Positions 1-64,000 of a stretch of DNA of 64,000 nucleotides are shown here, one piece after another (the stretch's first letter is position 1; each line of letters starts with the position of its first letter). The notes under the pieces were generated by a model that did no database searches, was not told the DNA's origin, and saw only the letters and a list, made by a program, of their open reading frames with translations. The translations under genes and the position numbers were made by a program. Where the stretch lies: IMG/VR virus record IMGVR_UViG_3300020084_000003, positions 186,001 through 250,000 of that record. One strand, given 5' to 3'.

Positions 1-220
1 AAGGAAATGTTACTTCAAATGGTTTATCTGGGCAACCAGCAGCAATGTGACTGTCCAGTGCGTTAGACCAAATCTCTCTTGTGATAGATTGAACTTTATC
101 AGCATACAAGCCTGAAATCAAGGTTTGAAATGCCTTACTATTTGCAACAATAGTAAAGGCATTTGTATCACCGGAAGAATTAATAGTTACGTCATTCTTA
201 GCATGTTTAGTAGTAATCAT
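1..220 (-). CDS. rIIA: RIIA-like protein (GHKL/Hsp90-like ATPase N-terminus), partial; runs off the left edge
   Basis: Not in the ORF track. Manual translation from ATG 220 (RBS TAAGGA) gives MITTKHAKN...KAFQTLISGLYADKVQSITREIWSNALDSHIAAGCPDKPFEVTFP, matching the RIIA LYxDK-RExxxNAxD motif. Confidence 0.75.
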   Translation of the reverse strand, partial: MITTKHAKNDVTINSSGDTNAFTIVANSKAFQTLISGLYADKVQSITREIWSNALDSHIAAGCPDKPFEVTFP

Positions 221-229
221 AATATATCC

Positions 230-901
230 TTATTCCGTGTTTTGGTTCCTCATTGGGCTACACACCGCATCCAGCATATCTGGATACCAATCGCCTCTAC
301 GCATCAATGTTTTAATTCTAATACCATAGCTGTAAACCTGACATTCGTTAACACCCGGTGCAACTACAGCGGCAACTCTGTCAGGATAGAAGAAATATCC
401 TCTGGTAAAAAGAGAATAAACTTGGTGAAATGCAGTCGGTCTTACCCTAAAGTAAACTGAGTTTGCTTCCGAACATGGAATGGTTTCACATCCGCGAACC
501 GAATAAACATCGTCTTCTGGGTTTACCTCTTCCGCATTGGTCAGATATATAACCTCATACTGCTGCGTTGTCAAGAACAAAGTTGCCTGATATGAGAAAA
601 ACAAAACCATAGGAATAAGATAAAGTGAAGCAACTGTGGCGAGGATCACCAGACCTGCCCTCATACGGGAAAATCTACCATCACCTTTGTATAGGGTCCA
701 TTTCCAAATTTTAATTTCTCTTTTGTAAACTAGTTTATTCCAAATCCACATGTAACGATCAGAAAACCAGCGCCATACACGAAAGATTCTGCGCCCAATG
801 GGGACCATGATTTTTTGCCAAATCCATGTCAGACCTAGCATATACTGTGCCAGCCATTTAAGGACTCGGGCAGGCCAAGGTTCTTTAAGATATTCGCTCA
901 T
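230..901 (-). CDS. Membrane protein: Trp/Arg-rich N-terminus, one TM helix, Cys-containing extracytoplasmic domain
   Basis: Hydrophobic AGLVILATVASLYLIPMVLFF; four Cys downstream; C-terminal YGIRIK...YP weakly recalls DUF1523. Confidence 0.6.
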   Translation of the reverse strand: MSEYLKEPWPARVLKWLAQYMLGLTWIWQKIMVPIGRRIFRVWRWFSDRYMWIWNKLVYKREIKIWKWTLYKGDGRFSRMRAGLVILATVASLYLIPMVLFFSYQATLFLTTQQYEVIYLTNAEEVNPEDDVYSVRGCETIPCSEANSVYFRVRPTAFHQVYSLFTRGYFFYPDRVAAVVAPGVNECQVYSYGIRIKTLMRRGDWYPDMLDAVCSPMRNQNTE

Positions 902-939
902 GGGACAAACCTTTCATAAATGGGATGGGAAGTCCCGCA

Positions 940-3003
940 TTATAGAATGCGGAACTTTTTGTTTTCATAAATGAACTCAAGTCTACCTGAATTGCCATCA
1001 AGAATGAAATCAGTAACTTGCGGCTCAAGCTGTGAAATAATGAAGCCGGGAAGACCACGCGCACCTGTTCTAGCATCATAATTTTCTTCACAGAATTTTT
1101 CAATGCAAGCATCACTAACCACAACATCAACATTGGAATGTTTGTAAGAATTCGCAACGTCAACCAGTTCACGCTTAACAATCTTTTCAATTGAATCAAG
1201 TTCAAGACGGTTAAAGCAAATGATGTTCTGACGGCCATTGAAACGGTTTAGGAATTCTGGACGATATTGCTCATCCAAATCAACCTTAGCCAATTTCTCA
1301 GCATCATCAAAGGACAGGTCCATATTAAGGAAATGAGGCTGACCGATGTTTGTTGTCATAATGATAATAGATTCCGAGAAATCTGCAACACGACCAACGT
1401 TATCAGTAAGACGCCCATCATCCAGAATTTGAAGGAAAAGGTTGAACACATCTGGGTGCGCCTTTTCAATCTCATCGAACAGGATGATTCGGTTTCTATT
1501 CTTTCGCATCTCATTTGTCAAGATGCCACCAGCTTCAAAGCCCTCGTAACCCGGAGGCGCACCAATTAGTTTAGAAACTGCATGACGCTCCATGTATTCC
1601 GACATATCAAAGCGCAGCAAAGCCTTAGCATCACCCTGTAGGGCTTCTGCAATTCTTTTAGCAACTTCTGTCTTGCCAACACCTGACGGACCCATGAACA
1701 GGAAACTGGCCTGCGGCTTGTTTTTATTCCGACGCCCAACACGTGACACTTTAATTGCGTTGGATGATTTCACCAGAACATGATCCTGACCGAAAACATG
1801 ACTTTTAAGAATTGTTTCAAGATTACGTAGAATCTCTTTTTCATCTTCGTCAAGTTTGTTTGCAGCAATACCAGTAATACGTGAAAATTCCTTTACGACT
1901 TCATCACGGGTAAGCATTAGATCAGCATTCATAATTTCAGTTAGTTCATCAAATTCTTTCTTTGATTTGATTACTTCTTCCTTTGCTACTTCTAGCATCT
2001 GGCGAAGACGAGTGATTTCAGGAGTATCATACGTTGTCCCTGAAATAAGAGCATCAAAACCAGTGTTTGCTGGACCCTCAGAACCTTTTTCTTTTTGAAT
2101 TTCAATCAGTTCTGCGATCTTTTCTTCAACCGAAACAATTGAATTTTCAGCTTGCCGTTGGCGATTGTGTGCATTACGCATACGAGCCTGACGATCCTTG
2201 AATTGCTTCACCTGTTCAATCATATCTTCTTGATTTTCAGAATTTTTCACAGAAGGCGTCCGGTGTGAGTCTAGACGATACCCGGCCAGCGCACGATCTA
2301 GCAGAGAAATTGCGCGACTTGGCTGAGAAATTCCTAGACCATTATCAATGCGATATTTAACTGTCAGTTCTATTGCAGTCTGAATTGCCTCTTCTGAGAT
2401 TTTAATGCGATGAAAATCTTGAAGTTTTGCAGCACCAGCATTGGTGATTTCTACCAGTGCTTCACCAACCGGCTCAGTCACATCCATCATGGTATAATTT
2501 TCACGAATATCTGAATGCCACTTGATAATGGGATCAATTGCAGAATCCGACACTTCAAGAATAACTTGAAGTTTACCTTCTTTGACTGCACTATTGATTA
2601 CGTTGATAAAATGCGAAGTCCCTGCGTTGCGGCAAGCTTCATAAAAATCACCAGTGTCTTCGATAATCAGAATAGGATCAATAGTATTGCGAAGACGGCG
2701 AATAGCAGAATTAAATGCTTTTGTAATCTCAGCATTATCACCTGACGAAAACATATTATCAACATCAAGCCAGAATAGCCTTTTTGCGACCAAATCAAAC
2801 GGCGCATTATCATCCGTTTTCATTTCTTGTAGCCCAAGGCATAGTGCGGTAGAACCAACACCAGAAGGACCAACCAGAAGAACAGAATTGCATTTCTTAC
2901 GAACAAGAATTGAAGACAGCAAGTCCATTTCAGCTTTACGACCGACTAGCTTGAAGTCTTTAATTTTGCTAAGATAGTCACTACCATTAATAAGATAATC
3001 CAT
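940..3003 (-). CDS. clpB: ClpB-like AAA+ ATPase lacking the N-domain; NBD1 degenerate, NBD2 intact
   Basis: NBD2 GPSGVGKT, RFDMSEY, GAPPGYEG, ILFDEIEKAHPDV, GRLTD, RPEFLNR, GARGL; NBD1 GPSGVGST/IIED; coiled-coil M-domain between them. Confidence 0.85.
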   Translation of the reverse strand: MDYLINGSDYLSKIKDFKLVGRKAEMDLLSSILVRKKCNSVLLVGPSGVGSTALCLGLQEMKTDDNAPFDLVAKRLFWLDVDNMFSSGDNAEITKAFNSAIRRLRNTIDPILIIEDTGDFYEACRNAGTSHFINVINSAVKEGKLQVILEVSDSAIDPIIKWHSDIRENYTMMDVTEPVGEALVEITNAGAAKLQDFHRIKISEEAIQTAIELTVKYRIDNGLGISQPSRAISLLDRALAGYRLDSHRTPSVKNSENQEDMIEQVKQFKDRQARMRNAHNRQRQAENSIVSVEEKIAELIEIQKEKGSEGPANTGFDALISGTTYDTPEITRLRQMLEVAKEEVIKSKKEFDELTEIMNADLMLTRDEVVKEFSRITGIAANKLDEDEKEILRNLETILKSHVFGQDHVLVKSSNAIKVSRVGRRNKNKPQASFLFMGPSGVGKTEVAKRIAEALQGDAKALLRFDMSEYMERHAVSKLIGAPPGYEGFEAGGILTNEMRKNRNRIILFDEIEKAHPDVFNLFLQILDDGRLTDNVGRVADFSESIIIMTTNIGQPHFLNMDLSFDDAEKLAKVDLDEQYRPEFLNRFNGRQNIICFNRLELDSIEKIVKRELVDVANSYKHSNVDVVVSDACIEKFCEENYDARTGARGLPGFIISQLEPQVTDFILDGNSGRLEFIYENKKFRIL

Positions 3004-3033
3004 ATTTTCCTCTTTTTAATTGATGGAAATTAA

Positions 3034-3055
3034 TGAGGGGCCGTTAAGCCCCTCA
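3034..3055 (-). terminator. Hairpin / probable intrinsic terminator
   Basis: TGAGGGGC-6nt-GCCCCTCA; same stem as 33711-33730. Confidence 0.65.
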
Positions 3056-3057
3056 GA

Positions 3058-4728
3058 TTAGAAACTAAATGAGTCTTTGGTTTTTTGGTTAGTATCTGGT
3101 TTGATACCTAGTGCATCTTCTGCACGTGCAAATTCACCATGAGCCATCTTAGTGTGTAGTGCTTCCGCATCACGTAGTTCTTTACGCAGATGTTCAGTTT
3201 GCTCAAATAGCGCAGTCATGTTTTCGTTCATTACAGTCAGACCTTGGCGAACAATATCAGACGAAGCTTTTTGAGTGTCGCGGAACGATTCTAGTTCAGC
3301 AAAAACGCTTTCCATGTCATTGTTGATTTTATCAACATTCATCGCATTACGAATGACTTCTTGTTGAGTAATTTCGTTAGTGCGGCGGCGCATGTGATCC
3401 AGAGTTTGTTCAACTACACCAGCAGATTCGCTAATAGCAGCACCAGATACAGCAGTCATGACAGATGCAAGACGATCAGCAGTTGCAGAAACACCCTGAG
3501 TATTCAGTTTGCGGGCAACATCGACTTGCTGATTTGTTGCTTCTTTCATAGAATTGACGCGAACGGTTTGTTGTGACAATTCGCCGTATGTTGTCAAGGT
3601 TTCGCCCTGTGCGCTATGCAGCATTTTTGAATGAGAATCTAGGTTGCGAAGTTTATCTTCGGTTTCCATTTTGGCAATAATGTCATCGCCAACTTCACCA
3701 AGACTTTTTTCAAGATCATCACGCTTGGACAGGTTTGTGGTAGCGGCAGTTTTCATGCCTTCTGTCATAATAGCATAAATTGAAACCATTTTACGGTTGT
3801 TATCGTCGGCTTTATCCAGTTGCTCAGTCAGAGTCCCAAATTCGCCGCGAATTAGATTTGTATTATCACGTGCGCTACTCACAAAATTAAGTGCAGAGTC
3901 ACGCAGACGAACAACTCGCGCAGAGTTTTCTTCGGATGAAAGATCAAGCAGTTCGCGAAGACGCTCTTTGTGGACAGCCATTTCGCCCAATTCAGATTGA
4001 CGATTAATAGTTTCATTCCGCATTTGTGTAATACTGTCAGCAAGTTCTTTTGCTTTTTGCTCACTTTGCTGAATAAGCAGTTCATTTGCAGCGATTTCTT
4101 TGCGGGCAGCTTCGGTGATGTTGCCATAACCAAACAGACCACGCTTTTGTGCCAGTTCAACGTTTTTCACACGGAGTTCCTGTGTCTTACGCACATTTTC
4201 AATGCGCTCTTGCTCTTTTTGAGCAAGATCAACTTTACGCTGTTCATCTGCCTTACGGTCATTTTCAATTTCTTGATATGCCTTGTGAAGATCGCCAGAT
4301 GTGCGTAGTTGATAAATGGAGTCGATAATTTCCATTAGCGGTTGAAGATCAGTTTCAAAGTCAATAAGACCTTTATTCATATCTTCAATAACACGCTGTA
4401 GCGATGCAAACGTGTCAGTATTTGTTAGTTCAATAATTTGTTCGGCCAGTTTTGTGTTCTGGTGTGAAAGCCATTCGCGGAATTCTTCATAGGCTTTAAT
4501 ATTGGCCCGATCCTGCTCTTTGTCTAGAGTAGAAGTCATCAATTTAGCCAATTCTGCCTTACGCTCATTAGGCGTTGCATTACCTGCAAGCATAATTTTA
4601 TAAATTGCGTTTCCTTGAATGTTGTCGGATGTATCTTCTTTAGTCGTAGAGCGCGCACTATTGCGAATACGCTCACGAACAGAATCATTAACTGCAACCG
4701 AACGTTTTAGACTTGAAGCACCTGCCAT
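3058..4728 (-). CDS. Long alpha-helical coiled-coil protein, function unknown
   Basis: Heptad-rich with almost no Pro; likely start MAGASS at 4728 with RBS GAAAGGA. Confidence 0.7.
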   Translation of the reverse strand: MAGASSLKRSVAVNDSVRERIRNSARSTTKEDTSDNIQGNAIYKIMLAGNATPNERKAELAKLMTSTLDKEQDRANIKAYEEFREWLSHQNTKLAEQIIELTNTDTFASLQRVIEDMNKGLIDFETDLQPLMEIIDSIYQLRTSGDLHKAYQEIENDRKADEQRKVDLAQKEQERIENVRKTQELRVKNVELAQKRGLFGYGNITEAARKEIAANELLIQQSEQKAKELADSITQMRNETINRQSELGEMAVHKERLRELLDLSSEENSARVVRLRDSALNFVSSARDNTNLIRGEFGTLTEQLDKADDNNRKMVSIYAIMTEGMKTAATTNLSKRDDLEKSLGEVGDDIIAKMETEDKLRNLDSHSKMLHSAQGETLTTYGELSQQTVRVNSMKEATNQQVDVARKLNTQGVSATADRLASVMTAVSGAAISESAGVVEQTLDHMRRRTNEITQQEVIRNAMNVDKINNDMESVFAELESFRDTQKASSDIVRQGLTVMNENMTALFEQTEHLRKELRDAEALHTKMAHGEFARAEDALGIKPDTNQKTKDSFSF

Positions 4729-4744
4729 AGTATAATTCCTTTCA

Positions 4745-4963
4745 TTAACCAAGTGTATAGATTATTAAGTAGTAGATTGGAAAAAACGGGAAGAACAGAA
4801 CTTTCTCGACCCATGTATATTCCGAAAATTTGAATTTAGGTTCTAAAGGAACCATGTGGTTTCTTTTCTCAAAGATTGTTTCATAGATGCCGATGCCGAT
4901 AGCACCAAGAATGCTACCGATCCATGCACCTATAAACAATCCTAAAAGCCATTCGATACCCAT
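4745..4963 (-). CDS. Small two-TM membrane protein
   Basis: Two hydrophobic segments; RBS AAAGGA. Confidence 0.6.
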   Translation of the reverse strand: MGIEWLLGLFIGAWIGSILGAIGIGIYETIFEKRNHMVPLEPKFKFSEYTWVEKVLFFPFFPIYYLIIYTLG

Positions 4964-4978
4964 TATGGTTCCTTTCCG

Positions 4979-5007
4979 AATCTATGCAGAAGTTATAGCA
5001 TTGTCAG
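4979..5007 (-). promoter_or_regulatory. Possible sigma70-type promoter
   Basis: CTGACA-17nt-TAGATT. Confidence 0.4.
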
Positions 5008-5270
5008 TTTGCCTTGTCAACCTCAATGTGATCGTATGATGCCTCATCAATATCTCCTAAGACAAGTTTATCTTCGATCCCTTGTGCAACGCATTTGTCG
5101 CAAATACAAACACGAAGTCTTTTAACTTCAACTACGGGGTCAAAAATGGTAGACCCATAGTGTCCATATGTTATAAATTCAAGCCCATCCATAGGATGGA
5201 AGCTATTTTCTTTTGGTGTGTCAAATTCTTCCAAGTCCTTTTTACACACAATACATTTAACTTTTTTCAT
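5004..5270 (-). CDS. Small Zn-finger-like hypothetical protein
   Basis: CIVC ... GHYGS ... CDKC. Confidence 0.6.
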   Translation of the reverse strand: MKKVKCIVCKKDLEEFDTPKENSFHPMDGLEFITYGHYGSTIFDPVVEVKRLRVCICDKCVAQGIEDKLVLGDIDEASYDHIEVDKAN

Positions 5271-5274
5271 TTTA

Positions 5275-5535
5275 TTACCCCCATATTATTGAAATACTGT
5301 TCTTGAGTATTCCCCTATTAAGGGAACATTTAAATCCTAAGTTTTCGAAATGTTCGATGATTAGTTTATGATTAACCTTGCGGTTAATATTCTTCTTAAC
5401 ACCATACATTCCATTGGTAGCTTTCTGCTCAATTTCATAGTTTATCTCGGAAATCAATACGGAAATTTCTTTATCATTAATACACTTTTCATAATATTGA
5501 TCCGCTAATTCCCGCATTTGATCCGCGTATGTCAT
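5275..5535 (-). CDS. Hypothetical phage protein
   Basis: ATGA overlap with thg1 stop; RBS AGGGAG. Confidence 0.55.
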   Translation of the reverse strand: MTYADQMRELADQYYEKCINDKEISVLISEINYEIEQKATNGMYGVKKNINRKVNHKLIIEHFENLGFKCSLNRGILKNSISIIWG

Positions 5536-6335
5536 TTTGGCTCCCTATGCCTTAGATCATCAAAAAATGCAATTTTATTCTCGAAAGACATTTTCGAAAA
5601 GTGTTTTGCTGTAGCCATCGCCACTTTCTTCCTTAGAATTACATCCCCATTTTCTCCCGTAATCTCAGTTTTTTCTCTGAAAATAACGGTTCCATAGCGA
5701 TATTGTTCCGGGTATTCGGCTTTAGCATCAATTCCGCGCTCTAGCATATCTGCATACATTTGTTTTCCAGATAGCTTTTGCATTGCGGCATGTCCAACCC
5801 TCCAACGATATACGCAGGACACGAAGTTTTTCTTACAATCCTGAATGCGCCAAAGAACAGAGTTGACAGCTTCGCCAACATCAGGGACGTTGAAAATCCT
5901 ACAATCAAAACGGGCAATATCTCCCGCTTTAAATTCTTCCTCTGCCGCAAATAGAATTTTTTCTTCTTTTACATTACGCAGGAAGAAAGCTGTTGCAGAT
6001 GCAGCGAAAATGCTAGTGCTTTTCTGCACTCGCCCATCAAACGGAATACATACTTTCCCGTTATCAGATTTGGGCAGAAAAATCAATGTGATTTCATCAG
6101 ACTGCACGTAACCAAAGTCTGCATGTAATTCGTCAACCAAATCCTTCGCAGTCTGCACCATGCAGTTGACCATATTACTATCATATGGTTTAACCATTTT
6201 ACTTGTGTATTTGGAAAACCGTTTTCCATCAATCCGACAGATAATAGGAGAATCAAGACTTAGAAAAGTCTCGGAGGACTTCTCATAAGCCTTCATCCTA
6301 TTTCCAAATTCGTCGTTCTTTTTGTAATCGCCCAT
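5532..6335 (-). CDS. thg1: tRNA(His) guanylyltransferase Thg1-like protein (3'-5' polymerase)
   Basis: RMKAYE, RIDGKRFSKY, YVQSDEI, FDGRVQK, FDCR, WRIQDC motifs; both catalytic Asp present. Confidence 0.92.
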   Translation of the reverse strand: MGDYKKNDEFGNRMKAYEKSSETFLSLDSPIICRIDGKRFSKYTSKMVKPYDSNMVNCMVQTAKDLVDELHADFGYVQSDEITLIFLPKSDNGKVCIPFDGRVQKSTSIFAASATAFFLRNVKEEKILFAAEEEFKAGDIARFDCRIFNVPDVGEAVNSVLWRIQDCKKNFVSCVYRWRVGHAAMQKLSGKQMYADMLERGIDAKAEYPEQYRYGTVIFREKTEITGENGDVILRKKVAMATAKHFSKMSFENKIAFFDDLRHREPK

Positions 6336-6343
6336 ATTATTTC

Positions 6344-6532
6344 CTATTTTTGCTTCAATGACTTCATAACAAATTCAAGTGGAGTTTGCTTGTTTGGTAG
6401 TTCTTTACCAATCATAAAATACTCTTCAAGCGTAATCAATGCGTCTTCCAAATCTTTGATTCTTCGACTTCCTTCTACGCATAGCACACGGGAAGGTTTC
6501 TCATGTTCCAGACGATATGTCAAGTCACTCAT
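6344..6532 (-). CDS. Hypothetical protein
   Basis: RBS AAGGAG; fills the gap in the operon. Confidence 0.5.
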   Translation of the reverse strand: MSDLTYRLEHEKPSRVLCVEGSRRIKDLEDALITLEEYFMIGKELPNKQTPLEFVMKSLKQK

Positions 6533-6559
6533 TTTAAATCTCCTTATTAGAGATGGTGC

Positions 6560-7576
6560 TTATCGCACCATCTCAGTTTTATTTTTAAGCCATTGAACAG
6601 CTTTCGCACCAATTACTTTCTTGGCCGAATTCATATCAATGCCCGATGCTTCACGCTCATTAACAGTTTCTTTTTCAATATCTGCAATGATAGCCCGCAT
6701 GAAATCGGGGGTGCGTTTCATTGAATATTCACCTTCACAATGCTCGGTAATCATTTGCTCACAACGTGCATCAGTGACATACGTATCAGCAAATTCATAA
6801 ACAGACGCAGGGACTTCAACTTTAACCTTTGCACCCTTGGTTTTATTTGCACTATGGGCTTCTGTCTTTGCTTTAAAGACCATTGCACCAAATAGATCGC
6901 GAGGAATACGAGCATAATTGCCGTCTAGCGATGGGTAGCAAACATAACCTTCACCAAAACCTTCGACGCCGAATAGATCAAAGATATATTCGTCTTTGAC
7001 AGAAATAGCATCAACCTTTTCGTTGATGTAATCTGCGAATGCTTGCGGCGAATTTGTTTCGTCCGATCCAAAGAAAACAACTTTACGTGCTTCATCTGCC
7101 CAAGGAAGAATGAAAACATCTTCATGGGTTGCCAGTTCGACCGAAATGAGTTTTTTAATTTCATCTGGTTCTGCTACGATATGACGTTCATTACCATTGA
7201 TAATTTCAATTGAAAAAATGAAGAATTTCTTTGAAGAAAGGCGCGTCACCGCGTCACCATTGTTGATGCCGTTGCCAGCCCACTCCCCACAAATAACATA
7301 CGTAGCATCTGGATAATCATATAGAGGATCAATTTGCCAAGCATCATAACCAATTTGGTTCGCCCAATTTGCGAAACCAAAGTTATCACTATTAACAGTA
7401 ATATCTTGCGAACGCTTTTGGTAAAAAATTCCATCTGGTTCAACACGAACCGCAGCATTAGTGCCGTGCAACTTGACCTTTGGACGATAGAACGCCTCTT
7501 TAATAAATCCACGTTGTGCAAAAATGATCGCATCCGAAAATTTATCAATTGAAGTCCACTTAACAAAACCAGTCAT
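6560..7576 (-). CDS. ATP-dependent RNA ligase, Rnl2 family
   Basis: Motif I KLHGTN, GEWAG, FFIF, GEGYV, FKAK; likely start MTGF at 7576 (RBS AAGGAG). Confidence 0.85.
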   Translation of the reverse strand: MTGFVKWTSIDKFSDAIIFAQRGFIKEAFYRPKVKLHGTNAAVRVEPDGIFYQKRSQDITVNSDNFGFANWANQIGYDAWQIDPLYDYPDATYVICGEWAGNGINNGDAVTRLSSKKFFIFSIEIINGNERHIVAEPDEIKKLISVELATHEDVFILPWADEARKVVFFGSDETNSPQAFADYINEKVDAISVKDEYIFDLFGVEGFGEGYVCYPSLDGNYARIPRDLFGAMVFKAKTEAHSANKTKGAKVKVEVPASVYEFADTYVTDARCEQMITEHCEGEYSMKRTPDFMRAIIADIEKETVNEREASGIDMNSAKKVIGAKAVQWLKNKTEMVR

Positions 7577-7606
7577 AACAATCTCTCCTTTCAATTTCAT
7601 TGCCCT

Positions 7607-7635
7607 CTTCTAACACTGATTCGTTGTGAAGTCAA
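7607..7635 (-). promoter_or_regulatory. Sigma70-type promoter
   Basis: TTGACT-17nt-TAGAAG. Confidence 0.6.
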
Positions 7636-7949
7636 GAGTAATCTTTATTCTCATAAATTACACACTCAGAGCTTAACTTGAAATACATTATTGCAATTTG
7701 TCTGTAGTGTTTGGCTGTAAACTCAGCTATCTTCTTAATGTCCTTTTCACTGCACATGATATTTACAGGAATAACCCTGTCTTCATACAGTGCGCCCTTG
7801 TGAACCCATTGACCCTTGCCGGGCTTTAGGATTGTAAGGCCACCTGTGATTTTTCTGACATACTCATCCCAATTCTTGTGATGCTTTGTTCTAACAGGCT
7901 TGCCATTATCATTAAAATTGCAAGGAACTAAGATTTGATACAAATTCAT
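7632..7949 (-). CDS. Hypothetical protein, possibly DUF3574/PII-like fold
   Basis: GGLT...GQW...YED...YRQIAI pattern; RBS AAAGGAG. Confidence 0.5.
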   Translation of the reverse strand: MNLYQILVPCNFNDNGKPVRTKHHKNWDEYVRKITGGLTILKPGKGQWVHKGALYEDRVIPVNIMCSEKDIKKIAEFTAKHYRQIAIMYFKLSSECVIYENKDYS

Positions 7950-7972
7950 GATATATCTCCTTTCAAAGTAGA

Positions 7973-7994
7973 AGGGCGAGGTTTCCCCCGCCCT
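7973..7994 (-). terminator. Intrinsic terminator after nadV
   Basis: AGGGCGGGG-GAAA-CCTCGCCCT followed by TCTACTTT on the minus strand. Confidence 0.7.
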
Positions 7995-8001
7995 ATATTA
8001 A

Positions 8002-9396
8002 TTACATTGCAGCATTTTCCCTGACTTGATCGAATTTCCAATCATAAATCAGGCGACCGTTTTCAAAGACAAGACCAAGTTCATCTTTTGCAAGATTTTC
8101 TTCGGTTTCAGGAACAGTGAAATAATCACCGTTGATATCTTTAATTACGCAGAATTTGCCTTGTTTAGATTTTTTGACCGGATCGGTGACAGGGCTTTTG
8201 CTGATTGCTTTGCCAACACCGTCAATGACCACGTAGCTTGCTTTCATGGCAAATTTTTGGTCATCGCGTTGTGGTGCGCCAAGCAGCTTGCCACCCATAC
8301 CAAAGGTAATGTTGTCACCAGACATTTTGTAGCTTTCCATATTTTCGTAAATCTTGGAGATAGAATCTTTGTCGATGCCATCGCCTTGAATTACACGAAT
8401 ATATGGAGGAAGAACTTTATAACCCTTTTCGTTAACAGTCCATCCGAAAACATTCATCAAAATGCGAATAACTTCAACTGGAACAACGGTAGGATCGCCG
8501 CTATCAGGACGAACAACCAGAGTTGCGCCAACTTCACCCAATGAAATCACTTTGTCTTTAAGAGTTCCACCCACAACATTTTCAACAAAATTGTAAATAT
8601 CGTAAGTATCAGAAACCGCAGAAATGATTTTCATTCCAGCCGCTAGGCTCTTGTCGATGTGATTTTCAAGATATTCTGCCTCTTGGTCAGGACCAAAAGA
8701 AGTAGAAATTGAATGCTCAGTCGCAGGAACAGAAAACGCAGTGGTGTTCAAATCTGCATTGTAGTAATTCATTGCAAATTCAAGACCAGAAATGGTATCA
8801 GTTCCCATGAAGTTGACTAGGTGTGCTGCACCGCCAATACCAGCAGATTCAAAGGTATGTGCGCCACGCGCCCCAAAATCGTGCAATTTGAAAAGAAGGC
8901 CACCAACATCACCAGTTTTTTCCAGATTCCGTTTAATCATTTTCTTGATTGCACGGCTATTGGTTGCCACAGTGGTTGGATACCAGATAGCGCGAAGCAT
9001 AGCGGTTTCAACCCAAGTGGTTAGCCAGTAAAATTCTGGATCGGTGTTGTAGATGGTTGCCATAACCGTTTTGGTCTTGACAATACTTCCCTCTGGAAGA
9101 GCTTTAATAGCAAGGGGAAGGAAGCCGTCATGTTTTTCAACAATACGCATCCACCCTTCGGTATTGAAAGGTTCACCATGAATTTTCATAAGACGTTCTG
9201 CTTTCAAAACATCTTGTTTGGTCACAGGTTTCATCAGATACTCCTTGATGAAATATTGCAGACCGAAAAATACCAATTCATCTTCATTGCCACCACGACT
9301 TTCAACATAACTGTAAACAGTAGTGGTGTTTTCTGGGTATTGTAGGAACATGCCTACTTTATAGCTGTCGGTATTAGTAATAATATTCTTTTCCAT
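8002..9396 (-). CDS. nadV: Nicotinamide phosphoribosyltransferase
   Basis: TDSYK, LHDFGARG, VPATEHS, VSDTYD, VRPDSGDP, IQGDG, FGMGG, KKSKQG. Confidence 0.95.
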   Translation of the reverse strand: MEKNIITNTDSYKVGMFLQYPENTTTVYSYVESRGGNEDELVFFGLQYFIKEYLMKPVTKQDVLKAERLMKIHGEPFNTEGWMRIVEKHDGFLPLAIKALPEGSIVKTKTVMATIYNTDPEFYWLTTWVETAMLRAIWYPTTVATNSRAIKKMIKRNLEKTGDVGGLLFKLHDFGARGAHTFESAGIGGAAHLVNFMGTDTISGLEFAMNYYNADLNTTAFSVPATEHSISTSFGPDQEAEYLENHIDKSLAAGMKIISAVSDTYDIYNFVENVVGGTLKDKVISLGEVGATLVVRPDSGDPTVVPVEVIRILMNVFGWTVNEKGYKVLPPYIRVIQGDGIDKDSISKIYENMESYKMSGDNITFGMGGKLLGAPQRDDQKFAMKASYVVIDGVGKAISKSPVTDPVKKSKQGKFCVIKDINGDYFTVPETEENLAKDELGLVFENGRLIYDWKFDQVRENAAM

Positions 9397-9443
9397 TAGA
9401 AACTCCTTCTAAATTGGTTTAGTTTGCCTTTATTGGCTCTTAT

Positions 9444-9472
9444 AATGTAGCATCTCAACACGCATTTGTCAA
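9444..9472 (-). promoter_or_regulatory. Sigma70-type promoter of nadV
   Basis: TTGACA-17nt-TACATT. Confidence 0.7.
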
Positions 9473-9481
9473 GTGCTACTT

Positions 9482-10102
9482 TCACATCTCAGGATCACCC
9501 AAGGTTGTGAAATTTCCTTTCATCAGATTGTCGATATACGCATAATCATTAGATTTATCTTCAATGTAACTGATAACTTCTTGCAACTTCTGCTTAAATT
9601 CATCAGGCATACTTTCCAACTGTTTTACGACATATCTTTTATCTGAATTTTGAATAATAAGTTTGTTATCTTCTGTAACCATAAACTTTACCTGTTTTTC
9701 TACAGGTTTCTTGTCTGGATAATAATCTATTCTGTATCCTTTTAAGCTTCCATTTTCCTTGAATGTTGTTCTTGCATCAAAAGTAAATTTATCATAGGTT
9801 ATGCCCCATTTTTTTATACTATTATTCACATTTTGAACAATGATCGAAGTATAATTTCTAAGCTGACTTAGCCAAGATTCATGCTTTTTATATTCTAGTG
9901 TTGCAACAAAATCATCTGCATGAGGACGGCGCATATGATCTTCAACATTATACTTAAATTTATTTTCTTCATGGCTGAAATAAATGACAATTTTACCTTT
10001 GCCGTCAAATAGAGGGAAATCAAGAAAAACCTCATTCTTTGGCGTAAGGCTTCTAGTAGTAATTTGATTAGCTTGCAATGAGTAGAAATTATCATACTGC
10101 AT
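9482..10102 (-). CDS. Hypothetical protein
   Basis: Open frame; likely start MQYDNF at 10102 (RBS GAGGT). Confidence 0.55.
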   Translation of the reverse strand: MQYDNFYSLQANQITTRSLTPKNEVFLDFPLFDGKGKIVIYFSHEENKFKYNVEDHMRRPHADDFVATLEYKKHESWLSQLRNYTSIIVQNVNNSIKKWGITYDKFTFDARTTFKENGSLKGYRIDYYPDKKPVEKQVKFMVTEDNKLIIQNSDKRYVVKQLESMPDEFKQKLQEVISYIEDKSNDYAYIDNLMKGNFTTLGDPEM

Positions 10103-10472
10103 TTTCAAATACCTCATAAAACATAGTTTGAACCCTAAGACTAACAAGACTGCCATTAGTCAGGATATATTTCTCATTATTCGATTTATCAATAACATAG
10201 TAATACCTATGCTTTGTGTTGTAATTTATGGTATCAATGTAAGTATATTCAACACCTTCGACTTTAATTGACTTGGGAATGTATGAAAATTTATCATCAA
10301 CCATTTCTACGAAAGTATGTCTACTTGTAGACACTACAGAATGTTTTTCTGATTTTTTCATTTCATAGTCAATAGTGCTAACGGGAGGTTTTCCTCCGTT
10401 AGCAAATATTGAGGCACAAATCACCAAGTGGGCATCTCTCATAATATTTCGAATTGCCTGCCGGTTTTGCAT
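10092..10472 (-). CDS. Hypothetical protein
   Basis: Translationally coupled to natV (TAATG overlap). Confidence 0.55.
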   Translation of the reverse strand: MQNRQAIRNIMRDAHLVICASIFANGGKPPVSTIDYEMKKSEKHSVVSTSRHTFVEMVDDKFSYIPKSIKVEGVEYTYIDTINYNTKHRYYYVIDKSNNEKYILTNGSLVSLRVQTMFYEVFENAV

Positions 10473-11521
10473 TAGTCAATTCCGATATAGAACGAGATGA
10501 TATGGAAATGGTCTTCAAAACACATTTCGCGCCTGATATCGTGGAAAGGAACCCATTTTGCTTTTTCAGCATCATCGGCACCTTTTACGTGCGGAAGATC
10601 AGGGAAATTCCCAAGATCAATTTTTGCAGCGTGAGTGATTACTCGACCACGTTCCGAACGACCCGGATTGTCAAAAGTATGAACATGCTTGATGTTACGC
10701 TTAATAACTTCTTCCGGCACTTTAAGCAGAGTTTCTTCACGCAATTCTCGAACGATGCAATCCTTGATACGCTCATATGGATTGATAAAACCACCCGGAA
10801 GCGCCCAAAGACCTTTCCCCGGCGCAACTTTACGTTGAACCATAAGGACGTGACCCGATTGAATGACAACAGCATCGCCCGTAACAAACGTAGGAGCATA
10901 CGGCGCAACTTCCCAAGATTTCTTGTAAGCTTTGATATATTCATATTCTTCTACGAGTTTAACACCAGTTTCATCTTTTTCCAGAATTGCCTCAATATCT
11001 TCAAAAACACTGAGTTTTACAAGATCAGAAACATCCAGTTGATTTTCATTAGGAAGGCCATATGTAGCACGATTTTCATAAAATGCGGTGCGAACATCAG
11101 TAGCATTCATCACAAGACCCTTGCGATTTTGCACAGGCTTGACTTCAACAGTCTGCCATTGCGGGAAAAGAACGCTCAGATAATAAGACGACGCATCTTT
11201 AGCGTAACCAATAAGACCAATTTTGGCATCACGCGGTGCGATGTTATAGACAGCCTTTTGCACACCCGCAACCCATTTATCGTCATTATACGGGTAATCG
11301 TAGATAGGTGCAGTAATAATTTCAGGATTGGCACGATGCACCCAAAGTTCTCGTTCTTCATACGTGAACGGATTTTTCAGAGTGCGCGGTTCACCAGCGG
11401 AACCGATTAGGGCGATAACATTGTCAGCATATTCATATGCGACGTTTAGAACCTCAGTATGTGCCAGTGTGACCGGTTGCATACGCCCAATAAAAACTAG
11501 ATAGTCGAACTTCTTTTTCAT
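10472..11521 (-). CDS. natV: Bifunctional NMN adenylyltransferase / ADP-ribose pyrophosphatase (NadM-Nudix)
   Basis: FIGRMQPVTLAH, GSA...KNPF, NATDVR; Nudix box WALPGGF...RELREET; PGRSERGR; DDAEKAKW; FEDH. Confidence 0.93.
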   Translation of the reverse strand: MKKKFDYLVFIGRMQPVTLAHTEVLNVAYEYADNVIALIGSAGEPRTLKNPFTYEERELWVHRANPEIITAPIYDYPYNDDKWVAGVQKAVYNIAPRDAKIGLIGYAKDASSYYLSVLFPQWQTVEVKPVQNRKGLVMNATDVRTAFYENRATYGLPNENQLDVSDLVKLSVFEDIEAILEKDETGVKLVEEYEYIKAYKKSWEVAPYAPTFVTGDAVVIQSGHVLMVQRKVAPGKGLWALPGGFINPYERIKDCIVRELREETLLKVPEEVIKRNIKHVHTFDNPGRSERGRVITHAAKIDLGNFPDLPHVKGADDAEKAKWVPFHDIRREMCFEDHFHIISFYIGID

Positions 11522-11557
11522 AGCAAAAACTCCTTTGCATATTTCTTTTACAGTCTC

Positions 11558-11586
11558 TTTATATCACTTACGAGAGTCGTTGTCAA
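11558..11586 (-). promoter_or_regulatory. Sigma70-type promoter of natV
   Basis: TTGACA-17nt-TATAAA. Confidence 0.7.
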
Positions 11587-11830
11587 CCCCCTTTTCCTCT
11601 TCCATTTCTTTCTTTAAATCGTCATATACTTTTTTCATTTGGGGCGCTTCGTTACGAACCAATGAAATTATATGTAAAGTGGTGTAAATGAAAGGAAAAA
11701 CAATCATAAAAATTATAATTCCAAATGGAATCTTAAATAGTGAGGTTAGGCTTAATGCCATTAGAATTAAGCCCATATAGAACATAATAGAAATTGTTCT
11801 TTTATATTTTAAGTTATCGTTCATGTCCAC
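11564..11830 (-). CDS. Small two-TM membrane protein
   Basis: Two hydrophobic helices and a charged C-terminal tail. Confidence 0.55.
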   Translation of the reverse strand: MDMNDNLKYKRTISIMFYMGLILMALSLTSLFKIPFGIIIFMIVFPFIYTTLHIISLVRNEAPQMKKVYDDLKKEMEEEKGVDNDSRK

Positions 11831-12258
11831 AACGCATTATAGAAGGTTCCGAACAAGATAAGACCGTTTTCAATCCTTTTTTCTACAGCAGCGATTGCTT
11901 CATCATCTCTGCTAACTAGGGCAGAATCTTTCCAAACTTCAAACTCTTCTTCCCATTCGCCCCACTGCTTTTTTCTTTCAAAAGCAAAAATCATTTCGTC
12001 TATAACCCATTCCCATTTCAAATATGCACTATCATCAACGTCTTCTCCCCATTTATTACCATTCTTTAGATGGTCAGGGACAAGAGAATCATCAACAAAA
12101 GGACAGCCCTTGTATTCCTTTAGCTTTAGAAGAAGGGGATGGATAATCAACGCCAGAGTATGATCTGCATTCCAAGTATCATAATCGTGTATTTCGATTT
12201 CAACTTTTCTTTCAGACTCTTCATCTAGGTTAGGATACGGGCCTATTTCAATTTTCAT
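11821..12258 (-). CDS. Conserved phage hypothetical protein
   Basis: DTWNADHTLALIIHPLL and W..VIDEMIFAF...GLILFG...LW pattern typical of large myoviruses. Confidence 0.6.
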   Translation of the reverse strand: MKIEIGPYPNLDEESERKVEIEIHDYDTWNADHTLALIIHPLLLKLKEYKGCPFVDDSLVPDHLKNGNKWGEDVDDSAYLKWEWVIDEMIFAFERKKQWGEWEEEFEVWKDSALVSRDDEAIAAVEKRIENGLILFGTFYNALWT

Positions 12259-12259
12259 T

Positions 12260-12943
12260 TTAACTGTCCTTCATAAAACGATGACCACCAATGACAACGG
12301 TTTGTCGCATGGTATCAGACCAATAGGGATTTACTTTGTTTGGATTGTAGTAGTGATCGGCACCCATGCTGTTATCAGGGATTTCACCAGAAATTGCCCT
12401 ACGGGCGATATCAAGAGCAACCATGAAAGAATGACGCTCTTTTTTGCCGCGAAGATTCATGTATGGGCGCTCAAGAGTCCAAGAAAATTGGCTATCTTGA
12501 TAGACAACACCACAAACAGTATTGGGCCAGCGACGGCTTTTGACACGGTTTAGAGTGACAAGAGCAACCATTTCTTGACCGCGAATACCTTCACCACGGG
12601 CTTCATGGTAGAGATTTTGTGCCATGCAAATGATTTCTTCTTCAATGTTGGCGTCAGTAACCAAAGGTTGGTTATGAACGACAAAAGAAGCCGAATGAAT
12701 GGCGTCAAAGTTATTTTGGAAATTGTATTTGAAAGGGACAATGTTTTCCACAGTCTCAGTTTCAGTCTCTTCTTCCACATATGGGGCTACAAATACAGTA
12801 TCAGGAACCGTAGCAACGCTAACCTGACGCGGCCTGTATTCTTCCCTGTATGCTGCACTGACTTCTTTGTAGGACGCCGAAAAGGCAACCACTGCAAAAA
12901 TGTTCAGTCCAATAAGTGTGTTTTTAACTGCTTTCGTAAACAT
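12260..12943 (-). CDS. SleB/Hydrolase_2 cell wall hydrolase with N-terminal signal/anchor
   Basis: CMAQNLYHEARGE, VTLNRV, WPNTVCGVVYQDSQFSW, GADHYY, IGGHRF; likely start MFTK at 12943. Confidence 0.88.
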   Translation of the reverse strand: MFTKAVKNTLIGLNIFAVVAFSASYKEVSAAYREEYRPRQVSVATVPDTVFVAPYVEEETETETVENIVPFKYNFQNNFDAIHSASFVVHNQPLVTDANIEEEIICMAQNLYHEARGEGIRGQEMVALVTLNRVKSRRWPNTVCGVVYQDSQFSWTLERPYMNLRGKKERHSFMVALDIARRAISGEIPDNSMGADHYYNPNKVNPYWSDTMRQTVVIGGHRFMKDS

Positions 12944-12974
12944 TGTCCCTCTCATGATTCGTTTCGTTAGAACA

Positions 12975-13003
12975 CTTCTAACATCTAGTAGGTGTTGTGT
13001 CAA
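12975..13003 (-). promoter_or_regulatory. Sigma70-type promoter
   Basis: TTGACA-17nt-TAGAAG. Confidence 0.6.
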
Positions 13004-13437
13004 CGATAAAAATCGTGGTTCCCTACTCTTCTTTCAAAGGGTCTTCTGTCATGAAAGCTACTGCGGCTTCCAGTTCTTTTGAAATACAAAGCGTTTGTAT
13101 TCAAAGTGCTTTTCTTGCCAGACAAAATATCTTCCGATAGTTTAACTATTTCCCTATATTTTGATTTATTGTTGATAGGAGGATTTCTAGGAACCCATGA
13201 GAATTGATTTCTCTCATTTACAACGCCACAAATTGTGCTAGGGAATTTTGGATTGCTTGCTCTATTTAGAGTAACATCTGCGATCATTAGCATTCCTTCT
13301 AAACCTTCTCCACGGGCTTCGAAGTATATATTTTTTGCCATGCATTCAACATCTCTACTTGAATAATTGGCCGCAGCAGCAGATTGTGCAAATAGTAGTG
13401 AAATGCATACCATTATGCATTTGATAGTAGTAGTCAT
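13000..13437 (-). CDS. SleB/Hydrolase_2 cell wall hydrolase with signal peptide
   Basis: Signal peptide ending SAAAA; CMAKNIYFEARGE, FPSTICGVV, QFSW, VGNHDFY. Confidence 0.88.
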   Translation of the reverse strand: MTTTIKCIMVCISLLFAQSAAAANYSSRDVECMAKNIYFEARGEGLEGMLMIADVTLNRASNPKFPSTICGVVNERNQFSWVPRNPPINNKSKYREIVKLSEDILSGKKSTLNTNALYFKRTGSRSSFHDRRPFERRVGNHDFYR

Positions 13438-13489
13438 AAGTATTTTCTCTCTCTTTTATTTCATTAATGTCCCTTATTCAGAGGAAAGG

Positions 13490-13518
13490 AACTTAATATA
13501 CTTATGACCTTTAGTCAA
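13490..13518 (-). promoter_or_regulatory. Sigma70-type promoter
   Basis: TTGACT-17nt-TAAGTT. Confidence 0.55.
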
Positions 13519-13550
13519 GTGGGGTCTTACAGGTAAGCAAGACCCCGCTT
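13517..13550 (-). terminator. Hairpin / probable terminator abutting the promoter -35
   Basis: AAGCGGGGTCTT...AAGACCCCACTT. Confidence 0.55.
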
Positions 13551-13555
13551 ACAAA

Positions 13556-13690
13556 TTAGTCCTCTTTGAGAAATTCTCCGCTCTCTCTAAAGTCCTTTAG
13601 TTTTTTCTCTTTCTCTTTGCTTTCTTTTTCAGTTATAATTTCTTTACCTTCAAGGTTCCATTCGTCTATTTGATCCTTATCAAGCATCAT
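13556..13690 (-). CDS. 44-aa charged hypothetical protein (not in ORF track)
   Basis: MMLDKDQIDEWNLEGKEIITEKESKEKEKKLKDFRESGEFLKED; overlaps the stop of the upstream gene; RBS AAAGG. Confidence 0.5.
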   Translation of the reverse strand: MMLDKDQIDEWNLEGKEIITEKESKEKEKKLKDFRESGEFLKED

Positions 13691-14315
13691 TATTACCTTT
13701 CTTATGTCTGTTTAAAACGTAGTCTTGCACATCCTTGTTGGATGCCTCTTGTAGAACTCTAACTCTATTTTCTTCTACTGATTCTTCGATTGTTTCTGCA
13801 ACAGGCTCTTCTACTGATTCTTCTATGTTCTCTATAGCCTCATATGCTGCAATAGAAGAAACTATCTTCAATGTCCAATCATCCTCATCAATAAAAAGAT
13901 TTTCTTCTTCGTCTTCAAGACGCATAACCATTGCCACATTTCCGTAGCGATGGAAATCTTTGCCACAACATACTAAAACATCTTTACCAATACCTAAAGC
14001 ATAACCCAATTCCATCAAAGTAATTGGAGACTTGGTTTCAACGTCAAAATAAAATAGAACTAAGTCTGCCTCTTTGATATGGTCCCATTCCCATTCTACT
14101 TGTTCATAGAATTGCGTTCCCGGCGTTGGGTCTTGTTCCCAAGATGAATCCCAATCATCACGTCTTGGATTAAAAATGTTTACATTATACTTTGACAGTT
14201 TCTTTGTGATTCGAGTTTGCCAATCTTCGGCAACGCCCATCTCAATTGATCCGGCCAAAAATATATTTAATGGTCTTTCGGTTTCGTCCCTATGCGGGGC
14301 TTTAAATACTTTCAT
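13680..14315 (-). CDS. Nucleoside 2-deoxyribosyltransferase-like protein
   Basis: IFLAGSI, DWQ, FNPRR, QVEWE, SPITLMELG, GNV; start MKVF at 14315 (RBS GAGGA). Confidence 0.85.
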   Translation of the reverse strand: MKVFKAPHRDETERPLNIFLAGSIEMGVAEDWQTRITKKLSKYNVNIFNPRRDDWDSSWEQDPTPGTQFYEQVEWEWDHIKEADLVLFYFDVETKSPITLMELGYALGIGKDVLVCCGKDFHRYGNVAMVMRLEDEEENLFIDEDDWTLKIVSSIAAYEAIENIEESVEEPVAETIEESVEENRVRVLQEASNKDVQDYVLNRHKKGNNDA

Positions 14316-14970
14316 TTCTTCTTCCTCTATAGTATGGTTCAATCCAAACCGGTTCTTTATCACTATAGACCATGACAAATCCTGTTGGACCCTTATAACC
14401 TTTTTTATATATACCTACACACAGTTGTTCGCCATCCTTGGCACTACAATCTAGATTGCTTCTATTTGGCAACTGTTCCGGCCCATTTCTAAAAGGAGTG
14501 TGGCCGTGCGTAAGATGATAATGTCTAGATGCAAAATCTTCACCAACATAAAATCTTGACCAAATCAACGTGCTTTCAGATTGCTCATCAAATCCTTTAG
14601 TCGGATCAAAAAAAGCATGAGCGAATATATTGTTCTCAAAAACATACATTGGTAATAGATTTTTCAAAAATAATTTATAATTTTCTGGCAGAAATCCAGA
14701 AGTTTGTGATAGAAATTTTCCGCAAAAATAAGCTTTGAAGTTGCTATCAATAAACATTCTCTCATGGTTTCCCATGAGTGTAATAAATTCAACCCCTTCT
14801 GGTGGATTCATGACTATATCCAAAACACCTTTACTATCTGGCCCTCGGTCTATATAATCGCCCAAAAAGATTACAGTCTTGCCTCCTTCGGAATATATAA
14901 CATCTAGTGCCTTTTTAAGCAAGCCGCTTTGGCCGTGTATATCTCCAATGGCATAATATTTCTCATTCAT
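14302..14970 (-). CDS. Calcineurin-like metallophosphoesterase (Ser/Thr phosphatase type)
   Basis: GDIHG, GDYIDRG, GNHE, HGHTP. Confidence 0.9.
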   Translation of the reverse strand: MNEKYYAIGDIHGQSGLLKKALDVIYSEGGKTVIFLGDYIDRGPDSKGVLDIVMNPPEGVEFITLMGNHERMFIDSNFKAYFCGKFLSQTSGFLPENYKLFLKNLLPMYVFENNIFAHAFFDPTKGFDEQSESTLIWSRFYVGEDFASRHYHLTHGHTPFRNGPEQLPNRSNLDCSAKDGEQLCVGIYKKGYKGPTGFVMVYSDKEPVWIEPYYRGRRNESI

Positions 14971-15170
14971 TCAATTTTATTCCTTAGCATATCCGCTACA
15001 ATAAACAAGGAAAAAACCGGAACCCAAAACACAATTACTAAAAAGCTTATGATAAGCTGCTTGTCACTCATTCCCATTATACCAATTCTGATAATCAAAC
15101 GATACAGAAGAATAATAACCCCTACGAAATAGGGGATAAAGACGGGGTAAAGTGGGATATCAAACAGCAT
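14967..15170 (-). CDS. Small two-TM membrane protein
   Basis: Hydrophobic; RBS AAGGAG; ATGA overlap. Confidence 0.55.
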   Translation of the reverse strand: MLFDIPLYPVFIPYFVGVIILLYRLIIRIGIMGMSDKQLIISFLVIVFWVPVFSLFIVADMLRNKIE

Positions 15171-15179
15171 ATCATCTCC

Positions 15180-15704
15180 TTAAAATTTCTTTCCGTTAAT
15201 AGAATCACGGTGTGCTTTGGTATTATCCAGCCTAGTCTTGTTGTATTCTCTCTTCTCTTTTATGGCTGACAGAACATCATAACCCATGTCATAGCAAATG
15301 TCAAGGATGCTATGAACCAAAAGCTCAGTGTTGCCGCCACGCTCTGGATGTGTCAGGAGTTTGCAAATATGATGAAGCGATTTTTCAAAATCAAAATTGT
15401 TGTTTTTATAATGGCTATAGTCATGTTTGAATTTTTCCATATCTTTACCTTCCATTCGATCCAGAAGTCTAATAATTGCATCAGCAAGTTCAACTTCTAT
15501 TCCATCCCTATGTGGCAATTTATCGTCTTTTAGGTTTTTCCTGAAAGCTTCAAACGCTTCTATTATTTCAGATAGTATCAACAATGATAGTCTTTCATTG
15601 CTTATGTCTATTGGAGTCCCGTCATCCAAAAACCACCATTTTTTATTTTCAGTTGTGTTCACTTCAACTGCAAGATCATTGAAAAATTTCGCTTCTATTC
15701 TCAT
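15180..15704 (-). CDS. MazG-like nucleotide pyrophosphohydrolase
   Basis: SEIIEAFEAFRK, EVELADAIIR, K..YN..R. Confidence 0.75.
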   Translation of the reverse strand: MRIEAKFFNDLAVEVNTTENKKWWFLDDGTPIDISNERLSLLILSEIIEAFEAFRKNLKDDKLPHRDGIEVELADAIIRLLDRMEGKDMEKFKHDYSHYKNNNFDFEKSLHHICKLLTHPERGGNTELLVHSILDICYDMGYDVLSAIKEKREYNKTRLDNTKAHRDSINGKKF

Positions 15705-15725
15705 ATATGTCCCTCCAAGGCTATA

Positions 15726-16709
<984 letters not shown>

Positions 16710-17243
16710 TTAACATCTTCCATGATTTTCATAGAAACCATATTGTTCTTCTGCTTCTTTCCTAGCTTTAATTGCTTCATCAATATCGTCAAAAAAGCCT
16801 ATGTGGATATCTTTGCCATCAACTTTAATTCTTGCTCTCCATCTATCTTTATATTTTGAGATTCCCATATAACCACTATAATTGTTCTTAGGAATTTTTC
16901 TATTTTTAGAATTTACAAGTGGGGTGACATTTCGCAAGTTTTCTAGTTTATTATCTATAGTAATACCATTCTTGTGATCCACAAATATTGGCACTTCCCT
17001 TTTATTCATTATCCACATTACCCTATGCGCGTAATGATGTTTATTATCAATTTGACTTCTCAAGTAACCTTTATTTAGACTCGTCAGTGCTTCTTTTTCA
17101 GCATATTTACTATTCCACTGCTTAAACGCAATTTCAGATTTAAAAAGATTCCTATTTCTAGGCTTCCAGTAAAACTTTCCAGAATCAGGGTCCGAAACCA
17201 AATAAAAATTATAAAATTCTATCGCTTGTTTCAAGTCTTCCAT
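16710..17243 (-). mobile_element. Free-standing HNH endonuclease with C-terminal AP2 domain
   Basis: YAHRVMW, VDHKNG..DN...NLR, SGYMGI..WRARI...HIGFFDD..EA..AR. Confidence 0.88.
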
Positions 17244-17265
17244 ATTATTTATCCATAATGTAAGA

Positions 17266-17291
17266 GTCTGGGACTAATAAAAGCCCCAGAC
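17266..17291 (-). terminator. Hairpin after nrdE
   Basis: GTCTGGG...CCCAGAC inverted repeat. Confidence 0.5.
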
Positions 17292-17303
17292 ATAAGATTT
17301 AAA

Positions 17304-19418
17304 TTACAACGCGCAGGCTACGCACTCATCAATTTTCTTAGAGGTATTAAGTTTCTCTTGTTTTACGCGAATATAATAAATGGTTTTAATACCTTTGCTA
17401 TATGCATAAATTTGAGCTTTATTAACATCTCTGGTAGTTGCAGTAGATGGGAAGAATAGTGTGCAAGACAACCCTTGATCTACGTGCTGAGTCGCAGCAG
17501 CATAAACATCAATAAGTTTTTTTGGACCTATTTCATACGCAGACTGATAATACTCAATATTGTCATTTGTAAGGTTTGGAGCAGGATAGTATACCCTTCC
17601 CATCTTACCTTCTTTTCTAACCTCAATTGCAGATACAACTGGATGAATAGATGCAGTTGCATTGTTGATATATGAAATAGAACCAGTTGGCGGAATAGCC
17701 TGTAGATATTTGTTGAATATTCCATATTTCATAACTGATTCTGACAACGCTGCCCAATCATCGCTTGTAGGCACTTTAATGCCCTTAAACAATTCTTTTA
17801 CCTTTTCAGTTTCAGGTGCCCATGTGCCTTCAATATATTTCTTGAAAAATTCACCAGTGGCATATTTTGATTTCTCAAAACCATGATAAGTTTCGCCCTT
17901 TTCTATTGCAAGCTTGTTAGATGCTTTAATTGCATAGTAAGCTACGGTGTAGAAATAGATGTTTGTGAAATCAATTGATTCTTCTGAACCATAGAACATT
18001 TTCTCTTTACCAAAATAACCATGTAGGTTCATTTGCCCCAAACCGATAGCATGGCTATTTTGGTTGCCTTTTTGAATTGAAGGGACACAATTCACATTAG
18101 AATCTAGAGAAACATTTGTCAATGCTCTAATAGCGGTTTCTACTGATCTTTCAAAATCAGGAGATGCCATCATTCTTTCTACGTTCATACTGCCCAAATT
18201 ACAAGAAATATCATTACCAACTTCATCGTAAGTCAAATCTTCATTATATGTAGAAGCAGAGTTTTCCTGCAAAATCTCACTACACAAATTTGACATGTTA
18301 ATTCTGCCACCATTTGGATTTGCCTTGGTCGCTGTGTCTTCGTATAGAATATACGGATAACCAGATTCAAACTGCAATTCTGCAATAGTTTGGAACAATT
18401 CTCTTGGATTTATCTTCTTCTTTCTAATTCTTGGATTTTCCACCATTTCATGATACATATCTGTTATAGATATATCGCTCATTGCAACACCATATTCTTT
18501 CTCTATATCATATGGTGAAAATAGATACATAGGCTCATTATCTCTAGCAAGTTTCATTGTAATATCTGGAACTACAATGCCAAGAGACAAAGATTTGATA
18601 CGAATCTTTTCATCAGCATTTTCGCGTTTTGTATCCAAGAAACGCAAAATATCTGGATGGTGAGCATTAAGATATACTGCGCCAGCGCCATCTCTTGCAC
18701 CCAATTGGTCTGCATATGAGAATATATTCTCTAATACTTTCATAACTGGAATAATGCCAGTTGAAACTCCCTCAACACCTTTAATTGGTGCGCCAAATTC
18801 TCTCAAGTTTGTTAGAGATATTGCAACACCACCGCCACGCTTAGAAAGTTGACCTGCGCCGTTAAACGATCTGAAAATAGATTCAAAATTATCCTCAGTT
18901 CTCATCAAGAAACATGAAACCTGTTCACCGGCTCTTATTTTGCCAGCATTAAGAAATGTTGGTGTGGCAGGTTGGAAACGAGATGACATAATTTCATCTA
19001 CTAGATTGATAGCTTCTTCTTCTATTCCTTTGGCTAGAGTAAGAGCAACAGCTACAACTCTATCCTCGTAACGCTCAAGATATCTTGAACCATCTGTTGT
19101 TTTCATCGCATAAGATGTATAGAATTTGAATGCTCCAACAAAAGTCTGGAATCTATATTCTTTATCATATGCTCTTTTGTATAGACTTTTGACAAAATCT
19201 TTGCTATACTGGTCAAATATGTCTTTTCTATAATACCCATTTTCAAATAGATAATCTAGTTTTTCTTCTAGCGTGTGAAAGAAGACGGTGTTTTGATTAA
19301 CATGTTCAATAAAATAAACTTTTAATGCTTCTTTGTCTTTATCGAATTGTATATTTCCGTTTGCATCGGTTATATTTAAGTATGCGTTTAAATCTGTAAA
19401 CGTTTCAGTTTGTGCCAT
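17304..19418 (-). CDS. nrdE: Class Ib ribonucleotide reductase alpha subunit
   Basis: [50 protein letters not shown]-terminal CVAC; no ATP cone, no intein. Confidence 0.96.
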
Positions 19419-19785
19419 TAAGTGTTTCCTCTATTCTTTTTATTGTTGAATAAACATCGCTATCGCTGCCTGTCAATTCAAATTTGTGTAAAATATCAAT
19501 TCCGCATTTGTGCGATACCACGTCGCCAGCATAGCCAAAGAATTTTCCAAAGTTTCTATTTCCACCAGCTACGACACCCCGTATAAGGGTGTGGTTTTTA
19601 TTTAAAAAACTAACAACGTTTTTGTGTAGTGATTTTGTCCCATCCCGTTTTGCATATGTTGGGACTATCAGAACATAGGGATCATTCATCACAAGACCAT
19701 TAGATATTTCGATAATGTCTTTCGATCCTAGTTTTTGAACAAATTTTCGGGTGTTTCCTGTCTTAGATGAGAAATATACTATCAT
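19405..19785 (-). CDS. nrdI: Flavodoxin NrdI
   Basis: [29 protein letters not shown]. Confidence 0.93.
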
Positions 19786-19997
19786 AGTTCGAACAGTTTG
19801 TCAACTCTAAAACCTGCCCAATGGTCATTCTCAGTGACAACTACTGGCATAGAACGGTAGCCCAAGGTCTTGACCTTCTCGAATGCTACTTCATCTTTAG
19901 TTATGTCTACCAAGTTGTATCTCAAACCTTTAATAGTTAATTCTCTTTTGGTAGCCTCGCACAAGTGGCACGAAGGCTGCGTATAAACTGTAATCAT
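19782..19997 (-). CDS. nrdH: Glutaredoxin-like NrdH
   Basis: ITVYTQPSCHLC, PVV, WAGFR; start MITV at 19997 with RBS GGAG. Confidence 0.92.
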   Translation of the reverse strand: MITVYTQPSCHLCEATKRELTIKGLRYNLVDITKDEVAFEKVKTLGYRSMPVVVTENDHWAGFRVDKLFEL

Positions 19998-20032
19998 GTC
20001 TTTCTTCTCCAAATCTTAAACTTAAAAGATTA

Positions 20033-20065
20033 AACAGAAAGGCAACTAGCAATCGCCTTTCTGTT
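20033..20065 (-). terminator. Strong terminator-like hairpin just upstream of nrdH
   Basis: AACAGAAAGGC...GCCTTTCTGTT followed by TAATCTTTT. Confidence 0.6.
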
Positions 20066-20190
20066 ACGGTAGTATTATTTAGAGACTCAAGTAATCTCTA
20101 AACACCACTTTATATCTTTAAATATATAAAATAATCTTTTAATTTCAAGCACTTAATAATTTTTAATTTATTCTACGACTGTTGCAGGAA

Positions 20191-21072
20191 TCACACAGCC
20201 ATGTTCATTTTGATGGTTGGGTGTGGATTGTAGCCTACAAATGAGATACCATTTACAATATCATCGGAAAATATTTTTTTGTTATACACTACATTTTCAA
20301 ATTCACTAATAACTCTATCTGAGATAACCAGCTTAGGCAGTCCAGTGTCTTCTCTCTCAAAAATCTGTTTTAGAGGATCAATGTGATCTTGGTATATATG
20401 TGCATCTCCAATAGTATGAACGAACGTTCCTACCTCAAGGTTGCAATACCTCGCGATGATATGAGTTAACAAGGCATATGATGCAATATTAAACGGAACC
20501 CCAAGACCGATATCTGCCGATCTTTGATACAATTGACAACTCAATTTGCCATTTGATACATAAAACTGAAACATCGTGTGGCATGGTGGAAGTGCCATCT
20601 GATCTATTTCAGCAACATTCCAACTGTTTACAATAATCCTTCTAGAATCTGGATTGTTTTTAATTGTCTCAATTGCAGCTTTGATTTGGTCAACACCATT
20701 GCAATCTCGCCATTGTTTAGAATAAACCGGGCCTAGTTCTTTAACTAGATCATTATTTTCGTAACCTAGATTTTTACCTTGATAATCTGCATTGGCAGTC
20801 CACACTGTATTTTTTCCGATTAGGTTTTCTCTTTTATCATTATATTGTAGTTCTGCAAGTCTGCGTTCATCAGTTGACCCTTCTAAAAACCAAAATAGTT
20901 CTGCGACTAATGGTTTTATTGCAGTTCTCTTAGAACCTAAAAGTGGGAACCCTTCTGATAGATCGAATTTCATTTGATATCCAAATATTGATCTGGTTCC
21001 TACGCCAGTTCTGTCGGAACGATCCTCTCCGTTTTCGATTACATCCTTAACTAATTGTAGATATTGTTTCAT
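20191..21072 (-). CDS. thyA: Thymidylate synthase
   Basis: DRTGVGT, LGPVY, DSRR, MALPPCH, YQRSADIGLGVPFNIASY, DAHIY. Confidence 0.96.
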   Translation of the reverse strand: MKQYLQLVKDVIENGEDRSDRTGVGTRSIFGYQMKFDLSEGFPLLGSKRTAIKPLVAELFWFLEGSTDERRLAELQYNDKRENLIGKNTVWTANADYQGKNLGYENNDLVKELGPVYSKQWRDCNGVDQIKAAIETIKNNPDSRRIIVNSWNVAEIDQMALPPCHTMFQFYVSNGKLSCQLYQRSADIGLGVPFNIASYALLTHIIARYCNLEVGTFVHTIGDAHIYQDHIDPLKQIFEREDTGLPKLVISDRVISEFENVVYNKKIFSDDIVNGISFVGYNPHPTIKMNMAV

Positions 21073-21587
21073 GCTTCCCTCTTATATCTTTTGACGAAAA
21101 CAAATGGTTTTGTGGTTCTTATAGTGGTAACATCTATCAGTTTAAAATTTTCTAAAATACTTTCGTCAAAGAAAACGTCAGAAGTATAATTACCATCAAT
21201 TACAGATATAATCATTTCGTCTATTAAATTTACGCTTTGCTTGATAATGTTTGGACCACCTATAACGAAAACATCGGTTTCCGAATTATTTTTAATATTT
21301 TTAACTATCTCTTCAACGTCACCAGAATATGCTTCATCGGCCAAATCTAATTTCTTTTCTTTGAACTCATCGCTGTTGCGGAAATTTGCAATGACCACGT
21401 TCTTTCTCTTGGGGAGCTTTTTGTTTCCCAAACTGTCCCAAGTGTTTCTTCCCATGACAATAGTTGCGTTAATTGTTGTCTTTTTGAAATGATTCATATC
21501 CTCTGGTATGTGTTCCCAAGGCAACTTGTTATCAATGCCAACGCCTGCTGACCTATCATGTGCTATTATTCCAATGACTTTTACCAT
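21069..21587 (-). CDS. frd: Dihydrofolate reductase
   Basis: GIDNKLPW, EDMNHFK, MGRNTWDS, LPKRKN, VIGG. Confidence 0.93.
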   Translation of the reverse strand: MVKVIGIIAHDRSAGVGIDNKLPWEHIPEDMNHFKKTTINATIVMGRNTWDSLGNKKLPKRKNVVIANFRNSDEFKEKKLDLADEAYSGDVEEIVKNIKNNSETDVFVIGGPNIIKQSVNLIDEMIISVIDGNYTSDVFFDESILENFKLIDVTTIRTTKPFVFVKRYKREA

Positions 21588-22753
21588 TCCAATTTAACCT
21601 CTTTTTTCAATTCAATTTTTTGCACTTCTTCTCTTTTTTCCTTATTTTCTTCTTCAACATACTTTCGCCATTTATTAAATGCTATGGAAGCGTTGAAACC
21701 AGAATACGTGTTATTTTCTAGGATGTTTTGAATGTCCTCTGCACTGTATCCTTCCTTTAAGATCATGTTATTAATGTCTTTTTCAACTATACCGTCAGGC
21801 CACACAACAATTGCATGTCCTGCCTCTATGGTCTTGTTCATCTTTGCAATAATCTCTTTATTTCTAGGCTCATTATCATAAACAATAACGTTGTTTTGGC
21901 TATTTGGCAGCTTGGAAAAGTCCAAGTCAGCGCCAGCCATCGCGATAGAATTGTCTATGAAAAGCGAGTCAATGCCACCCTCAAATGTGTAATATCTTCT
22001 ATTTGAGTCCAAGTTGTCCAAACCAAACACTTTTGCTTTTTTATCATTTATGGTTATGGATATGTAACGCAAGTTGGCATCAGGATCAAAACTTCTTCCT
22101 GTAAATCCATTCATCACCCCGTCTTCATCTATAAAAGGCAAGATAAGTCTAGGCTCATCTTGCTTCAATGCCGAATCTGGAAATTTGTTTGGAATTATAG
22201 AGTTTACCCACTTTTTGAACTTTGGCGCATAATACAGCCTTTCATAAGATTTTTTGGGTATTTTTCTACTCTCTAGATATGCTATTGCAGGATGGTCAGG
22301 AGAAAGATCATTTATATTCTTTATCCTACCTAGATTTGCATCTGTATCTTCTACTGCATCTTCGTCTTTATCAATCTTTATTTCATTAGATACTGAAAGA
22401 ATTTTTGATCCGCCTGACGATCCTTCAATTCCTTTTGGAGTTGCGAACAGGTTTGGCTTTCTATTCTCTTTACCTTCCATGAATTTTGTGGTAATGTATT
22501 CATCATACATGAAGTGGTCAACTTCTTTAATGAACTTGCCAAATGAGTGTGATGCAAAACAGTTGTGACAATAGTATGATAACTTATTGTCTTTTTCTAA
22601 AATCCAACCTCTTGATTTTGTTTTTGACTTCTTTGAGTCACCACAAAGTGGACACCTAAAGTTAACTTTAAGTGGGCTTTGATTTGTTATCCTGAATCTA
22701 TCGAATCTAGTGGATAACCTATTCACAAAATCCAAATCTACATAATCAACCAT
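21581..22753 (-). CDS. gp61: DNA primase (T4 gp61-like)
   Basis: FRCPLCGDS...YYCHNC Zn finger, RLILPF, EGGIDSLF, YDNEPRN, KDIN. Confidence 0.93.
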   Translation of the reverse strand: MVDYVDLDFVNRLSTRFDRFRITNQSPLKVNFRCPLCGDSKKSKTKSRGWILEKDNKLSYYCHNCFASHSFGKFIKEVDHFMYDEYITTKFMEGKENRKPNLFATPKGIEGSSGGSKILSVSNEIKIDKDEDAVEDTDANLGRIKNINDLSPDHPAIAYLESRKIPKKSYERLYYAPKFKKWVNSIIPNKFPDSALKQDEPRLILPFIDEDGVMNGFTGRSFDPDANLRYISITINDKKAKVFGLDNLDSNRRYYTFEGGIDSLFIDNSIAMAGADLDFSKLPNSQNNVIVYDNEPRNKEIIAKMNKTIEAGHAIVVWPDGIVEKDINNMILKEGYSAEDIQNILENNTYSGFNASIAFNKWRKYVEEENKEKREEVQKIELKKEVKLEW

Positions 22754-22779
22754 ATCAGACTCCTCAAAAACAAGGTTAT

Positions 22780-22808
22780 ATACTAACCTATCTTTTCGAG
22801 TTTGTCAA
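22780..22808 (-). promoter_or_regulatory. Sigma70-type promoter of primase
   Basis: TTGACA-17nt-TAGTAT. Confidence 0.7.
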
Positions 22809-22821
22809 GTGGATTCTGCGC

Positions 22822-22956
22822 TTATCTAGGTCCGTTGACCATGATAATTATCTCGTTTTCATCTTGCATCTTGACGGGGCCGTTCCCCATTGCATAGCTA
22901 TACCCGAATAAAGCTATCCACAACGCAAAGATGGTTTTTCTCCATGTATTCATCAT
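22822..22956 (-). CDS. 44-aa membrane or secreted peptide (not in ORF track)
   Basis: MMNTWRKTIFALWIALFGYSYAMGNGPVKMQDENEIIIMVNGPR; RBS GGAG. Confidence 0.45.
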   Translation of the reverse strand: MMNTWRKTIFALWIALFGYSYAMGNGPVKMQDENEIIIMVNGPR

Positions 22957-22972
22957 ATGCTCCAATAAAAAA

Positions 22973-23006
22973 TAGGCGTCATGCCACCAACGCAGCACAA
23001 CGCCTA
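22973..23006 (-). terminator. Intrinsic terminator after the holin-like gene
   Basis: 15-bp GU-containing stem UAGGCGUUGUGCUGC/GUGGCAUGACGCCUA followed by UUUUUAUU. Confidence 0.7.
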
Positions 23007-23014
23007 ACTAGTTA

Positions 23015-23359
23015 TTATTCGTTTTTACTTTTTTCTTTTTCGTTGTTGCTATCTAATTTTCTGCTCAAGATAAACCTTAGCCAATCTTTTACAAAGTCCT
23101 TATCTTTTGACATATCCAATACGCTTTCCATGATATTTTCAAAGGTTATTGCTATCAGAATAGCAATTGGGACGTGCCAGCTTGAAGAAAGAGAAAGTAG
23201 CTCGACTACAGGCATATACAAGATTAGACCAGAAAATAGAGCAATAGATACAGAAGACATTACCCCTATAACTGTCCAACTCTCCGTTTTTTTTAATCTA
23301 AACATCACTGCTATCAGCGATGCAATCCATATTTCTATGGGAAATCCGAAAAAGCTCAT
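23015..23359 (-). CDS. Probable holin
   Basis: 114 aa, about three TM segments, charged C-terminal tail; next to spanins and endolysin; own late promoter. Confidence 0.55.
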   Translation of the reverse strand: MSFFGFPIEIWIASLIAVMFRLKKTESWTVIGVMSSVSIALFSGLILYMPVVELLSLSSSWHVPIAILIAITFENIMESVLDMSKDKDFVKDWLRFILSRKLDSNNEKEKSKNE

Positions 23360-23455
23360 TTTTTCTCTCCTAGTTATATCTTTTTCAAAAACCCCATACC
23401 AATAGTCCCAAGCATCATTACTAAAAAATTGCGAGTTTCTGCACCCGCACCATAG

Positions 23456-23463
23456 TATTTATA
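23456..23463 (-). promoter_or_regulatory. T4-type late promoter
   Basis: TATAAATA on the minus strand, intergenic. Confidence 0.7.
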
Positions 23464-23510
23464 GTTTTGATTTAATGAATATTCTACATATATGTCACTA
23501 TTAAAAAATA

Positions 23511-23534
23511 AGCTCTGGTTTTTCAACCAGAGCT
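23511..23534 (-). terminator. Intrinsic terminator after o-spanin
   Basis: AGCTCTGGTT-4nt-AACCAGAGCT plus T-tract. Confidence 0.75.
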
Positions 23535-23556
23535 AGAAAATAAATTTAAAATTAGT

Positions 23557-23913
23557 TTATCTTTCAAAGTATCTTTCGTATGTTCTAATGACTGCATCTT
23601 TTTGTTGTATGACAGTTCTGGTAGAAGCAATGTTTTGTGAAAGATTTTGGTAATTCTGTGCATCTAATGCAAAGTAGCTTTTACCATCTTCCAATCTTTG
23701 TGATGCAGTTTCTTTGGAAAGAACTACCCACTGAACATCTCTTGTAACTAAAACATCGGTTCTAGGAACAATAGGTGCAGGTCTTTTTACTTCAACAGTC
23801 CTAACAACTACTTCTGGTTCGGGCGGTGCCTGAACAACTGGTTCTGCTCTACTAAAAGCTGAACATGCTGACAAAGACAGCACAGATACTAAAAGGAAGG
23901 CTTTCACAATCAT
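23557..23913 (-). CDS. o-spanin (outer-membrane lipoprotein)
   Basis: Lipobox LSAC (Cys17), Pro-rich linker, follows i-spanin. Confidence 0.78.
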   Translation of the reverse strand: MIVKAFLLVSVLSLSACSAFSRAEPVVQAPPEPEVVVRTVEVKRPAPIVPRTDVLVTRDVQWVVLSKETASQRLEDGKSYFALDAQNYQNLSQNIASTRTVIQQKDAVIRTYERYFER

Positions 23914-23925
23914 AATATTCTCCTA

Positions 23926-24402
23926 TCAATTTTTAAAAAGCCAAGGACACTCGGAATTAAATTCTCTTTCGTTTGTTGCATTTAATTCTTTACTGTTCAA
24001 TGGCGCTCCACTCAAAAGCTCTAAACATCTCATTGATTCTTTAGATGCATTGTTTATAATATTTTCAATCAAATCAGGTTTAGCTAGTGCTAGAGCGTTC
24101 AAGTCGTGTCTTTCAAATCTTTGAGTAAGTTCATTTTCATACATTCTGAATAAACCAAACTCACCCTCTAAAGAATGAAAATCTTCACGAATTCTGTCAT
24201 ACTCACGTTCCATCTGATTGATAGTCTCATTGTTTGTAGCTACAGCATTTTTCAAAGTTTTTATGTCAGTAGCTTGTGCAGCGTTTTGCTGCACAAGGTA
24301 TTCTATTCTATCTTGGGCTTTTTCTTGAGCTTGTTTATTTGTGTAATAAAGACCACCAAAAGCCATCCCTATGACGACAATCAATAAGATATAAATTCTC
24401 AT
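23926..24402 (-). CDS. i-spanin
   Basis: N-terminal TM plus periplasmic coiled coil, AKPDLIE motif, C-terminal Cys residues; follows endolysin. Confidence 0.78.
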   Translation of the reverse strand: MRIYILLIVVIGMAFGGLYYTNKQAQEKAQDRIEYLVQQNAAQATDIKTLKNAVATNNETINQMEREYDRIREDFHSLEGEFGLFRMYENELTQRFERHDLNALALAKPDLIENIINNASKESMRCLELLSGAPLNSKELNATNEREFNSECPWLFKN

Positions 24403-24403
24403 T

Positions 24404-25285
24404 TTATGCCACCAAAAGCTTGTTCACTTGTTCTATAGATAGAACGCCGGTGACTGCCAATTTGTTGCTTCTTTGCCAAGACCTCACGGCATTTTGTGTC
24501 ATATTTCCAAAAATACCGTCAACATCTTTGCCTTTGAAACCAAGTTTAGCTTGTGCTTGCTTAACATCCTCGCCTCTGCTACCATGACGCAACGCTCTTA
24601 CATTGACTAAGGTTCCAGCAGGAGCAGCAGGAGTTGGTTCAGGTTTGCTATTCATATTCTCAAGAACTTTTTTGTTTCTTGTATATTTGCTAACACGATC
24701 AGCCATGCCATTGTCGCCACCATTGACGGCTCTTGACATTCCACGTATATCATCTCTATCAGCAAATGCAGAAAGATTTCTCTGCTTCCAGAACCAACAT
24801 GCACTGTCAAAAGCGCCTCTTTTTGTCCCTAGATATACAGATGCTTCTTCTGCGGTCATGTTCTTATACTTGGCAAATGCTGTGTAGTTGTTTCTTCCGG
24901 TTAACTGAAAAATGCCTCTTCCACGGAATCTCCAACCGTCACCGGCTTGCGTATTGCCTAGTTTATTCACTCTATTTGCATCATTATAAACATGATTCGC
25001 AATCTTCTGTGGATTACGATTATATTGTTTTGCGATAGCATCGGTAGGGAAATATCTTCTACCAAATACTTGAACTAGTCTATCCCACGAATAATTTAAG
25101 TTCTCTATAAGAACTTTAAAGTCGGATGACTCATGTGCGCCCTGTGCGAAAAACCCTGCAATTCTGTTAGGCGTATTTATTTCATACTCTTCGAAATATT
25201 CCATGCAAAAAGAGTGCCATGTTTCAGGCTCAACATTTGCAGGAATCATAGCCTTAACATGTGCTACGGTTAGGTTGATGGACAT
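24404..25285 (-). CDS. Endolysin, GH19 family, with C-terminal peptidoglycan-binding domain
   Basis: AQGAHES, ENLNYS, GDGWRFRGRGIFQLTGRNNY, VNGG.NG; PG_binding_1 LRHGSRGEDV...DGIFG; start MSIN at 25285. Confidence 0.9.
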   Translation of the reverse strand: MSINLTVAHVKAMIPANVEPETWHSFCMEYFEEYEINTPNRIAGFFAQGAHESSDFKVLIENLNYSWDRLVQVFGRRYFPTDAIAKQYNRNPQKIANHVYNDANRVNKLGNTQAGDGWRFRGRGIFQLTGRNNYTAFAKYKNMTAEEASVYLGTKRGAFDSACWFWKQRNLSAFADRDDIRGMSRAVNGGDNGMADRVSKYTRNKKVLENMNSKPEPTPAAPAGTLVNVRALRHGSRGEDVKQAQAKLGFKGKDVDGIFGNMTQNAVRSWQRSNKLAVTGVLSIEQVNKLLVA

Positions 25286-25310
25286 TTTTCTCCCCTTTGT
25301 TTTTAAGAAA

Positions 25311-25814
25311 TTAAGATTGAAGCTTACCGCCAATCCCTTTAAGAAGGTTTTTAACCTGTCTACGACCAACTTCATCACCATTTACGAAAAACCTTGTCAT
25401 TTTGTCGCCCTCGAAAACACGAACTTCCAATTTGTTGTTTTCGTGAGCTTTATTATAGTTTACTACTATTTCTTTAGCTTTTTTTAGAATTTGGTCAGAC
25501 GATTGCAAGATGTAAAGGTCACTATTTCCTTTATCATCGTCATCGCCTTCACTTGATTCTTTTTTAGCACTAGCTGCCTTTGCACCATCTTCAAAGGCTT
25601 TTTTAGCGATCTTTTTTTCGTCGTCGCTTAGTTTAGACTTTTTTTTTGTGCCTTCGTCGTCAGACTCTTTTGCTTCGACAACTGGCTGTGGTGCCGGTGC
25701 GGAGAATGATATTTTACTTGCCATTAGCTCATTCATACCTGCCGCAAAATCTTTTCTAAAAGACATTACGTCTTTGTTTAGAGCATGATTAATCAAATCT
25801 CTTTTATCACTCAT
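25311..25814 (-). CDS. Putative head-internal / prohead core (gp67-like) protein
   Basis: N-terminus DLINHALNKD...F..GM resembles T4 gp67-type core proteins; acidic/Lys-rich; VVE cleavage-like site. Confidence 0.4.
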   Translation of the reverse strand: MSDKRDLINHALNKDVMSFRKDFAAGMNELMASKISFSAPAPQPVVEAKESDDEGTKKKSKLSDDEKKIAKKAFEDGAKAASAKKESSEGDDDDKGNSDLYILQSSDQILKKAKEIVVNYNKAHENNKLEVRVFEGDKMTRFFVNGDEVGRRQVKNLLKGIGGKLQS

Positions 25815-26286
25815 CTTTAAGTTTCTCCTTAGTAGCCTTAGCTTTTTCTCTATGTCTTCTTATAAAATGGTGCCTGACTGCCGGTGAAATAGAATCTACG
25901 CCCAATCCAGCAATTGCGGATGATGAGGTATGATTCGCCGGAACATCTTCAAGCAATTCCAAATATTCTCTTATGTTATTTATATCTTCGGGACTAAGCG
26001 AATCTATGTCTAGACTCTCATTTTCCTTAACCAGATAAAGTGCCGCAGCATATGAAGCAAGTTTCGATGCTCCACCCGGCAATTTAGCCATTTCTCTTTT
26101 CAAATTCAATGCAAGCAAATCCAGCTTGGTAAAAGAATCCTTTTCATTACGGCTAGTTAGATCAGTCTTCAAAACGTTGCCTTTATCATCAATCACGCCG
26201 TGCTTAAAGGCTCTCCACTTTTTGAAAGGAGTAGACAACTTTTTGATAAGCTTATACACGGCAATGTTATCAATCTGTCTGTCCAT
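25807..26286 (-). CDS. Conserved T4-like virion-associated protein (gp61.1-like)
   Basis: YKLIKKLSTPFKKWRAFKHGVIDDKGNVL motif recalled from T4-like phages. Confidence 0.55.
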   Translation of the reverse strand: MDRQIDNIAVYKLIKKLSTPFKKWRAFKHGVIDDKGNVLKTDLTSRNEKDSFTKLDLLALNLKREMAKLPGGASKLASYAAALYLVKENESLDIDSLSPEDINNIREYLELLEDVPANHTSSSAIAGLGVDSISPAVRHHFIRRHREKAKATKEKLKDE

Positions 26287-26288
26287 TT

Positions 26289-26663
26289 TTATATCCTTCC
26301 AAGAATTTTTAATATTGTAGTATCAGACTCGATGTTTTTGGTATATATTATAGTATCTTCATACTCAATAGTAACCGGTAAATAGTTTAAATATGCCACA
26401 AATGGTTTCAAAACTGCATGGAATTCCTTGAGTTTATAAAACAACATATTTGTGGCATATTTACCAAAGCAATTATAAATTACAATCAAATGATTTAGAA
26501 CCAATCTTTCATTTACTACACCAGAAGCATTATATTTGCTTAACAACTTTTTGACGTATCCAATACGTTTCAAGTCTTCTTCAAATTCTTCAATTCCGTG
26601 ACAGTGTGGATTGTCATAATATTTCATTGCATATAATACAAAAGTAGATTCTTCTAATTTCAT
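26289..26663 (-). CDS. Conserved T4-like hypothetical protein
   Basis: YAMKYYDNP.C...EF.EDL.R...ERLVLNH...FG motif. Confidence 0.65.
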   Translation of the reverse strand: MKLEESTFVLYAMKYYDNPHCHGIEEFEEDLKRIGYVKKLLSKYNASGVVNERLVLNHLIVIYNCFGKYATNMLFYKLKEFHAVLKPFVAYLNYLPVTIEYEDTIIYTKNIESDTTILKILGRI

Positions 26664-26681
26664 GATGTAATTATTTCTTTC

Positions 26682-27122
26682 TTACTCGTTATCGTTTTTA
26701 AATACGACCAATGTTTCTACCTTATTACGTGCATTACCATTTTGGTCTGTATATGATACCGATCTTGTCCAACCGGGAGTTCTCAAACCAACTGCTTTAA
26801 ATTCTGCATTGGATGCTTCCTCAGTAGTTACAATTGAAAGTGTAGCTGCGTATGAAGGCTGTTTTACCCAAGATGGAACATCTTTTCTATAAAGCGCGCC
26901 TGCAACTTCATCTTCCAATTCAGCAACAGTAATCGTGTCTTCGGTTAGACCCAAGACAATGATATTTTCTCCGGTTCCATCGTTATTAGCTTTAACGATA
27001 TCTCCGACTCTTAAAACAGTTCTCAAGTCAACGCCGCCAGTTACAACAATTTCTGTTCCGCCAGCATCGCCTGCAAATACACCTTGAATAAGATCGTATT
27101 CGGTTTTATCCCATAAGCTCAT
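26682..27122 (-). CDS. Putative virion structural protein
   Basis: MSLW N-terminus and PGW...YTD.NGN.R.KVETLV C-terminus, as in myovirus virion proteins. Confidence 0.55.
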   Translation of the reverse strand: MSLWDKTEYDLIQGVFAGDAGGTEIVVTGGVDLRTVLRVGDIVKANNDGTGENIIVLGLTEDTITVAELEDEVAGALYRKDVPSWVKQPSYAATLSIVTTEEASNAEFKAVGLRTPGWTRSVSYTDQNGNARNKVETLVVFKNDNE

Positions 27123-27123
27123 T

Positions 27124-27318
27124 TTAGTTTCCTTTTCTAGTTCTAGGTTTTCTAGTGGTCTTTGGTTTTTCTTCCGCGACCACCGGTTTCTCTTCTTTCT
27201 TCTCTTCTTTCTTTTCTTCTACTACTGGCTTCACAACTTCGATAACAGCATCTACAGACGTAACACCTTCGATTCTTTTTTGTCTAAGTTGGTCAACTAA
27301 ATTTTTGAATTTTGACAT
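27124..27318 (-). CDS. Small Lys/Glu-rich protein
   Basis: EEKK repeats and basic tail; RBS AAGGA. Confidence 0.55.
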   Translation of the reverse strand: MSKFKNLVDQLRQKRIEGVTSVDAVIEVVKPVVEEKKEEKKEEKPVVAEEKPKTTRKPRTRKGN

Positions 27319-27675
27319 TTATACATCCTTACTTTCATTAATACCCTTGCTAAAAGTTTTAGAAAACGAAGTTAATACTCCTAACACGTTATCGTATCTT
27401 TTATTTATCTTTATAACAGGTATATCAACTCCTAATTTTTTTGCTGCTAACCACCTGTGATGCCCATCTATAACTCTGTTATCTTTGGAAACCAAAATGG
27501 TCTTATCTTTTATTTTATCATACTCTCTAATGAGTGAATCGACTTTGCTAAGGTTAAACTCCGATTGTGTTGGCTTTAAACTCTCTGCTGGAATGTTACA
27601 CTCTTCATATTTTACGCCCATTCTAGTTAGAAAAGATTTCAGCCATCTAAAATCTTTAGTAGAAACCTGTGGCAT
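27319..27675 (-). CDS. ParB/Sulfiredoxin-like domain; probably the -1 frameshift extension of the upstream gene (frame open from 27704)
   Basis: LKPTQ, ILVSKD.RVIDGHHRW; upstream in-frame VDTCGIKRAD has no start codon. Confidence 0.75.
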   Translation of the reverse strand: MPQVSTKDFRWLKSFLTRMGVKYEECNIPAESLKPTQSEFNLSKVDSLIREYDKIKDKTILVSKDNRVIDGHHRWLAAKKLGVDIPVIKINKRYDNVLGVLTSFSKTFSKGINESKDV

Positions 27676-27711
27676 ATCGGCTCTTTTTATCCCACAGGTA
27701 TCTACTTTTTT
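27665..27711 (-). promoter_or_regulatory. Predicted -1 programmed ribosomal frameshift signal
   Basis: In-frame A AAA AAG (27711-27705) then UAG; 5-nt spacer; 8-bp stem ACCUGUGG/CCACAGGU. Confidence 0.7.
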
Positions 27712-28604
27712 GGAAGGTCTTCTTTTTTAACCAAATAAGCTTCTGTGAATATTGAATTAATATCTGTAGAATCTTTTAGTTCTTCAATACCTTCTTTAAT
27801 AGACTTTTTACCTGCAATCTTTTTAACAACGCTTTTAGGTGTTGTATTCTTAACCTGTTTAACTTCACCTGATTTATCAGTCTTGACAGTTGGTTTTGGC
27901 TTGACAGCAGATTTTTTGTCTGTTGTAGAGCTTACACCGGACTTAGCCAAAGCTGTTTTAAGTCTCTCATTTTCAATTTGTTTAACTTTCGGAACCATTT
28001 TTGAAGAAAGTCTCTGTAGGACAGAATTAGGTATTCTTGCCATTCTTTTGTCAATAGTCATTTTTTCAGAAGGTGACAAATCACTATATTTCTTGTTACC
28101 AGTAAATCTATCTCTCAAAGTTGATCTTGCGCGTCTTGTGGCTCTCTTACCGATTTGATCCATGTTTGCGCGTCTACGGTTTGCTCTTTTTCTAGCAGTA
28201 GAAATTTTTGTTTTGTAACGACGCATAACCATCGCACGTTTTCTTCTAGCTGCAATATCTAGAACTCTACCTTCTTCAATGATAGAATAACCTTGAATTT
28301 CTTCAATCATGGCAGAAAGTTCTGAATATAGAATATCTGCAATTTCATGCAAATCTTCGGACAAATCCTCAACGAAATCATCAAAAGATTCGTCTAAAAC
28401 ATCTACAATCAGATCGGCAGTGTTCAACGTGGTATTTTCGTTAATTTTGATTGCATCCATCTCTAGAATGGTCTTGCAAAAATCTTGAATAGTTTTTTCC
28501 ATTGTTGGCCTCAATATTATATATTTGCTGTTATCAACATCCTGCCCGTCTTTTTTCTTAGATGTTTTAGACTTTTTGTTTTTGTCATTAGAAATTAGAG
28601 ACAT
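27702..28604 (-). CDS. Prohead-core-like (gp68-type) basic head protein
   Basis: Acidic N-terminus with I/LxE sites, then Arg-rich ARRKRAMVMRR...KRATRRAR...LSPSEK..IDKR domain; late promoter upstream. Confidence 0.55.
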   Translation of the reverse strand: MSLISNDKNKKSKTSKKKDGQDVDNSKYIILRPTMEKTIQDFCKTILEMDAIKINENTTLNTADLIVDVLDESFDDFVEDLSEDLHEIADILYSELSAMIEEIQGYSIIEEGRVLDIAARRKRAMVMRRYKTKISTARKRANRRRANMDQIGKRATRRARSTLRDRFTGNKKYSDLSPSEKMTIDKRMARIPNSVLQRLSSKMVPKVKQIENERLKTALAKSGVSSTTDKKSAVKPKPTVKTDKSGEVKQVKNTTPKSVVKKIAGKKSIKEGIEELKDSTDINSIFTEAYLVKKEDLPKK

Positions 28605-28637
28605 GATGCACCCTTAATTAAAGTTTTGTTATTATGA

Positions 28638-28645
28638 TATTTATA
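28638..28645 (-). promoter_or_regulatory. T4-type late promoter
   Basis: TATAAATA ending 34 nt upstream of ATG 28604. Confidence 0.75.
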
Positions 28646-28667
28646 CATCTTAGACTTCTTGGCAAAT

Positions 28668-28694
28668 AAAAAAAGCCCCACTAGGGGGCTTTTT
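28668..28694. terminator. Intrinsic terminator, bidirectional form
   Basis: AAAAAAAGCCCC-ACTAG-GGGGCTTTTT. Confidence 0.8.
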
Positions 28695-28695
28695 C

Positions 28696-30621
28696 TTACA
28701 TATAGTATTTACCGTTCACATAGTTGACCAATTGTCTCTGTCCGTTCGCATATATGATGCAATTTGTGTGGCACCATGAGCTACTACCTCTATTGTATTT
28801 CAAATCAAGCTTTGACATGGTTCCTACTCTAAACACTCCACGCTGAATTGCCGGTGTATGGCTATGACCGATTACACAGTCACCATATACTTCTTCTAAA
28901 CCATTCAGTGACGGCCTTGCACCATTTATTCCAAGATCACCATGCTCCGATAGCTCCACGTCCGCTATTTTCAGCTTTGTGTTTCTATCCAAAAACACCA
29001 TGTTTTCCAAAATAAACATCACTTCTTCTGTGTCTTGATCTAGAGCATGGAACATGCCAGACTGCAAATCATCCATACCATCTAGCATATCTACTGCTAT
29101 TTTCAAGCTGATATAGTGGTTTTGAGGATCAGTCACATATCTACCAGATTTTAGATATCTTGTCAGAAACTCATCATGGTTTGATTTAACGATATAAGCC
29201 TTGCCAAATACGTCAAGAGATTCGTAAATTTTCTTAACCAATTTATAGGTTAGAACAAGCTCAGATTTAAGATCGCCGCGACTTGCCTTTGATCTTTCAT
29301 ATTTTTCATAAATTGTTTCAATGTGATGTGAGATTGATTCACCGTCAAAAATATCATGCAGGAATATGTTCTCAATATCAAAGTCTTTGAAATCTTCAAC
29401 AAAGCTGTTCACAGCATCCACGTCAACATTAACACCATGAATATCACCGAAAACAATGTTCATAGGGACTTGTTCTGTAGTGCCATCTGCATTATATTTA
29501 ACACCAAGATCAATGAAGTTTCCTTCTTCGTCAGCTTGAATTTGTCTAAAGTGGAAATGTTTTTCGTCTTCTATCTCTACAATGACTGCACCCAACATAT
29601 GGTCATGCGAAGCAATGTATGACAGTCTTTTACTAACAAATGAGTTATTGTGGAAATAATCTCCGGTAGTGCATGAGCCTGTGGTCATAATGCTATAGTT
29701 TCTTCCACGACCGTTGCCGCTTGGTCTATAATCTAGGAATTGTTTCGGGCTTGCAAAAATATATGATCCGCCACGTTTACCAATTCTTGCCAGACCTGTA
29801 GTTGACTTGATTTGCTTGGCTGAAACTTGGATGCTACACAAGAATATGTTTTCATTAAGATCAACGTCATCAGTTACGAAGTTGTATATCGGCTTTTCAA
29901 ATTCTCTGTCAAAAATGGCAGATTTGTTTTCAAAGCTGTTAGTGACGCTTTCACATGGAAGGATTACAATTTGTGCATCTCTTTCTTGTGCATATGTCTT
30001 AATGGCTGAAATAAAGCCTTCATGAACCTTGAAATCTGCAACTGCTGTAGTGACAATATATCTTTTACCGATATAATCACCGCTCTCTAGACCTTCTCTA
30101 TTGAGAATTGATTGCAATGTAGTGAAATTTTCCTTGATATTGTCAGGATAATTCACTTCCATGAAATCGTGCAATTTTGATAGATTTCCAAATGAAGATG
30201 ATATTGTGCTTTTTGTGATACCAAAATCAACAAAGTCGTGCATAGCAGGTAGACGCTTCACCTTATCAATAATCTTCAAGTATGAATTGATTACGAATTG
30301 ACGCTTTTCTTCTGCCAAATCTCTAACATCTTCATCGCTTTCAACATCATTGGTTCTTTCTTTTGGAAGAACGTTTCTTGTAACTTCCTCAGATATACTA
30401 TCATCTTCAAGAATCATTTTGTAAAGACGATCTTTTCCAAAGCCAAAATAGTATTCAACTTTTTTCTTGGTAATACCAGAGCTTTTCAATTCATCATAGG
30501 TAGGATTTCTACCATATTTCTTACATTGCTCTGTAAAGGTTTCAATTAACCTTTTCTTTTTATATTCCAAGTCATCATCTTTGGAATATATCTCTATCTG
30601 AACTTTATCTTCACTAGACAT
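28696..30621 (-). CDS. T5 A1-like metallophosphoesterase nuclease with N-terminal helical repeats
   Basis: YIVTTA, TTGSCT, GAVIVE, FRQI, GDIHG, HDIFDG, SNHDEFL, HGDLG.NGAR, GHSHTP, SSW. Confidence 0.75.
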   Translation of the reverse strand: MSSEDKVQIEIYSKDDDLEYKKKRLIETFTEQCKKYGRNPTYDELKSSGITKKKVEYYFGFGKDRLYKMILEDDSISEEVTRNVLPKERTNDVESDEDVRDLAEEKRQFVINSYLKIIDKVKRLPAMHDFVDFGITKSTISSSFGNLSKLHDFMEVNYPDNIKENFTTLQSILNREGLESGDYIGKRYIVTTAVADFKVHEGFISAIKTYAQERDAQIVILPCESVTNSFENKSAIFDREFEKPIYNFVTDDVDLNENIFLCSIQVSAKQIKSTTGLARIGKRGGSYIFASPKQFLDYRPSGNGRGRNYSIMTTGSCTTGDYFHNNSFVSKRLSYIASHDHMLGAVIVEIEDEKHFHFRQIQADEEGNFIDLGVKYNADGTTEQVPMNIVFGDIHGVNVDVDAVNSFVEDFKDFDIENIFLHDIFDGESISHHIETIYEKYERSKASRGDLKSELVLTYKLVKKIYESLDVFGKAYIVKSNHDEFLTRYLKSGRYVTDPQNHYISLKIAVDMLDGMDDLQSGMFHALDQDTEEVMFILENMVFLDRNTKLKIADVELSEHGDLGINGARPSLNGLEEVYGDCVIGHSHTPAIQRGVFRVGTMSKLDLKYNRGSSSWCHTNCIIYANGQRQLVNYVNGKYYM

Positions 30622-30791
30622 TAATTACTCACTTTCATTATCTTTGCAAAAAAGTTTGGTGTGTTTCCATTGAAACCTTTTCCGCTGTTTAAATTGTCGC
30701 ATATTTCCTTAATATTATTGGAAACTTCTATGACAACGTTAGTCGCATTTTCAATTATAATACTATCTTCAATACTATACTTTCTCTTCAT
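30621..30791 (-). CDS. Small conserved hypothetical protein
   Basis: LNSGKGFNGNTPNFF; likely start MKRK at 30791 (RBS GGGAG). Confidence 0.55.
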   Translation of the reverse strand: MKRKYSIEDSIIIENATNVVIEVSNNIKEICDNLNSGKGFNGNTPNFFAKIMKVSN

Positions 30792-30804
30792 TGCAAACTC
30801 CCAA

Positions 30805-32232
30805 CTAGTCTTCGAAATCGAATATCTCATGCTTCTTAGAAACATTAGTTTTATCTAAAGAATCTTCCCAATCAGTTCCAATATGTTTATTTATTGACTT
30901 GGAGCCTTTTTTATCGTCAAGAGTAGCATCTTTCATTATGCTATCTTGTGCGCTGTCAGAAAGATTATACAACTTCATCTTGGCTCTATCAATTCCTACA
31001 ACAAATCTGCGATAGTTAGATATATCTCCCCATCTGTTTTTCAACTGTTTAATCATAAGATGACCAGATTCTTGCAATTCTTCGGATGTAATAAGACCGA
31101 ACAAGGCGTCAACTGTATGAGGAAGACCCATAGATTCTGAGGTATTTGTGATATCCATATCACTATTTCCATAACCACCACGGTTTGCCTGAGTAGCTGA
31201 AACTATAGGAACATCAAATTCCATAGCCAAACCACGGACTTCTTCTGCAATTGATTTGACCAATGTGTAGCTATTTGCAGCATTAGCACCACGTATTCTG
31301 GAAGAAGCACAAATGTTCAAGTAGTCAATGAAAATAATGTCTGGAATGAATTTCTTTTTAAGTTTTAGTTCGTTAAGAAGATGCCTGAAATGACCAGCAT
31401 GTGCGCCACCGGTTGGATATTCTTTAACATAAATATTCCCTTGTGTTTTCTTTGAAAGACGCGCCATTCTTCTAGTATAAGTGTCCTTATCCATCGCCTT
31501 CAACTCATCAAGGGTTATATCCATGATGTTTGCGTCAATTCTTTCGGATACTCTTTCCTCTGCCAATTCCATAGTAATATAAAGAACATTATATCCGTGC
31601 ATCATGGCTGCTGCTGCTTGGTGACACATCACCAACGATTTACCAGCACCAGTTTCCGCCATATATACAACCAATGATTTTCTTGGCAAGCCGCCTTTGG
31701 TGATGACATTTAGTAAATCAATATCGTATGGTATTCTGGAATCTATGCTATGATAGTAATCAAATCTGTCTGCGAAATCTCCAAAGAAATCGTGGCCTAT
31801 GCTGCTATCAAAGCTCACTGCTAGTGCATCTGACATGATTTGCGGGGCGCTGCCCATATCGTCTTTTTTATCATTGCCTTCATATATTGCAATACATTTT
31901 CTCAGTGCGTTGGCAAAAGCTTGTTGCTGGCAGTATTTTTCTGTTTCTGTAATCAACCAATCTTCGTTTACTTTAGTATCAGGCTTCAATGATTTGAATG
32001 TGTCTTTTATTTCTTTGAATGTTCTTTCCGATATGTCACTTCTTCCTTCGATCAAAATCTTCAATGTTTCAATGGAAGGTGGCTCTTTGTATTCAGATGT
32101 ATATGTTGTTATTGAATCAAAAATCTTTTTATGTGCTTCGTTCTCAAAATAGCTTATGTCTAGGTAAGGCATAACTCTTCTGCTAAAGCTATCATTATAT
32201 ATCAAGTTGGATAGTATCGTATCTACTAGCAT
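30805..32232 (-). CDS. gp41: Replicative helicase (T4 gp41, DnaB-like)
   Basis: AETGAGKS, YITMELAE, KEYPT, IFIDYLNI, SATQANR, SESMGLP, KQLKNR; start 32232 (RBS AGGAG). Confidence 0.95.
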   Translation of the reverse strand: MLVDTILSNLIYNDSFSRRVMPYLDISYFENEAHKKIFDSITTYTSEYKEPPSIETLKILIEGRSDISERTFKEIKDTFKSLKPDTKVNEDWLITETEKYCQQQAFANALRKCIAIYEGNDKKDDMGSAPQIMSDALAVSFDSSIGHDFFGDFADRFDYYHSIDSRIPYDIDLLNVITKGGLPRKSLVVYMAETGAGKSLVMCHQAAAAMMHGYNVLYITMELAEERVSERIDANIMDITLDELKAMDKDTYTRRMARLSKKTQGNIYVKEYPTGGAHAGHFRHLLNELKLKKKFIPDIIFIDYLNICASSRIRGANAANSYTLVKSIAEEVRGLAMEFDVPIVSATQANRGGYGNSDMDITNTSESMGLPHTVDALFGLITSEELQESGHLMIKQLKNRWGDISNYRRFVVGIDRAKMKLYNLSDSAQDSIMKDATLDDKKGSKSINKHIGTDWEDSLDKTNVSKKHEIFDFED

Positions 32233-32257
32233 AAAATCTCCTATAAATTTGTCACCC

Positions 32258-32286
32258 TTTATAGCACATAAACTTTGGGTTGTCAA
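32258..32286 (-). promoter_or_regulatory. Sigma70-type promoter of gp41
   Basis: TTGACA-17nt-TATAAA. Confidence 0.7.
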
Positions 32287-32307
32287 CGATTCTGTATTTT
32301 TATGGAA

Positions 32308-32335
32308 AATCCCTCGCCATTTCTAACGAGGGATT
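32308..32335 (-). terminator. Terminator after uvsX
   Basis: AATCCCTCG...CGAGGGATT plus TT. Confidence 0.65.
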
Positions 32336-32360
32336 AAATTTTTAAAGATTTTGCTAGGCT

Positions 32361-33425
32361 TTATTCTTCGTCTTCATCCATGCTAATTGATTGGTCAAGT
32401 TGTGCAATCTCTTCATTTGTTAGCTTGTATTTACGCTCAACAAATTTCTTGAACTCAGCGTTATTGACAAGCTTAGTAAAGAATGCGTCATCCTTTTCAA
32501 CGTCAGCTTTTCTACGATTAGTCTCAGAAACCTCTCCACTTTCGGGATCGACAGTGACATACCAACCGACTTTTGGTTTTTCAATAAAACCAGCTTCTTC
32601 TGCCAATTCAAACATTGAAGACCATTTCTGTATACCAGCATTGTTCAAAACAGTAAATGGAAGCTTAGATTTTTCCTTTACGTATCTTGACTTTTCAATA
32701 TTAATAGTAAAGTCATAACCAATAATCTCTGTGCCAGACTTGATTTGTGATTTGCCAATAATAAAGACTTGGTTTGCAGAATACATAATGCCTGTTCCGC
32801 CGCTTACAATAGCTTTAGGATATAGACCTTGCTCCATATAGATATGGTTGATAGCAATGCAATATACATTATTTTTAACAACCAATGGAGTTGTAATTCT
32901 GAACAAAGACTTCAAGCTCTTGGCTCTGGACATGTCGGCAACAGACTTTTCGTTTATCGCATCCTCAACTTCTTTTACAGAAGCCATGTTACCAATAGAA
33001 TCAATAAGAATGAATACTTTATCGTTCTTTTCAACAGATTTTAGCTTTTGAACCATGTCGAATTTCAACTGTTCAATATTTTCTATTTCTAGATATAGAA
33101 CACGGTTTGGATCGACGCCAACCATCTTCATGTAATCTTCACTAATACCATACTCACAGTCGTAGAACAGTGCAATACCTTCTGGATATTTGTCTTGGAA
33201 TGCTTTCAAGCAGTAGAGGCTTATTAGTGATTTAAATGTTTTACTTTGCCCGGCTATAACTGTCAAACCGGGAACTAGACCACCATCTATACTACCACTA
33301 AATGCAACGTTAATAATCGGTAAGTCTGTCTTGATGATAGGCTTTTCAGCAAATATAGACGAATCTGCAATGCTTTTAGCTTTTACATGACCTGACTTAG
33401 CCATTCTCTCCATTAATGATGCCAT
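32361..33425 (-). CDS. uvsX: RecA-like recombinase
   Basis: GQSKTFKS, FYDCEYG, IDSIGN, DMSRAKSLKSLFR, SGGTG, KSRYVKE. Confidence 0.95.
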   Translation of the reverse strand: MASLMERMAKSGHVKAKSIADSSIFAEKPIIKTDLPIINVAFSGSIDGGLVPGLTVIAGQSKTFKSLISLYCLKAFQDKYPEGIALFYDCEYGISEDYMKMVGVDPNRVLYLEIENIEQLKFDMVQKLKSVEKNDKVFILIDSIGNMASVKEVEDAINEKSVADMSRAKSLKSLFRITTPLVVKNNVYCIAINHIYMEQGLYPKAIVSGGTGIMYSANQVFIIGKSQIKSGTEIIGYDFTINIEKSRYVKEKSKLPFTVLNNAGIQKWSSMFELAEEAGFIEKPKVGWYVTVDPESGEVSETNRRKADVEKDDAFFTKLVNNAEFKKFVERKYKLTNEEIAQLDQSISMDEDEE

Positions 33426-33691
33426 TAATCAATCTCTCCTTCTGCAATTTTTTTGATTAACATTCTAAACTGCTCTATCTTTTCTATTCTATTAGGCCAT
33501 ACCAAAGTCTTCTGGTCTGGGTTTTCGGAAAGATTGTCCAAGAATTTGTTGAAAACAGCAACTAGAGTGTCAATGCGTCCTGATAAATCTTCGCTTTTCT
33601 CTTCCATTTCTTTCACTTTGACAAGCTCTGAATCATCAAAAGAGAATCCGAAATCATTCAGATCGTCTATATTTATTTTATTTTTTTCCAT
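33425..33691 (-). CDS. Conserved hypothetical protein
   Basis: DFGFS...L..NP....WPNR motif common next to gp32 in T4-like phages. Confidence 0.6.
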   Translation of the reverse strand: MEKNKINIDDLNDFGFSFDDSELVKVKEMEEKSEDLSGRIDTLVAVFNKFLDNLSENPDQKTLVWPNRIEKIEQFRMLIKKIAEGEID

Positions 33692-33710
33692 ATTAGTTTT
33701 CCAAAGTTAG

Positions 33711-33730
33711 TGAGGGGCAAAAGCCCCTCA
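33711..33730 (-). terminator. Terminator after gp32
   Basis: TGAGGGGC-AAAA-GCCCCTCA. Confidence 0.75.
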
Positions 33731-33732
33731 TC

Positions 33733-34722
33733 TTATTTCTTTTTTACTAGATTTTGGAAATAATCTAGTTCTTCATCGTCATCATCATCTGAGATTGAAG
33801 AAGATTTATTAGAGGCTTTTGGCTCATCTTCTTCCTCATCAATATCTGAAAGATCAAATTTTGACTTTGAAGACTTCGGCTCTTTGCGCTCTTCTGTTTT
33901 ATTTTCTTCTTCATCGTCATCATCAAATGACAAGGAACGCTTTGAACCACCATTGCTTCTAACGTCTGATTTATTTCCTAGAACAATGTCTAGTCTTTCT
34001 TTAAGTTGCTCGTAGGTCTTGAATGACTCCGGTGCAATCAATTCAGAAAGATTGTGACGCTGGTTCCAGATTTCCTCAATTTCACTGTCGCTCTCTGCAA
34101 TAGGAGTTGTCTTTCTATCAAATTCAGAATCGTCATAGTTATTGAAACCTGCAACGTTCTTAATTCTTAGACGGAAATTAGCACCTTCCCAAAGATCAAA
34201 TGGGTTTACTGCTTCGTCGCCTTCATACTCTGGTTTAGACATTTTAGTAATTTTATCGAAAATCTTCTTGCCAAAGCGGAACATAAAGACTTTGCCTTCA
34301 TTTGAAGGATTGCCGGGGTCTTTGACGACCAAAATATTGGCAACGAAAGTTCTTTTCCTTTTTTGCTTTTCGCTAACAATTTTCTTATCTTCATCATTGC
34401 CAGAATTCCACAACTTATTATTAAGTTCTGAAACTGGATCAGGTTCGCCATTTAAAGTTGTTCTTGATTTTTCAATATACCACAATCCGGTCGGACCTTT
34501 GAAACCATGTTCAAAATAGTCAACTACGGATGGATCATTATCGGATTCAACATCACCTTGAAGGAATCGGATAATTGCAGAACCATTTTTATTAGCGTCT
34601 AGAGTTGGGGTCCAATATTTTCCCGCGTCTGGGTTCTTTGCGCTAGAGTTTACGCTGTCTAGTTGTTCAGCTAGTTTTTGTGCAGCTTTATCTCTGTTTT
34701 TCTTCATGTTCTTAAAGGACAT
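33733..34722 (-). CDS. gp32: Single-stranded DNA-binding protein
   Basis: AIIRFL, HGFKG...WYIE, ANILVVKDP.NP.NEGKVF, FGKKIFDKI, GANFRL, NYDDSEF; acidic tail. Confidence 0.95.
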   Translation of the reverse strand: MSFKNMKKNRDKAAQKLAEQLDSVNSSAKNPDAGKYWTPTLDANKNGSAIIRFLQGDVESDNDPSVVDYFEHGFKGPTGLWYIEKSRTTLNGEPDPVSELNNKLWNSGNDEDKKIVSEKQKRKRTFVANILVVKDPGNPSNEGKVFMFRFGKKIFDKITKMSKPEYEGDEAVNPFDLWEGANFRLRIKNVAGFNNYDDSEFDRKTTPIAESDSEIEEIWNQRHNLSELIAPESFKTYEQLKERLDIVLGNKSDVRSNGGSKRSLSFDDDDEEENKTEERKEPKSSKSKFDLSDIDEEEDEPKASNKSSSISDDDDDEELDYFQNLVKKK

Positions 34723-34797
34723 TCTATGTTCTCCTATTTTAATTCTATGTTTTCTATTTTTCTATGTAGCGATGCACATATATCTATGCATCATCAT

Positions 34798-34805
34798 TAT
34801 TTATA
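34798..34805 (-). promoter_or_regulatory. T4-type late promoter of gp32
   Basis: TATAAATA. Confidence 0.7.
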
Positions 34806-34807
34806 CT

Positions 34808-35407
34808 TTAATCAAAGTAGTTTTCTAATGTGAGCATAATTTTATTTTTATCATACTTTAGGAACGGATGGTATTTTTCGGCCATCTTAATCACTTTCGG
34901 TGTTAACACCGGATCGGATATGGTATCAAGCCAGTAATGACCCACCTTTGATATATCCAATAATATTGAAAATGTCTCTAGAGATATCTTCTTAGACAAG
35001 TATAACGAAAGAACCAGAGGTTTGTTCCCGTTTGTTACGCGGAAATTGCTCTCGAATGAAACATCATTTAAATGTTTAATTTCAGATTGAAAGTTATACT
35101 CTATGGCACTGGTGATTTTCACCCATTGACGATAGACGGTCATGCCATCACTTTCGTCAACTATATCACCTATCCATTTTTGGGGATTTCTAGAAAGATT
35201 GGCAATTAAGATACCTTCATAGTCTCTCATCTTGCTCAATTTTACAAAACTAAATTTGTCTCTTCTAGTTTTAAACGAATCAAACTTCGCTCTTACTTTA
35301 CCGTTATACCTGAAAAAGTCGTAGTTGTCAAGAGTGAAGTGCTGCTTTAGTGCCACATAAGTTTGATATACTGAAAACGCCTGTTGATCGAAATCATCAT
35401 ATACCAT
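34808..35407 (-). CDS. gp59: Helicase loader
   Basis: Y.ALKQHF...YDFFRYNGK...RRDK..F.KL; ISLETF. Confidence 0.9.
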   Translation of the reverse strand: MVYDDFDQQAFSVYQTYVALKQHFTLDNYDFFRYNGKVRAKFDSFKTRRDKFSFVKLSKMRDYEGILIANLSRNPQKWIGDIVDESDGMTVYRQWVKITSAIEYNFQSEIKHLNDVSFESNFRVTNGNKPLVLSLYLSKKISLETFSILLDISKVGHYWLDTISDPVLTPKVIKMAEKYHPFLKYDKNKIMLTLENYFD

Positions 35408-35627
35408 TAGTCTCGCCTTTAATCATAAGAAGAATTTTAGCTTCTCTCTTAATCTTTTCTTTTAAAATTGGGCTTTTCTTTAGTATCTCACCGACGCTCT
35501 CAAGCTCTAAATTATTTTTTTCACAATAATCTACAATTGCATCCAAATAAGAATTTCCACCCTTTATTTGTCTTTCTATTTCTTTAATTATTGTATCCTG
35601 ATTTAATATTCTTCTCACAGTTTGCAT
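35397..35627 (-). CDS. gp33: Late transcription coactivator
   Basis: IE.....YLDAIVDYCE...LE......LKEKI..EA; adjacent to gp59. Confidence 0.85.
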   Translation of the reverse strand: MQTVRRILNQDTIIKEIERQIKGGNSYLDAIVDYCEKNNLELESVGEILKKSPILKEKIKREAKILLMIKGETNGI

Positions 35628-35821
35628 TCCTTTATTTTAAACACGTTATATGCCATACTGCTTATGAATACATTATCATTTGATTTGATCGGAGGTATGG
35701 TCAATCTTTCATCAAAAACACCATCAACAAATACATCCATGAATGTGCTTTCCCCGAAATTAAGCACATCTATTTTAATAATCTTTCCTTTAATTTCAGA
35801 CATATAAGTGTCTACTAGCAT
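35615..35821 (-). CDS. Hypothetical protein
   Basis: RBS AAGGAG. Confidence 0.5.
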   Translation of the reverse strand: MLVDTYMSEIKGKIIKIDVLNFGESTFMDVFVDGVFDERLTIPPIKSNDNVFISSMAYNVFKIKECKL

Positions 35822-35834
35822 GTTATCTCCTTCG

Positions 35835-35855
35835 GAAAGGGGAGAACCCCCTTTC
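35835..35855. terminator. Hairpin terminator
   Basis: GAAAGGGG-AGAAC-CCCCTTTC. Confidence 0.6.
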
Positions 35856-36188
35856 TTATCTTTTATTTTTTATAAATTCGTATAGCTTGTTAGCAGTATT
35901 TATAACATCATCCTCATCATATCCTTGTTTAGACGCAGTTTCCGCAATATTACTTGTAACAGAATTTGAATTTATTGAAAATGGTGTGGCGTTGTAACCC
36001 ACAGAAGACGCTGATATAGTTCTATTTGTAGCCAATTTTCCGCCTTCAATAACATTATTCTCTACTATAATATCGGACGCCAACTTTGCGGCGTCCAACT
36101 TGTTGTCTTCTTTTGATTGAAGAATGGTTTGTGCTAACTTTAGGACTTCCAATCTAATTTGGAATGGTGAACTATCTGTATTACTCAT
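35856..36188 (-). CDS. Conserved hypothetical protein
   Basis: PFQIRLEVLKLAQ...DVINTANKLYEFI; start MSNT at 36188. Confidence 0.6.
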   Translation of the reverse strand: MSNTDSSPFQIRLEVLKLAQTILQSKEDNKLDAAKLASDIIVENNVIEGGKLATNRTISASSVGYNATPFSINSNSVTSNIAETASKQGYDEDDVINTANKLYEFIKNKR

Positions 36189-37011
36189 CTTTTTTACTTC
36201 CCATTGCGCTTGCTCTTTCCTCATCAGTAAAAGCAGTTTTAGCATAAGCTTCTGTTAAAGAAGCACTTGAACCGCTAACCATCTCAGCTTTAAGGCTATT
36301 AACCATACGTGTCGCGGCCATGCTGGTAGCAGTAACGCCAGCAGAATCATGCGCGTATTGAATGGTGTTATTTACATTAAAACCTAATTGTGATCCAACT
36401 GAAAATGCATCAATGTTTGCCCCCATGAACATAAATGCCCAATTGGATTCATTACATTTAGAATACATTTTTTGGATATCTGCCATACTAAATGTTTTTG
36501 AAGCATTTTCAAGACCATCTGTGATTATTGTTATGATAACACTTGGTCTTTCTTTCTTCTTGGCAGAAGCCAGTTTTTGATTTACTGTAGCAATAACAGA
36601 ACCCATACCATCATATAGATTAGTCATACCGATTGGGTTATAATCTTCATTGGTAATTTCTCTTACTTCTTCAACATTGACATTATCTCTTATAGCCTTG
36701 ACGTGATTTCCGTCAAAGGTGTAAACTGATATAAATGTTTTAATGTTATTTGTCTTGGCGTCTTCTCTTTGAGATGCTATAAACTCGTTTGCAGAAGAAA
36801 CGGTTGTATCTCTCAATCTTCCCATAGACCCTGATTCGTCTATCAATAGAACTACGTGAGCGCCATTCTTACCAGCTTTTTTTGCTTTAAAAGCTTCGCC
36901 AATTTGACCTAGCGGTTTTTGCACTGGCATGTAAGTTGTAGGAATAGTCAATTTGCCCCACTGGTAATTTGCATTTAATGGCGGCAATGCGTTTGGATCG
37001 TATAATGACAT
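36181..37011 (-). CDS. von Willebrand factor A domain protein
   Basis: MIDAS DESGSM, T.LYD, IITDGLENAS, FMFMGAN; start MSLY at 37011 (RBS AGGAG). Confidence 0.88.
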   Translation of the reverse strand: MSLYDPNALPPLNANYQWGKLTIPTTYMPVQKPLGQIGEAFKAKKAGKNGAHVVLLIDESGSMGRLRDTTVSSANEFIASQREDAKTNNIKTFISVYTFDGNHVKAIRDNVNVEEVREITNEDYNPIGMTNLYDGMGSVIATVNQKLASAKKKERPSVIITIITDGLENASKTFSMADIQKMYSKCNESNWAFMFMGANIDAFSVGSQLGFNVNNTIQYAHDSAGVTATSMAATRMVNSLKAEMVSGSSASLTEAYAKTAFTDEERASAMGSKKDE

Positions 37012-37064
37012 GTTATGTCTCCTATGTGTTGTGATGTGTGTGATGCAACGGATGCTGCATTTTT

Positions 37065-37095
37065 TATTTATACCACATAACAACGCATAAGTCAA
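37065..37095 (-). promoter_or_regulatory. Composite promoter: sigma70 plus T4 late
   Basis: TTGACT-17nt-TATAAA, where the -10 is part of TATAAATA. Confidence 0.7.
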
Positions 37096-37105
37096 GCAAA
37101 AGTTC

Positions 37106-37113
37106 TATAAATA
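37106..37113 (+). promoter_or_regulatory. T4-type late promoter for the GIY-YIG gene
   Basis: TATAAATA about 30 nt upstream of ATG 37144. Confidence 0.7.
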
Positions 37114-37143
37114 AAGTTACACATTAACATCAAGGATTTTAAC

Positions 37144-37869
37144 ATGACAACTTATTACGTATATAGAATTACCAATAATAAACCGAATAGCATTCCAAAA
37201 TACTACTACGGTTTCAGAAAATGCAACACAAGCCCATCATTAGATACAAAATATATGGGAAGTTCTAAATATCTCAAACAAGACATAAAGAACATTGGCA
37301 TAGAATATTTCTCAAAGAAAATAATAAAAACATTTAATAATAAAGAATCTGCGATTGACTACGAAATCATGTTGCATCTAAAATTTAATGTTGATAAAAA
37401 CGTCATGTTTTATAACAGATGTAAAGCGAATAAATTTGGGTATAAATGCACAGGAGATGTTCTTAAAGGTAAAAGTTATACCGACATACACGGCGAAGAA
37501 AAAGCCATTAAATTAAAAGAAGAAAGATCAAGAAAAATTAAAGAAATCTCTTCTAACCGTAATTATATAGGCGATAAAAATCCAAATTATGGCAATAAAT
37601 GGAGTGAAGCCATGAAAGAAAAAATGTCAGAAATGAAATCGGGTCAAAATAATCCTATATATGGCAAAATCATAATAAATAACGGTATAAAAGAAAAAAG
37701 AATATCTAAAGATTCAAATATTCCAGAAGATTATGTTATAGGCAGAATCAGAAAAGATGTTTCTGGTATAGTAGAAGATTTTTTGAATTCTGGTCTTAGT
37801 AGAAAAGAATTTTCATTATTAAGAAACATAAACTACAACACTCTAAAGAAATATTTAAAGGGGGTTTAA
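37144..37869 (+). mobile_element. Free-standing GIY-YIG (Seg-like) homing endonuclease with NUMOD3-like motifs
   Basis: YVYRITN...YYYG, YMGSS, E..L, FYN; G.KNPNYG / G.NNPIYG; only plus-strand gene; very AT-rich. Confidence 0.85.
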
Positions 37870-37878
37870 ACCCCCTTT
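37857..37878. terminator. Bidirectional terminator between convergent genes
   Basis: AAAGGGGG-TTTAAA-CCCCCTTT. Confidence 0.7.
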
Positions 37879-38356
37879 AAACGAATTCACTAGATTTATT
37901 TGCAACTCTATCCGCACCAAATGATGCAGCAAATGCATCTGGTTTTAATTTAGGAGAAATTCCTGTTACACCCAAAATATATCCCGCAGCTTGTGAAGCA
38001 ACGCAATTTGAACCATTCATAGGGTCTGTAGATATATCACAATGAATCTCTACATCAAATTCATCAATGAACCCTACCAATTGTGTATATAGTTCGCAAA
38101 CTTTTTGGACTTCATTCATAAGTCTAATGCTTGGTCTATTCTTCTTAACATCATAATCAGCTTCTACTGATCTGTTAGAGAATACTCTACATCCGTGTCT
38201 TCCATTAATGTGAACAACACATACGGTCGCATACTTGGCAAACCATCTTCCATCCTTCTTAAAGCGAACAGAATCACATCCTAAGTAAATTTTTGTGTCT
38301 GGACCCACAGTTAATAGTAAGTCTACTAATTCTTCGATTTGTGATTGGGTGAACAT
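37877..38356 (-). CDS. RNase H-like YkuK family protein
   Basis: IYLGCDS, RLMNEV, EIHCDI, KPDAFAASFGAD. Confidence 0.85.
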   Translation of the reverse strand: MFTQSQIEELVDLLLTVGPDTKIYLGCDSVRFKKDGRWFAKYATVCVVHINGRHGCRVFSNRSVEADYDVKKNRPSIRLMNEVQKVCELYTQLVGFIDEFDVEIHCDISTDPMNGSNCVASQAAGYILGVTGISPKLKPDAFAASFGADRVANKSSEFV

Positions 38357-38373
38357 GTCATTTTCCTTCTATA

Positions 38374-39072
38374 TCATTTTACTATCTTAAACCTTTTCTC
38401 TTTGTCAAGTTCTTTTTGAACAAGAGCCTCGATTTCCTTAGCTTGTTTTTCAATACCTTGAATTATTGCATTCCAAGTCTCTATTCTCGGAGCATCTGGA
38501 TTTGCAGTGACATAGTAAACCAAATTACCATAAATTCTCAGCAAATTCTGATGGACCTTGAATAGTATGTTTTTGTCAACTTCAATTTCATAGAGGTTTT
38601 CTATTTCATCCATCAAGTTGACAAAATTTTGCTTACGCTTATTGTTGTCAGCAAAACCGTATAGGTCTAATAGAACTAATTCTTGTCCTTCATTAGACAT
38701 TGGTGCATGATTTATAGTTGTTAAAATATAATCTGCAACTTTCTCAGGCTGGATCACACCGAACGGCATGAATACCTTTTCTGGAATTGCAGAAAGATTG
38801 CCGATGACATTTTTAACAACACCATAAAAATCATATGCACTTCTAATTTCTTTATTATCTTCCTTGTCATAAACAATGTCATGGAAAAGAATTGCAACAT
38901 CCAAATTAATATCATAAGGAATTTTCAATTCTTGAGCGTAACTATACAAGTCTACAATGTGCTGCATGTTGTGATATGTGCGGCCTGTAGGGTTCATGTA
39001 TTTCATTGCTGCGTGATTCCATATACCATCTTTATTTAGTTTAGTCCAAGGTATATTGTCAATTATTTTCAT
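38374..39072 (-). CDS. HD-superfamily phosphohydrolase
   Basis: R.YHNMQH, AILFHDIVYD, E..SA. Confidence 0.75.
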   Translation of the reverse strand: MKIIDNIPWTKLNKDGIWNHAAMKYMNPTGRTYHNMQHIVDLYSYAQELKIPYDINLDVAILFHDIVYDKEDNKEIRSAYDFYGVVKNVIGNLSAIPEKVFMPFGVIQPEKVADYILTTINHAPMSNEGQELVLLDLYGFADNNKRKQNFVNLMDEIENLYEIEVDKNILFKVHQNLLRIYGNLVYYVTANPDAPRIETWNAIIQGIEKQAKEIEALVQKELDKEKRFKIVK

Positions 39073-39359
39073 TTTTTACTCTTTTCATAATCAGCTATAA
39101 AACTCTTTAGTTTCTCTACATTTTTATCGTTTAGTAATACTTCTGTGTAATCATGTTGGCTGTCACCAATGACAAATATGTAACGCAAACCGTTTATAAT
39201 ACGTTTCCAAAAAGGTAGATAGGGATTTTTGGAAACTCCTATTGAAAACATAGGATAGTCTTCATCGTCTTCTTTTACCAGAATAATATTATGCTCCATT
39301 GAATGACAATCACATATCATAACAACGGAATAGTCATCATACTGCATCTTTTTGCTCAT
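39069..39359 (-). CDS. Hypothetical protein
   Basis: ICDCHS.EH, FWKRI..G.RYIF. Confidence 0.55.
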   Translation of the reverse strand: MSKKMQYDDYSVVMICDCHSMEHNIILVKEDDEDYPMFSIGVSKNPYLPFWKRIINGLRYIFVIGDSQHDYTEVLLNDKNVEKLKSFIADYEKSKK

Positions 39360-39564
39360 TCTTATTCATCCATCTTTCAATAACTTCATCAAATTGATCG
39401 CCTTCCAAATCTTCCAGTAGACGGAAAACATTTGGGTCGTGCTGCTTAGTAAACAACTGAGTTCTAGTAACCCCATTTATAGAAGACAAGTCTACATAAT
39501 TATTATAATCCAAAACATGAGTTCTATAAATGCTCAATGCTATATTTTCTGCATTTTTTTCCAT
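39337..39564 (-). CDS. Hypothetical protein
   Basis: Fills the operon. Confidence 0.45.
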   Translation of the reverse strand: MEKNAENIALSIYRTHVLDYNNYVDLSSINGVTRTQLFTKQHDPNVFRLLEDLEGDQFDEVIERWMNKNEQKDAV

Positions 39565-39570
39565 ATTAGT

Positions 39571-39852
39571 CTATCCAAACAATCTATTCTCATTTAATAT
39601 TCTTGCGTAAACATCGCCATGACACAGCTTTGGTTTGCACCAACATGCCAGTGTCTTATCTTGAAGTTCTGCTAGAACACTATCATACAACTCAGGGGTT
39701 GTCAAGAGATAGTTTTCGAATTTTTTCAAAACTAATTCTCTGTCATTATTGAAATCTATCAACTTAAATGGATTTCCCCATTTTGTAGTTCTGTCTATCA
39801 AAACAACATTATCATACAAATGTCTATGTTTTACATGTATAACTCTAATCAT
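39571..39852 (-). CDS. DUF4326 family protein
   Basis: IDR.TKWGNPF, LACWCKP..CHGDV. Confidence 0.85.
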   Translation of the reverse strand: MIRVIHVKHRHLYDNVVLIDRTTKWGNPFKLIDFNNDRELVLKKFENYLLTTPELYDSVLAELQDKTLACWCKPKLCHGDVYARILNENRLFG

Positions 39853-40412
39853 AAGTTGTCATACCATTCTTTCCAAGTCTTTCTGGAAACAGAAGAATAT
39901 TTCTCTTCAAATCCTACATCCGCGTCTGTGTTGTCCAAGTCTGTATGTTTGATATGGAAGAATGCGGATGCACCTTTCTCTATATTGCATAGATTTTCTA
40001 TGGGATGTAATTCATCTGCGATCTTCATTAGCTCACCAGAACCTTCAAAAAATTCGCCTCTCCAATCAATTCTTAGACCAAAACACATTACCGATATGTT
40101 CCAATTATCAACCAAAAATGCCAAGTCCCATATTTGTTCTTTGGTAAAGAATTGTGCTTCATCGCAAAGAATATAATCGGGTTTCTTCTTCCTAGATTTC
40201 AATACTTTATCACTAATCTTTTCATCTGATTTCAGAGAAATGCAATCCACCGATAGCCCAAGTCTAGTTTCTATTTTGTTTGATCTTGTATCTATCGCAG
40301 GCTTCACTGCGACAACATTAAATCCTCTTTCTTTTAACATGTAATGCTTTGTTATCAAAGAAAGAGATTTGCCACTATTCATAGAGGCGTAGTAAAAAGA
40401 TAATTTTGCCAT
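39849..40412 (-). CDS. tk: Thymidine kinase
   Basis: ASMNSGKS, KPAIDTR, CDEAQF, FGLRIDW.GE.FEGS. Confidence 0.92.
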   Translation of the reverse strand: MAKLSFYYASMNSGKSLSLITKHYMLKERGFNVVAVKPAIDTRSNKIETRLGLSVDCISLKSDEKISDKVLKSRKKKPDYILCDEAQFFTKEQIWDLAFLVDNWNISVMCFGLRIDWRGEFFEGSGELMKIADELHPIENLCNIEKGASAFFHIKHTDLDNTDADVGFEEKYSSVSRKTWKEWYDNL

Positions 40413-40414
40413 TT

Positions 40415-40813
40415 TCAGTCCATAATAAGAGGGATGATGTATTTAAGATTAGAAACACATCTTTCCCAATCTATGTTTTCCAAATCTACTATGAAAAGTT
40501 CTTCTGCGTTCGGATCATCAGAAGTGAAAATTATACTGTCGTAAAAATCTTCATCTACATTAGTAAAGAATATATGTAGTATTGCATTCGGATATTTTAT
40601 AACGGCAAACTCATACCACTCAATATCTCTAGAATCACCAGTTTCTTCAAGGTATTCCCTGCACATTGCTCTTTTTGGTGTCAAGTCTATAGGTTCAATT
40701 TTACCACCCAATCCATTGAGCTTGTTTTCTAAGTATTTTCCGCCTCGATTTTTCTTTTGCAGCAGTATTTTGTTCCCCTTTAAGAAGACAAATCCTAAAA
40801 CATATTCCTTCAT
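40415..40813 (-). CDS. Nudix hydrolase
   Basis: NGLGGKIE......AM.REYLEETG. Confidence 0.85.
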   Translation of the reverse strand: MKEYVLGFVFLKGNKILLQKKNRGGKYLENKLNGLGGKIEPIDLTPKRAMCREYLEETGDSRDIEWYEFAVIKYPNAILHIFFTNVDEDFYDSIIFTSDDPNAEELFIVDLENIDWERCVSNLKYIIPLIMD

Positions 40814-40845
40814 GTTCGAACTCCATAATATTTCATATGATTTGG

Positions 40846-40874
40846 ATCATACCATAGCAGATTGCCGTAGTCAA
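40846..40874 (-). promoter_or_regulatory. Sigma70-type promoter
   Basis: TTGACT-17nt-TATGAT. Confidence 0.7.
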
Positions 40875-40894
40875 GCTTGATGATTTTTAAAATA

Positions 40895-40921
40895 AAAATG
40901 GTGGGCATTGCCCACCATTTT
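40895..40921. terminator. Terminator ending the appendage cluster
   Basis: AAAATGGTGGGC-ATT-GCCCACCATTTT. Confidence 0.8.
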
Positions 40922-40925
40922 CTTC

Positions 40926-43900
40926 TTATACTGTTGTTCCTAGAGGATACATGCGGTCTGCCCTGAAATTTCTTATCCAAGCTGAATTCAATTCAACTCT
41001 TGAAGATGCTTTCAAACCAACTCTAGTTCCCATTGGAGCATTTGCCGGAAGTTGATATAGACCATGATCTGACATTGATGTGTTTTCTATTAAACCAAAG
41101 GTATTGGTTCCATTAACTCTCAGAACGTAAGGATCAGGGTTGACACTCACAAGCTTTATTGTTCTGCCATCTAGATGTATGTCAATTCTGTTTGTTGTAT
41201 TTTGGAACATTCCAAGAGTAGTCCAAACACCATTAACTACCATCATTATAAAACTTCCTGTTGGGTTAGGGTGATCCCTTCTTCCCCATACCATGTAGTT
41301 GTTTTCATCAACAATTCTGAATGCAAGACCACCAGCATCACCCCAACCACTTAGATTACAAGAAATAATCATATCAGGAGAACCAAGATCAACTCTAGAA
41401 TAAAGCGCCCTTTGTGATGTTCCCACGGCTGAACGAGTGGTGTTTGATGTTACTTGAATAGACCCTGCTGTTCCACTTCCAACAATTGACCAGTTTGGAT
41501 TGCTTTCTAGTGGACCGTCAGCCATTTCAAAATTATCATAAACGCTTGAAACCACGTTTGTTGTAGAACGAACAATAACTTGATGCTCTCTGGTTACGGT
41601 ATTACCCCAACAATCAGTTGCTCTAATGTTAACTGTATATGTTCCAACAGGTCTTGTTCCATTATTTGCGAAACGCAATATTCTTCCCATTGAAGCAAGT
41701 TGGAACATGTCTGAGTTTGCACCCGGAACAATTTCAATGCTAACATTTGGCTCATTAATCAAAATATCATGAGACAAAGTGCGTCCAGCATTTGCGTTAA
41801 CCACGGTATGAGACAAAAATTCTAGTTGTTTTACAACTGGTTTCAAAGGCGGCGCATTACCATCAATTAATTCAGGTTCATCAGCCCATCTTGCCAATGG
41901 TGGAGGGCCACCACGATCATAGAATTGCAAGAATTCCAATGCACTACTGCCTGTAGGAGTAGTAATTGTAAAATCAATCCATGTGACTGCACGGGCATGT
42001 GTAACTCGGTCAGCATTGAACATATGAACGCGAGTTCTCCAAACACCGTTATCCAACCAGCAACCATTACGTCTAATGATATCATCACCGTGAACTTTGA
42101 ACAATGTTCTTTTTGGCGTTCTAGAGTTATAACCATTAGGGAATGTTTCTGGTGAATGGAAGCTTGGGAATAGATAAGGTCCAGCGCAGTCAATCCAAAC
42201 ACCACTAATTGATATTCCACCACGACTTCCTAATGTAATATTTGTGCTAACATCAGAATCCAGAACAAATACCGGCGCGGCTCCAACTGCAATAGCACTA
42301 TGGCCTGCTGGATAACCTGTGCCTAGTGGTTGTCTGTTAGGATCGGTTGGTTGAATTAATAGTGGATAATTCAGTGGCAATGCAGAAAGAGGTTGCGAAT
42401 CATATGAACGCAAAATCCATGAATCGGCATTGGTTGGGTGTCTTGTCCACGGTCCCATAATTCCAAATATACCTAATTCTCTGGCTCTTGTTTCTGTTAT
42501 AGTTCTATATGAAGTGCTTTCTCTTGCAGTGACATTTTCAAAAGTGCATTGAACAGTAACGCCTTTCCAGTTAAGTCCCATACCAGAATCTACAAATGCT
42601 CTATAATAGTTTTTCATATGCAAGAAGCTGAATGAGAAACCTTGAGACACAGTTCCCATTGTGACAACACGTGAAGTGTGCATCATATTCAATGGACCGA
42701 CATATAGAGATTTTGTAAACATATATTCACTGGAATACTGAGGAACCTCTATCGGATAAGGAACATCAATCATGTGGCATTTTTCAAATAATCCCGGTGT
42801 GGCATCATATTTTCTAACATCGCCGCCACGGTGAATAACAGAAATGCCGTGTGTGCAGGCATGACCTTCTACACCAAATACAGGCGGAATTTGAGGGCTT
42901 GTAACGGTAATATCTTCTTCAACCCAGACAGATTTGTATTCAGAGTTATCTCTGCTCCACCAAGATTGAATATCAGAAGAAATAAATCCGTCTGCCATTC
43001 TGATATCTTGCCAGCGAATCTGCCGAGTATTTCTTATCGGTTTTTGAGAATGCCATAGTGCAACATACTGACAACCAACACCGACACAATTTTTAAGTAA
43101 AATCATTCTTGATTGCAATTCGAATCCTACACCAGCATGTCCATTATGTCCAGTATAAAATTCTGCTCTGTCACCCCAAGATACACCTTCACCATTTCCT
43201 ATGCCGCCCATTGCCACACAGTTAATTGCTTGACCAATTTCATTGCCCAATTCCCAAACAAATCCTGCGCCTCTAAAATGAGAAACAAAACAATCTTCCA
43301 TTGCGCTTCTGGTTCCGTGAGCAACCAAAGCCCAACCCGGAATCGGAGGCGCACTTAATGGTGCATAAACACGAACGCCAACCACATCAACCATTCGTGA
43401 TGATTTATATGGACCACCTGACCAGTGTAAGTGGAAAGCCCATTTTCCTGTTACGTTTAATGGATCGGTAAGCTCTGTTCCACCTTGAACATCATATAGT
43501 GGATTTACTGTAACTACACCACCAGCTAATTCTACTCTATATGGAAATACTGTGTGTGGTGTATTTAATGTTGGATTAGTATCAGAACGACCAAAGTTTT
43601 TAAAAGCTGCATAACGAATTGAAACGTCATCGGTTCCCATTGGCATGAAATGCGGTCTTTTTTGCAAGTTAGTCAAATCTGCGGTCGGATCAATGGCACC
43701 GTCTTCTTCTTGTGAAGCCGCTCTAAATAAAATTGATGCATAATTGTTGCTGACGCAAGGCGCTACGGTTACGACTTCTGAGTTAGGTAATGTTGAAGTT
43801 TCCCCAAAATGGTTTCTTGACAATGGTCGGTTTATTCTAACCATATCATTTGCCATGACTTCGGTTACAGTCACTTCTTCATTGTAATTAAGTTGGAATT

Positions 43901-44834
43901 TATTTAGAACTACAGAACCAATTCTTGCCAAAGAACTCCAATAACGAGATGGGCCGGTATATGTTGGATCATTTGCAGCTAGTGGTCTATATTCACGTGA
44001 ACCTATTGTCAAGACATGGCCGACTGCCCCACCACCAGCAGCAAAGCCGGGTATGTGTATTACAGTAGCATTTTGTGGTGCGCCGGGAAGTGTTTGTGGA
44101 GATATAACACCAAGACGATAATTGGCACGAATTTTTGCACCAACAATACGGGTTGGACCCATCGGCATCATTCCCAATTTACCTGTATCTAAAGGTAATT
44201 CAACCGGATGAACAATAAATTCATGTTTTGGTCTTCCGGCAACTTCGCTTAAACCTTCATCCCATATATTTGTAATACCCATCCACATATATGTGCAAAA
44301 ACGAATTCTTGTGTGAGTATTTGGATCGACGGTTAAAGTTGCGTCAACTGGACCACCAATCCAGTTCAATATTACATCTGATTGTTCATCTAATATTAAT
44401 CTCATGTTGCTTCCACCCCAAACCGAATCACCAGTTTGTGGTTTTGTTCCAACATCCCATATTGAAGGGTCTGACCATCTACCAGATTTAATCTGCCTGT
44501 GAGTTATTTGTCCCATTGCAGGCATTGGGTGAGTTTTGGTATTGATAAACTCCGCTCTTCTATTTTTATAATATTCTTTAGGAGTAAATGTAGTTTTACC
44601 ATTTCCTGTAATTCTAATTTCAGGAATTCTACCTGTTACCGTAACACTTGGTTTTGTTCTAACCGCTGTCCACGGTCCTGTGGCAGAAGTCTTTGACCAT
44701 TCTACTAGAGTATTTGGCGGAAGATTGGCAATTGTTCCCCATTTTCCATTTCGTTTTACTTCTAGCTCAATCTCAGTGACTGTGCCAGCAGGATTGCCGT
44801 TTTGTGCGGCAATTCGCCACCATATCTTAGCCAT
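40926..44834 (-). CDS. Large virion appendage protein: G8 domain, beta-helix (depolymerase-like), cadherin/Ig and lectin-like C-terminus
   Basis: SGRWSDPSIW...P..GDSV (G8), G+W.FHLH, ELGNEIG, GHAGVGF beta-helix motifs; YTVNIRATD. Confidence 0.65.
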   Translation of the reverse strand: MAKIWWRIAAQNGNPAGTVTEIELEVKRNGKWGTIANLPPNTLVEWSKTSATGPWTAVRTKPSVTVTGRIPEIRITGNGKTTFTPKEYYKNRRAEFINTKTHPMPAMGQITHRQIKSGRWSDPSIWDVGTKPQTGDSVWGGSNMRLILDEQSDVILNWIGGPVDATLTVDPNTHTRIRFCTYMWMGITNIWDEGLSEVAGRPKHEFIVHPVELPLDTGKLGMMPMGPTRIVGAKIRANYRLGVISPQTLPGAPQNATVIHIPGFAAGGGAVGHVLTIGSREYRPLAANDPTYTGPSRYWSSLARIGSVVLNKFQLNYNEEVTVTEVMANDMVRINRPLSRNHFGETSTLPNSEVVTVAPCVSNNYASILFRAASQEEDGAIDPTADLTNLQKRPHFMPMGTDDVSIRYAAFKNFGRSDTNPTLNTPHTVFPYRVELAGGVVTVNPLYDVQGGTELTDPLNVTGKWAFHLHWSGGPYKSSRMVDVVGVRVYAPLSAPPIPGWALVAHGTRSAMEDCFVSHFRGAGFVWELGNEIGQAINCVAMGGIGNGEGVSWGDRAEFYTGHNGHAGVGFELQSRMILLKNCVGVGCQYVALWHSQKPIRNTRQIRWQDIRMADGFISSDIQSWWSRDNSEYKSVWVEEDITVTSPQIPPVFGVEGHACTHGISVIHRGGDVRKYDATPGLFEKCHMIDVPYPIEVPQYSSEYMFTKSLYVGPLNMMHTSRVVTMGTVSQGFSFSFLHMKNYYRAFVDSGMGLNWKGVTVQCTFENVTARESTSYRTITETRARELGIFGIMGPWTRHPTNADSWILRSYDSQPLSALPLNYPLLIQPTDPNRQPLGTGYPAGHSAIAVGAAPVFVLDSDVSTNITLGSRGGISISGVWIDCAGPYLFPSFHSPETFPNGYNSRTPKRTLFKVHGDDIIRRNGCWLDNGVWRTRVHMFNADRVTHARAVTWIDFTITTPTGSSALEFLQFYDRGGPPPLARWADEPELIDGNAPPLKPVVKQLEFLSHTVVNANAGRTLSHDILINEPNVSIEIVPGANSDMFQLASMGRILRFANNGTRPVGTYTVNIRATDCWGNTVTREHQVIVRSTTNVVSSVYDNFEMADGPLESNPNWSIVGSGTAGSIQVTSNTTRSAVGTSQRALYSRVDLGSPDMIISCNLSGWGDAGGLAFRIVDENNYMVWGRRDHPNPTGSFIMMVVNGVWTTLGMFQNTTNRIDIHLDGRTIKLVSVNPDPYVLRVNGTNTFGLIENTSMSDHGLYQLPANAPMGTRVGLKASSRVELNSAWIRNFRADRMYPLGTTV

Positions 44835-44864
44835 CTATATACTCCTTTGTTTTTATTTCTTTTA

Positions 44865-44872
44865 TATTTATA
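44865..44872 (-). promoter_or_regulatory. T4-type late promoter
   Basis: TATAAATA. Confidence 0.7.
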
Positions 44873-44893
44873 TAATGATGGCGAGTAATTTTA

Positions 44894-46447
44894 TTACCAA
44901 ACTCTAATGTTATCAAACTCATTGTAGTTGCCTGTTTGATCGGCACCGGCCATTATTACCAAATAATGGGTTGTCTGTGTGGCAACAAAAGTATTTGTTA
45001 TTGTTCCTATTGTCATAACATCATTCACACGGAATCTCTCTCCCGAATATGAAGTTCCGCCAGTGTTAAACACCCCAATCATGGCACCAAATCTGTTTAA
45101 TGCTGTTTGATCCACGCTGACGTTATAAGTTCTACCAACTGTCAACCCGGAAAGAGTTCTAACAACATAAGGATAAACTCTGTTTGCTGATGAAGTCAAT
45201 CTCATGCGTCCTAACACAAGGCTAAGTCTCGCTGCGTCTACGCTAACTGCCCATCCGTTATTGGTATCTGGTGAATATGCTGTATATCCGTTGGTGTTTG
45301 AGTCAAAGGTATCATTTATAACATAAACAATAGGCGCTGTTGTGACGCGGAATGTTGATGCTACACCACCTATTGTCAAAACACCATTGGTTTCTGTATT
45401 TGCTGTAGATGAAGACATTACTCTCATACGAACCAAATCATAAGGCAAAACTGAACCAGCAGTGTTTACAAATGTTCCTCCATTTATAGAATAACTACCA
45501 CCGGTCACACTAATAGGTGTTGGTCCATTTATTCCAGTAATTTCAACGTTACTTGAACTTGTATCTGTTGATAATGATGCACCAGTTATATTTGTAAATG
45601 TAAACGCATTAGGAACAGTATCAACTACAAGGTTTACACCAGAAGCTACGCGAACTGCACTTGCCAAAAGATTGAAACCGCGTCTTGTTAAATGCAAACC
45701 ATCTGTAAAATAAACTGTGTTTAATGGATCAGAAAACTCACTTATAGCTTCAAAATCTACTACAGTATATTCTAGATTTGATGCGTTTGATCTTATCCAG
45801 TTATTGAAACCAACTCTCAAAGTTTCACGTGCAGTAGTGAAGTTGGCAACTCTAAGTAGAGTTCCAACCAAGACTTTATATCCTGCGGCTTTTGCTTTGT
45901 TTATATATGAAGTCATCGAGTTTCTAAGTGCAGTTTCAGTAATACCAGAAGTATTCATGATATCGTTAATTCCGCCAAGGATCACTAATGTATTTCTTCC
46001 ACTTGAGCTATATTGTGTAGGAACGTTTCTAGACGCAAATGTGCTGTCCATTTCTGCTAATGTTCTTCCACTCACGCCCAGATTTGTCATAGGTAATCCG
46101 GTGATAGTAGCAAGCTGCGAAGGATAAGACGGAGTAACGCCATATCCTTCTGTTATGCTATCGCCGTCCAACACATAACCAAGAGTAGCAACTAATCCTA
46201 TTCTTAAACTTCTAGTTATTGTTGCCGGTGTTGCTGATCCGTTTTGTGCGACCCATACTGCACTGTAAAGACCCTCTGGCGCATTATTATAATTTCCGCC
46301 TACAACAGTCCCAGAAACGCTATCTGTTATTGGGGATGAAATTGATGTAAGATTGACAGGTGATCCATTAAAGGATAAGGTCAAAGTTAGACTAGGGTCT
46401 GGAATCCCTGCTATCTTTGTTGGCGGTGTTATTATAAGATTTGCCAT
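44894..46447 (-). CDS. SGNH/GDSL esterase-containing appendage protein with beta-sandwich domains
   Basis: GDSIT, GVSG, GGIND, DGLH catalytic blocks. Confidence 0.8.
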   Translation of the reverse strand: MANLIITPPTKIAGIPDPSLTLTLSFNGSPVNLTSISSPITDSVSGTVVGGNYNNAPEGLYSAVWVAQNGSATPATITRSLRIGLVATLGYVLDGDSITEGYGVTPSYPSQLATITGLPMTNLGVSGRTLAEMDSTFASRNVPTQYSSSGRNTLVILGGINDIMNTSGITETALRNSMTSYINKAKAAGYKVLVGTLLRVANFTTARETLRVGFNNWIRSNASNLEYTVVDFEAISEFSDPLNTVYFTDGLHLTRRGFNLLASAVRVASGVNLVVDTVPNAFTFTNITGASLSTDTSSSNVEITGINGPTPISVTGGSYSINGGTFVNTAGSVLPYDLVRMRVMSSSTANTETNGVLTIGGVASTFRVTTAPIVYVINDTFDSNTNGYTAYSPDTNNGWAVSVDAARLSLVLGRMRLTSSANRVYPYVVRTLSGLTVGRTYNVSVDQTALNRFGAMIGVFNTGGTSYSGERFRVNDVMTIGTITNTFVATQTTHYLVIMAGADQTGNYNEFDNIRVW

Positions 46448-46468
46448 AGATCAATCCTCCAAAATCTA

Positions 46469-49039
46469 TTAACTTATAGTTGGGTCTGTAGAATGTATAA
46501 CAATTTCGGATTCGTTGGCAGTTACACTATATTCATCCAAATCATTATTGGTTTCTTCTATTTGTAAACTACCACCAGAAAGTTCCGGGTCTGTAATAGC
46601 TGTATTTATGGTAGCACTTGCTGTCTGAGAAACATTTGTTGCAACAATATTAGATGCTCTTTCAGTCCATACCATCTGTCCATGTGTTACAGGAACATAT
46701 GTGAAAGGATCACCGTTATCTCTAGTCACTACAACTTCGCCAGCAACAGATAATGTTCTGGTATATGTTATTGGTGTAGCACCTGTGAATGTTCCCGGTG
46801 TTATAGTAAATGTTTCTCCAACTGTCGCTGTAGATGGAGTTATTTGTGGTTGTGTCGCAGGGGTCGGCGGCTGTATGGCTTCACCGTCAGGATTCATTCC
46901 AAAAACAGGTATGTTCCACTTAACCGCAATATCTCTCATCGCCTTTGTTATATTGGCTGGTGATTTTGCTGTATTTTGAACCAACAGTTCATAAAAATCT
47001 AAATTGCCTTGCTCACCAAGTTGAGGCTCACTGCCTGTTTGTATACCTCTATCAGAAAATAGGCTAAACATTACGTTTGATCCTATAACATCTGTTTGTT
47101 GTGTAACAAGGTTTGCAACAGGCTCAGAAACATTTGTATCCCATACAGTAACTCGCATACCATCATATCTGACTGCAACAATTCTAGGGACGTTTACTGA
47201 GTTTGCATGGTTCCAGTTAACGTCATTTCCAAAAGTTCTATCAATTGATCTTCTCATGGTCGATTGTGTTGAACCATTTACCAAACCGGTTGTGTGAATG
47301 CCAGAGTTAATCTGACCACTAAGCGCCCAAACATAACTTGATCTTGTATCAGTTGGCTTATACGCCATGATGATAGTGTATGGTCTGTTTAATCCTCTAA
47401 TAATATCTAAAAGGGAAGCTGTAGAATTTTCAAATCTGCTTCTGTCATTAGTGTTTATTCCCGTTGAAGTTATCCTCAATGCTTGCAAACCATTTTGGGC
47501 ATTTGTAACCAATGTTCTTCCTGATTCGGCCCCTGCCCCTGTGAAGTTTCCGCCACTAGATGCTCTTTTGTTTATAATAGTTGCAACCGCCTCTGGTGTG
47601 GTGACGCTCATGGTAATTCTTGTTTGGTCGGACATATCCAGCCAAACAGAAGAATCATTCCATGTTGAATAGTCTGAAACCTCTTCATGAGCAACGTTTA
47701 CTGTTGTAGTTATAACTAAAGGTTGCCCCACGCCATTATCTACAGTAACTATAAAATCTAGTGGACCCGCAACTGTGCTTCTAAATGTTCTATTTCCATA
47801 GTTGAATCTATCGGTAACATCAACACCATTTTGAACAATTCTTCTGCTAACTTTAATGGGCGCTGTTCCACCGAATTCTCCACTATTAAAAGTAAATGTA
47901 GTTCCAACTGCACCAGATGATGGCGTTATAGACGGTTGTGTGGTCACGGTAGGTGCGGTAGGAGTAGAAGGCGCTGCAATGGTGTTATTTGAACCAATTA
48001 TCATTGGAGGCATGTTTCTAAACGGATGGTCAATTGGCAATGCTTCTCTTCCGCCGTAAAGCCAAGCTGCATATCCAGAAAGCAATGTTTTTTCTTCTAG
48101 AGTCAATAATCTAGTAAATACTAACACTTGGCATCCATGACCACCCCAAGATGAAATGCTTCCAGCTTTACCCCACATGGATAGACCAAAATCTCTAAAA
48201 ATGTTGGTTCTCCATTCTATCAATTTTGTTGGAAATAGAATGCCGGGAGAATGATCCCTGTCACTATTACCAGCATAATCAAATGCGCTACCTTGGCCTT
48301 GCGTATTCCATCCGAATTCATTTGAATACATCGCCAACTGTCTCCAATCGTTGGAAGTATTTGAGACAGAAGCCAAAATATTTGTAGCTGACGGCAAGCT
48401 GTTGTCTTGCGCTCTTGCTATTATAAATGCAGTTGCAGCATTTGGAATGTTAGGAGCCATTAATCTACGTCTACTAACACTGTCAACTGGTGAATAAATT
48501 GTTCTTTGTCCTTCCAATGTTCCAACTCTAGGAATATCATTTGAGGCTGTTGGAACTGTAGCAACTATATTATTCCACCTATCTGTGACGCCTGTTGTTA
48601 AAGTTGGATCATTTGCGTCCAAAACAGCATGGCGCATATCGAACCATGCTGCACGTGCAGTTGGATCAATTGCGTTTGGTGTCCACATTTGAATTGAATT
48701 ACTATCGCCACATTTAATTTCTGCACCTTCATGCTGCATGGTTAATACAAAAGTATTTCCTGTAGCATTAGGTATAGCAACACCGTTTGCAGTCCATTGT
48801 CCCGCAATTGTTGAAGAGTAAGTAGAGCCTGCATAACCACTACCAGAGGATATTGAAATGACCGGTGCTTCAACATTTTCTATATCTAATGTTGTTCTTT
48901 CAATATATTCACCGACAGTTCTAATTTGCAAGTTAACGCCAGAAGGATAACTACTTACAGAAAAGTTTGTTGTGCCGGGATAATAAGTCCATTCACCATC
49001 TGGTCCAACTCGGACTAGCACACCTGATATATTAGGCAT
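46469..49039 (-). CDS. Appendage protein with Ig-like and two LamG/ConA-like domains
   Basis: AWFD / VWLD.SD domain starts, GY.AW.YG...LP.DHPF, repeated P.ITPS...VG.TFT...G.F.G..PI Ig-like units. Confidence 0.55.
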   Translation of the reverse strand: MPNISGVLVRVGPDGEWTYYPGTTNFSVSSYPSGVNLQIRTVGEYIERTTLDIENVEAPVISISSGSGYAGSTYSSTIAGQWTANGVAIPNATGNTFVLTMQHEGAEIKCGDSNSIQMWTPNAIDPTARAAWFDMRHAVLDANDPTLTTGVTDRWNNIVATVPTASNDIPRVGTLEGQRTIYSPVDSVSRRRLMAPNIPNAATAFIIARAQDNSLPSATNILASVSNTSNDWRQLAMYSNEFGWNTQGQGSAFDYAGNSDRDHSPGILFPTKLIEWRTNIFRDFGLSMWGKAGSISSWGGHGCQVLVFTRLLTLEEKTLLSGYAAWLYGGREALPIDHPFRNMPPMIIGSNNTIAAPSTPTAPTVTTQPSITPSSGAVGTTFTFNSGEFGGTAPIKVSRRIVQNGVDVTDRFNYGNRTFRSTVAGPLDFIVTVDNGVGQPLVITTTVNVAHEEVSDYSTWNDSSVWLDMSDQTRITMSVTTPEAVATIINKRASSGGNFTGAGAESGRTLVTNAQNGLQALRITSTGINTNDRSRFENSTASLLDIIRGLNRPYTIIMAYKPTDTRSSYVWALSGQINSGIHTTGLVNGSTQSTMRRSIDRTFGNDVNWNHANSVNVPRIVAVRYDGMRVTVWDTNVSEPVANLVTQQTDVIGSNVMFSLFSDRGIQTGSEPQLGEQGNLDFYELLVQNTAKSPANITKAMRDIAVKWNIPVFGMNPDGEAIQPPTPATQPQITPSTATVGETFTITPGTFTGATPITYTRTLSVAGEVVVTRDNGDPFTYVPVTHGQMVWTERASNIVATNVSQTASATINTAITDPELSGGSLQIEETNNDLDEYSVTANESEIVIHSTDPTIS

Positions 49040-49060
49040 TATATGCTCCTTTATTATTCA

Positions 49061-50599
49061 TTATGGTAGAGTTCCTTCTGGAATATCAGTAAGAGTAAAT
49101 CCACTTGGATAATACCCAATATCTCTTATAAACATGTCACCGTGGTTTCCACGACCTTCATCTGTGTTATATTGGTCTGCTGTATATGTAGATGATGATC
49201 TAACAGCAACGTTTGCCATTGGAAAATATTGTCTTCTAGTTTGCATGTCTTGGTGACGTGCATAAAGAATTGATTCATATATTTCAATATCGTCATAGAA
49301 ATAAACAACTTTTGATCTACGGGTGTCAACGTCATCCCATATAACAGCACAAGCATAACTATGATAATCTTGGTCCCATCCTGTGGTTGCGCCAGTTACC
49401 AAGTTTGCTTCAATATGTGTCCCATGCGCTCCAACTCTTACGCTTGAACCAAAGTTACCATAATGCTGACCACAATGTGTAGTATATCCTGTTATTGTAT
49501 CATTGTTATATATCTGATTGAATTGCTCCATAATATCAATTTCAGGAGGCCATTGACCCCAAGGTGAAGTCGCACCCTCAAGTGATCTACCAATTAACCA
49601 AAATGCGGGCCATGTGTAACGACGACGAGGGGTTTTGGCAACCATTCTCCACACACCAGCGTTTCCACAAACAGAATCAAGTCTTTGTCCATTCATCATC
49701 ACGGCCTGATGCTTGTATGTTCTTCCGTTATATGAATAAGGAGCATTATCTGGAAAAGCCTCAGTATGTAATCTCAAAGCCTGTTCAGTTGAACTATAGC
49801 TAAATGGGTTCAAATGTCCCGGCATATAATTGTTTAAATAAACTCCGGTTTCGCCGTTACCGTCTTGTGAGTGTCCATGAGCAGGACGACCGCGCCATGT
49901 TCCAGTAGCAGCGGTTCCGGTTGATGCATTGTTTAAATAACCAGTTTCAGTTGGGTCTATTGTAGCAGGGTTGAATGTATTATTTCTTACTGCACCTGTA
50001 AGGTTTAGACGTTTCATTGGTCTGTGGAATTGTGTTGGCATTGTTGGATGGGTTGCACCATTTCTAAAAGTAATTGTGCATGACCCAGAAGCGCCAGTAG
50101 AACCTCTAAAAGTAAAGTTTACTCTTACACTGTTTCCGTCAGAATAAGAAGCATTTGGAAATTGAAGTCTAACCCAATGAATAAGATCATCGCCTATTGA
50201 CCAACGATATGTTCTAGGAGTATAATAGTTTAATTGGTTTGCGGAGCTACCTACGTTGATAGTTCCGCCTGTCACGTTACTCAAACCGCTGATATAAGCT
50301 ATCATTGAATGTGTATTTGTATGAGTTGCTGTTATTGGAATCCAGACAACGTTTTGTCCAGATGGAACATCCAAAGTCGATGGAACAGTCAAATTTGATC
50401 TAGTTGCGGTTGTCCATATCGCAGGAATATTTTCTGGAACTGGTGTTAAAGTCAATAACTGGTAAATATCAGTTACGGTTAAAATTTCCAATTCTGTTAA
50501 TGGTCCAAGACCGACCACTGCGTATTCTGGTGTTCCCGCGTGAAAAACCCACGGGCCACCAGATTTTGGACGAACAACAATACCAATAGCATCTGCCAT
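49061..50599 (-). CDS. GH16-family glycoside hydrolase-containing appendage protein
   Basis: WPAFWL and EIDIME catalytic motif; YHSYA. Confidence 0.8.
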   Translation of the reverse strand: MADAIGIVVRPKSGGPWVFHAGTPEYAVVGLGPLTELEILTVTDIYQLLTLTPVPENIPAIWTTATRSNLTVPSTLDVPSGQNVVWIPITATHTNTHSMIAYISGLSNVTGGTINVGSSANQLNYYTPRTYRWSIGDDLIHWVRLQFPNASYSDGNSVRVNFTFRGSTGASGSCTITFRNGATHPTMPTQFHRPMKRLNLTGAVRNNTFNPATIDPTETGYLNNASTGTAATGTWRGRPAHGHSQDGNGETGVYLNNYMPGHLNPFSYSSTEQALRLHTEAFPDNAPYSYNGRTYKHQAVMMNGQRLDSVCGNAGVWRMVAKTPRRRYTWPAFWLIGRSLEGATSPWGQWPPEIDIMEQFNQIYNNDTITGYTTHCGQHYGNFGSSVRVGAHGTHIEANLVTGATTGWDQDYHSYACAVIWDDVDTRRSKVVYFYDDIEIYESILYARHQDMQTRRQYFPMANVAVRSSSTYTADQYNTDEGRGNHGDMFIRDIGYYPSGFTLTDIPEGTLP

Positions 50600-50612
50600 A
50601 ATAAACTCCTAA

Positions 50613-53600
50613 TTAATTTGTTGGAAACTGAACTGTGAAACCAGAAACAGTTGGCGTGAATGTAGCATCACCTATAGGGGATAATGTTACTATATTTATA
50701 CCGTCAGGAATAGATTCTATTTGACTAGGTTCTGGCGGCGGCAATGCTATTGTGTGTGGGGCTGGCGACCCATCGACGCCAACTCCAAATTTAAAGTATG
50801 TCGCTGCTGGACGAGATAGCGCAGAGAATACACCGGCATAAATTGTTCCAGTGAAAGGTGCTGGATCGGTATAATCAATTTGCCATCCTGTAGGTTCAGG
50901 TGTTCCAACGTTCCACATTTTTGCGCGAATTCTCCCAGAAGTCCATCTTGCTCTAATAGCAACAGGTTGGTCAACCACAACATCTTGGTTCAAAGTGACA
51001 GATGCGGCTTCTGGATGAGTGCCGTTAGTAGTTCTACGACGCAAACGGAATATTTCAGTAGCAGGGTTTATATCCAAACGATACAATCCACCACCGCTAG
51101 ATACAGTATCAGTAGCAAAAATGAATTCCAATGAAGAACTGTTATTGTTTGAAGTTTGACCTTCTGAATAGAATTCAATATCTGTTGAACTTGACAATCC
51201 GGTATACAATACGCCAGCGTCACCACTAGCAGCACTAGTAACCTGTTGCAGAACTGTTCTACCATTCATTGTGCCAAATGTGAAGTTTGGCAGGTTGGTT
51301 GACAGATGCGCCCAAGGTGCAACTATAGGTCCAGCGGTATTCTCAGAGAAATTGGTGTAATACTGAGTTACTACTGGCTCTGGTTCTGGTTCTGGATCAG
51401 GTTCTACTACTACAGGTGTAAATCTTCTTATAGATAGACCGCTTAGATATGCATAAGTGCTACCAGTTTTTGGTCTAACAGTTAAAGTAATAACACCAGA
51501 AGAGTTTGCAACTACATCCATATTGACTTCAACTGGCGGAACAGTAGATGTGTTTAATTCAACTATCTGTCCAGCCGGTCCCACATATTCGCTGTATCTT
51601 GGCTCTGCAAGCTCACGACTTGCTACAATTCCCAATCTATAATTGGCATTAGGAACTGCGCCAGATATAGTCAATATCATGGTAACAGATTGTGAAACAT
51701 ATATATTCTCTCTAACAATTTCAGCAGAAAGAAGCTGACCATTATATGCAGGAAGTGATCCAATTACACCGTTCGCGTTAGTCATACGACCCGGATTTGT
51801 TGCGCCCAATGATGGGTTTCCAGTAAATGATGAAGTCATAGACATGCCAGATGATGCACCATCAATATATCTAATATTTGCTACTGTAGGAGTTTGTGTC
51901 TCGTTACCATAAGCATTATTATATACGTTAGCAGGCGCAGGAGGATGCTGTGAACCAGTGAAGTTTATTATCGCCAAAGATGTTGACTCTGGATCGACAA
52001 CTGGTGGAACATATACTCTTTCTTCCAATTCTACCGGCACTTGATCGTTTAGGACTTCTACGACTTTATCAAGTATCCATGTTTTAAATGATGTATATCC
52101 AGAAGCAGTCAAGTGGACATTATCAGAACTTAACCATGTGTCATGATCTTGCAAAACTTTACGATAAAAATCAAACTTAGGTCTTCCATAAGGCGCTATG
52201 GCATGAGGGAAGTTGGTTTGAATCCAAGGTTGGATTATATTTTCGTTATAGGGTTTTGTGCCACGGGATGGGTCTTGGAATGCCATACCATCATAATTTC
52301 TAAAAGTAAGGTTTGCTGGATAGTATCTATCGTCATCCCTTGCTGCGTTTAGAAGGTTTGAAAGGCGAGTATTGAATGTTGATTCTCCACCCGGATATGG
52401 TCTGTTATTTGTAACATCATTTCCGCCAAAGTGAGAAATAATCAAAGCATTAGGATGCGCTGCTCTTGCTGCGTTATAATACGTAGGAGCCGCTTCCAAT
52501 GTTGCACCACCGACTGCATGACCATAAACAGGAATTGATTGTCCATTATATTCAACTGTTGTGTTTGGAGTTGTCAAACTATTTCCAAACATTGAATTCA
52601 TTAAGCTTGCGCCTATGACTACGACTGAATCAATTTCAGCAGGAGTTGGTTCTACTGGTGTAGATGCTTGGCTACCAACCCAAATTCTGGCAGCTTCTCT
52701 TTCTGCATCACTTGGAATGGATGTTGACAAAACGTATCCAGAAACATCAATGATAATATCTTGTGCCCAAGACATTAAATACATTGAAGTGGAATTGTTC
52801 ATTGTTCCAGCAGCATTATTTTCAACTTCTAGAACGCCGTTCTTCCACATACGCAAGGTTGTTCCAAATCTTTCAACTTCATAGGTATCCCATTGATCGC
52901 GAGAACCATTTACAGTATGACTTGGCAAGCTTGAAGTAGTTGCTACGTTTCCGCTTGCTGCAATTTGTATAACTTCATATGGAGTAGGTTCAGTATAAAT
53001 TATGCTTATATGACCGTCAACGCCACCTGTAACTCTTGCTCTCCAACAGACATAGAATCCATCCATTGATATTCCACTAACTGAGTTTTGGAAACCAGTA
53101 AATCTTAGTGCATTATCAACTATTGTAGGGCTAGGACCATTTTTACTTGGACCATTATAGCCGTTTGCATTCCAGCTAATTAATGTATTTGCTGGAAGAC
53201 CATCAACTGGTTCAGTTTCAGCTATAGTTATAGTGTTTGTCACACTGGTTGCATTTGGAGAAATACCATTTGACCATGTTACAACTGCACTATATTCACC
53301 TTCGCCCATAATTGATTTATCAAGTGTCAAGCCATTTGCACCATCAATGTCTGTTCCATTATAACGCCATTGTTGAGTTGCAGTTGGTGTTGGAGTTCCA
53401 CTTGCTGCACCTATATTAAGTGTCAACATTCCGCTAACGGAGGTTGAACCAATAATTGTTGCTTGTGTTGTTACAACAGGTGCGGTATCGGCTGGTGGAG
53501 TTACAACTTCACCATATGTTGGTAGTAGATCACCAAATTCTTCGAAAGTATATGTTGGAGTAGCATTTTCGGTTCCACCCATACCAATTGATTCTTCTGA

Positions 53601-56600
53601 ATTTGCAATTTCCCATGCAACTCTTTTAAAGTATGCGTCCAATTCCGCAGACATTATAGAAGTTGGCGGTGAATAGGTTGAATTTCTTTGGTCTGATTGA
53701 TATAGACATGTGTGAACAAATACTGAAAGCGCATAAGAAGCTAGGTTTCCAGTATGAATATCATCAATGAAAAGTTGTCTATGATCGGTAATACCGGGAA
53801 CAAGGCCAGCTTGAATATCGTCATAAACACGTATCATCCACGCATGACCGGGGAATGTCCATACTCTCCAATTTGCAGGAAGATTTGGATACATTTGTTT
53901 CATTTTCCATGTAACATACTCGGCCATGAAGCGGAAACTTCTTCCGTATTCTACGCAACTACCTCTAAATCCGCCAAATTGGCTCCATTCTGCTTCGTTA
54001 TTTCCGCCAGCACCAATCCAGCCTTCTACGTTCGGCCAAATTGACCACAAAATAGTAGAAGCGCCGTTTGGACCCTTACCATTAAGATAAGAGTTTTGTG
54101 CATATCTTAGCAAATCTCTGCAAGAATCTGCCATCCAAGGTCCACCGACTCTAGATGGTGGACCACCCTCAGTAATCATCAATACATCAAACAATGAAAT
54201 ATCTCTACGAGGATCATATGGTTCCGTTGGATTTTCCCAACGGAACCACATCGGAGAACCGGGTATTGTTGCTTTAGTGTGGTTTTCTGGTGTCCATTGG
54301 TAGGTATCAGGGAATTCGCCAATGTAAACATTTCTCATGTTACCCGGCCAACCATCTATTGAAGAGTTTACATAAGCATCGGTTAAGCTATGTCCGCTAT
54401 GAATATGTAAAGTATTCGCAGTAGATGCAGTTCTAAGATTTTCTGAACCACCACCTGTATCGCCGCCGCCAGTGTCACCACCACCGGGATTATTTGGAGC
54501 AACCCATGTATCACCTTCCATCCAACCAATGAAATCTCTGCCCTCATTTGGACCTTCATTTTGGTTATTATAGTTAATAATTGCGGTATAGCGAGGGTTA
54601 TAATCGCCAGCATAGCGCATGGCACCCCAGAAACCATGACGACCGGGCGCAGCGCATTCAACGAATACGTTAAATAGTAATCCACCTATATCGTAATATC
54701 TGGTGATAATGTTAGTATACAATTCGCCCATTTGTGAGCTATAGTGGAATCTAGCATAAAAATCTAGTAATGTTGGATCAGCATCTAGTGCAGGGTGATG
54801 AACCACAATATGGCTTCCACCTTCATACATTATCAAATCAAGACCAGCAGCAGTTGCTTCTGTTTTATGATATTGTATAGTTGCTATAACGTTATCAATT
54901 GAACCGTTAGCGCCTGATGGAATATGGCGACCGTCAAGCATTTGATCGCGCATACGATTGAATGCTTCGGTATCACCCAAAGAACGCCATTCTTGAACAA
55001 TTGGTATATTTTCTTCTCTTCCAAGGCCACCGTCAAAGTATCCTGTTACCGCATATCCGTGGCAGTAATTCTTAGGTGCCTGACGACCCTCTTGCATACC
55101 AACCCAACGTGGAGAATTCAAGCTGCCCCATTCTAGACCCATCCATCCAGTATGAACGGCCATGACGTTATAATGACGATTAGTAGTTCCAGCATAAACA
55201 GCATTAATAAGCATTGACATTTCTGCCACTCTACCGCCATAAAACTGCATATATCCATCACCGCCAGCACTATCAGGCCACAATTCAGTAGCTTGTGCCA
55301 ATGCATAATGAGCTTGTGAAAACTGCCAGTTCCAGACTTCGTTTGAATATTCGTAGTGCGCTTTAAGCTTTGGATTTAGATTGTTTCTTACATATGTTGC
55401 AAAATTTGTTATATATTCGTCAGTTGCCATATGAGGGAAACAGAACCAAGGATCAGAACCAATGGTATTTGCCAATCTAACCATAATTTCCAATGGAACG
55501 CCACCAGCTTTGCTATAAGTGCAATGTGAAGGTAGAGTGCGCTCTGACCAATTAGAAATAATAGAATTGTTTGTGTCCATCCAATCCATGAAACGAACAA
55601 CACGCATATTATTTATTGCATCCAACCAAACCGGTCTGAATATTTCACCGGAATTGAATATGCCCAAATGTTCGGTTTTAACACAAGTTATATTTTTGAT
55701 AGGATTTGTTTCAACAATTGAAGTAATGTCAACAGAAACCAAACCTTGACCCGGAACGAAATCAAATTCTATCCAGTTTGTTCCATTAGTTCTAGATGAA
55801 ACTCTACCATTTACAGCTATAGTCCCTGCACCTGTCCATGACAAGCGGTATCTACCAGCCATTGTAACATCATCTTCTTGTAAATCTACCAATATTAATG
55901 CGCTAAGTGAACTACAATCACTCGGCATAGCAATAGGCCAGCCATTTTCATCTAGATAACCATTTGCTCTTAGATTTGAGTTGGTTCTTTGTGTCCATTC
56001 GGTTGCAGAACGACCTTCCCAATTTCTGCTAGTTTTCATAACATCCAAAAATGGTTGGTTTGAACCCCAATCTGCTATACCATTTAGACCCATAGCCAAT
56101 GGTGGGTTTGTTCTAGCTGTAATTGTTCCGGTTGAACCTGTTGGTGCAGCAGTAATAGTTACAGAAGTAGGATTGGTAACACCATTAGATAGTGTTATTA
56201 CACAAGATGGAACAGCATTTTCGCCTTCCGGTCTTACGAAAGTTGAACTAATTTGTCCTGCTACTGCAACGCCGTCAATAAACCACTGGTATGAAACCAC
56301 TGGAATCGGTTTGCCCAAAAATGAACCTTGTGAACAAAATAGAGTATCGCCCGGCAAATTGCCGCCACTAATTGTAGGTTGAACCAAGAATGAAGGTTGA
56401 ACATTTCTTGCAATAGTTTTTAAATTAATTCCACCCGCAGTGAATGTTGACACTTGATGCCAATCCGCAGGAATTGGATCATTTTCATTTATCAAAATCA
56501 TTGTATTTTCAGGCAAATCGGCTGGACCGCCTTCGCTATTTCCGCTTGGACCTTGTGGGCCTACCGGACCTTGAATACCCTGTGGACCTACCGGACCAAT

Positions 56601-57275
56601 TGGGCCTGCTGGACCTTGGATACCTTGTGGTCCAGTATTTCCAGTTAAACCAATTGGGCCTTGTGGTCCTTGTGGGCCAACCGGTCCCTCTGGACCTTGT
56701 TCGCCTCTAATGCCCTGTGGGCCTGTGTTTCCAGTTAAACCAATTGGCCCTTGTGGACCCATTGGACCCTCTATACCATCTGCCCCTGCTGGACCTTGGA
56801 TACCTTGTGGACCTGTGTTTCCAGTTAAACCTATTGGGCCTTGTGGTCCTATTGGACCGGCTGGACCTGACGGGCCTGCGATACTTCCACCACTTACATA
56901 TTCCTGACCATCATAGAACCACAAATTAGTTCCTACAATGTAAGTGTCGCCTATTTCTGGTTCTGGATCAAGAGGAAGCTCTGATACACTTTCAAATAAA
57001 CCAAGTATTGTAGAATTGCTTCTAGTTTTTCTTCTTGAAAATTCATCAAAATTTACTTCTGCTTCTACGCCTTCCTCATATGTTCTTAAACGAACATCCA
57101 TGTTCGCAGGAATAACGGTAACGAATCCAGAACGAATTCTAGAATTAGTCTTAACCGATGAGCCACTAGGAGAAAATTCTACTAATACAACATCCCCGGA
57201 GGATACATTGAATATAGTAGAACCTGTGGTTTTAATTACTTGTGACCACTGATTGTTTACCGTTATTAACGCCAT
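50613..57275 (-). CDS. 2220-aa modular appendage protein: anchor, collagen, Ig, clan GH-A-like hydrolase, two SGNH domains, LamG/lectin domains
   Basis: GxY repeats; [26 protein letters not shown]; GHSLT...DDIH; GASLM...GGND...DNVH. Confidence 0.75.
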
Positions 57276-57295
57276 ATCTTGCCTCTTAAATCAAA

Positions 57296-58420
57296 TTATA
57301 CTTGTGGTCTTCTTAGACCCGCAGCCAACAATGGAAATGCCCCTGAATTTCTAAAAAATTCAGATGGGTATGTTGAAGGCCATGTTCTTTCTGTCCCTGC
57401 CGCACCTGTAATTGCACCAGCTTGTGTCATAAGAACTCCCGGTGGACTTCCAGTATTTAGAGGTTGACCCAAATCAACACCAATTTCTGCTGATGCCATA
57501 TGAGATACGCCTGTGGTTTGCCATTGGAAACCACCTGATGGTATATTCAAAGAAAATCCTAGCCATACTTTATCACTGTGTTGATTGTGCAAAATAGGAG
57601 TTGCCAAATCTACTGCGCCAGAGTTTGTGTTAACAACTGGTGTTTGAACTTTAACCAAAAGTTGTCCCGGCAATCCATTTGAGTTACTATCATAAATTCC
57701 CATTTCTATTATGGCACCGGCTGTGATTGATCCTTGAATGCCCATGAATAAGCTGACAATATCATATCCTTCACAATACAAAGGTCTTACTTTAACTCTA
57801 TCTCCATGCCCTTCTGTAGTTGCTGAACCGTTACTCCATGCAGACCAATGGGATTGATGCCTATCAATGCTTGGATATGGTCTTACATATGGTTTGATTT
57901 TGTAAGTATCAAACATTTTGTTGCTACTTGTTGGCTGAGAAACTGAAATGTCTCCTGAACCCAAGATTGATTGACCATTTATTGTTTTAAATTCAGTCTC
58001 GCCGGGTCTACCTTGAATACCTCTGATATTTCCGCCGTTTACATATTCTGTGCCATTATAGAACCAAAGATCACTTCCTACTATGTATGTATCTCCCAAC
58101 TGTGGAGTTGGGGTTGTAGGCAAATCATCTGTAGAAACAAAAGAGCCTAGAATTGCAGTGCTGTGTCTGTTCTTTTCTCTAGTGAACTCATCCATAAATA
58201 CATCGACTGTATAGCTTGGAGTAGTAGTTCTAAGTTGAAAATACATATTGCCCGGCAAAATGGTAGAAAAACCTGCCAGAATTCTTGATTCGTTTGAAAA
58301 TTCATCTGCAACAGTAGAAAATCTTATCGAAATATGCTCACCAGAAGGAACATTAATTAATGTTGAACCTGTGGTTTTAATAACAGGTGTCCAACTATTA
58401 CTTACATTTAACAATGGCAT
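57296..58420 (-). CDS. Short fibre protein with the shared N-terminal anchor domain
   Basis: N-terminus paralogous to 50613-57275 and 59265-63296; KTINGQSILGSGDI fibre motif; GIYDS....PG.LL. Confidence 0.65.
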   Translation of the reverse strand: MPLLNVSNSWTPVIKTTGSTLINVPSGEHISIRFSTVADEFSNESRILAGFSTILPGNMYFQLRTTTPSYTVDVFMDEFTREKNRHSTAILGSFVSTDDLPTTPTPQLGDTYIVGSDLWFYNGTEYVNGGNIRGIQGRPGETEFKTINGQSILGSGDISVSQPTSSNKMFDTYKIKPYVRPYPSIDRHQSHWSAWSNGSATTEGHGDRVKVRPLYCEGYDIVSLFMGIQGSITAGAIIEMGIYDSNSNGLPGQLLVKVQTPVVNTNSGAVDLATPILHNQHSDKVWLGFSLNIPSGGFQWQTTGVSHMASAEIGVDLGQPLNTGSPPGVLMTQAGAITGAAGTERTWPSTYPSEFFRNSGAFPLLAAGLRRPQV

Positions 58421-58456
58421 CTATTCTGACCTCTTACACTTTGATTGTTATAACGT

Positions 58457-58464
58457 TATTTATA
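58457..58464 (-). promoter_or_regulatory. T4-type late promoter
   Basis: TATAAATA. Confidence 0.7.
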
Positions 58465-59251
58465 TGTCGTTAAGCCAGTTATTCACAACTATATTCTCTC
58501 CTTCGATATAAGATATAGCAGGTTTAAATGCTGCTCTGTAAACATCGAAGCTTCCGCCAGTTGCAGTAGTTCTTCCCATTGTAAACGCAGAGGTAGCAAT
58601 GTTCGCGCCTCTTGTTAGATTGAAGTTGACCCTTTGACCATCAACTTCACAAAAACAGTCTACTGTAACATCTTGACCACCAGAAGGGGTGTTGATTATA
58701 AGATTTCTAATAAATCCATCGTTAACCGAAACCGCTGGCGTAAAGCTTCCACTGCTACCTTGTTGAACTTCAAATGAAATAGAACCACTCGCGTTTTGAA
58801 CATAACCAAATCTTCTATTTCCACCAATTCCGTTGTGTCTCCCCCAAATTTGACCACCAGTTCCAGCAGCATGTCTTATTTTCATAGCTTTTACTATGCT
58901 AGAATATGCTGTAAATGATGCCACACATCTTAAAAATACGTTTGTCTCCATAAACGAAACATATCTTTTTCCGTTATTATCTACTCTTAAAGTCGGGACG
59001 GGGTGTGCAGGATCGCGAACCAAATCCCAAGCATTAGAACCTTGAGATTTCCAGCAATGAACAGGGCCATTAATTACAGCAGGAATAGTGCCTGCGTCAT
59101 CCGAGAAAACATCAACATTTGCGTCATACCATATGTAATCAGCAGGCAGACGTTTAGGCATGGGCCATACAAAGCCCATGCCTTTCATTTGTAAAACTTG
59201 ATTGTTACCATATTTTATTTGAACGGCATTAACTAAATCTAACTTTGGCAT
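58460..59251 (-). CDS. Putative fibre-tip / receptor-binding protein (LamG-like)
   Basis: N-terminal IKYGN.QV......FVWP adaptor-like motif; IWYDA...V..W.SQG. Confidence 0.5.
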   Translation of the reverse strand: MPKLDLVNAVQIKYGNNQVLQMKGMGFVWPMPKRLPADYIWYDANVDVFSDDAGTIPAVINGPVHCWKSQGSNAWDLVRDPAHPVPTLRVDNNGKRYVSFMETNVFLRCVASFTAYSSIVKAMKIRHAAGTGGQIWGRHNGIGGNRRFGYVQNASGSISFEVQQGSSGSFTPAVSVNDGFIRNLIINTPSGGQDVTVDCFCEVDGQRVNFNLTRGANIATSAFTMGRTTATGGSFDVYRAAFKPAISYIEGENIVVNNWLNDI

Positions 59252-59264
59252 AATAAATCCTAAT

Positions 59265-62200
59265 TTAAGCTATTCTTACTACTAATTCGAATGGACCCGG
59301 ATTAGAAGCATCAAATGCGGCTTGAGTATTAACTGTGGTTATTATTATAGATTGCCCCGCTGGACCGGTGTTTCCAACTGGACCTTGCGGGCCAGTGTTA
59401 CCTACCGGACCTTGAATACCTTGTGGTCCAGTATTTCCTTGCGGCCCTTGTGGACCTTGGATGCCCTGTGGGCCGGTGTTGCCAACTCGACCTTGAGGGC
59501 CTATCGGACCACGTTCGCCTACTGGTGAAAACGCAAGAATATCCCAATTAGTTGAAATATTTTCAAATGGTGAAGAATTTCCATCTGTTTGTGAAATCCA
59601 AACAAAAGATGCAACTGATCCGTTAAGAGGATCGCCATCACCATCTAGTATTTGGTAAACACCATCTCCTTCTGTATAAACAGAATTTGGATTCCACAAT
59701 CCTCTCCAATTTAAACCGGTTCCTACATCACCTTTTGGACCAACTGGACCTTGTGAGCCTTGCGGACCTATCGGGCCTTGTGGACCCTCTGGGCCTGTTG
59801 GGCCTACTGGACCAATATCACCTTGTGGACCTTGTTCGCCCACTGGTGAAAATACAAGAATGTCCCAATCAATACCCATGTTTTCAAAAGGATTGCTATT
59901 GCCGGGTTCTTCTGGTAGCCAGATATAAGATATAACTGAACCATTCAACGGTGAACCAGAACTTATATTTATTGTTTGATATACAACATCGTTTTTATTA
60001 TATATCTCACTAGATAGCCATTCACCCTTCCATTCAATTCCAACTTCACCTTGTGGGCCTACTGGACCTTGCGGGCCAATCGGGCCTTGTGGTCCCGCAA
60101 CACCTTGCGGTCCAGTATTTCCTTGTGGACCCTGAACACCTTGTGGTCCTGTTGGACCTGTCGGGCCAACATCACCAACATCACCTTTTTCGCCTCTTTG
60201 GCCTTGGACACCTTGGATACCTTGTGGGCCTTGTGGTCCAGCAGGGCCAACCGGACCTGTATCGCCAATGTCACCCTTTTCGCCTCTTGGGCCTTGTGGT
60301 CCAGTTTCTCCAACTAAACCTTGTGGTCCGGTTTCACCTTGTGGTCCAGTAAGTCCAATTGGACCTTGAGGGCCGGTTTCGCCTTGTGGACCTTGGATAC
60401 CTTGTGGACCTGTGTTACCGACCGGACCTTGAGGGCCAACCGGACCCTCTGGACCTTGGACGCCTTGTGGACCTGTGTTACCTGTCGGACCTACTGGACC
60501 TTGAATACCTTGTGGTCCAGTATTTCCAGTTAAACCTATTGGACCTTGGATACCTTGTGGACCTGTGTTACCAACTGGACCTTGAATACCCTGAATACCT
60601 TGTGGTCCGGTATTTCCGACCGGGCCTTGTGGACCTTGGATACCTTGTGGACCAGTGTTGCCAACCGGACCTTGCGGGCCAGCTATACCTTGTGGACCAG
60701 TGTTACCGACCGGACCTTGAGGACCAGTTGGGCCTTGTGGCCCCTGTGGACCTTGGATACCTTGGATACCATTTTCTCCCTGAATACCTTGCGGCCCTTG
60801 TGGGCCAACTGGACCTTGCGGACCTACTGGACCCGCTGGACCTTGTTCACCCACTGGTGAAAATACAAGAATATCCCAATTTACGGAAATATTTTCAGAT
60901 GGTATGGAGTTTCCAGATGTATTTGCAGTCCAAACAAAAGATGCAACAGAACCATTTAGAGCATTATTGCTTGAGCTTAATATTTGATAAACAGCGTCAT
61001 CTTTTTCATATACAGAATTAGAACTCCACAATCCTCTCCAATTTATACCTTTAGGACCAACTGGACCAATAGGGCCAACTAAACCACGCGGGCCAACTGG
61101 ACCTTGCGGACCTTGAATGTTTCCAACGTTATTCCATGAATCATCATTAATTGAGTAAACCCACAAGTTTCCGTCAATTATGTATGAATCTCCATTTTCA
61201 GATGTTAATGGCAGATCATCTTCTGATTCGAGCGCACCAATAATATTTACGCCGGTTCCATCGTCACCTTTTTCGCCAATATCACCTTTTGGACCAACCG
61301 GACCTTGCGGACCTACTGGACCTTGAATACCTTGTGGACCTGTGTTACCTGTCGGGCCAACTGGACCTTGAATGCCTTGTGGTCCGGTGTTGCCTTGTGG
61401 CCCTTGTGGTCCTATCGGGCCACGCTCACCTGTTGGACCTTGCGGCCCTTCCGGTCCCTGAATACCTTGTGGGCCAGTATTTCCAACCGGTCCTTGAGGG
61501 CCAGTTTCACCTTGTGGTCCGGTGTTGCCTTGTGGCCCTTGTGGACCGGTATTACCAACTGGACCTTGCGGACCTTGAATACCCTGAATACCTTGTGGAC
61601 CGGTGTTACCGGTTGGACCTGTAGCGCCTCTATTTGCCAAAATAGACCATGTAGAGGTAGTAGTTGGAACAACGTTAATTGCAGTATTTACTATTAAGAT
61701 ATAAGAAGTATTTGAAGAGTAAACAACATCATTTCTTGAATATGTTGCAGCAGCGTTATAGTTTCCTCTCCAAGTTATACCAACTGGACCGGTATTACCA
61801 ACTGGACCTTGCGGACCTGTGTCACCGACCGGGCCTTGTGGTCCGGTTTCACCCTGAATACCTTGCGGTCCAGTATTTCCAGTTAAACCTTGAATACCCT
61901 GCGGGCCTTGAATACCTTGTGGGCCTGTGTTACCAATATCGCCTTTTGGACCAACCGGACCTTGCGGACCTACTGGACCTTGAATACCTTGCGGTCCAGT
62001 ATTTCCAGTTAAACCTTGTGGGCCTTGTGGTCCGGTTTCGCCTCTCTCGCCTCTTTGACCTTGCGGACCTGTTGGACCTACCGGGCCTTGTGGACCTTGG
62101 ATACCTTGTGGACCTTCATCACCCACATCACCTTTTGGTCCAACTGGACCAATTGGACCTTGAATACCTTGTGGGCCAGTATTTCCAGTTAAACCTTGGA

Positions 62201-63296
62201 TACCTTGTGGGCCTTGTGGACCGGTATTGCCAACTGGACCCTGCGGACCAACTGGACCTTGTTCGCCTTGCGAACCTCTGTTTGCAAGAATTGACCATGT
62301 AGATGTAGTTGTTGGATTTATATTGACAGCATTGTTTGATATTAAAATATATGATGTATTTGAATAATAAACAACATCATTTCTAACATATGTAGCTGAC
62401 GTGTTATAGCTTCCCCTCCAAGTTATACCTTGTGGGCCTACTATACCTTGAATACCTTGTGGCCCTTGTGGACCGGTATTACCAACTGGACCTTGCGGAC
62501 CTGTGGCACCCTGCGGTCCAACTGGACCTTGCGGACCTATTGGACCAACTGGACCTTGAATGCCTTGTGGACCGGTGTTTCCAGTTAAACCTATTGGGCC
62601 TTGTGGTCCTATTGGACCTACCGGGCCACGCTCACCTGTTGGTCCTAATGGGCCTTGTGGTCCTATTGGACCCTCTGGGCCTATTGGACCTTGCGGACCA
62701 ACATCACCAGTATCACCTTTAATTTTACCAATATTTTCCCAATTGCCTGAACCTTGGCTAAACCACAAATCTCCATTAATAATATAACAGTCGCCTCTAG
62801 GAGCGTTTACTGGCAATAATGTTGGATTGTCTACAGTTCCTCTAATGTTAACACCGGTTCCTCTTGGACCTTGCGGACCTGCTGGACCACGATCACCTTT
62901 CAGAGAACCACCATCAACAAATTCCAAACCATTATAATACCATAGATGCTCATCTATGATATACGCATCGCCTATCTCGGCAACTTCTGGCAAATTTATT
63001 ACGCTTCCAAGATTACCTTTTATTAAGGTTCCTCTTGAAGTAATGTCGTTATTAAATTCTTTTATGAATATACGTGCGGTTTTATTTGCTGTTGCTACGG
63101 CTCTAAAGCGGACTGTAGTATTAGCTGGTATTGTTCCAATAAAACCCGGTCTAAGCAAAGCACCATTATTGTATGTTTCTGGTGCTTCAACCCCAAAACT
63201 CATTAAAACCGGTGCGCCTGTCTTTATGCTGACAAGCGACAAACCGGTTGTTACTATTGGTTCTGACCATGTGTTTCTAACTACCAAATCTGTCAT
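59265..63296 (-). CDS. Collagen-like fibre protein with interspersed small beta modules
   Basis: Several hundred residues of GPQ/GPV/GIQ/GNT triplets; five WxG.Y/W modules; three LP..GD.YII.G.LW modules. Confidence 0.9.
59350..62890. repeat. 9-bp-periodic collagen-coding repeats
   Basis: Recurring ggaccttg / ccttgtgg / ccagtatttccagttaaacc units; locally GC-rich. Confidence 0.85.
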
Positions 63297-63326
63297 AACA
63301 GCCCTCTTATAAAATAAACATAGTGT

Positions 63327-63334
63327 TATTTATA
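63327..63334 (-). promoter_or_regulatory. T4-type late promoter heading the appendage cluster
   Basis: TATAAATA about 30 nt upstream of ATG 63296. Confidence 0.75.
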
Positions 63335-63361
63335 AGAGAAAACCGTTATGACAGATATGTT

Positions 63362-63610
63362 TTATTCAGTTAGTAGAGATAATTGTCCTTCATGCTCTTC
63401 AATTATCTTAAATATAATATCGTCTTCCGAATACACATGAATTTCTTCATCGTTTTCATTAAACTTTGCATACACAGTTCCTTTTACAACGTGAACCGTA
63501 TCGCCAACTTTAACATTAGAATTTGTGTATTTAGATGCGATGCTTTTTACAACTAGTTTGTCGGAGTCTACTTTTAAAAAAGCATATCCTGTAGTTGGCT
63601 TATGTATCAT
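63362..63610 (-). CDS. GroES-like small protein
   Basis: KP..GY...K, VKVGDTV, SEDDII pattern of GroES; mobile loop apparently missing. Confidence 0.45.
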   Translation of the reverse strand: MIHKPTTGYAFLKVDSDKLVVKSIASKYTNSNVKVGDTVHVVKGTVYAKFNENDEEIHVYSEDDIIFKIIEEHEGQLSLLTE

Positions 63611-63809
63611 TTTTCCTAGCCTTTTTCTTTTTCATTTTCATAATGTTTTCATGCTTTTTAAGAAGTTCTATTTCTTCTTTGACTTCTTTTCTTGCTTTCA
63701 GGGACTTTATATATCGCATCTCTTTTCGATGTTTTCTTGCCGCGTCAGAGCGCATCATTCTATCATCTTTATGTGAAACAACTGTTACTTCGATATTTTC
63801 ATCAAACAT
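63600..63809 (-). CDS. Basic hypothetical protein
   Basis: RBS AAGGAG; Lys/Arg-rich. Confidence 0.5.
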   Translation of the reverse strand: MFDENIEVTVVSHKDDRMMRSDAARKHRKEMRYIKSLKARKEVKEEIELLKKHENIMKMKKKKARKNDT

Positions 63810-63831
63810 ATTAGTCTCCTTATATTATAAA

Positions 63832-63999
63832 TCACTCGTTCAATAGGTCTTGTTTAATCCTTTCAACACCTATGTTTTTAGTAAAATCACCATATCTGTC
63901 CGAATTTATTACTATGCCGACATAATGATCTACCGCACGATCCAAGCTAACATCGTGCTTCTTTGCATACGCCCTTGCGGACGCTGCATACCCACGTAT
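63832..63999 (-). CDS. C-terminal fragment of a hypothetical protein entering from the right edge
   Basis: Open frame IRGYAASARAYAKKH...KQDLLNE*. Confidence 0.45.
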   Translation of the reverse strand: MRGYAASARAYAKKHDVSLDRAVDHYVGIVINSDRYGDFTKNIGVERIKQDLLNE

Positions 64000-64000
64000 A

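What the first reader, a model, noticed from the sequence alone, without database searches (positions are those of the whole stretch)
1..4728. Coiled-coil + half-dead ClpB + membrane protein module directly upstream of rIIA
Seen: three co-oriented, tightly packed genes lead into rIIA. They encode a ~556-aa coiled-coil protein, a ClpB-like ATPase and a single-pass membrane protein with a Cys-containing outer domain. Known: RIIA is a membrane-associated GHKL ATPase that counters Rex-type abortive infection. Inference: this may be an uncharacterised membrane-linked protein-remodelling system, with the coiled coil as adaptor or polymer substrate, ClpB as motor and the TM protein as anchor. It could act in anti-defence or superinfection control.
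Basis: partly seen in the sequence, partly recalled or inferred. Interest (0 to 1): 0.62.

Follow-up and report, generated by a model that had tools for sequence, protein, structure and literature searches.

The report
Three-gene ClpB-like membrane module
The three genes ahead of rIIA are a real, self-contained cassette (long helical protein, ClpB-like ATPase with a dead first ring, membrane protein with an outer OB-fold domain) that recurs in the same order in jumbo phages and in ordinary bacterial chromosomes, so it is an undescribed machine in its own right and not an rII accessory.

Summary
On the minus strand lie a 556-aa all-helical protein (CC, 3058-4728), a 687-aa ClpB-like ATPase (ClpBL, 940-3003) and a 223-aa single-pass membrane protein (TM-OB, 230-901). 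They are followed 9 nt later by rIIA, then rIIB. The window comes from a 284.8-kb lake-water jumbo phage.

ClpBL has no N-domain and no ClpP loop. Its first ATPase ring is dead in all 17 phage and bacterial homologues aligned, and its second ring is canonical.

The key new result is synteny. CC is followed by ClpBL in all 24 independent loci. TM-OB follows in 18 of the 20 loci with enough downstream DNA. These loci include chromosomes of Pokkaliibacter, Dongia and Taklimakanibacter, where the flanks are unrelated cellular genes. rIIA/rIIB follow only in the window and one close relative.

CC and TM-OB have no Pfam or PHROG family. CC is not TelA, PspA or a recognisable pore-former. TM-OB has an N-in/C-out topology and a four-cysteine, OB-like outer domain.

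Best reading, by inference: a membrane-linked AAA+ remodelling module. ClpBL would engage CC through its conserved disordered N-tail, and TM-OB would anchor or sense. No binding was shown, and the complex prediction gave no verdict. The link to rII is not supported.

The parts
3058..4728 (-). CC protein gene: 556 aa, soluble, all alpha-helical, founding member of an unnamed family of about 550-aa proteins
   Evidence: ORF and RBS. No Pfam, PHROG, NCBIfam or PADLOC hit. 29 homologues by word search and 327 clusters at 50% identity by exhaustive HMMER search. AF2 model pLDDT 76, helices up to 130 residues. Maximum 19-residue hydropathy 1.3, so no TM segment.
4612..4728 (-). CC residues 1-39: low-complexity, predicted-disordered N-terminal tail
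   Evidence: pLDDT below 50 for residues 1-10 and 18-33. Across 160 homologues the tail is 27-74 residues (median 44), rich in Ala/Ser/Thr/Lys, with no Trp or Cys.
4588..4620 (-). CC residues 37-47: most conserved motif of the family, I-x-x-N-P-F-[YF]-K-I-x-F (here IQGNAIYKIML); candidate docking or membrane-binding helix
   Evidence: Asn40 is present in 159 of 160 homologues and is the single most conserved position.
3034..3055 (-). 9-bp (6 GC) stem-loop directly after the CC stop codon and 30 nt before the ClpBL start; possible attenuator or RNA-stabilising hairpin that would set a CC:ClpBL expression ratio
   Evidence: Terminator-like scan and sequence. The U-tail is weak, so function is inferred only.
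940..3003 (-). ClpB-like AAA+ ATPase (ClpBL), 687 aa: no N-domain, pseudo-ATPase NBD1, M-domain-like insert, active NBD2, D2-small domain
   Evidence: phrog_4871 at E 3e-171. AAA_lid_9, AAA_2 and ClpB_D2-small. Collinear with T. thermophilus ClpB residues 171-828. Below every NCBIfam cut-off.
2848..2871 (-). ClpBL NBD1 degenerate Walker A (GPSGVGST; the Lys position is Ser51)
   Evidence: Aligned to ClpC GEPGVGKT. The Lys is replaced by S/C/A/V/L in all 17 phage and bacterial homologues.
1669..1692 (-). ClpBL NBD2 canonical Walker A (GPSGVGKT). Walker B LFDEIEK, pore loop GAPPGYEG, sensor-1 MTTN, Arg finger and GARG sensor-2 are also intact
1879..2157 (-). ClpBL residues ~283-375: M-domain-like coiled-coil insert, variable in length within the family
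   Evidence: Single collinear alignment with ClpB but a split alignment with ClpC. Partly deleted in Atu_ph07 and L003.
230..901 (-). TM-OB protein gene, 223 aa: cytoplasmic helix, one TM helix, periplasmic beta domain
   Evidence: 45 homologues, none with Pfam domains. AF2 model pLDDT 91.
728..877 (-). TM-OB residues 9-58: long, basic, Trp-rich cytoplasmic helix (poorly conserved apart from Y50 and W54)
590..664 (-). TM-OB residues 80-104: the single transmembrane segment
   Evidence: Hydropathy 2.49. 36 of 41 homologues have exactly one such segment. N-flank charge about +3 and C-flank about -0.5, giving N-in/C-out.
254..562 (-). TM-OB residues 114-216: OB-fold-like beta-barrel with four conserved Cys (C138, C143, C187, C214), predicted periplasmic
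2..220 (-). First 73 codons of rIIA (832 aa in the genome; rIIB follows). A neighbour, not part of the conserved cassette
   Evidence: Adjacency is seen only here and in L009.

Best explanation
The three genes form an autonomous, horizontally mobile module that works at the cytoplasmic face of the inner membrane.

Shown:
- The cassette CC, ClpBL, TM-OB is inherited as a unit in jumbo phages and in bacterial chromosomes, independently of rII.
- ClpBL is an Hsp100 with one working ATPase ring (NBD2). Its NBD1 has been a pseudo-ATPase throughout the family. It has no N-domain and no ClpP-docking loop.
- CC is a soluble, elongated helical protein with a conserved disordered N-tail and one near-invariant motif.
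- TM-OB is a bitopic N-in/C-out protein with a Cys-rich OB-like outer domain.

Inferred:
- ClpBL hexamers engage CC through its N-terminal tail or motif. They unfold, disassemble or recycle a CC assembly. The dead NBD1 ring and its conserved N-terminal segment would serve as a docking platform in place of the missing N-domain.
- TM-OB tethers or triggers this at the membrane and couples it to the state of the periplasm or envelope.
- By analogy this is the logic of Vps4/ESCRT-III/CdvA, ClpV/VipAB or PspF/PspA/PspBC.
- In the phage the module most likely preserves or remodels the host inner membrane during a long jumbo-phage infection. Its position next to rIIA/rIIB in this lineage is a local gene-order accident or a loose functional grouping.
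For: - Gene order is kept in 24 of 24 loci for CC then ClpBL, and in 18 of 20 for TM-OB.
- Bacterial copies sit among unrelated cellular genes that differ each time.
- Phage and bacterial ClpBL copies interleave in the tree.
- NBD1 is dead and NBD2 intact in all 17 homologues.
- There is no N-domain, and the protein is collinear with ClpB 171-828.
- The CC N-tail is 27-74 residues of low complexity, and Asn40 is present in 159 of 160 homologues.
- TM-OB topology and fold are described.
- The intergenic hairpin after CC is compatible with CC being made in excess over ClpBL.
- Published comparative genomics describes an analogous pairing of PspA with a double-AAA+ protein whose N-terminal copy is inactive (PMC11237479).
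Against: - No physical interaction is shown. The one complex prediction (ClpBL 1-400 with CC) gave no verdict.
- CC has no detectable homology to any polymer-forming or membrane-remodelling family. hhalign probability against PspA is below 1%. Structure searches stay within helical-bundle noise.
- Polymerisation and membrane binding of CC are therefore pure inference.
- Two loci (L012, L016) lack a recognisable TM-OB.
- There are no expression data: no RNA run holds the phage.
- The module is rare, in 2 of 401 sampled Pseudomonadota genomes. That pattern fits an accessory or conflict system at least as well as a housekeeping stress system.
Confidence: 0.45

Rival explanations
1. Targeted stand-alone disaggregase. 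CC is not the substrate but an adaptor or activator that replaces the N-domain and DnaK. It would deliver other clients, such as aggregated or membrane proteins, possibly TM-OB itself or phage assembly intermediates, to ClpBL. On this reading the module is a proteostasis device.
For: ClpBL is closest to ClpB/ClpA/ClpC unfoldases and keeps an M-domain-like insert. It lacks the N-domain that normally recruits substrates. The Atu_ph07 authors read gp492 as a chaperone that helps the host survive infection (PMC6102473).
Against: The M-domain, which is the DnaK and regulatory site in ClpB, varies in length and is partly deleted in some members. A 550-aa adaptor with a conserved disordered tail looks more like a client. 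This reading gives no role to an obligatory periplasm-facing partner.
Confidence: 0.2
2. Conflict system. The cassette would be a defence, abortive-infection or toxin-control module in bacteria. Phages would have captured it for superinfection exclusion or counter-defence. CC would be a latent membrane-active effector, and ClpBL would hold it in check or activate it.
Confidence: 0.15
3. One reading: an rII-linked module that works with RIIA/RIIB against Rex-type exclusion.
For: A 9-nt gap to rIIA in the window. The same order is found in relative L009.
Against: rIIA/rIIB are absent next to the cassette in every other locus with enough downstream DNA. That covers Atu_ph07, other phage contigs and all the bacterial genomes examined.
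Confidence: 0.07
4. Three unrelated neighbours with no joint function.
For: None beyond the lack of interaction data.
Against: The gene order is conserved across phyla and between viruses and cells, at 23-60% protein identity.
Confidence: 0.02

Closest known systems
ClpB/Hsp104 disaggregases (class I Hsp100)
   Same: Two-module AAA+ architecture, AAA_lid_9, an M-domain-like insert, a ClpB_D2-small domain and no ClpP loop. Collinear with T. thermophilus ClpB 171-828. NBD2 motifs are identical in kind.
   Different: No N-domain. NBD1 lacks the Walker A Lys, canonical Walker B, pore-loop Tyr and Arg fingers throughout the family. Scores 373 bits against the 1232-bit ClpB cut-off. Always encoded with two dedicated partner genes.
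Agrobacterium phage Atu_ph07 gp493-gp492...gp488
   Same: True orthologues (31%, 49% and 41% identity) in the same order. It is the only record among 50,697 phage records that carries CC and TM-OB.
   Different: Three small genes are inserted before gp488, and no rII genes are adjacent. gp492 was annotated ClpB or ATP-dependent protease and discussed only as a generic chaperone. gp493 and gp488 are annotated as hypothetical.
Vps4/ESCRT-III/CdvA and PspF/PspA/PspBC (analogy only)
   Same: Same logic: a cytoplasmic helical protein, an AAA+ ATPase and a small membrane protein encoded together. PspA is reported to pair in some bacteria with a double-AAA+ protein whose first module is inactive (PMC11237479).
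   Different: CC is about 2.5 times longer and shows no profile similarity to PspA/IM30 (hhalign below 1%). The ATPase is Hsp100-type, not Vps4 or NtrC-type.
ClpV (TssH) with the VipA/VipB sheath
   Same: An Hsp100 dedicated to disassembling one specific partner assembly.
   Different: ClpV uses an N-domain and two active rings. There are no T6SS genes here, and the score is 343 bits against an 885-bit cut-off.
DUF1523 (PF07509) membrane proteins
   Same: A TM helix followed by a beta domain of similar size. ESM feature score 0.85. Structural TM-score 0.80 by the target, for a cluster that partly carries DUF1523. A collinear 116-column hhalign alignment ends in a similar V-x-V-x-x-YG-x-R...YP motif.
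   Different: hhalign probability is only 1.3% and there are no HMMER hits. DUF1523 proteins lack the four Cys and have a second TM helix. Their function is unknown in any case.

Membership tests
ClpB/Hsp104 (TIGR03346) | Two ATP-hydrolysing AAA+ rings | tested here: not met
   NBD1 has no Walker A Lys, reads ED/EN/PN/DN/DD at Walker B, and has no pore Tyr or Arg fingers in 17 of 17 homologues. NBD2 is intact.
ClpB/Hsp104 (TIGR03346) | N-terminal Clp_N substrate-binding domain | tested here: not met
   The protein starts at the equivalent of ClpB residue ~171. There is no Clp_N Pfam hit.
ClpB/Hsp104 (TIGR03346) | Coiled-coil M-domain inserted in the NBD1 small subdomain | tested here: met
   One collinear stretch, 18-671, aligns with ClpB 171-828. 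The alignment with the shorter-linker ClpC is split. The length varies within the family.
ClpB/Hsp104 (TIGR03346) | Curated family score cut-off | tested here: not met
   373 bits against a cut-off of 1232. ClpA scores 395 against 993, and ClpV 343 against 885.
ClpA/ClpC/ClpX-type protease partners | [LIV]-G-[FL] ClpP-docking loop after sensor-1 | tested here: not met
   The loop region is shorter and has no such tripeptide in any homologue.
ClpB-DnaK bichaperone | DnaK binding to M-domain motif 2 | not testable with these tools
   No assay is available. The variability of the M-domain argues against a conserved site.
PspA/IM30/ESCRT-III (PF04012) | Profile similarity of CC to PspA | tested here: not met
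   No Pfam hit even at E 10. hhalign of A1 and A3 against 7 PspA sequences gives probability below 1%. The positive control gives 100%.
TelA (PF05816) | Profile similarity of CC to TelA | tested here: not met
   The ESM feature lead scored 0.88. There is no HMMER hit. hhalign against 11 TelA sequences gives probability 0.1%.
ClyA-family alpha pore-forming toxins | Helical tail bundle plus a hydrophobic head hairpin | tested here: inconclusive
OB-fold | Five-stranded beta-barrel in the TM-OB C-domain | tested here: inconclusive
rIIA/rIIB | Family match of the downstream genes | tested here: met
   phrog_612 at E 3.9e-109 and phrog_609 at E 2.5e-73.
   Adjacency is seen only in the window and L009, out of 20 loci with downstream sequence.
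Known anti-phage defence systems (PADLOC 2.0) | Match of all components to one system | tested here: not met
   CC and TM-OB have no hits. ClpBL has NBD2-only matches to PDC-M37B and DolB.

The most novel reading that the evidence does not exclude
The cassette is a previously unrecognised membrane-remodelling or membrane-repair machine shared by bacteria and jumbo phages. CC would be a new family of membrane-associated polymer. A pseudo-ATPase-bearing Hsp100 would be its dedicated disassemblase, working like ESCRT-III/Vps4 without being homologous to them. A periplasm-sensing OB-fold protein would be its trigger. Phages would carry it to keep the inner membrane intact against membrane-targeting abortive-infection effectors.
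Probability: 0.2. Interest if true: 0.85.

Novelty: new variant of a known kind. Interest (0 to 1): 0.62.

Why it matters
- It defines a new Hsp100 subfamily whose first ring has been a pseudo-ATPase since the family began. The subfamily is always encoded with two dedicated partners that have no family name.
- The CC family alone has 327 clusters at 50% identity, so this is not a one-off.
- The cassette moves between bacteria and jumbo phages. Understanding it would give a new example of a specialised AAA+ remodeller with a private client.
- If the membrane reading holds, it would be a new prokaryotic membrane-maintenance system and a new kind of phage host-takeover or counter-defence function.
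- Culturable carriers make it testable: Atu_ph07 on Agrobacterium C58, Pokkaliibacter plantistimulans L1E11 and Taklimakanibacter lacteus.
- It also corrects existing annotation. 'ATP-dependent protease' and 'ClpB' are misleading names for gp492-like genes.

Tried and rejected
1. Complex prediction of ClpBL residues 1-400 with full CC: score 0.01, no verdict. This is not evidence either way.
2. TelA lead for CC from ESM features: rejected by HMMER and hhalign.
3. PspA/IM30 homology for CC: rejected by hhalign.
4. Fold searches for CC (Foldseek PDB, VIA wide, ESM Atlas): only generic helical bundles, and nothing above noise. A PDB profile search found nothing meaningful.
5. Megablast of the region against 50,697 phage records: no match.
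6. An IMG/VR scan with the CC profile found only one locus.
7. A first genome-contig scan with a very divergent alignment failed for lack of conserved stretches. It was repeated with a smaller alignment.
8. DUF1523 lead for TM-OB: suggestive but unproven. Two mis-picked ORFs from high-GC loci were dropped.
9. T4-type late promoter motif TATAAATA: none within 23 kb of the module. The sigma-70-like scan was not above shuffles.
10. The 72-aa membrane ORF upstream of CC (4745-4963) is conserved only in L009, so it is not part of the cassette.
11. No RNA-seq run holds the phage, and read laying was not used.
12. Locus L045 (unpublished genome G440) was fetched by a PspA search but not used.

Full report
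**Source and anatomy**

The window is bases 186001-250000 of a single 284,776-bp virus contig. GC is 38%, CheckV rates it 100% complete, and it has linear ends. Near-identical DNA occurs only in lake-water metagenomes. All genes in the region lie on the minus strand. In transcription order they are:

- CC: 3058-4728, 556 aa from the ATG that has an AAGGA ribosome-binding site. This matches a 556-aa database entry exactly.
- A 54-nt spacer with a 9-bp, 6-GC hairpin at 3055-3034.
- ClpBL: 940-3003, 687 aa.
- A 38-nt spacer.
- TM-OB: 230-901, 223 aa.
- A 9-nt spacer.
- rIIA: start at 220, 832 aa in the genome, phrog_612 at E 3.9e-109.
- Then rIIB (464 aa), a Dda-like helicase and a phosphoesterase.

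Upstream of CC lie three small ORFs, then Thg1-like, RNA ligase, NAMPT, NMNAT-Nudix, two cell-wall hydrolases, a metallophosphatase and the RNR small subunit.

**ClpBL**

- Pfam finds AAA_lid_9 (184-282), AAA_2 (429-589) and ClpB_D2-small (600-671). PHROGs gives phrog_4871 at E 3e-171.
- Against solved structures it aligns in one collinear stretch (18-671) with T. thermophilus ClpB 171-828. It has no N-domain and has a ClpB-length middle insert.
- It stays far below every curated NCBIfam cut-off: ClpA 395 of 993, ClpB 373 of 1232, ClpV 343 of 885.
- Residue-level alignment to ClpC shows four defects in NBD1. Walker A is GPSGVGST, so the Lys is Ser. Walker B is IIED instead of IDE. There is no KYRG pore-loop Tyr. 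There is no Arg-finger pair.
- NBD2 has GPSGVGKT, LFDEIEK, GAPPGYEG, MTTN, the Arg finger and GARG. There is no [LIV]-G-[FL] ClpP loop.
- In an alignment of 17 homologues, 9 from phage-like contigs and 8 from bacterial ones, the NBD1 Lys is never present (S/C/A/V/L) and NBD2 is always canonical.
- 'Half-dead' is therefore an ancient, family-wide trait and not decay.
- The short N-terminal segment (FL-x-x-G-x-DYL...F-x-L-x-GR) is conserved. The M-insert varies in length.

**CC**

- There is no hit in Pfam, PHROGs, NCBIfam or PADLOC, even at E 10 across 29 members.
- The word search found 28 relatives of 514-558 aa. The exhaustive profile search found 327 clusters at 50% identity with E up to 1e-3, and 195 with E up to 1e-30.
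- AF2 gives an all-helical model (pLDDT 76) with helices spanning residues 266-345 and 350-479, and a low-confidence N-terminus.
- Over 160 full-length members, the region before the motif is 27-74 residues (median 44). It is rich in Ala, Ser, Thr and Lys and has no Trp or Cys. It ends in I-x-x-N-P-F-[YF]-K-I-x-F, where the Asn is present in 159 of 160 sequences and is the most conserved position in the family.
- CC has no TM-grade hydrophobic segment.
- The ESM feature search suggested TelA (0.88). hhalign against 11 genuine TelA proteins gives probability 0.1%.
- PspA gives below 1%, with a 100% positive control.
- CC is therefore a family of its own.

**TM-OB**

- It has 45 relatives of about 205-230 aa, none with a Pfam domain.
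- AF2 (pLDDT 91) gives a helix at 9-58, a TM helix at 79-112 and a beta domain at 114-216.
- 36 of 41 homologues have exactly one hydrophobic segment. The N-flank charge is about +3 and the C-flank about -0.5, so the topology is N-in/C-out.
- C187 and C214 are invariant, and C138 and C143 are at least 90% conserved. In the periplasm this fits two disulfides; that is an inference.
- A distant link to DUF1523 is possible but unproven.

**Synteny, the decisive evidence**

- Among 50,697 phage records, only Agrobacterium phage Atu_ph07 has CC and TM-OB. They are gp493 and gp488, with ClpBL as gp492. Three small genes are inserted, and no rII genes are nearby.
- Contexts of metagenomic CC homologues all show CC then ClpBL then TM-OB.
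- A scan of one genome per prokaryotic species found the cassette in several lineages: Pokkaliibacter plantistimulans (complete chromosome), Dongia, Taklimakanibacter, Rhodospirillales, Geminicoccaceae, Parvibaculaceae, Verrucomicrobiota and Bdellovibrionota.
- A profile scan of all loci gives CC then ClpBL in 24 of 24 independent loci. TM-OB follows directly in 18 of the 20 loci with enough downstream DNA. The exceptions are L012 and L016.
- rIIA/rIIB follow only in the window and L009.
- The bacterial flanks are cellular and different each time:
  - L015: thiolase, LysE and AraC on one side; deoxyribosyltransferase and GGDEF-EAL on the other.
  - L020: histidine kinases on one side; TetR and HlyD on the other.
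  - L021: DUF58, DUF1285 and a CCA-adding enzyme on one side; a glycerol-3-phosphate oxidase or dehydrogenase-type FAD enzyme (Pfam DAO/DAO_C) on the other.
  - L012: rplU-rpmA-obg.
- The module is rare, in 2 of 401 sampled Pseudomonadota genomes, and one of those is a pseudogene.
- Phage and bacterial ClpBL copies interleave in a maximum-likelihood tree.
- The cassette is thus an autonomous, horizontally mobile unit, and the rIIA adjacency is lineage-specific.

**Mechanism**

The parts list is shown by the results above; the mechanism is inferred from it.

A cytoplasmic, elongated protein with a conserved disordered tail, encoded invariably next to an unfoldase, is most simply that unfoldase's client. 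The unfoldase here has lost its own substrate-recruiting N-domain and one motor ring. The dead NBD1 ring and the conserved N-terminal segment are candidate docking surfaces. A bitopic protein with a cytoplasmic helix and a disulfide-type outer OB domain places the system at the inner membrane and offers a link to envelope state.

This is the logic of Vps4/ESCRT-III/CdvA, ClpV/VipAB and PspF/PspA/PspBC. Comparative genomics has also noted PspA paired with a double-AAA+ protein whose first module is inactive (PMC11237479).

In phages the cassette lies among repair and counter-defence genes: tRNA repair, NAD salvage and rII. That fits a role in keeping the infected cell functional, but it does not prove one. 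The single complex prediction allowed gave no verdict.

Rival readings are given with their odds in the Rival explanations section: adaptor for a stand-alone disaggregase, conflict system with a latent membrane-active CC, and rII partner.

**Known or new**

The only literature found on an orthologue is the Atu_ph07 genome paper. It lists gp492 among 'Clp-like proteins' and suggests generic chaperone help (PMC6102473). Searches for phage ClpB modules and phage-encoded membrane repair found nothing on this cassette. The literature library is incomplete, so prior description cannot be excluded.

I rate it a new variant of a known kind: a specialised Hsp100 with private partners. It has a modest chance of being a new kind of membrane machine.

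Noticed in passing
window 8002-9396 (-) and 10472-11521 (-): NAMPT (NAPRTase plus NAMPT_N) and a fused cytidylyltransferase-like/NUDIX protein (NMNAT-Nudix type). Together these form a two-gene NAD+ salvage pair of the kind phages are reported to use against NAD-depleting defences; that attribution is from my own knowledge. The same pair lies upstream of the cassette in L009, and NAMPT lies upstream in L006 and L014.
   Followed up: partly
window 5532-6335 (-) and 6560-7600 (-): A Thg1-like tRNA-His guanylyltransferase (E 8e-28) next to an RNA ligase, a likely tRNA repair set. Thg1 also directly precedes CC in L006 and lies close to it in L009.
   Followed up: partly
window 12260-13003 (-) and 13000-13437 (-): Two tandem, overlapping genes with SleB-type cell-wall hydrolase domains (Hydrolase_2).
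   Followed up: no
window 3034-3055 (-): A strong stem-loop between the CC stop and the ClpBL start. A second hairpin (935-952) spans the ClpBL stop codon. Both are possible expression-ratio or RNA-stability elements.
   Followed up: partly
window 4745-4963 (-): A 72-aa ORF with two hydrophobic segments whose stop overlaps the CC ribosome-binding site. It is conserved only in L009 (34% identity), so it is lineage-specific.
   Followed up: yes
L030-L032 (genome G052, contig 15, ~83.0-84.3 kb): A CC homologue in a 2.2-Mb bacterial genome is broken by several stop codons (TGA, TAG and TAA), so this is a decaying copy of the cassette.
   Followed up: no
L019 3861-5489 (+): The Motilimonas eburnea contig carries a second, divergent CC paralogue (E 1e-83) about 1.4 kb upstream of the CC-ClpBL-TM-OB cassette. 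The 178-kb contig may itself be a phage or plasmid.
   Followed up: no
L014 11403-12596 (+): In one phage-like contig a Band_7/SPFH membrane-scaffold gene lies about 0.3 kb (one small gene) downstream of a shortened TM-OB homologue. This is a further hint of membrane-proximal function.
   Followed up: no
L012 7547-10231 (+): The bacterial ClpBL next to rplU-rpmA-obg is 894 aa, about 200 aa longer than the rest. It is followed by 70-aa and 411-aa proteins of unknown family instead of TM-OB, so this may be a variant cassette.
   Followed up: no
one search hit list (phages collection): Many 'phage' records with ClpB-like hits at 30-35% identity are unannotated contigs named after Listeria, Enterococcus or Staphylococcus phages. 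They look like ordinary bacterial ClpB/ClpC genes, which suggests host contamination in those records.
   Followed up: no

What the first reader, a model, noticed from the sequence alone, without database searches (positions are those of the whole stretch)
27319..28604. Predicted -1 programmed frameshift fusing a prohead-core-like protein to a ParB/Srx domain
Seen: ORF 28604-27702 ends CCA AAA AAG UAG, so the dnaX/IS-type slippery heptamer A AAA AAG (27711-27705) sits in the correct phase immediately before the stop. After a 5-nt spacer comes a perfect 8-bp stem, ACCUGUGG (27699-27692) / CCACAGGU (27672-27665), which also encloses the annotated ATG of the next ORF. The -1 frame reads VDTCGIKRAD-MPQV straight into the ParB-like domain. 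It has no start codon after its upstream stop, and the MPQV ATG has a poor RBS. From memory, a GI.R..MPQ motif begins such domains, so those residues look coding. Inference: two products, a 300-aa core protein and a ~428-aa fusion that loads a fixed minor amount of ParB/Srx enzyme (NTPase/nuclease fold) into the head, possibly for injection. Frameshifting is well known in tail chaperones and some capsid genes, but I do not know it for T4-like core proteins.
Basis: partly seen in the sequence, partly recalled or inferred. Interest (0 to 1): 0.82.

Follow-up and report, generated by a model that had tools for sequence, protein, structure and literature searches.

The report
Frameshift fusing phage protein to ParB domain
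A large T4-like phage very probably uses a conserved -1 ribosomal frameshift to make, besides a 300-residue late protein, a 428-residue version that carries a ParB/sulfiredoxin-like domain. In related phages that domain carries its own T4-type head-targeting leader, so the frameshift looks like a Gag-Pol-style way of loading an enzyme-like cargo into the phage head.

Summary
The in-phase A AAA AAG sits directly before the TAG. A hairpin starts 5 nt later. The -1 frame is open, has no start codon, and reads VDTCGIKRAD into MPQV.

Comparative data strongly support a real -1 programmed frameshift:
- Eight further lineages keep CCA AAA AAR in phase and keep the hairpin, which is really 11 bp and built from rare synonymous codons.
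- The eight codons before the ATG evolve as coding sequence (pN/pS 0.18).
- Homology to stand-alone ParB-like proteins runs across the shift site.
- One relative (P0021) has the same two genes fused in frame with the predicted junction. It keeps heptamer and hairpin, so that a -1 slip there would give a dnaX-like short form.
- Stenotrophomonas phage DLP6 has both modules in one 722-residue protein.
- An independent contig has the identical A-run.

Most stand-alone homologues (99 of 114) begin with a T4 capsid-targeting-sequence-like leader. The upstream gene has a conserved T4 late-promoter motif. Head loading is therefore plausible but only inferred. The "prohead core" label has no direct homology support. 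The mechanism is a known kind; the biological use appears new.

The parts
28667..28690 (-). Intrinsic terminator of the upstream 641-aa gene (AGCCCC-CTAGT-GGGGCT followed by a T-run). It isolates the transcription unit that starts with the 300-aa gene.
   Evidence: Read directly. Equivalent hairpin plus T-run is visible upstream of the homologous gene in relatives. The consensus scan did not list it.
28638..28645 (-). TATAAATA, identical to the T4 late-promoter consensus, 34 nt before the ATG of the 300-aa gene.
   Evidence: present 32-43 nt upstream of the homologous gene in 8 of 9 lineages examined. There are 10 copies on the coding strand of the window against 1 on the other strand. Reading it as a late promoter rests on established T4 knowledge.
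27702..28604 (-). 0-frame ORF, 300 aa (short product). It has a Lys-rich disordered leader, an acidic helical part, a conserved Arg/Lys-rich helical module and a tail ending in DLPKK.
   Evidence: AF2 gives helices over residues 35-221 with pLDDT above 90; the N-terminus and residues 222-300 have low confidence.
27954..28430 (-). Conserved helical basic module (about aa 59-217). It is shared with more than 1900 clusters of mostly 400-1150-aa modular phage proteins, many with an N-terminal cytidylyltransferase-like domain.
   Evidence: hhalign against DLP6 AAY80_068 (98.6%, E 5e-16) and against the L016 898-aa protein (99.6%, E 1.5e-24). Profile search. Pfam scan of representatives. BFVD fold hits.
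27705..27711 (-). Slippery heptamer A AAA AAG in X XXY YYZ phase (codons CCA AAA AAG).
   Evidence: Conserved as A AAA AAG or A AAA AAA in phase in L005, L006, L007/8/9, L010, L011, L012, L019 and L029. The chance that P-K-K is coded this way is about 0.35 per lineage.
27702..27704 (-). 0-frame stop TAG directly after the heptamer.
   Evidence: It is TAG or TAA in most relatives, GAG in L011 (stop 4 codons later), and absent in the in-frame fusion L019.
27665..27699 (-). Hairpin 5 nt after the heptamer: an 11-position stem (27699-27689 with 27675-27665, 10 paired here) and a 13-nt loop. The 3' arm contains the ATG of the ParB ORF.
   Evidence: 10-11 of 11 positions pair in all 9 heptamer-bearing lineages, against 3-8 of 11 in 11 homologues without a heptamer. 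The stem uses the rare codons ACC (0.18 of Thr) and CAG (0.20 of Gln); the one lineage with ACT has CAA opposite it.
27676..27705 (-). Ten -1-frame codons (VDTCGIKRAD) that link the slip site to Met of MPQV. They can only be translated after a frameshift.
   Evidence: No start codon in this frame in any lineage. pS 0.556 and pN 0.100 (ratio 0.18) against 1.97 and 0.61 in the other frames; third positions vary in 8 of 8 codons. The consensus of stand-alone homologues is KDTLGIKRDK-MPQV.
27319..27675 (-). ParB/Srx-fold domain ORF (118 aa from the ATG). It forms the C-terminal 118 residues of the predicted 428-aa fusion.
   Evidence: PHROG ParB-like hits. AF2 pLDDT 89.3, with top Foldseek PDB hits pNOB8 ParB-N, Atu1540, sulfiredoxin and Noc. 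424 phage records hold homologues.
27454..27468 (-). DGHHR motif, the invariant core of the domain.
   Evidence: Invariant in alignments A1, A3 and A5. It aligns with DGHHRW of the ParB/Srx-fold free serine kinase and of 1vk1.

Best explanation
Proposed mechanism. Genes 28604-27702 and 27675-27319 are one late transcription unit decoded in two ways. Most ribosomes stop at the TAG and make the 300-aa protein. A fraction pause at the hairpin 5 nt downstream and slip back one base on A AAA AAG. They then read VDTCGIKRAD and continue through the ParB/Srx-fold domain, giving a 428-aa fusion.

What is shown:
- the signals are present and conserved;
- the linker evolves as coding sequence;
- homology runs across the shift site;
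- natural in-frame fusions exist.

What is inferred:
- The ParB/Srx domain is a head-internal cargo. Its free-standing homologues in T4-like phages carry their own capsid-targeting leader. Here that leader is replaced by attachment to the upstream protein, itself a member of a family with a Lys-rich leader ending in a (L/I)xE-A protease-type motif.
- The frameshift therefore sets a fixed minority of cargo-bearing copies, as Gag-Pol does in retroviruses.
- The cargo may be freed by the prohead protease and delivered with the DNA.
- The frameshift efficiency, the enzymatic activity of the domain, and any additional initiation at the internal ATG are unknown.

The confidence of 0.8 refers to the frameshift itself. 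For the head-loading role I would give about 0.5.
For: 1. Signals. The heptamer is in phase, the stop is adjacent, and the hairpin follows after 5 nt.

2. Conservation of the heptamer. Eight further lineages at 38-70% protein identity keep CCA AAA AAR in phase and keep ParB in the -1 frame with no start codon there. Codon usage gives about 0.35 per lineage by chance.

3. Hairpin. It is kept at 10-11 of 11 pairs in all heptamer-bearing lineages, against 3-8 of 11 in 11 homologues without a heptamer. It is built with rare synonymous codons and shows one compensatory C-G to U-A change.

4. Coding signature. pN/pS is 0.18 in the -1 frame before the ATG, with Arg coded as AGA, CGG or AGG.

5. Homology across the junction. 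The window reads K.(E/D).P..(K/V)DT.GIKR..MPQV. The stand-alone consensus is KVE.P.AKDTLGIKRDKMPQV. The Pro at -13 lies in the 0 frame and DT.GIKR in the -1 frame.

6. Natural fusions. P0021 (L019) is an in-frame fusion with junction DLPKK-SETCGISRVD-MPQV, made by one extra base outside the A-run. It keeps heptamer and hairpin, and a -1 slip there gives V-stop, the dnaX arrangement. DLP6 AAY80_068 and P0100, P0155, P0159 and P0104 carry both modules in one chain.

7. Linked loss. The closest relative, L004, lacks ParB and also lacks the DLPKK tail.

8. Not an assembly error. An independent contig is identical over 1265 nt.

9. Fold. AF2 models residues CGIKRAD as an ordered part of the fold (pLDDT about 89 for residues 11-20).

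10. Head link.
- 99 of 114 stand-alone homologues start with a leader like the T4 CTS MKTYQEFIAE (PMC8442874; PMC5694885).
- The TATAAATA motif is conserved upstream.
- Homologues are annotated as structural or virion proteins in Marzo, Dickeya XF4 and JA15, rabagast, phiC725A and PEp14.
Against: - No protein or ribosome data exist; the phage is known only from metagenomes.
- Covariation in the hairpin is not statistically significant: one compensatory pair, and 227 of 500 shuffles do as well. Both stem arms overlap conserved amino-acid motifs.
- All heptamer-bearing lineages form one clade, so the heptamer-hairpin association is essentially one evolutionary event.
- A weak SD-like GAG/GGG sits in the loop 5 nt before the ATG, so a free 118-aa ParB could also be made.
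- The relative L030 has no heptamer and starts ParB at MPQ behind a different 14-bp hairpin. This shows that hairpin-gated independent translation occurs in the family and that the GIKR segment is dispensable there.
- In L016 the two genes are separate.
- No conserved dnaX-like upstream SD stimulator is present.
- The host's tRNA-Lys set is unknown.
- The upstream protein has no detectable similarity to known T4 core proteins.
Confidence: 0.8

Rival explanations
1. There are two separate proteins and no frameshift. The hairpin sequesters the ParB start codon, and ParB is translated only by coupling, when ribosomes terminating at the TAG 5 nt upstream melt the stem. The heptamer is just a Pro-Lys-Lys tail.
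For: - The ATG lies in the 3' arm of the stem, and a weak SD-like GAG/GGG lies in the loop.
- L030 and L031 lack a heptamer yet have a 14-bp hairpin over the ParB ATG, 25 nt after the upstream stop.
- L016 has separate genes with an ATGA overlap.
Against: - It does not explain the purifying selection on the eight untranslated codons (pN/pS 0.18).
- It does not explain their homology to the N-terminal segment of stand-alone proteins.
- It does not explain the strict conservation of CCA AAA AAR in phase.
- It does not explain the in-frame fusion P0021, where the hairpin is kept with a compensatory change although nothing terminates upstream.
- It does not explain the joint loss of the DLPKK tail and ParB in L004.
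- Coupling could nevertheless coexist with frameshifting.
Confidence: 0.07
2. The same 428-aa fusion is made, but by transcriptional slippage. RNA polymerase adds one extra A in the A-run, so a subset of mRNAs has the two ORFs in frame.
For: Inserting one A gives exactly the same protein. Relatives have A7 runs (L005, L006, L011, L012, L029). Slippage of this kind is known for Thermus dnaX and for some IS elements (general knowledge).
Against: - The window, L007, L009, L010 and L019 have only six A's followed by G. Known slippage-prone runs are usually 9 or more (general knowledge).
- The conserved hairpin at 5 nt and the strict X XXY YYZ phase are features of ribosomal, not transcriptional, slippage.
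- Phase would not matter for polymerase slippage, yet it is invariant.
Confidence: 0.05
3. It is an artefact or decay: a sequencing or assembly error in the A-run, or a recent frameshift mutation that broke an originally fused gene, leaving a truncated protein and a remnant ParB ORF.
For: A homopolymer lies at the junction, and an in-frame version exists in a relative (P0021).
Against: - An independent contig from another sample is identical.
- Eight further lineages from different samples and assemblers share the same -1 arrangement.
- The downstream ORF shows no decay and is 59-69% identical between lineages.
- The extra base in the in-frame version lies outside the A-run.
Confidence: 0.02

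Closest known systems
E. coli dnaX -1 frameshift (tau/gamma)
   Same: It has the identical heptamer A AAA AAG and a downstream stem-loop a few nucleotides away, and it gives a long and a short product from one gene. The relative L019 even has the dnaX logic: the 0 frame gives the long form, and a -1 slip gives one extra residue and a stop.
   Different: In the window the logic is reversed: the 0 frame gives the short form and the -1 frame the long one. No conserved upstream Shine-Dalgarno-like stimulator is present. The proteins are unrelated. No Rfam frameshift element matches.
-1/+1 frameshifts in phage structural genes (lambda G/GT tail chaperone; Lactobacillus phage A2 and T7/T3 major capsid; SPP1 and PSA tail and capsid proteins; cited in PMC5221750)
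   Same: A slippery site sits at the 3' end of a late gene, often AAAAAA(A/G) next to the stop and often followed by a stem-loop. It yields a fixed minor fraction of a C-terminally extended virion protein.
   Different: Those extensions are chaperone, decoration or Ig-like parts of capsid or tail proteins. Here the extension is an enzyme-like ParB/Srx domain that is a free-standing, separately targeted protein in related phages. The carrier is not a capsid or tail protein, and the locus lies between replication and lysis genes.
Gag-Pol frameshifting of retroviruses and totiviruses
   Same: This is a functional analogy. A -1 slip at the end of a particle-associated protein appends an enzyme, so that a set fraction is co-packaged.
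   Different: There is no homology. Packaging of the carrier is only inferred here, and the system is a DNA phage with bacterial-type signals.
T4 internal proteins and Alt, targeted to the prohead core by the capsid targeting sequence MKTYQEFIAE and trimmed by gp21 after Glu (PMC8442874, PMC5694885, PMC3012670)
   Same: Of 114 stand-alone homologues of the ParB-like domain, 99 start with M-K-x-F-x-x-Y-I-x-E-type leaders. Relatives of the carrier family have a Lys-rich leader ending in P-x-(L/I)-x-E-A.
   Different: The window's ParB ORF has no leader of its own, and the carrier's own motif is degenerate (PTME). Neither protein is homologous to T4 IPI-III or Alt. Virion presence has not been tested.
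Packaged multi-domain anti-restriction or ejection proteins with a ParB-like module (P1 DarB-like proteins, for example Erwinia phage PEp14 gp27, 4914 aa)
   Same: The same ParB-like subfamily domain (37% identity, E 2e-14) is embedded in giant proteins encoded in virion modules and annotated DarB-like, internal virion, or structural.
   Different: Those are single huge ORFs of podophages with methylase, helicase or transglycosylase domains. Here the domain is attached to a small helical carrier through recoding.

Membership tests
-1 programmed ribosomal frameshift site (dnaX / IS3 / phage late-gene type) | Slippery heptamer X XXY YYZ in the 0-frame phase | tested here: met
   A AAA AAG at 27711-27705, read as CC[A AAA AAG] TAG.
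-1 programmed ribosomal frameshift site (dnaX / IS3 / phage late-gene type) | Stable downstream RNA structure about 5-9 nt after the heptamer | tested here: met
   The hairpin starts 5 nt after the heptamer. It folds at -14.3 kcal/mol for the 35-nt core and -19.5 for the 65-nt segment, z -4.1. The structure is conserved, but covariation is not significant.
-1 programmed ribosomal frameshift site (dnaX / IS3 / phage late-gene type) | The -1 ORF overlaps the site, lacks its own initiation upstream and shows a coding signature up to the slip site | tested here: met
   No ATG, GTG or TTG in any of 8 lineages. pN/pS is 0.18 against 1.97 and 0.61 in the other frames. Homology to stand-alone proteins crosses the site.
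-1 programmed ribosomal frameshift site (dnaX / IS3 / phage late-gene type) | Heptamer and frame relationship conserved in diverged homologues | tested here: met
   Nine lineages keep CCA AAA AAR in phase. The expected chance is about 0.35 per lineage.
-1 programmed ribosomal frameshift site (dnaX / IS3 / phage late-gene type) | Upstream Shine-Dalgarno-like stimulator (dnaX-specific, not general) | tested here: not met
   No conserved GGAGG-like element lies 10-14 nt upstream in the aligned junctions.
-1 programmed ribosomal frameshift site (dnaX / IS3 / phage late-gene type) | Trans-frame protein detected | not testable with these tools
   The phage is uncultured and known only from metagenomes (IMGVR_UViG_3300020084_000003).
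ParB/Srx superfamily (ParB N-terminal-like domain) | ParB/Srx fold | tested here: met
   AF2 gives pLDDT 89.3 and pTM 0.82. The top 23 Foldseek PDB hits are all ParB-N, Atu1540, sulfiredoxin, Noc or ParB-CDP, with probability 0.91-1.00 and TM about 0.45.
ParB/Srx superfamily (ParB N-terminal-like domain) | Pfam ParBc or ParBc_2 score above the gathering threshold | tested here: not met
   ParBc_2 scores 13.9 bits against a cut-off of 23.6. Several homologous clusters carry a precomputed PF02195 hit, and PHROG ParB-like families match at E 4e-7.
ParB/Srx superfamily (ParB N-terminal-like domain) | Conserved active-site-region motif (DGHHR here, as in ParB/Srx-fold serine kinase and 1vk1) | tested here: met
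   D87, G88, H89 and H90 are invariant, and R91 is nearly invariant, in 69 sequences. The motif aligns to DGHHRW of 5x0j and 1vk1.
ParB/Srx superfamily (ParB N-terminal-like domain) | Nucleotide binding or hydrolysis, or nuclease activity | not testable with these tools
   Needs biochemistry.
T4-type internal head proteins (CTS-targeted) | N-terminal capsid targeting sequence resembling MKTYQEFIAE and ending in (L/I)xE | tested here: not met
   The window ParB ORF has no N-terminus of its own beyond MPQV. However, 99 of 114 stand-alone homologues have such a leader (CTS sequence from PMC8442874).
T4-type internal head proteins (CTS-targeted) | Presence in purified heads and ejection with the DNA | not testable with these tools
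   Only depositor annotations of homologues are available (virion-associated, structural, internal virion).
T4 prohead core / scaffold proteins (gp22, gp67, gp68) | Sequence or fold similarity to a known core protein | tested here: not met
   Pfam gives nothing. PHROG gives only the unknown-function phrog_23027. tblastn against phages gives nothing. Foldseek against PDB gives nothing. BFVD hits are uncharacterised or CTase-like proteins.
T4 prohead core / scaffold proteins (gp22, gp67, gp68) | Late expression | tested here: inconclusive
   A conserved TATAAATA lies 32-43 nt upstream. It is a motif only; there are no expression data.
Tail assembly chaperone G/GT frameshift | Position between the major tail protein and tape measure genes | tested here: not met
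   The neighbours are a T5 A1-like 'DNA transfer' protein, DnaB-like helicase and UvsX upstream, and small ORFs, endolysin and spanin downstream.

The most novel reading that the evidence does not exclude
T4-like phages have several interchangeable ways of putting the same ParB/Srx cargo into the head:
- a free protein with its own capsid-targeting leader;
- a constitutive in-frame fusion to a leader-bearing modular carrier;
- a frameshift-dosed fusion.

The window represents the third solution, a Gag-Pol-like stoichiometric loader in a tailed phage. One relative has flipped the same signals to the dnaX polarity. If so, recoding sets the copy number of an injected enzyme, and the upstream helical basic module is a previously unrecognised head-incorporation or DNA-binding carrier shared by thousands of phage proteins.
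Probability: 0.45. Interest if true: 0.75.

Novelty: new variant of a known kind. Interest (0 to 1): 0.62.

Why it matters
Programmed frameshifts in tailed phages are known mainly for tail chaperones and for decoration-type extensions of capsid and tail proteins. Here the same device appears to attach an enzyme-like domain to a carrier. That domain normally travels as an internal head protein.

This would be a phage counterpart of Gag-Pol. It would also be a natural example of how cargo dose in a capsid can be set by RNA signals.

The comparison also exposes two large uncharacterised groups:
- ParB/Srx-like small proteins with T4-type capsid-targeting leaders;
- a helical basic module present in about 1900 clusters of modular phage proteins.

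Both are candidates for injected host-takeover or anti-defence functions.

On the practical side, gene callers annotate the ParB ORF from MPQV in every lineage. They miss the fusion and ten coding residues.

Tried and rejected
- DNA-level search of the locus against GenBank phages found nothing. tblastn of the 300-aa protein also found nothing.
- Pfam on the 300-aa protein gave only noise.
- Rfam gave no frameshift-element match at the junction.
- Foldseek of the 300-aa model against PDB gave only chance helical hits. The ESM Atlas gave only unnamed viral clusters and CTase-like look-alikes.
- The hairpin covariation test was not significant with 8 sequences, so the structure argument rests on synonymous-codon choice and on clade specificity instead.
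- I tried to link the carrier family to the cytidylyltransferases seen in cyanophage virion proteomes (PMC10665884). tblastn showed that only the CTase-proximal segment, not the basic module, matches those cyanophage genes. The link is weak and I did not rely on it.
- Papers on phiM9 and DLP6 say nothing about these proteins.
- Literature searches for ParB-like internal head proteins, or for frameshifts in internal or ejection proteins, found no prior description.
- I considered a non-AUG start in the linker. ATA is not conserved and is GTT in three lineages, so this was rejected.
- I considered the second in-phase heptamer at 33745. It was rejected as chance.
Full report
**1. What is in the sequence**

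On the minus strand, ORF 28604-27702 (300 aa) ends CCA AAA AAG TAG. The heptamer A AAA AAG (27711-27705) is in X XXY YYZ phase and abuts the stop.

It extends to an 11-position stem (27699-27689 with 27675-27665). In the window it has one G.G mismatch, and its 3' arm contains the ATG of the next ORF. The 65-nt segment folds at -19.5 kcal/mol with z = -4.1.

The frame of the next ORF (27675-27319, 118 aa) is -1 relative to the first. It is open from 27726 and has no ATG, GTG or TTG before the ATG. It reads VDTCGIKRAD before MPQV.

On the coding strand of the window, 13 such heptamers lie in phase inside long ORFs. Only two are near a stop, and the other one leads nowhere.

The window is part of a 284,776-bp viral contig. 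A second contig from another sample is identical over 1265 nt, including the A-run.

**2. Relatives: the junction is conserved**

Homologues of both proteins were found in metagenome assemblies, and the DNA around them was fetched.

The lineages L005/L006/L012, L007/L008/L009, L010, L011 and L029 are 47-52% identical in the upstream protein where it was scored (41-50% in the alignment) and 59-69% identical in ParB. All of them keep these features:
- CCA AAA AAG or CCA AAA AAA in the same phase;
- a stop directly after it (in L011, four codons later);
- ParB in the -1 frame, 38 nt from CCA to ATG;
- no start codon in that frame.

With the window's codon usage, Pro-Lys-Lys would be written in a slip-compatible way only about 35% of the time per lineage.

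**3. The linker is coding**

The eight codons before the ATG read T/S-C-G-I/V-K/N/S-R-A/V-D in all lineages. All eight third positions vary, and Arg is written AGA, CGG or AGG. In this frame pS is 0.556 and pN is 0.100 (ratio 0.18). The other two frames give ratios of 1.97 and 0.61.

A profile search found 444 ParB-like proteins. The 114 examined are mostly 141-147 aa long and have their own start 26-28 residues before MPQ.

The conceptual window fusion is ...K-K-E-D-L-P-K-K | V-D-T-C-G-I-K-R-A-D | M-P-Q-V. It matches this consensus on both sides of the slip site: the Pro at -13 in the 0 frame, and D-T-x-G-I-K-R in the -1 frame. Homology that continues from one frame into another is the classical signature of recoding.

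AF2 models the CGIKRAD residues as an ordered part of the domain.

**4. Natural fusions and a natural deletion**

A profile of the upstream protein found 1932 clusters, mostly 400-1150-aa proteins. Five of the top 151 carry the ParB-like domain further downstream.

P0021 (420 aa, locus L019) is the same gene pair fused in frame. Its junction is D-L-P-K-K-S-E-T-C-G-I-S-R-V-D-M-P-Q-V. The fusion is made by one extra base after AAG, not inside the A-run.

Strikingly, L019 keeps A AAA AAG in phase and keeps a perfect 11-bp hairpin with a compensatory C-G to U-A change. A -1 slip there reads GTC TGA, which is one residue and then a stop. So the same long and short products would be made with the polarity of E. 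coli dnaX.

Stenotrophomonas phage DLP6 AAY80_068 (722 aa) contains three parts in one chain:
- a cytidylyltransferase-like domain;
- the carrier module (hhalign 98.6%, E 5e-16);
- the ParB-like domain (39% identity, aligned from RRCDMPQ).

In a 146-kb marine contig (L016), an 898-aa carrier-family protein sits directly upstream of a stand-alone ParB gene with an ATGA overlap.

The closest relative of the window (L004, 70% identity) lacks the ParB gene, and its upstream ORF lacks the DLPKK tail. The tail, the slip site and ParB therefore behave as one cassette.

**5. The hairpin**

In all nine heptamer-bearing lineages, 10-11 of the 11 stem positions pair. In eleven homologues with their own start or with distant in-frame fusions, only 3-8 pair, and the hairpin is not predicted.

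The stem arms overlap the conserved residues T-C-G-I and M-P-Q-V, so amino-acid constraint explains part of the conservation. The formal covariation test is not significant.

Three observations point the other way:
- The stem uses ACC for Thr and CAG for Gln, which make up only 18% and 20% of those codons in the window's genes.
- The single lineage with ACT has CAA opposite it.
- The clade has Cys (TGT or TGC) where stand-alone proteins have Leu or Lys. In most lineages TGT pairs with the Pro-Gln codons opposite and completes the complementarity; in L010, TGC leaves a C.A mismatch.

I take the structure to be selected, with the caveat that all these lineages form one clade.

**6. What the two proteins are**

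The downstream domain has a ParB/Srx fold. AF2 gives pLDDT 89.3, and the best PDB matches are pNOB8 ParB-N, Atu1540, sulfiredoxin and Noc. It has an invariant DGHHR motif. It falls below Pfam's threshold.

Among the stand-alone homologues, 99 of 114 begin with a leader of the form M-K-x-F-x-x-Y-I-x-E. This closely resembles the T4 capsid targeting sequence MKTYQEFIAE, which directs internal proteins into the prohead core and is removed by gp21 after Glu (PMC8442874; PMC5694885; PMC3012670).

Homologous domains also occur in other contexts:
- inside giant DarB-like proteins of virion modules;
- in proteins annotated as structural, virion-associated or internal virion proteins.

The upstream protein has these features:
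- a disordered Lys-rich leader;
- a confidently predicted helical region, residues 35-221;
- no PDB counterpart;
- BFVD matches to uncharacterised proteins of phiM12, DLP6 and CTase-like or DUF5824 proteins.

In 61 of 148 family representatives the leader ends in P-x-(L/I)-x-E, followed by Ala in 47. This is the kind of site T4-type prohead proteases cut. In the window's own clade the motif is degenerate (PTME).

The gene is preceded by a terminator and by TATAAATA, the T4 late-promoter consensus. That motif is conserved 32-43 nt upstream in eight lineages.

The surrounding genome is T4-like in its replication and lysis genes: UvsX, a DnaB-like helicase, primase, thymidylate synthase, NrdA, endolysin and a T4-type spanin, with gp32 upstream in the syntenic loci of relatives.

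**7. Interpretation**

Supported by all available comparative tests: a -1 ribosomal frameshift produces a 428-aa fusion alongside the 300-aa protein.

Inferred: the ParB/Srx domain is head-internal cargo, and the upstream protein is the vehicle. The frameshift replaces the cargo's own targeting leader and fixes the ratio of loaded to unloaded carrier. Sites of the form (I/L)-F-E just upstream of the junction in several lineages could allow release by the prohead protease, but this is speculative.

Not excluded: additional translation of a free 118-aa ParB from the ATG by coupling. This is suggested by the SD-like triplet in the loop and by L030, where a heptamer-less relative gates the ParB start with a different 14-bp hairpin.

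Less likely rivals: transcriptional slippage would give the same protein but fits the A6G runs and the strict phase poorly. Assembly error is excluded by the independent assemblies.

**8. Novelty**

The mechanism is of a well-known kind: a dnaX-type heptamer and hairpin, as also seen in phage late-gene frameshifts (PMC5221750).

I found no description of a frameshift that attaches an enzyme-like internal-protein cargo to a carrier in a tailed phage. I also found no description of the ParB/Srx-like proteins with capsid-targeting leaders.

I therefore rate it a new variant of a known kind. Interest is moderate to high, limited by the absence of any protein-level evidence.

Noticed in passing
window 28638-28645 (-) and 28667-28690 (-): TATAAATA, the T4 late-promoter consensus, follows an intrinsic terminator just upstream of the 300-aa gene. 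The motif occurs 10 times on the coding strand of the window against once on the other strand. Some copies lie just upstream of large ORFs (63334, 44872, 34805); others are further from or overlap an ORF start (50700, 58464). It is conserved upstream of the homologous gene in eight lineages.
   Followed up: partly
window 33739-33745 (-), ORF 34722-33733: This is a second in-phase A AAA AAG, one codon before the stop of a 329-aa ORF whose counterpart at this position in related loci is gp32-like. The -1 frame adds only three codons before TGA, and a terminator follows. It is judged a chance occurrence.
   Followed up: yes
L004:6001-6960 (92-kb contig, closest relative): The ParB gene is absent, and the upstream ORF ends ...INKDE without the DLPKK tail. 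The 64-aa gene that follows ParB in the window comes directly after it. The ParB cassette is therefore optional within this phage group.
   Followed up: partly
L030:3262-3350 and L031 (homologue P0041): A heptamer-less relative starts its 103-aa ParB ORF exactly at MPQ, in the +1 frame, 25 nt after the upstream stop. The ATG is buried in a perfect 14-bp hairpin unrelated in sequence to the window's stem. Hairpin-gated translation of the ParB gene therefore seems to recur in the family.
   Followed up: partly
L019:921-987 (protein P0021): The in-frame fused version of the gene pair retains the A AAA AAG heptamer and a perfect hairpin. A -1 slip there would terminate after one codon (GTC TGA). 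This is the mirror image of the window's arrangement and is analogous to E. coli dnaX.
   Followed up: partly
proteins P0015-P0276 (stand-alone ParB-like proteins, about 143 aa; for example L016:5001-5432): This is a large, mostly marine or freshwater group of small ParB/Srx-like proteins whose first ten residues mimic the T4 capsid targeting sequence. They are often encoded next to a CTase-carrier protein and an endolysin. The papers searched do not describe them as internal head proteins.
   Followed up: partly
proteins P0022-P0166 (carrier family): About 1900 clusters of modular phage proteins share a common build: a Lys-rich leader, often ending P-x-(L/I)-x-E-A; a cytidylyltransferase-like HxGH domain; the basic helical module; and variable C-terminal domains (DUF5824, DUF6321, DUF5872, ParB-like). 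Their function is unknown.
   Followed up: partly
window 28696-30621 (-): The 641-aa protein upstream matches PHROG 1745, 'DNA transfer protein' (E 4e-92, residues 179-639).
   Followed up: no
window 26682-27122 (-) and 27124-27318 (-): The two small ORFs after ParB are conserved in synteny in all relatives. One is 64 aa with a Lys/Glu-rich tail. The other is 146 aa with a partial match to PHROG 613, 'head protein' (E 5e-9). They may belong to the same late unit.
   Followed up: no
window 1-64000: ARAGORN finds no tRNA genes in the window. G+C content is 38.5%.
   Followed up: yes

What the first reader, a model, noticed from the sequence alone, without database searches (positions are those of the whole stretch)
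40926..63296. 22-kb late cluster encoding a modular, cellulosome-like glycan-degrading appendage array
Seen: eight consecutive late genes carrying at least six predicted catalytic domains with intact motifs: a G8/beta-helix, three SGNH esterases, GH16 (EIDIME) and a clan GH-A-like hydrolase (NEVWN, YEGG). They also carry Ig, LamG and lectin-like domains and collagen stalks, and none resembles T4 gp34-38. Inference: a multi-enzyme virion assembly in which esterases de-acylate and hydrolases cut EPS, capsule or biofilm glycans (for example acylated alphaproteobacterial EPS or beta-glucans), held out on flexible collagen fibres.
Basis: partly seen in the sequence, partly recalled or inferred. Interest (0 to 1): 0.72.

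Follow-up and report, generated by a model that had tools for sequence, protein, structure and literature searches.

The report
Enzyme-loaded tail-fibre gene cluster of lake phage
An uncultivated 285-kb T4-like phage from lake water carries a 22-kb late-gene block, sitting where T4 keeps its tail-fibre genes, that encodes collagen-stalked fibres and side proteins with six sugar-cutting or de-acylating domains; it is most likely a branched host-recognition apparatus of a known general kind in an unusually enzyme-rich form.

Summary
Eight back-to-back minus-strand ORFs fill 40926-63296, and T4-type late promoters (TATAAATA) lie 31-38 nt upstream of g1, g3 and g8.

All six catalytic-domain calls found independent support:
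- **GH16 (g5):** family profile against solved laminarinases gives E 2.5e-13, and E353/D355/E358 are invariant.
- **Clan GH-A barrel (g4 385-930):** Z 19.3 to GH51, with the NE motif after strand 4 and a Glu in strand 7.
- **SGNH (g7):** passes the Pfam cut-off.
- **SGNH (g4 1548-1760):** tblastn E 2e-21 to an annotated phage esterase.
- **Divergent SGNH-fold domain (g4 947-1266):** Z 15.3 to DUF4886.
- **G8 (g8):** Pfam G8 passes in a 35%-identical homologue at the matching position, and language-model features score 0.96.

New findings:
- g1, g3 and g4 share one N-terminal anchor domain.
- g5 and g6 share a second, roughly 52-residue N-terminal module.
- g2 may cap the g1 collagen fibre (weak support).
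- Homologues of g4, g5 and g8 lie in tail modules of other phages and of Paracoccaceae prophages. One of them fuses GH-A, SGNH-like, GH16, SGNH and LamG domains in a single chain.
- Two sister phages have a minimal locus without the enzyme payload.

"Cellulosome-like" is not supported. The closest known kind is the branched multi-depolymerase receptor-binding complex of phages such as CBA120 and RaK2. Virion attachment and enzyme activity are inferred, not shown.

The parts
63327..63334 (-). T4-type late promoter TATAAATA, 31 nt upstream of the g1 start
59265..63296 (-). g1: 1343-aa collagen-like fibre. Class-I N-terminal anchor (residues 1-133, nt 62898-63296). 268 GXY triplets in 8 runs, which would give roughly 230 nm if fully triple-helical. 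Short globular inserts, one weakly CBM5/12-like. A 27-aa non-collagen C-terminal tail. No catalytic domain.
58460..59251 (-). g2: 263-aa protein with no detectable homologues. Candidate tip or cap protein of the g1 fibre: its residues 1-29 are predicted to contact g1 residues 1316-1343 of all three chains.
   Evidence: ipSAE 0.53 against best control 0.00; the tool's verdict was 'weak support'
58457..58464 (-). T4-type late promoter TATAAATA, 37 nt upstream of the g3 start
57296..58420 (-). g3: 374-aa short fibre. Class-I anchor (residues 1-140, nt 58001-58420; 49% identical to the g4 anchor), about 3 GXY triplets, and an unassigned C-terminal domain of about 200 aa.
50613..57275 (-). g4: 2220-aa giant fibre. 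In order: class-I anchor, collagen stalk, Ig, GH-A-like barrel, SGNH-fold module B, Ig, SGNH esterase, and about 460 aa not assigned.
56535..56876 (-). g4 collagen stalk: residues 134-247, 38 GXY triplets, roughly 33 nm
54486..56123 (-). g4 module A (residues 385-930): a beta-sandwich followed by a (beta/alpha)8 barrel of clan GH-A type. Candidate acid/base N645-E646 sits after strand 4 and candidate nucleophile E818 sits in strand 7. No Pfam family matches.
   Evidence: Foldseek E 1e-6 to GH51/GH10/GH39/GH53; VIA Z 19.3 to GH51, 15.9 to GH79 heparanase
53478..54437 (-). g4 module B (residues 947-1266): divergent SGNH-fold domain resembling DUF4886. HSGHSL (S963) and DDIH (DxxH) are invariant across 10 homologues.
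   Evidence: Pfam GDSL_2 and DUF4886 only at E 0.17-0.18; 4i8i_A Z 15.3, 221 of 259 residues aligned
51996..52634 (-). g4 C-terminal SGNH esterase (residues 1548-1760): block I is GAS (S1557), block III is GGND, block V is DNVH
   Evidence: Pfam 26.5-31.6 bits, below the 32.9 cut-off; tblastn 2e-21 to a Vibrio phage SGNH protein; Cellulophaga phage tail fibres 1e-14
50693..50700 (-). TATAAATA inside the 3' end of g4, 94 nt upstream of the g5 start; a possible internal late promoter
49061..50599 (-). g5: 512-aa GH16 protein. Class-II N-terminal module (residues 1-52). GH16 jelly-roll at about residues 217-490 (nt 49130-49951). Catalytic EIDIME at residues 353-358 (nt 49526-49543).
46469..49039 (-). 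g6: 856-aa non-catalytic binding protein. Class-II N-terminal module (1-52), a beta-sandwich module (58-347), Ig repeats, a LamG-like jelly-roll (455-711, nt 46907-47677), and a C-terminal beta domain.
44894..46447 (-). g7: 517-aa esterase. N-terminal Ig-like domain (1-99; also found at the N-terminus of the siphophage fibre P0006). SGNH domain (87-267, nt 45647-46189) with GDS S97, GxND N161 and DGLH. IPT/TIG-like Ig domain (about 274-384). C-terminal beta domain.
   Evidence: (69.2 bits, above the 32.9 cut-off)
44865..44872 (-). T4-type late promoter TATAAATA, 31 nt upstream of the g8 start
40926..44834 (-). g8: 1302-aa tailspike-like protein. N-terminal adaptor (1-115; absent from two homologues). 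G8 domain (about 116-210, nt 44205-44489). Putative CEMIP-type beta-helix core (to about residue 800). Cadherin-like and jelly-roll-like C-terminal domains are read from the sequence pattern only.

Best explanation
The block is the late-expressed host-recognition and adsorption locus of an uncultivated freshwater T4-like jumbo phage. It occupies the place next to rnh/gp59/gp32 where T4 has genes 34-38.

Proposed organisation:
- Primary fibres: three fibres share one N-terminal anchor domain and therefore probably plug into the same kind of site on the virion. They are g1, a very long collagen fibre probably capped by g2; g3, a short fibre; and g4, a collagen-stalked giant carrying a clan GH-A-type glycosidase and two SGNH-fold esterases.
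- Secondary proteins: g5 (a GH16 beta-glucanase-like enzyme) and g6 (a LamG/Ig adhesin) share a second N-terminal module of about 52 residues, which probably docks them onto the assembly.
- Further depolymerase-type proteins: g7 (an SGNH esterase with Ig and beta domains) and g8 (a G8/beta-helix tailspike-like protein).

Proposed mechanism (inferred):
1. The long fibres and the lectin-like domains capture an acylated surface polysaccharide (EPS, capsule or LPS) of an alphaproteobacterial-type host.
2. The esterases strip acyl groups.
3. The glycanases (GH16, GH-A, beta-helix) cut the backbone.
4. This lets the baseplate reach the cell surface.

What is shown: gene layout, late-promoter motifs, domain folds and families, conserved catalytic residues, shared N-terminal modules, and tail-module context of homologues.

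What is inferred: virion attachment, enzyme activity, substrate and host.
For: Layout and promoters.

Genome type: a T4-like backbone (gp5/6/7/8, gp32, gp59, UvsX, gp41) with the nearest gp6 in Sinorhizobium phiM12/phiN3 at 35% identity.

Domain evidence:
- GH16: profile against PDB laminarinases 2.5e-13, with E353/D355/E358 invariant in 23 sequences. There are also tblastn hits to annotated beta-glucanases of Sinorhizobium and Rhizobium phages.
- GH-A: AF2 model with pLDDT 69.5, Foldseek E 1e-6, VIA Z 19.3. NE and E are conserved in the nearest homologues and in the genomic paralogue.
- SGNH.
- Module B: Z 15.3 to DUF4886, plus invariant Ser and DxxH.
- G8: Pfam passes in a 35%-identical homologue at the homologous segment, and Atlas features score 0.96 with 202 of 256 shared, against G8+CEMIP beta-helix clusters.

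Assembly evidence:
- Shared anchor in g1/g3/g4 at 33-49% identity.
- Shared module in g5/g6.
- g2 against the g1 tail: ipSAE 0.53 against controls 0.00, rated weak.

Tail context of homologues:
- The g4 homologues P0006 and P0008 lie downstream of GpJ-like tail genes. P0008 is followed by a g5 homologue and P0006 by a g8 homologue.
- A g8 homologue lies next to a phage-tail-repeat protein in an N4-like contig, and another lies next to a Phage_tail_C protein in a Falsirhodobacter prophage.
- PHROG tail-fibre hits.

Co-action evidence: P0006 fuses module A, module B, GH16, SGNH and LamG in one chain.

Positional evidence: two sister phages keep a collagen fibre and the GH16 gene at the same locus next to NUDIX-TK...rnh-gp59-gp32.
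Against: - No proteomic, imaging or transcript evidence exists. The genome is a metagenomic contig, and no RNA run was listed.
- Pfam does not recognise four of the six catalytic domains in this phage's own proteins.
- The g8 structure prediction failed (pLDDT 33), so its beta-helix rests on language-model features and on a G8 hit in a homologue.
- In more distant relatives of module A the NE pair is replaced by HK or TK, and in one of them the nucleophile Glu is replaced by Asp. The barrel may therefore be binding-only in some lineages.
- The class-I anchor has no detectable relative elsewhere, and its docking site on the virion is unknown.
- The baseplate module carries its own fibre-like protein with a C-terminus like the distal long tail fibre. 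This cluster need not be the only recognition apparatus, or the main one.
- The g1-g2 complex score is in the range the tool calls weak.
Confidence: 0.6

Rival explanations
1. Multi-host array rather than a synergistic one. Each enzyme-bearing protein recognises and degrades a different polysaccharide on a different host strain or serotype, as with CBA120 TSP1-4 or the many depolymerases of phiK64-1/RaK2. On this reading the cluster broadens host range instead of co-digesting one glycan.
For: There are several structurally unrelated catalytic folds, each paired with its own binding domains. g6-g8 and the g4 payload are absent from the sister phages, so they look like add-ons acquired independently. 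Homologues of g8, g5 and g4 occur separately in different phage types. Precedents are described in PMC8825819, PMC10253068 and PMC6872550.
Against: Three of the catalytic domains sit in one polypeptide (g4). A homologue fuses GH-A-like, SGNH-like, GH16, SGNH and LamG domains in one chain, which argues for joint action on one substrate. Esterases alone do not depolymerise a glycan.
Confidence: 0.3
2. Some members, especially g5, g7 and g8, are not virion parts. They are soluble late enzymes released at lysis that thin EPS or biofilm around the burst cell, helping progeny escape or preventing re-adsorption to debris.
For: g7 and g8 have no collagen and no class-I or class-II module. Late timing also fits lysis-associated enzymes. 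None of them has been seen in a virion.
Against: Homologues are encoded inside tail modules, not lysis cassettes. g8 has a swappable N-terminal adaptor of 115 aa that is absent from two homologues, which is typical of tailspikes. g5 shares its N-terminal module with g6 and with a small Ig protein of the sister phages, which suggests docking. g7's N-terminal domain recurs at the N-terminus of the fibre P0006.
Confidence: 0.15
3. The fibres decorate the capsid or neck ('hairy' phage) and mainly mediate reversible adhesion to particles, mucus-like matrices or cell surfaces. On this reading the catalytic-looking domains serve chiefly as carbohydrate-binding modules.
For: An Ig-like domain of g4 (residues 1250-1352) weakly matches a capsid decoration protein (8zvi, E 8e-4) and a 'virion structural protein' PHROG. 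Module A relatives have lost the NE pair. The anchor's attachment site is unknown. A separate fibre-like protein exists in the baseplate module.
Against: Catalytic residues are intact in all six domains, and they are kept in the paralogues parA and parB. The locus sits at the T4 tail-fibre position (the T4 map is from established knowledge). Homologues are tail-module genes.
Confidence: 0.12

Closest known systems
Branched multi-tailspike and multi-depolymerase receptor-binding complexes: Kuttervirus CBA120 TSP1-4; Klebsiella jumbo phages RaK2, phiK64-1 and phiKp24; KP32-type RBP1/RBP2 (PMC8825819, PMC10253068, PMC9700779, PMC6872550, PMC13352976)
   Same: Tandem late genes encode several glycan-degrading receptor-binding proteins. 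N-terminal anchor or docking modules are conserved while the C-terminal enzymatic parts vary. It occurs in a jumbo myovirus. Modules are exchanged between unrelated phages.
   Different: No sequence similarity to their anchor or branching domains was found. The stalks here are collagen triple-helix repeats. One chain (g4) carries three catalytic domains. The enzymes are GH16, a GH-A-like barrel, SGNH domains and a G8 domain, rather than mostly pectate-lyase-type beta-helices. Assembly has not been shown.
Esterase tailspikes, for example phage G7C gp63.1, an SGNH O-antigen deacetylase attached through gp66 (cited in PMC6872550)
   Same: An SGNH esterase is used as a receptor-modifying tail protein, and a second protein is docked through an N-terminal module.
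   Different: Here there are three SGNH-fold domains combined with glycosidases. The substrate is unknown.
GH16 'beta-glucanase' genes of Sinorhizobium and Rhizobium phages (phiM12, phiN3, phiM9, RHph_X2_24) and solved GH16 laminarinases (8xph, 3azx)
   Same: The same fold and the same ExDxxE catalytic motif.
   Different: Identity is only 26-29% over the catalytic core. g5 belongs to a separate family of about 500 aa with a long N-terminal extension and a docking module. Pfam PF00722 does not detect g5 itself.
G8 plus CEMIP-type beta-helix proteins (bacterial G8 proteins; the animal proteins CEMIP and TMEM2/CEMIP2, which sources name as hyaluronidases)
   Same: Language-model features score 0.96. 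Pfam G8 passes in a 35%-identical homologue at the position matching g8 126-210.
   Different: Pfam G8 and CEMIP_beta-hel do not hit g8 itself. No solved relative is detectable by sequence. The phage tail context is new: no paper in the searched library links the G8 domain to phage depolymerases.
T4 long tail fibre locus, genes 34-38
   Same: The genomic position next to rnh/gp59/gp32 is equivalent (the T4 gene order is from established knowledge). Late promoters are present.
   Different: No homology: gp37_C and Phage_fiber are absent. The architecture and the enzymatic content are entirely different.
Cellulosome
   Same: Several carbohydrate-active enzymes and binding modules are presumably held in one assembly.
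   Different: No cohesin, dockerin or scaffoldin was found. The assembly logic appears to be phage-type N-terminal anchors.

Membership tests
Glycoside hydrolase family 16 (g5) | Sequence or profile similarity to GH16 beta-jelly-roll catalytic domains | tested here: met
   A profile of 23 family members against the PDB matches 31 GH16 chains, the best at E 2.5e-13. The single sequence scores 1.2e-3. Distant family members carry PF00722. Pfam PF00722 on g5 itself gives no hit.
Glycoside hydrolase family 16 (g5) | Catalytic motif E-x-D-x-x-E on one beta-strand | tested here: met
   EIDIME is at residues 353-358 and aligns with the EIDIME of laminarinase 3azx. E353, D355 and E358 are invariant in 23 sequences.
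Glycoside hydrolase family 16 (g5) | Hydrolysis of beta-1,3 or beta-1,3-1,4 glycans | not testable with these tools
   Requires an enzyme assay.
Clan GH-A glycoside hydrolases (g4 385-930) | (beta/alpha)8 barrel fold | tested here: met
   In the AF2 model this part mostly has pLDDT 70-90. The top 50 Foldseek PDB hits are nearly all clan GH-A families (GH51, GH10, GH39, GH53, GH26), the best at E 1e-6. VIA gives Z 19.3.
Clan GH-A glycoside hydrolases (g4 385-930) | Acid/base Glu (usually in an N-E pair) after strand 4 and nucleophile Glu at strand 7 | tested here: met
   N645-E646 are model residues 271-272 and lie just after strand 265-269, the 4th of 8 strands. E818 is model residue 444 and lies in strand 439-448, the 7th. 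Both are conserved in P0006, P0007 and paralogue parA. In P0008-P0011, NE is replaced by HK or TK.
Clan GH-A glycoside hydrolases (g4 385-930) | Assignment to a named CAZy or Pfam family | tested here: not met
   There is no Pfam hit at E up to 10. The nearest Atlas shape clusters carry no glycoside-hydrolase Pfam family. dbCAN was not available.
SGNH hydrolase (g7) | Pfam Lipase_GDSL_2 above its gathering score, and blocks I, II, III and V | tested here: met
   The score is 69.2 bits against a 32.9 cut-off. The blocks are GDS (S97), a Gly block, GGIND (N161) and DGLH.
SGNH hydrolase (g4 1548-1760) | Pfam above its gathering score, and blocks I, III and V | tested here: inconclusive
   The score is 26.5-31.6 bits, below 32.9. 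However, tblastn gives 2e-21 to an annotated phage SGNH protein, and the motifs GAS (S1557), GGND and DNVH are present. Block I has Ala in place of Asp.
SGNH-fold / DUF4886-like (g4 947-1266) | Flavodoxin-like SGNH fold with a Ser nucleophile and a DxxH motif | tested here: inconclusive
   VIA gives Z 15.3 to the DUF4886 structure 4i8i, with 221 of 259 residues aligned. HSGHSL and DDIH are invariant in 10 homologues. The nucleophile region has pLDDT below 50, and Pfam GDSL_2 and DUF4886 hit only at E 0.17-0.18. That DUF4886 belongs to the SGNH clan is recalled from memory, not tested here.
G8 domain / CEMIP-type beta-helix (g8) | Match to Pfam G8 (PF10162) | tested here: inconclusive
   There is no hit in g8 itself. 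The homologous segment of a 35%-identical Paracoccus homologue passes at 29.9 bits against a 22.9 cut-off, and it maps to g8 126-210 at 40% identity.
G8 domain / CEMIP-type beta-helix (g8) | Right-handed beta-helix following the G8 domain | tested here: inconclusive
   The AF2 model failed, with pLDDT 33. Pfam CEMIP_beta-hel gives no hit. Atlas features score 0.96 with 202 of 256 shared against G8+CEMIP_beta-hel clusters.
Bacterial/phage collagen-like proteins (g1, g4) | Long uninterrupted Gly-X-Y repeats | tested here: met
   Pfam Collagen scores 363.7 and 60.1 bits. There are 268 and 38 triplets. In g1 the X position is Pro in 57% of triplets.
Cellulosome | Cohesin-dockerin pairs on a scaffoldin | tested here: not met
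   No Cohesin or Dockerin family appears in the Pfam scans of g2-g8 at E up to 10, or of g1 at E up to 0.01.
Branched phage receptor-binding complexes | Several receptor-binding proteins that share conserved N-terminal anchor or docking modules | tested here: met
   The class-I anchor is shared by g1, g3 and g4. The class-II module is shared by g5, g6 and the 189-aa protein of the sister phages.
Branched phage receptor-binding complexes | Physical assembly on the baseplate | not testable with these tools
   One pair only was modelled: the g1 tail with g2, at ipSAE 0.53 against 0.00, rated weak.
T4 gp34-38 long tail fibres | Homology to gp34-37 repeats or to the gp37 C-terminus | tested here: not met
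   PF12604 and PF03335 find nothing in the genome. No such PHROG match was found.

The most novel reading that the evidence does not exclude
This phage clade builds its adsorption apparatus on a plug-and-play system not described before. One anchor class feeds three different collagen-type fibres into the same virion site, and a second 52-residue module docks side proteins. This phage has used the system to accrete about 5,000 residues of enzymes, including an unclassified GH-A-like family, a DUF4886-like esterase and a G8/CEMIP-type beta-helix. That last domain would be the first G8-type phage depolymerase, and a tractable microbial model for the poorly understood catalytic mechanism of the animal CEMIP/TMEM2 proteins.
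Probability: 0.3. Interest if true: 0.75.

Novelty: new variant of a known kind. Interest (0 to 1): 0.55.

Why it matters
- **Scope of the known principle.** If the model is right, the branched, multi-depolymerase principle known from Klebsiella, Escherichia and Salmonella phages also operates in environmental T4-like jumbo phages. Here it uses different building blocks: collagen stalks and new anchor modules.
- **New enzyme candidates.** Three enzyme types have no characterised phage representative: an unclassified clan GH-A barrel family widespread in Pseudomonadota, a DUF4886-like esterase, and a G8-domain beta-helix. Their recurrent fusion with GH16 and SGNH domains points to a defined, probably acylated beta-glucan-type polysaccharide target. 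That would make them candidates for EPS- and biofilm-degrading enzymes.
- **A natural before-and-after pair.** The comparison with the minimal locus of the sister phages shows how receptor-binding loci can grow by module accretion.

Tried and rejected
**Searches and predictions that led nowhere**
- Megablast of the whole cluster against cultured phages found no match.
- tblastn of g8, g2, g3 and the upstream 832-aa ORF found no match.
- Pfam at E up to 10 found nothing for g2, g3, g5, g6 or g8.
- In the phage's own genome, Pfam G8, CEMIP_beta-hel, GH16 and Laminin_G_3 found nothing.
- The AF2 model of g8 built on 4 sequences was unusable, with pLDDT 33.
- A g8 family profile against the PDB found nothing. 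A module B profile against the PDB found nothing meaningful.
- PDB searches with g2 and g3 found nothing.
- Pfam scans of ten homologues of the g6 modules found nothing.
- A search for relatives of g6 in IMG/VR found none. Searches for relatives of the class-I anchor in IMG/VR and in JGI metagenomes found none, or only the contig itself.
- No RNA runs were listed for g5.
- Contigs from four other lake runs were identical at low depth, so they gave no information on microdiversity or module swapping.

**Ideas rejected**
- The cellulosome analogy, because there are no cohesin or dockerin domains.
- The idea that all the enzymes sit on collagen stalks, because only g4 does.
- The plus-strand ORFs inside g1 (for example 60359-61021), which are antisense artefacts of the GXY repeats.

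Full report
**Where the window comes from**

The window is positions 186001-250000 of a single 284,776-bp contig. The contig is an IMG/VR virus record that CheckV rates complete, and it is identical to a JGI metagenome contig. Its DNA occurs in at least eight lake-water metagenome runs. Four of these yield identical low-depth contig pieces over g5-g7.

The genome is T4-like:
- It encodes gp32, UvsX, a gp41-type helicase, primase and NrdA.
- It has a baseplate module with gp5, gp6, gp7-like and gp8 at about 56-103 kb.
- Its gp6 is most similar, at 35% identity, to Sinorhizobium phages phiM12 and phiN3. Methylophilales, Pelagibacter and Caulobacter T4-like phages follow.

**The observation**

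Eight minus-strand ORFs, g1 to g8, fill 40926-63296 with gaps of 13-59 nt.

The T4 late-promoter octamer TATAAATA occurs 11 times in the window, against 5.9 expected, and 10 of the 11 are on the coding strand. Four lie in the cluster: 31, 37 and 31 nt upstream of the start codons of g1, g3 and g8, and 94 nt upstream of g5. The likely transcription units are therefore g1-g2, g3-g7 (possibly with an internal promoter) and g8.

**Domain by domain**

*g1* is almost entirely collagen.
- Pfam Collagen scores 363.7 bits, and there are 268 GXY triplets.
- The X position is Pro in 57% of triplets, and the Y position is mostly Gln, Thr or Val.
- Short globular inserts interrupt the repeats. One of them gives a weak CBM_5_12 signal (E 0.027).
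- The protein ends in a 27-residue non-collagen tail.
- At 0.286 nm per residue (a textbook value), the repeats would span roughly 230 nm.

*g4* is built as follows:
- Residues 1-133 are an N-terminal domain.
- Residues 134-247 are collagen.
- An Ig-like domain follows (about 282-379, repeated at 1256-1362).
- Module A covers residues 385-930.
- Module B covers residues 947-1266.
- An SGNH domain covers residues 1548-1760.
- About 460 further residues are not assigned.

*g4 module A.* An AlphaFold2 model of residues 375-1270, built on 14 homologous segments, has mean pLDDT 69.5, and module A is mostly at 70-90.
- Foldseek against the PDB returns mostly clan GH-A enzymes: GH51, GH10, GH39, GH53 and GH26, the best at E 1e-6.
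- The Foldseek-independent search gives Z 19.3 for a GH51 arabinofuranosidase and Z about 16 for GH44 and GH79 heparanases.
- N645-E646 fall just after the fourth barrel strand, and E818 falls in the seventh, which is the clan GH-A arrangement.
- Both are conserved in the closest homologues and in a genomic paralogue.
- They are replaced in more distant relatives.

*g4 module B* aligns with the DUF4886 structure 4i8i at Z 15.3, with 221 of 259 residues aligned. It keeps an invariant HSGHSL serine and a DxxH motif in ten homologues. Pfam sees only faint GDSL and DUF4886 signals, and the nucleophile region is poorly modelled.

*The g4 C-terminal SGNH domain* falls just below the Pfam cut-off. 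It matches annotated SGNH and tail-fibre proteins of Vibrio and Cellulophaga phages at E 2e-21 to 1e-14. It has the motifs GAS, GGND and DNVH.

*g5* belongs to a family of at least 80 clusters of proteins about 500 aa long. Its distant members carry Pfam GH16.
- A 23-sequence profile hits 31 solved GH16 enzymes, the best at E 2.5e-13, and E353, D355 and E358 are invariant.
- Cultured-phage matches are the annotated beta-glucanases of Sinorhizobium and Rhizobium phages.

*g6* shows no sign of a catalytic domain. It is a chain of beta-sandwich modules with a LamG-like jelly-roll at residues 455-711. The Atlas structure match has TM 0.83 by the matched row, and 443 modular relatives were found.

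*g7* is a clear SGNH esterase at 69.2 bits, with all blocks intact, followed by an IPT/TIG-like domain.

*g8* has only a handful of homologues, and its AF2 model failed.
- Residues 105-800 give language-model scores of 0.96 against G8 plus CEMIP-beta-helix clusters.
- The Pfam G8 model passes its cut-off in a 35%-identical Paracoccus homologue, on the segment that aligns with g8 126-210.

*g2 and g3* have no detectable relatives beyond the shared N-terminus of g3.

**How the pieces may be put together**

- *Class-I anchor.* g1, g3 and g4 share a homologous N-terminal domain of about 130-140 residues. Identity is 49% between g3 and g4 and 33-39% to g1. Three fibres of very different length and payload therefore probably use the same attachment site.
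- *Class-II module.* g5 and g6 share a different N-terminal module of about 52 residues. It is also present in all close g5 homologues and in a 189-aa protein of two sister phages. That 189-aa protein matches g6 at E 1.8e-13 and g5 at E 1.6e-6, and several columns are invariant.
- *g8 adaptor.* g8 carries a 115-residue N-terminal segment that two of its homologues lack. This is the pattern of a swappable tailspike adaptor.
- *g7 N-terminus.* The N-terminal Ig-like domain of g7 recurs, duplicated, at the N-terminus of the siphophage fibre P0006.
- *g1 and g2.* A complex prediction of three copies of the g1 C-terminus with g2 gave ipSAE 0.53 against 0.00 for all three controls. The N-terminal 29 residues of g2 pack against the tails of all three g1 chains. 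The tool rates this range as weak support.

**Evidence from elsewhere**

- g4 homologues at 38-46% identity lie downstream of GpJ-type tail genes in siphovirus-like contigs. One, from a Tara sample, is followed by a g5 homologue at 44% identity. Another is followed by a full-length g8 homologue at 34% identity.
- That second protein, P0006, contains module A, module B, a Pfam-passing GH16 domain, an SGNH domain and a LamG domain in one chain. This natural fusion of the toolkit that is spread over g4-g6 here is the best available argument that the activities act together.
- Other g8 homologues sit next to a phage-tail-repeat protein in an N4-like contig, and in prophage regions of Falsirhodobacter and Paracoccus. 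g5 homologues also occur in Paracoccus. This hints at a host in or near the Paracoccaceae, but does not prove it.
- Two related T4-like contigs are syntenic from DnaB through UvsX, gp32, gp59, an RNaseH-like gene, TK and NUDIX up to a 60%-identical g5 homologue.
  - Their upstream collagen fibre stops after the Ig domains, without any enzyme module.
  - A 189-aa protein made of the docking module plus an Ig domain stands where this phage has g6-g8.
  - The enzyme payload is therefore an accretion on a simpler ancestral locus.
- In T4 itself, genes 34-38 follow 32-59-33-dsbA-rnh (established knowledge). The locus is therefore positionally equivalent to the tail-fibre genes without being homologous to them.
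- Split paralogues of modules A and B, with their motifs intact, lie at the two ends of the contig.

**Interpretation**

The best reading is a late-expressed, modular adsorption apparatus. It would consist of primary fibres sharing one anchor, secondary proteins sharing a docking module, and several depolymerase-type enzymes aimed at an acylated surface glycan.

The pairing of GH16 glycanases with esterases has a known rationale. In Sinorhizobium the GH16 enzymes ExoK and ExsH cleave succinoglycan, and acetyl and succinyl groups modulate that cleavage. This is established knowledge and was not tested here.

The cellulosome analogy fails its defining test, since there are no cohesin or dockerin domains. 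The right comparison is the branched multi-depolymerase complexes of CBA120, RaK2, phiK64-1 and phiKp24, and the KP32-type RBP1/RBP2 systems (PMC8825819, PMC10253068, PMC9700779, PMC6872550, PMC13352976).

What is new here:
- the collagen stalks;
- the two anchor classes, which have no detectable relatives among known branching domains;
- three catalytic domains in one chain;
- the enzyme types themselves. No paper in the searched library links G8 domains to phage depolymerases.

Nothing here shows that the proteins are in the virion or that they are active. Both rest on context and on conserved residues.

**Verdict**

- This is a new variant of a known kind, of moderate to good interest.

Noticed in passing
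outside the window: genome 293-2707 (-) and 282751-284703 (-), i.e. L003:293-2707 and L002:13751-15703: Split paralogues of the g4 enzymatic core lie at the two contig ends. An 804-aa protein is 52% identical to module A and keeps NEVWN and YEGG. A 650-aa protein is 34% identical to module B and keeps HSGHSL and DxxH, and its reading frame stays open to the contig end. If the genome is circularly permuted, these two genes are adjacent and in the same order as in g4.
   Followed up: partly
L017:2-3036 and L018:2-3017 (related T4-like contigs): Sister phages have a minimal version of the locus. Their collagen fibre ends after the Ig domains, followed by a GH16 protein 60% identical to g5, then a 189-aa protein made of the docking module plus an Ig domain, then NUDIX-TK. 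Both contigs break inside the collagen repeat.
   Followed up: partly
window 37144-37869 (+): An HNH-type homing endonuclease gene (PHROG 314, E 6.5e-24) is the only plus-strand gene in this stretch. It sits between the RNaseH-like gene and the VWA-like gene, and it is absent from the same position in the syntenic contigs L017 and L018.
   Followed up: partly
window 940-3003 (-) and 8002-9396 (-): The phage encodes a 687-aa protein matching PHROG 4871, labelled ATP-dependent protease (E 3e-171), and a nicotinamide phosphoribosyltransferase (E 9e-158). These are auxiliary functions unrelated to the finding.
   Followed up: no
outside the window: genome 71564-77134 and 77217-82841 (+), L004/L005: Two tandem paralogous proteins of about 1,860 aa (PHROG 358, function unknown, E about 1e-280) sit in the baseplate module. 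They are followed by a 1012-aa protein whose C-terminus matches long-tail-fibre distal-subunit PHROGs. The baseplate therefore has its own large appendages.
   Followed up: no
outside the window: genome 251014-253512 (-), L001:2014-4512: An 832-aa ORF lies 1.7 kb upstream of g1 and has no match in Pfam, PHROGs or cultured phages. It could be a further member of the structural cluster.
   Followed up: partly
L014:5964-12389 (uncultured Paracoccus sp. genome): Here the g8 homologue is the C-terminal part of a 2142-aa open frame that has about 680 extra N-terminal residues. This is the copy in which Pfam G8 passes its cut-off.
   Followed up: partly
window 60001-62000: GC content rises to 0.50, against about 0.40 in the flanks, and many long plus-strand ORFs appear (for example 60359-61021 and 61679-62302). 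Both are by-products of the GGN-CCN codon repeats of the g1 collagen gene, not signs of extra genes.
   Followed up: yes
g4 homologues P0008 and P0012 (L010 and unlocated): Other fibres built on modules A and B carry different payloads: an Sde182 nucleoside-hydrolase-like domain with fn3 and LamG in P0008, and a PhoD-like phosphatase with a phage-tail-repeat N-terminus in P0012. The scaffold therefore appears to accept varied enzymatic cargo.
   Followed up: no
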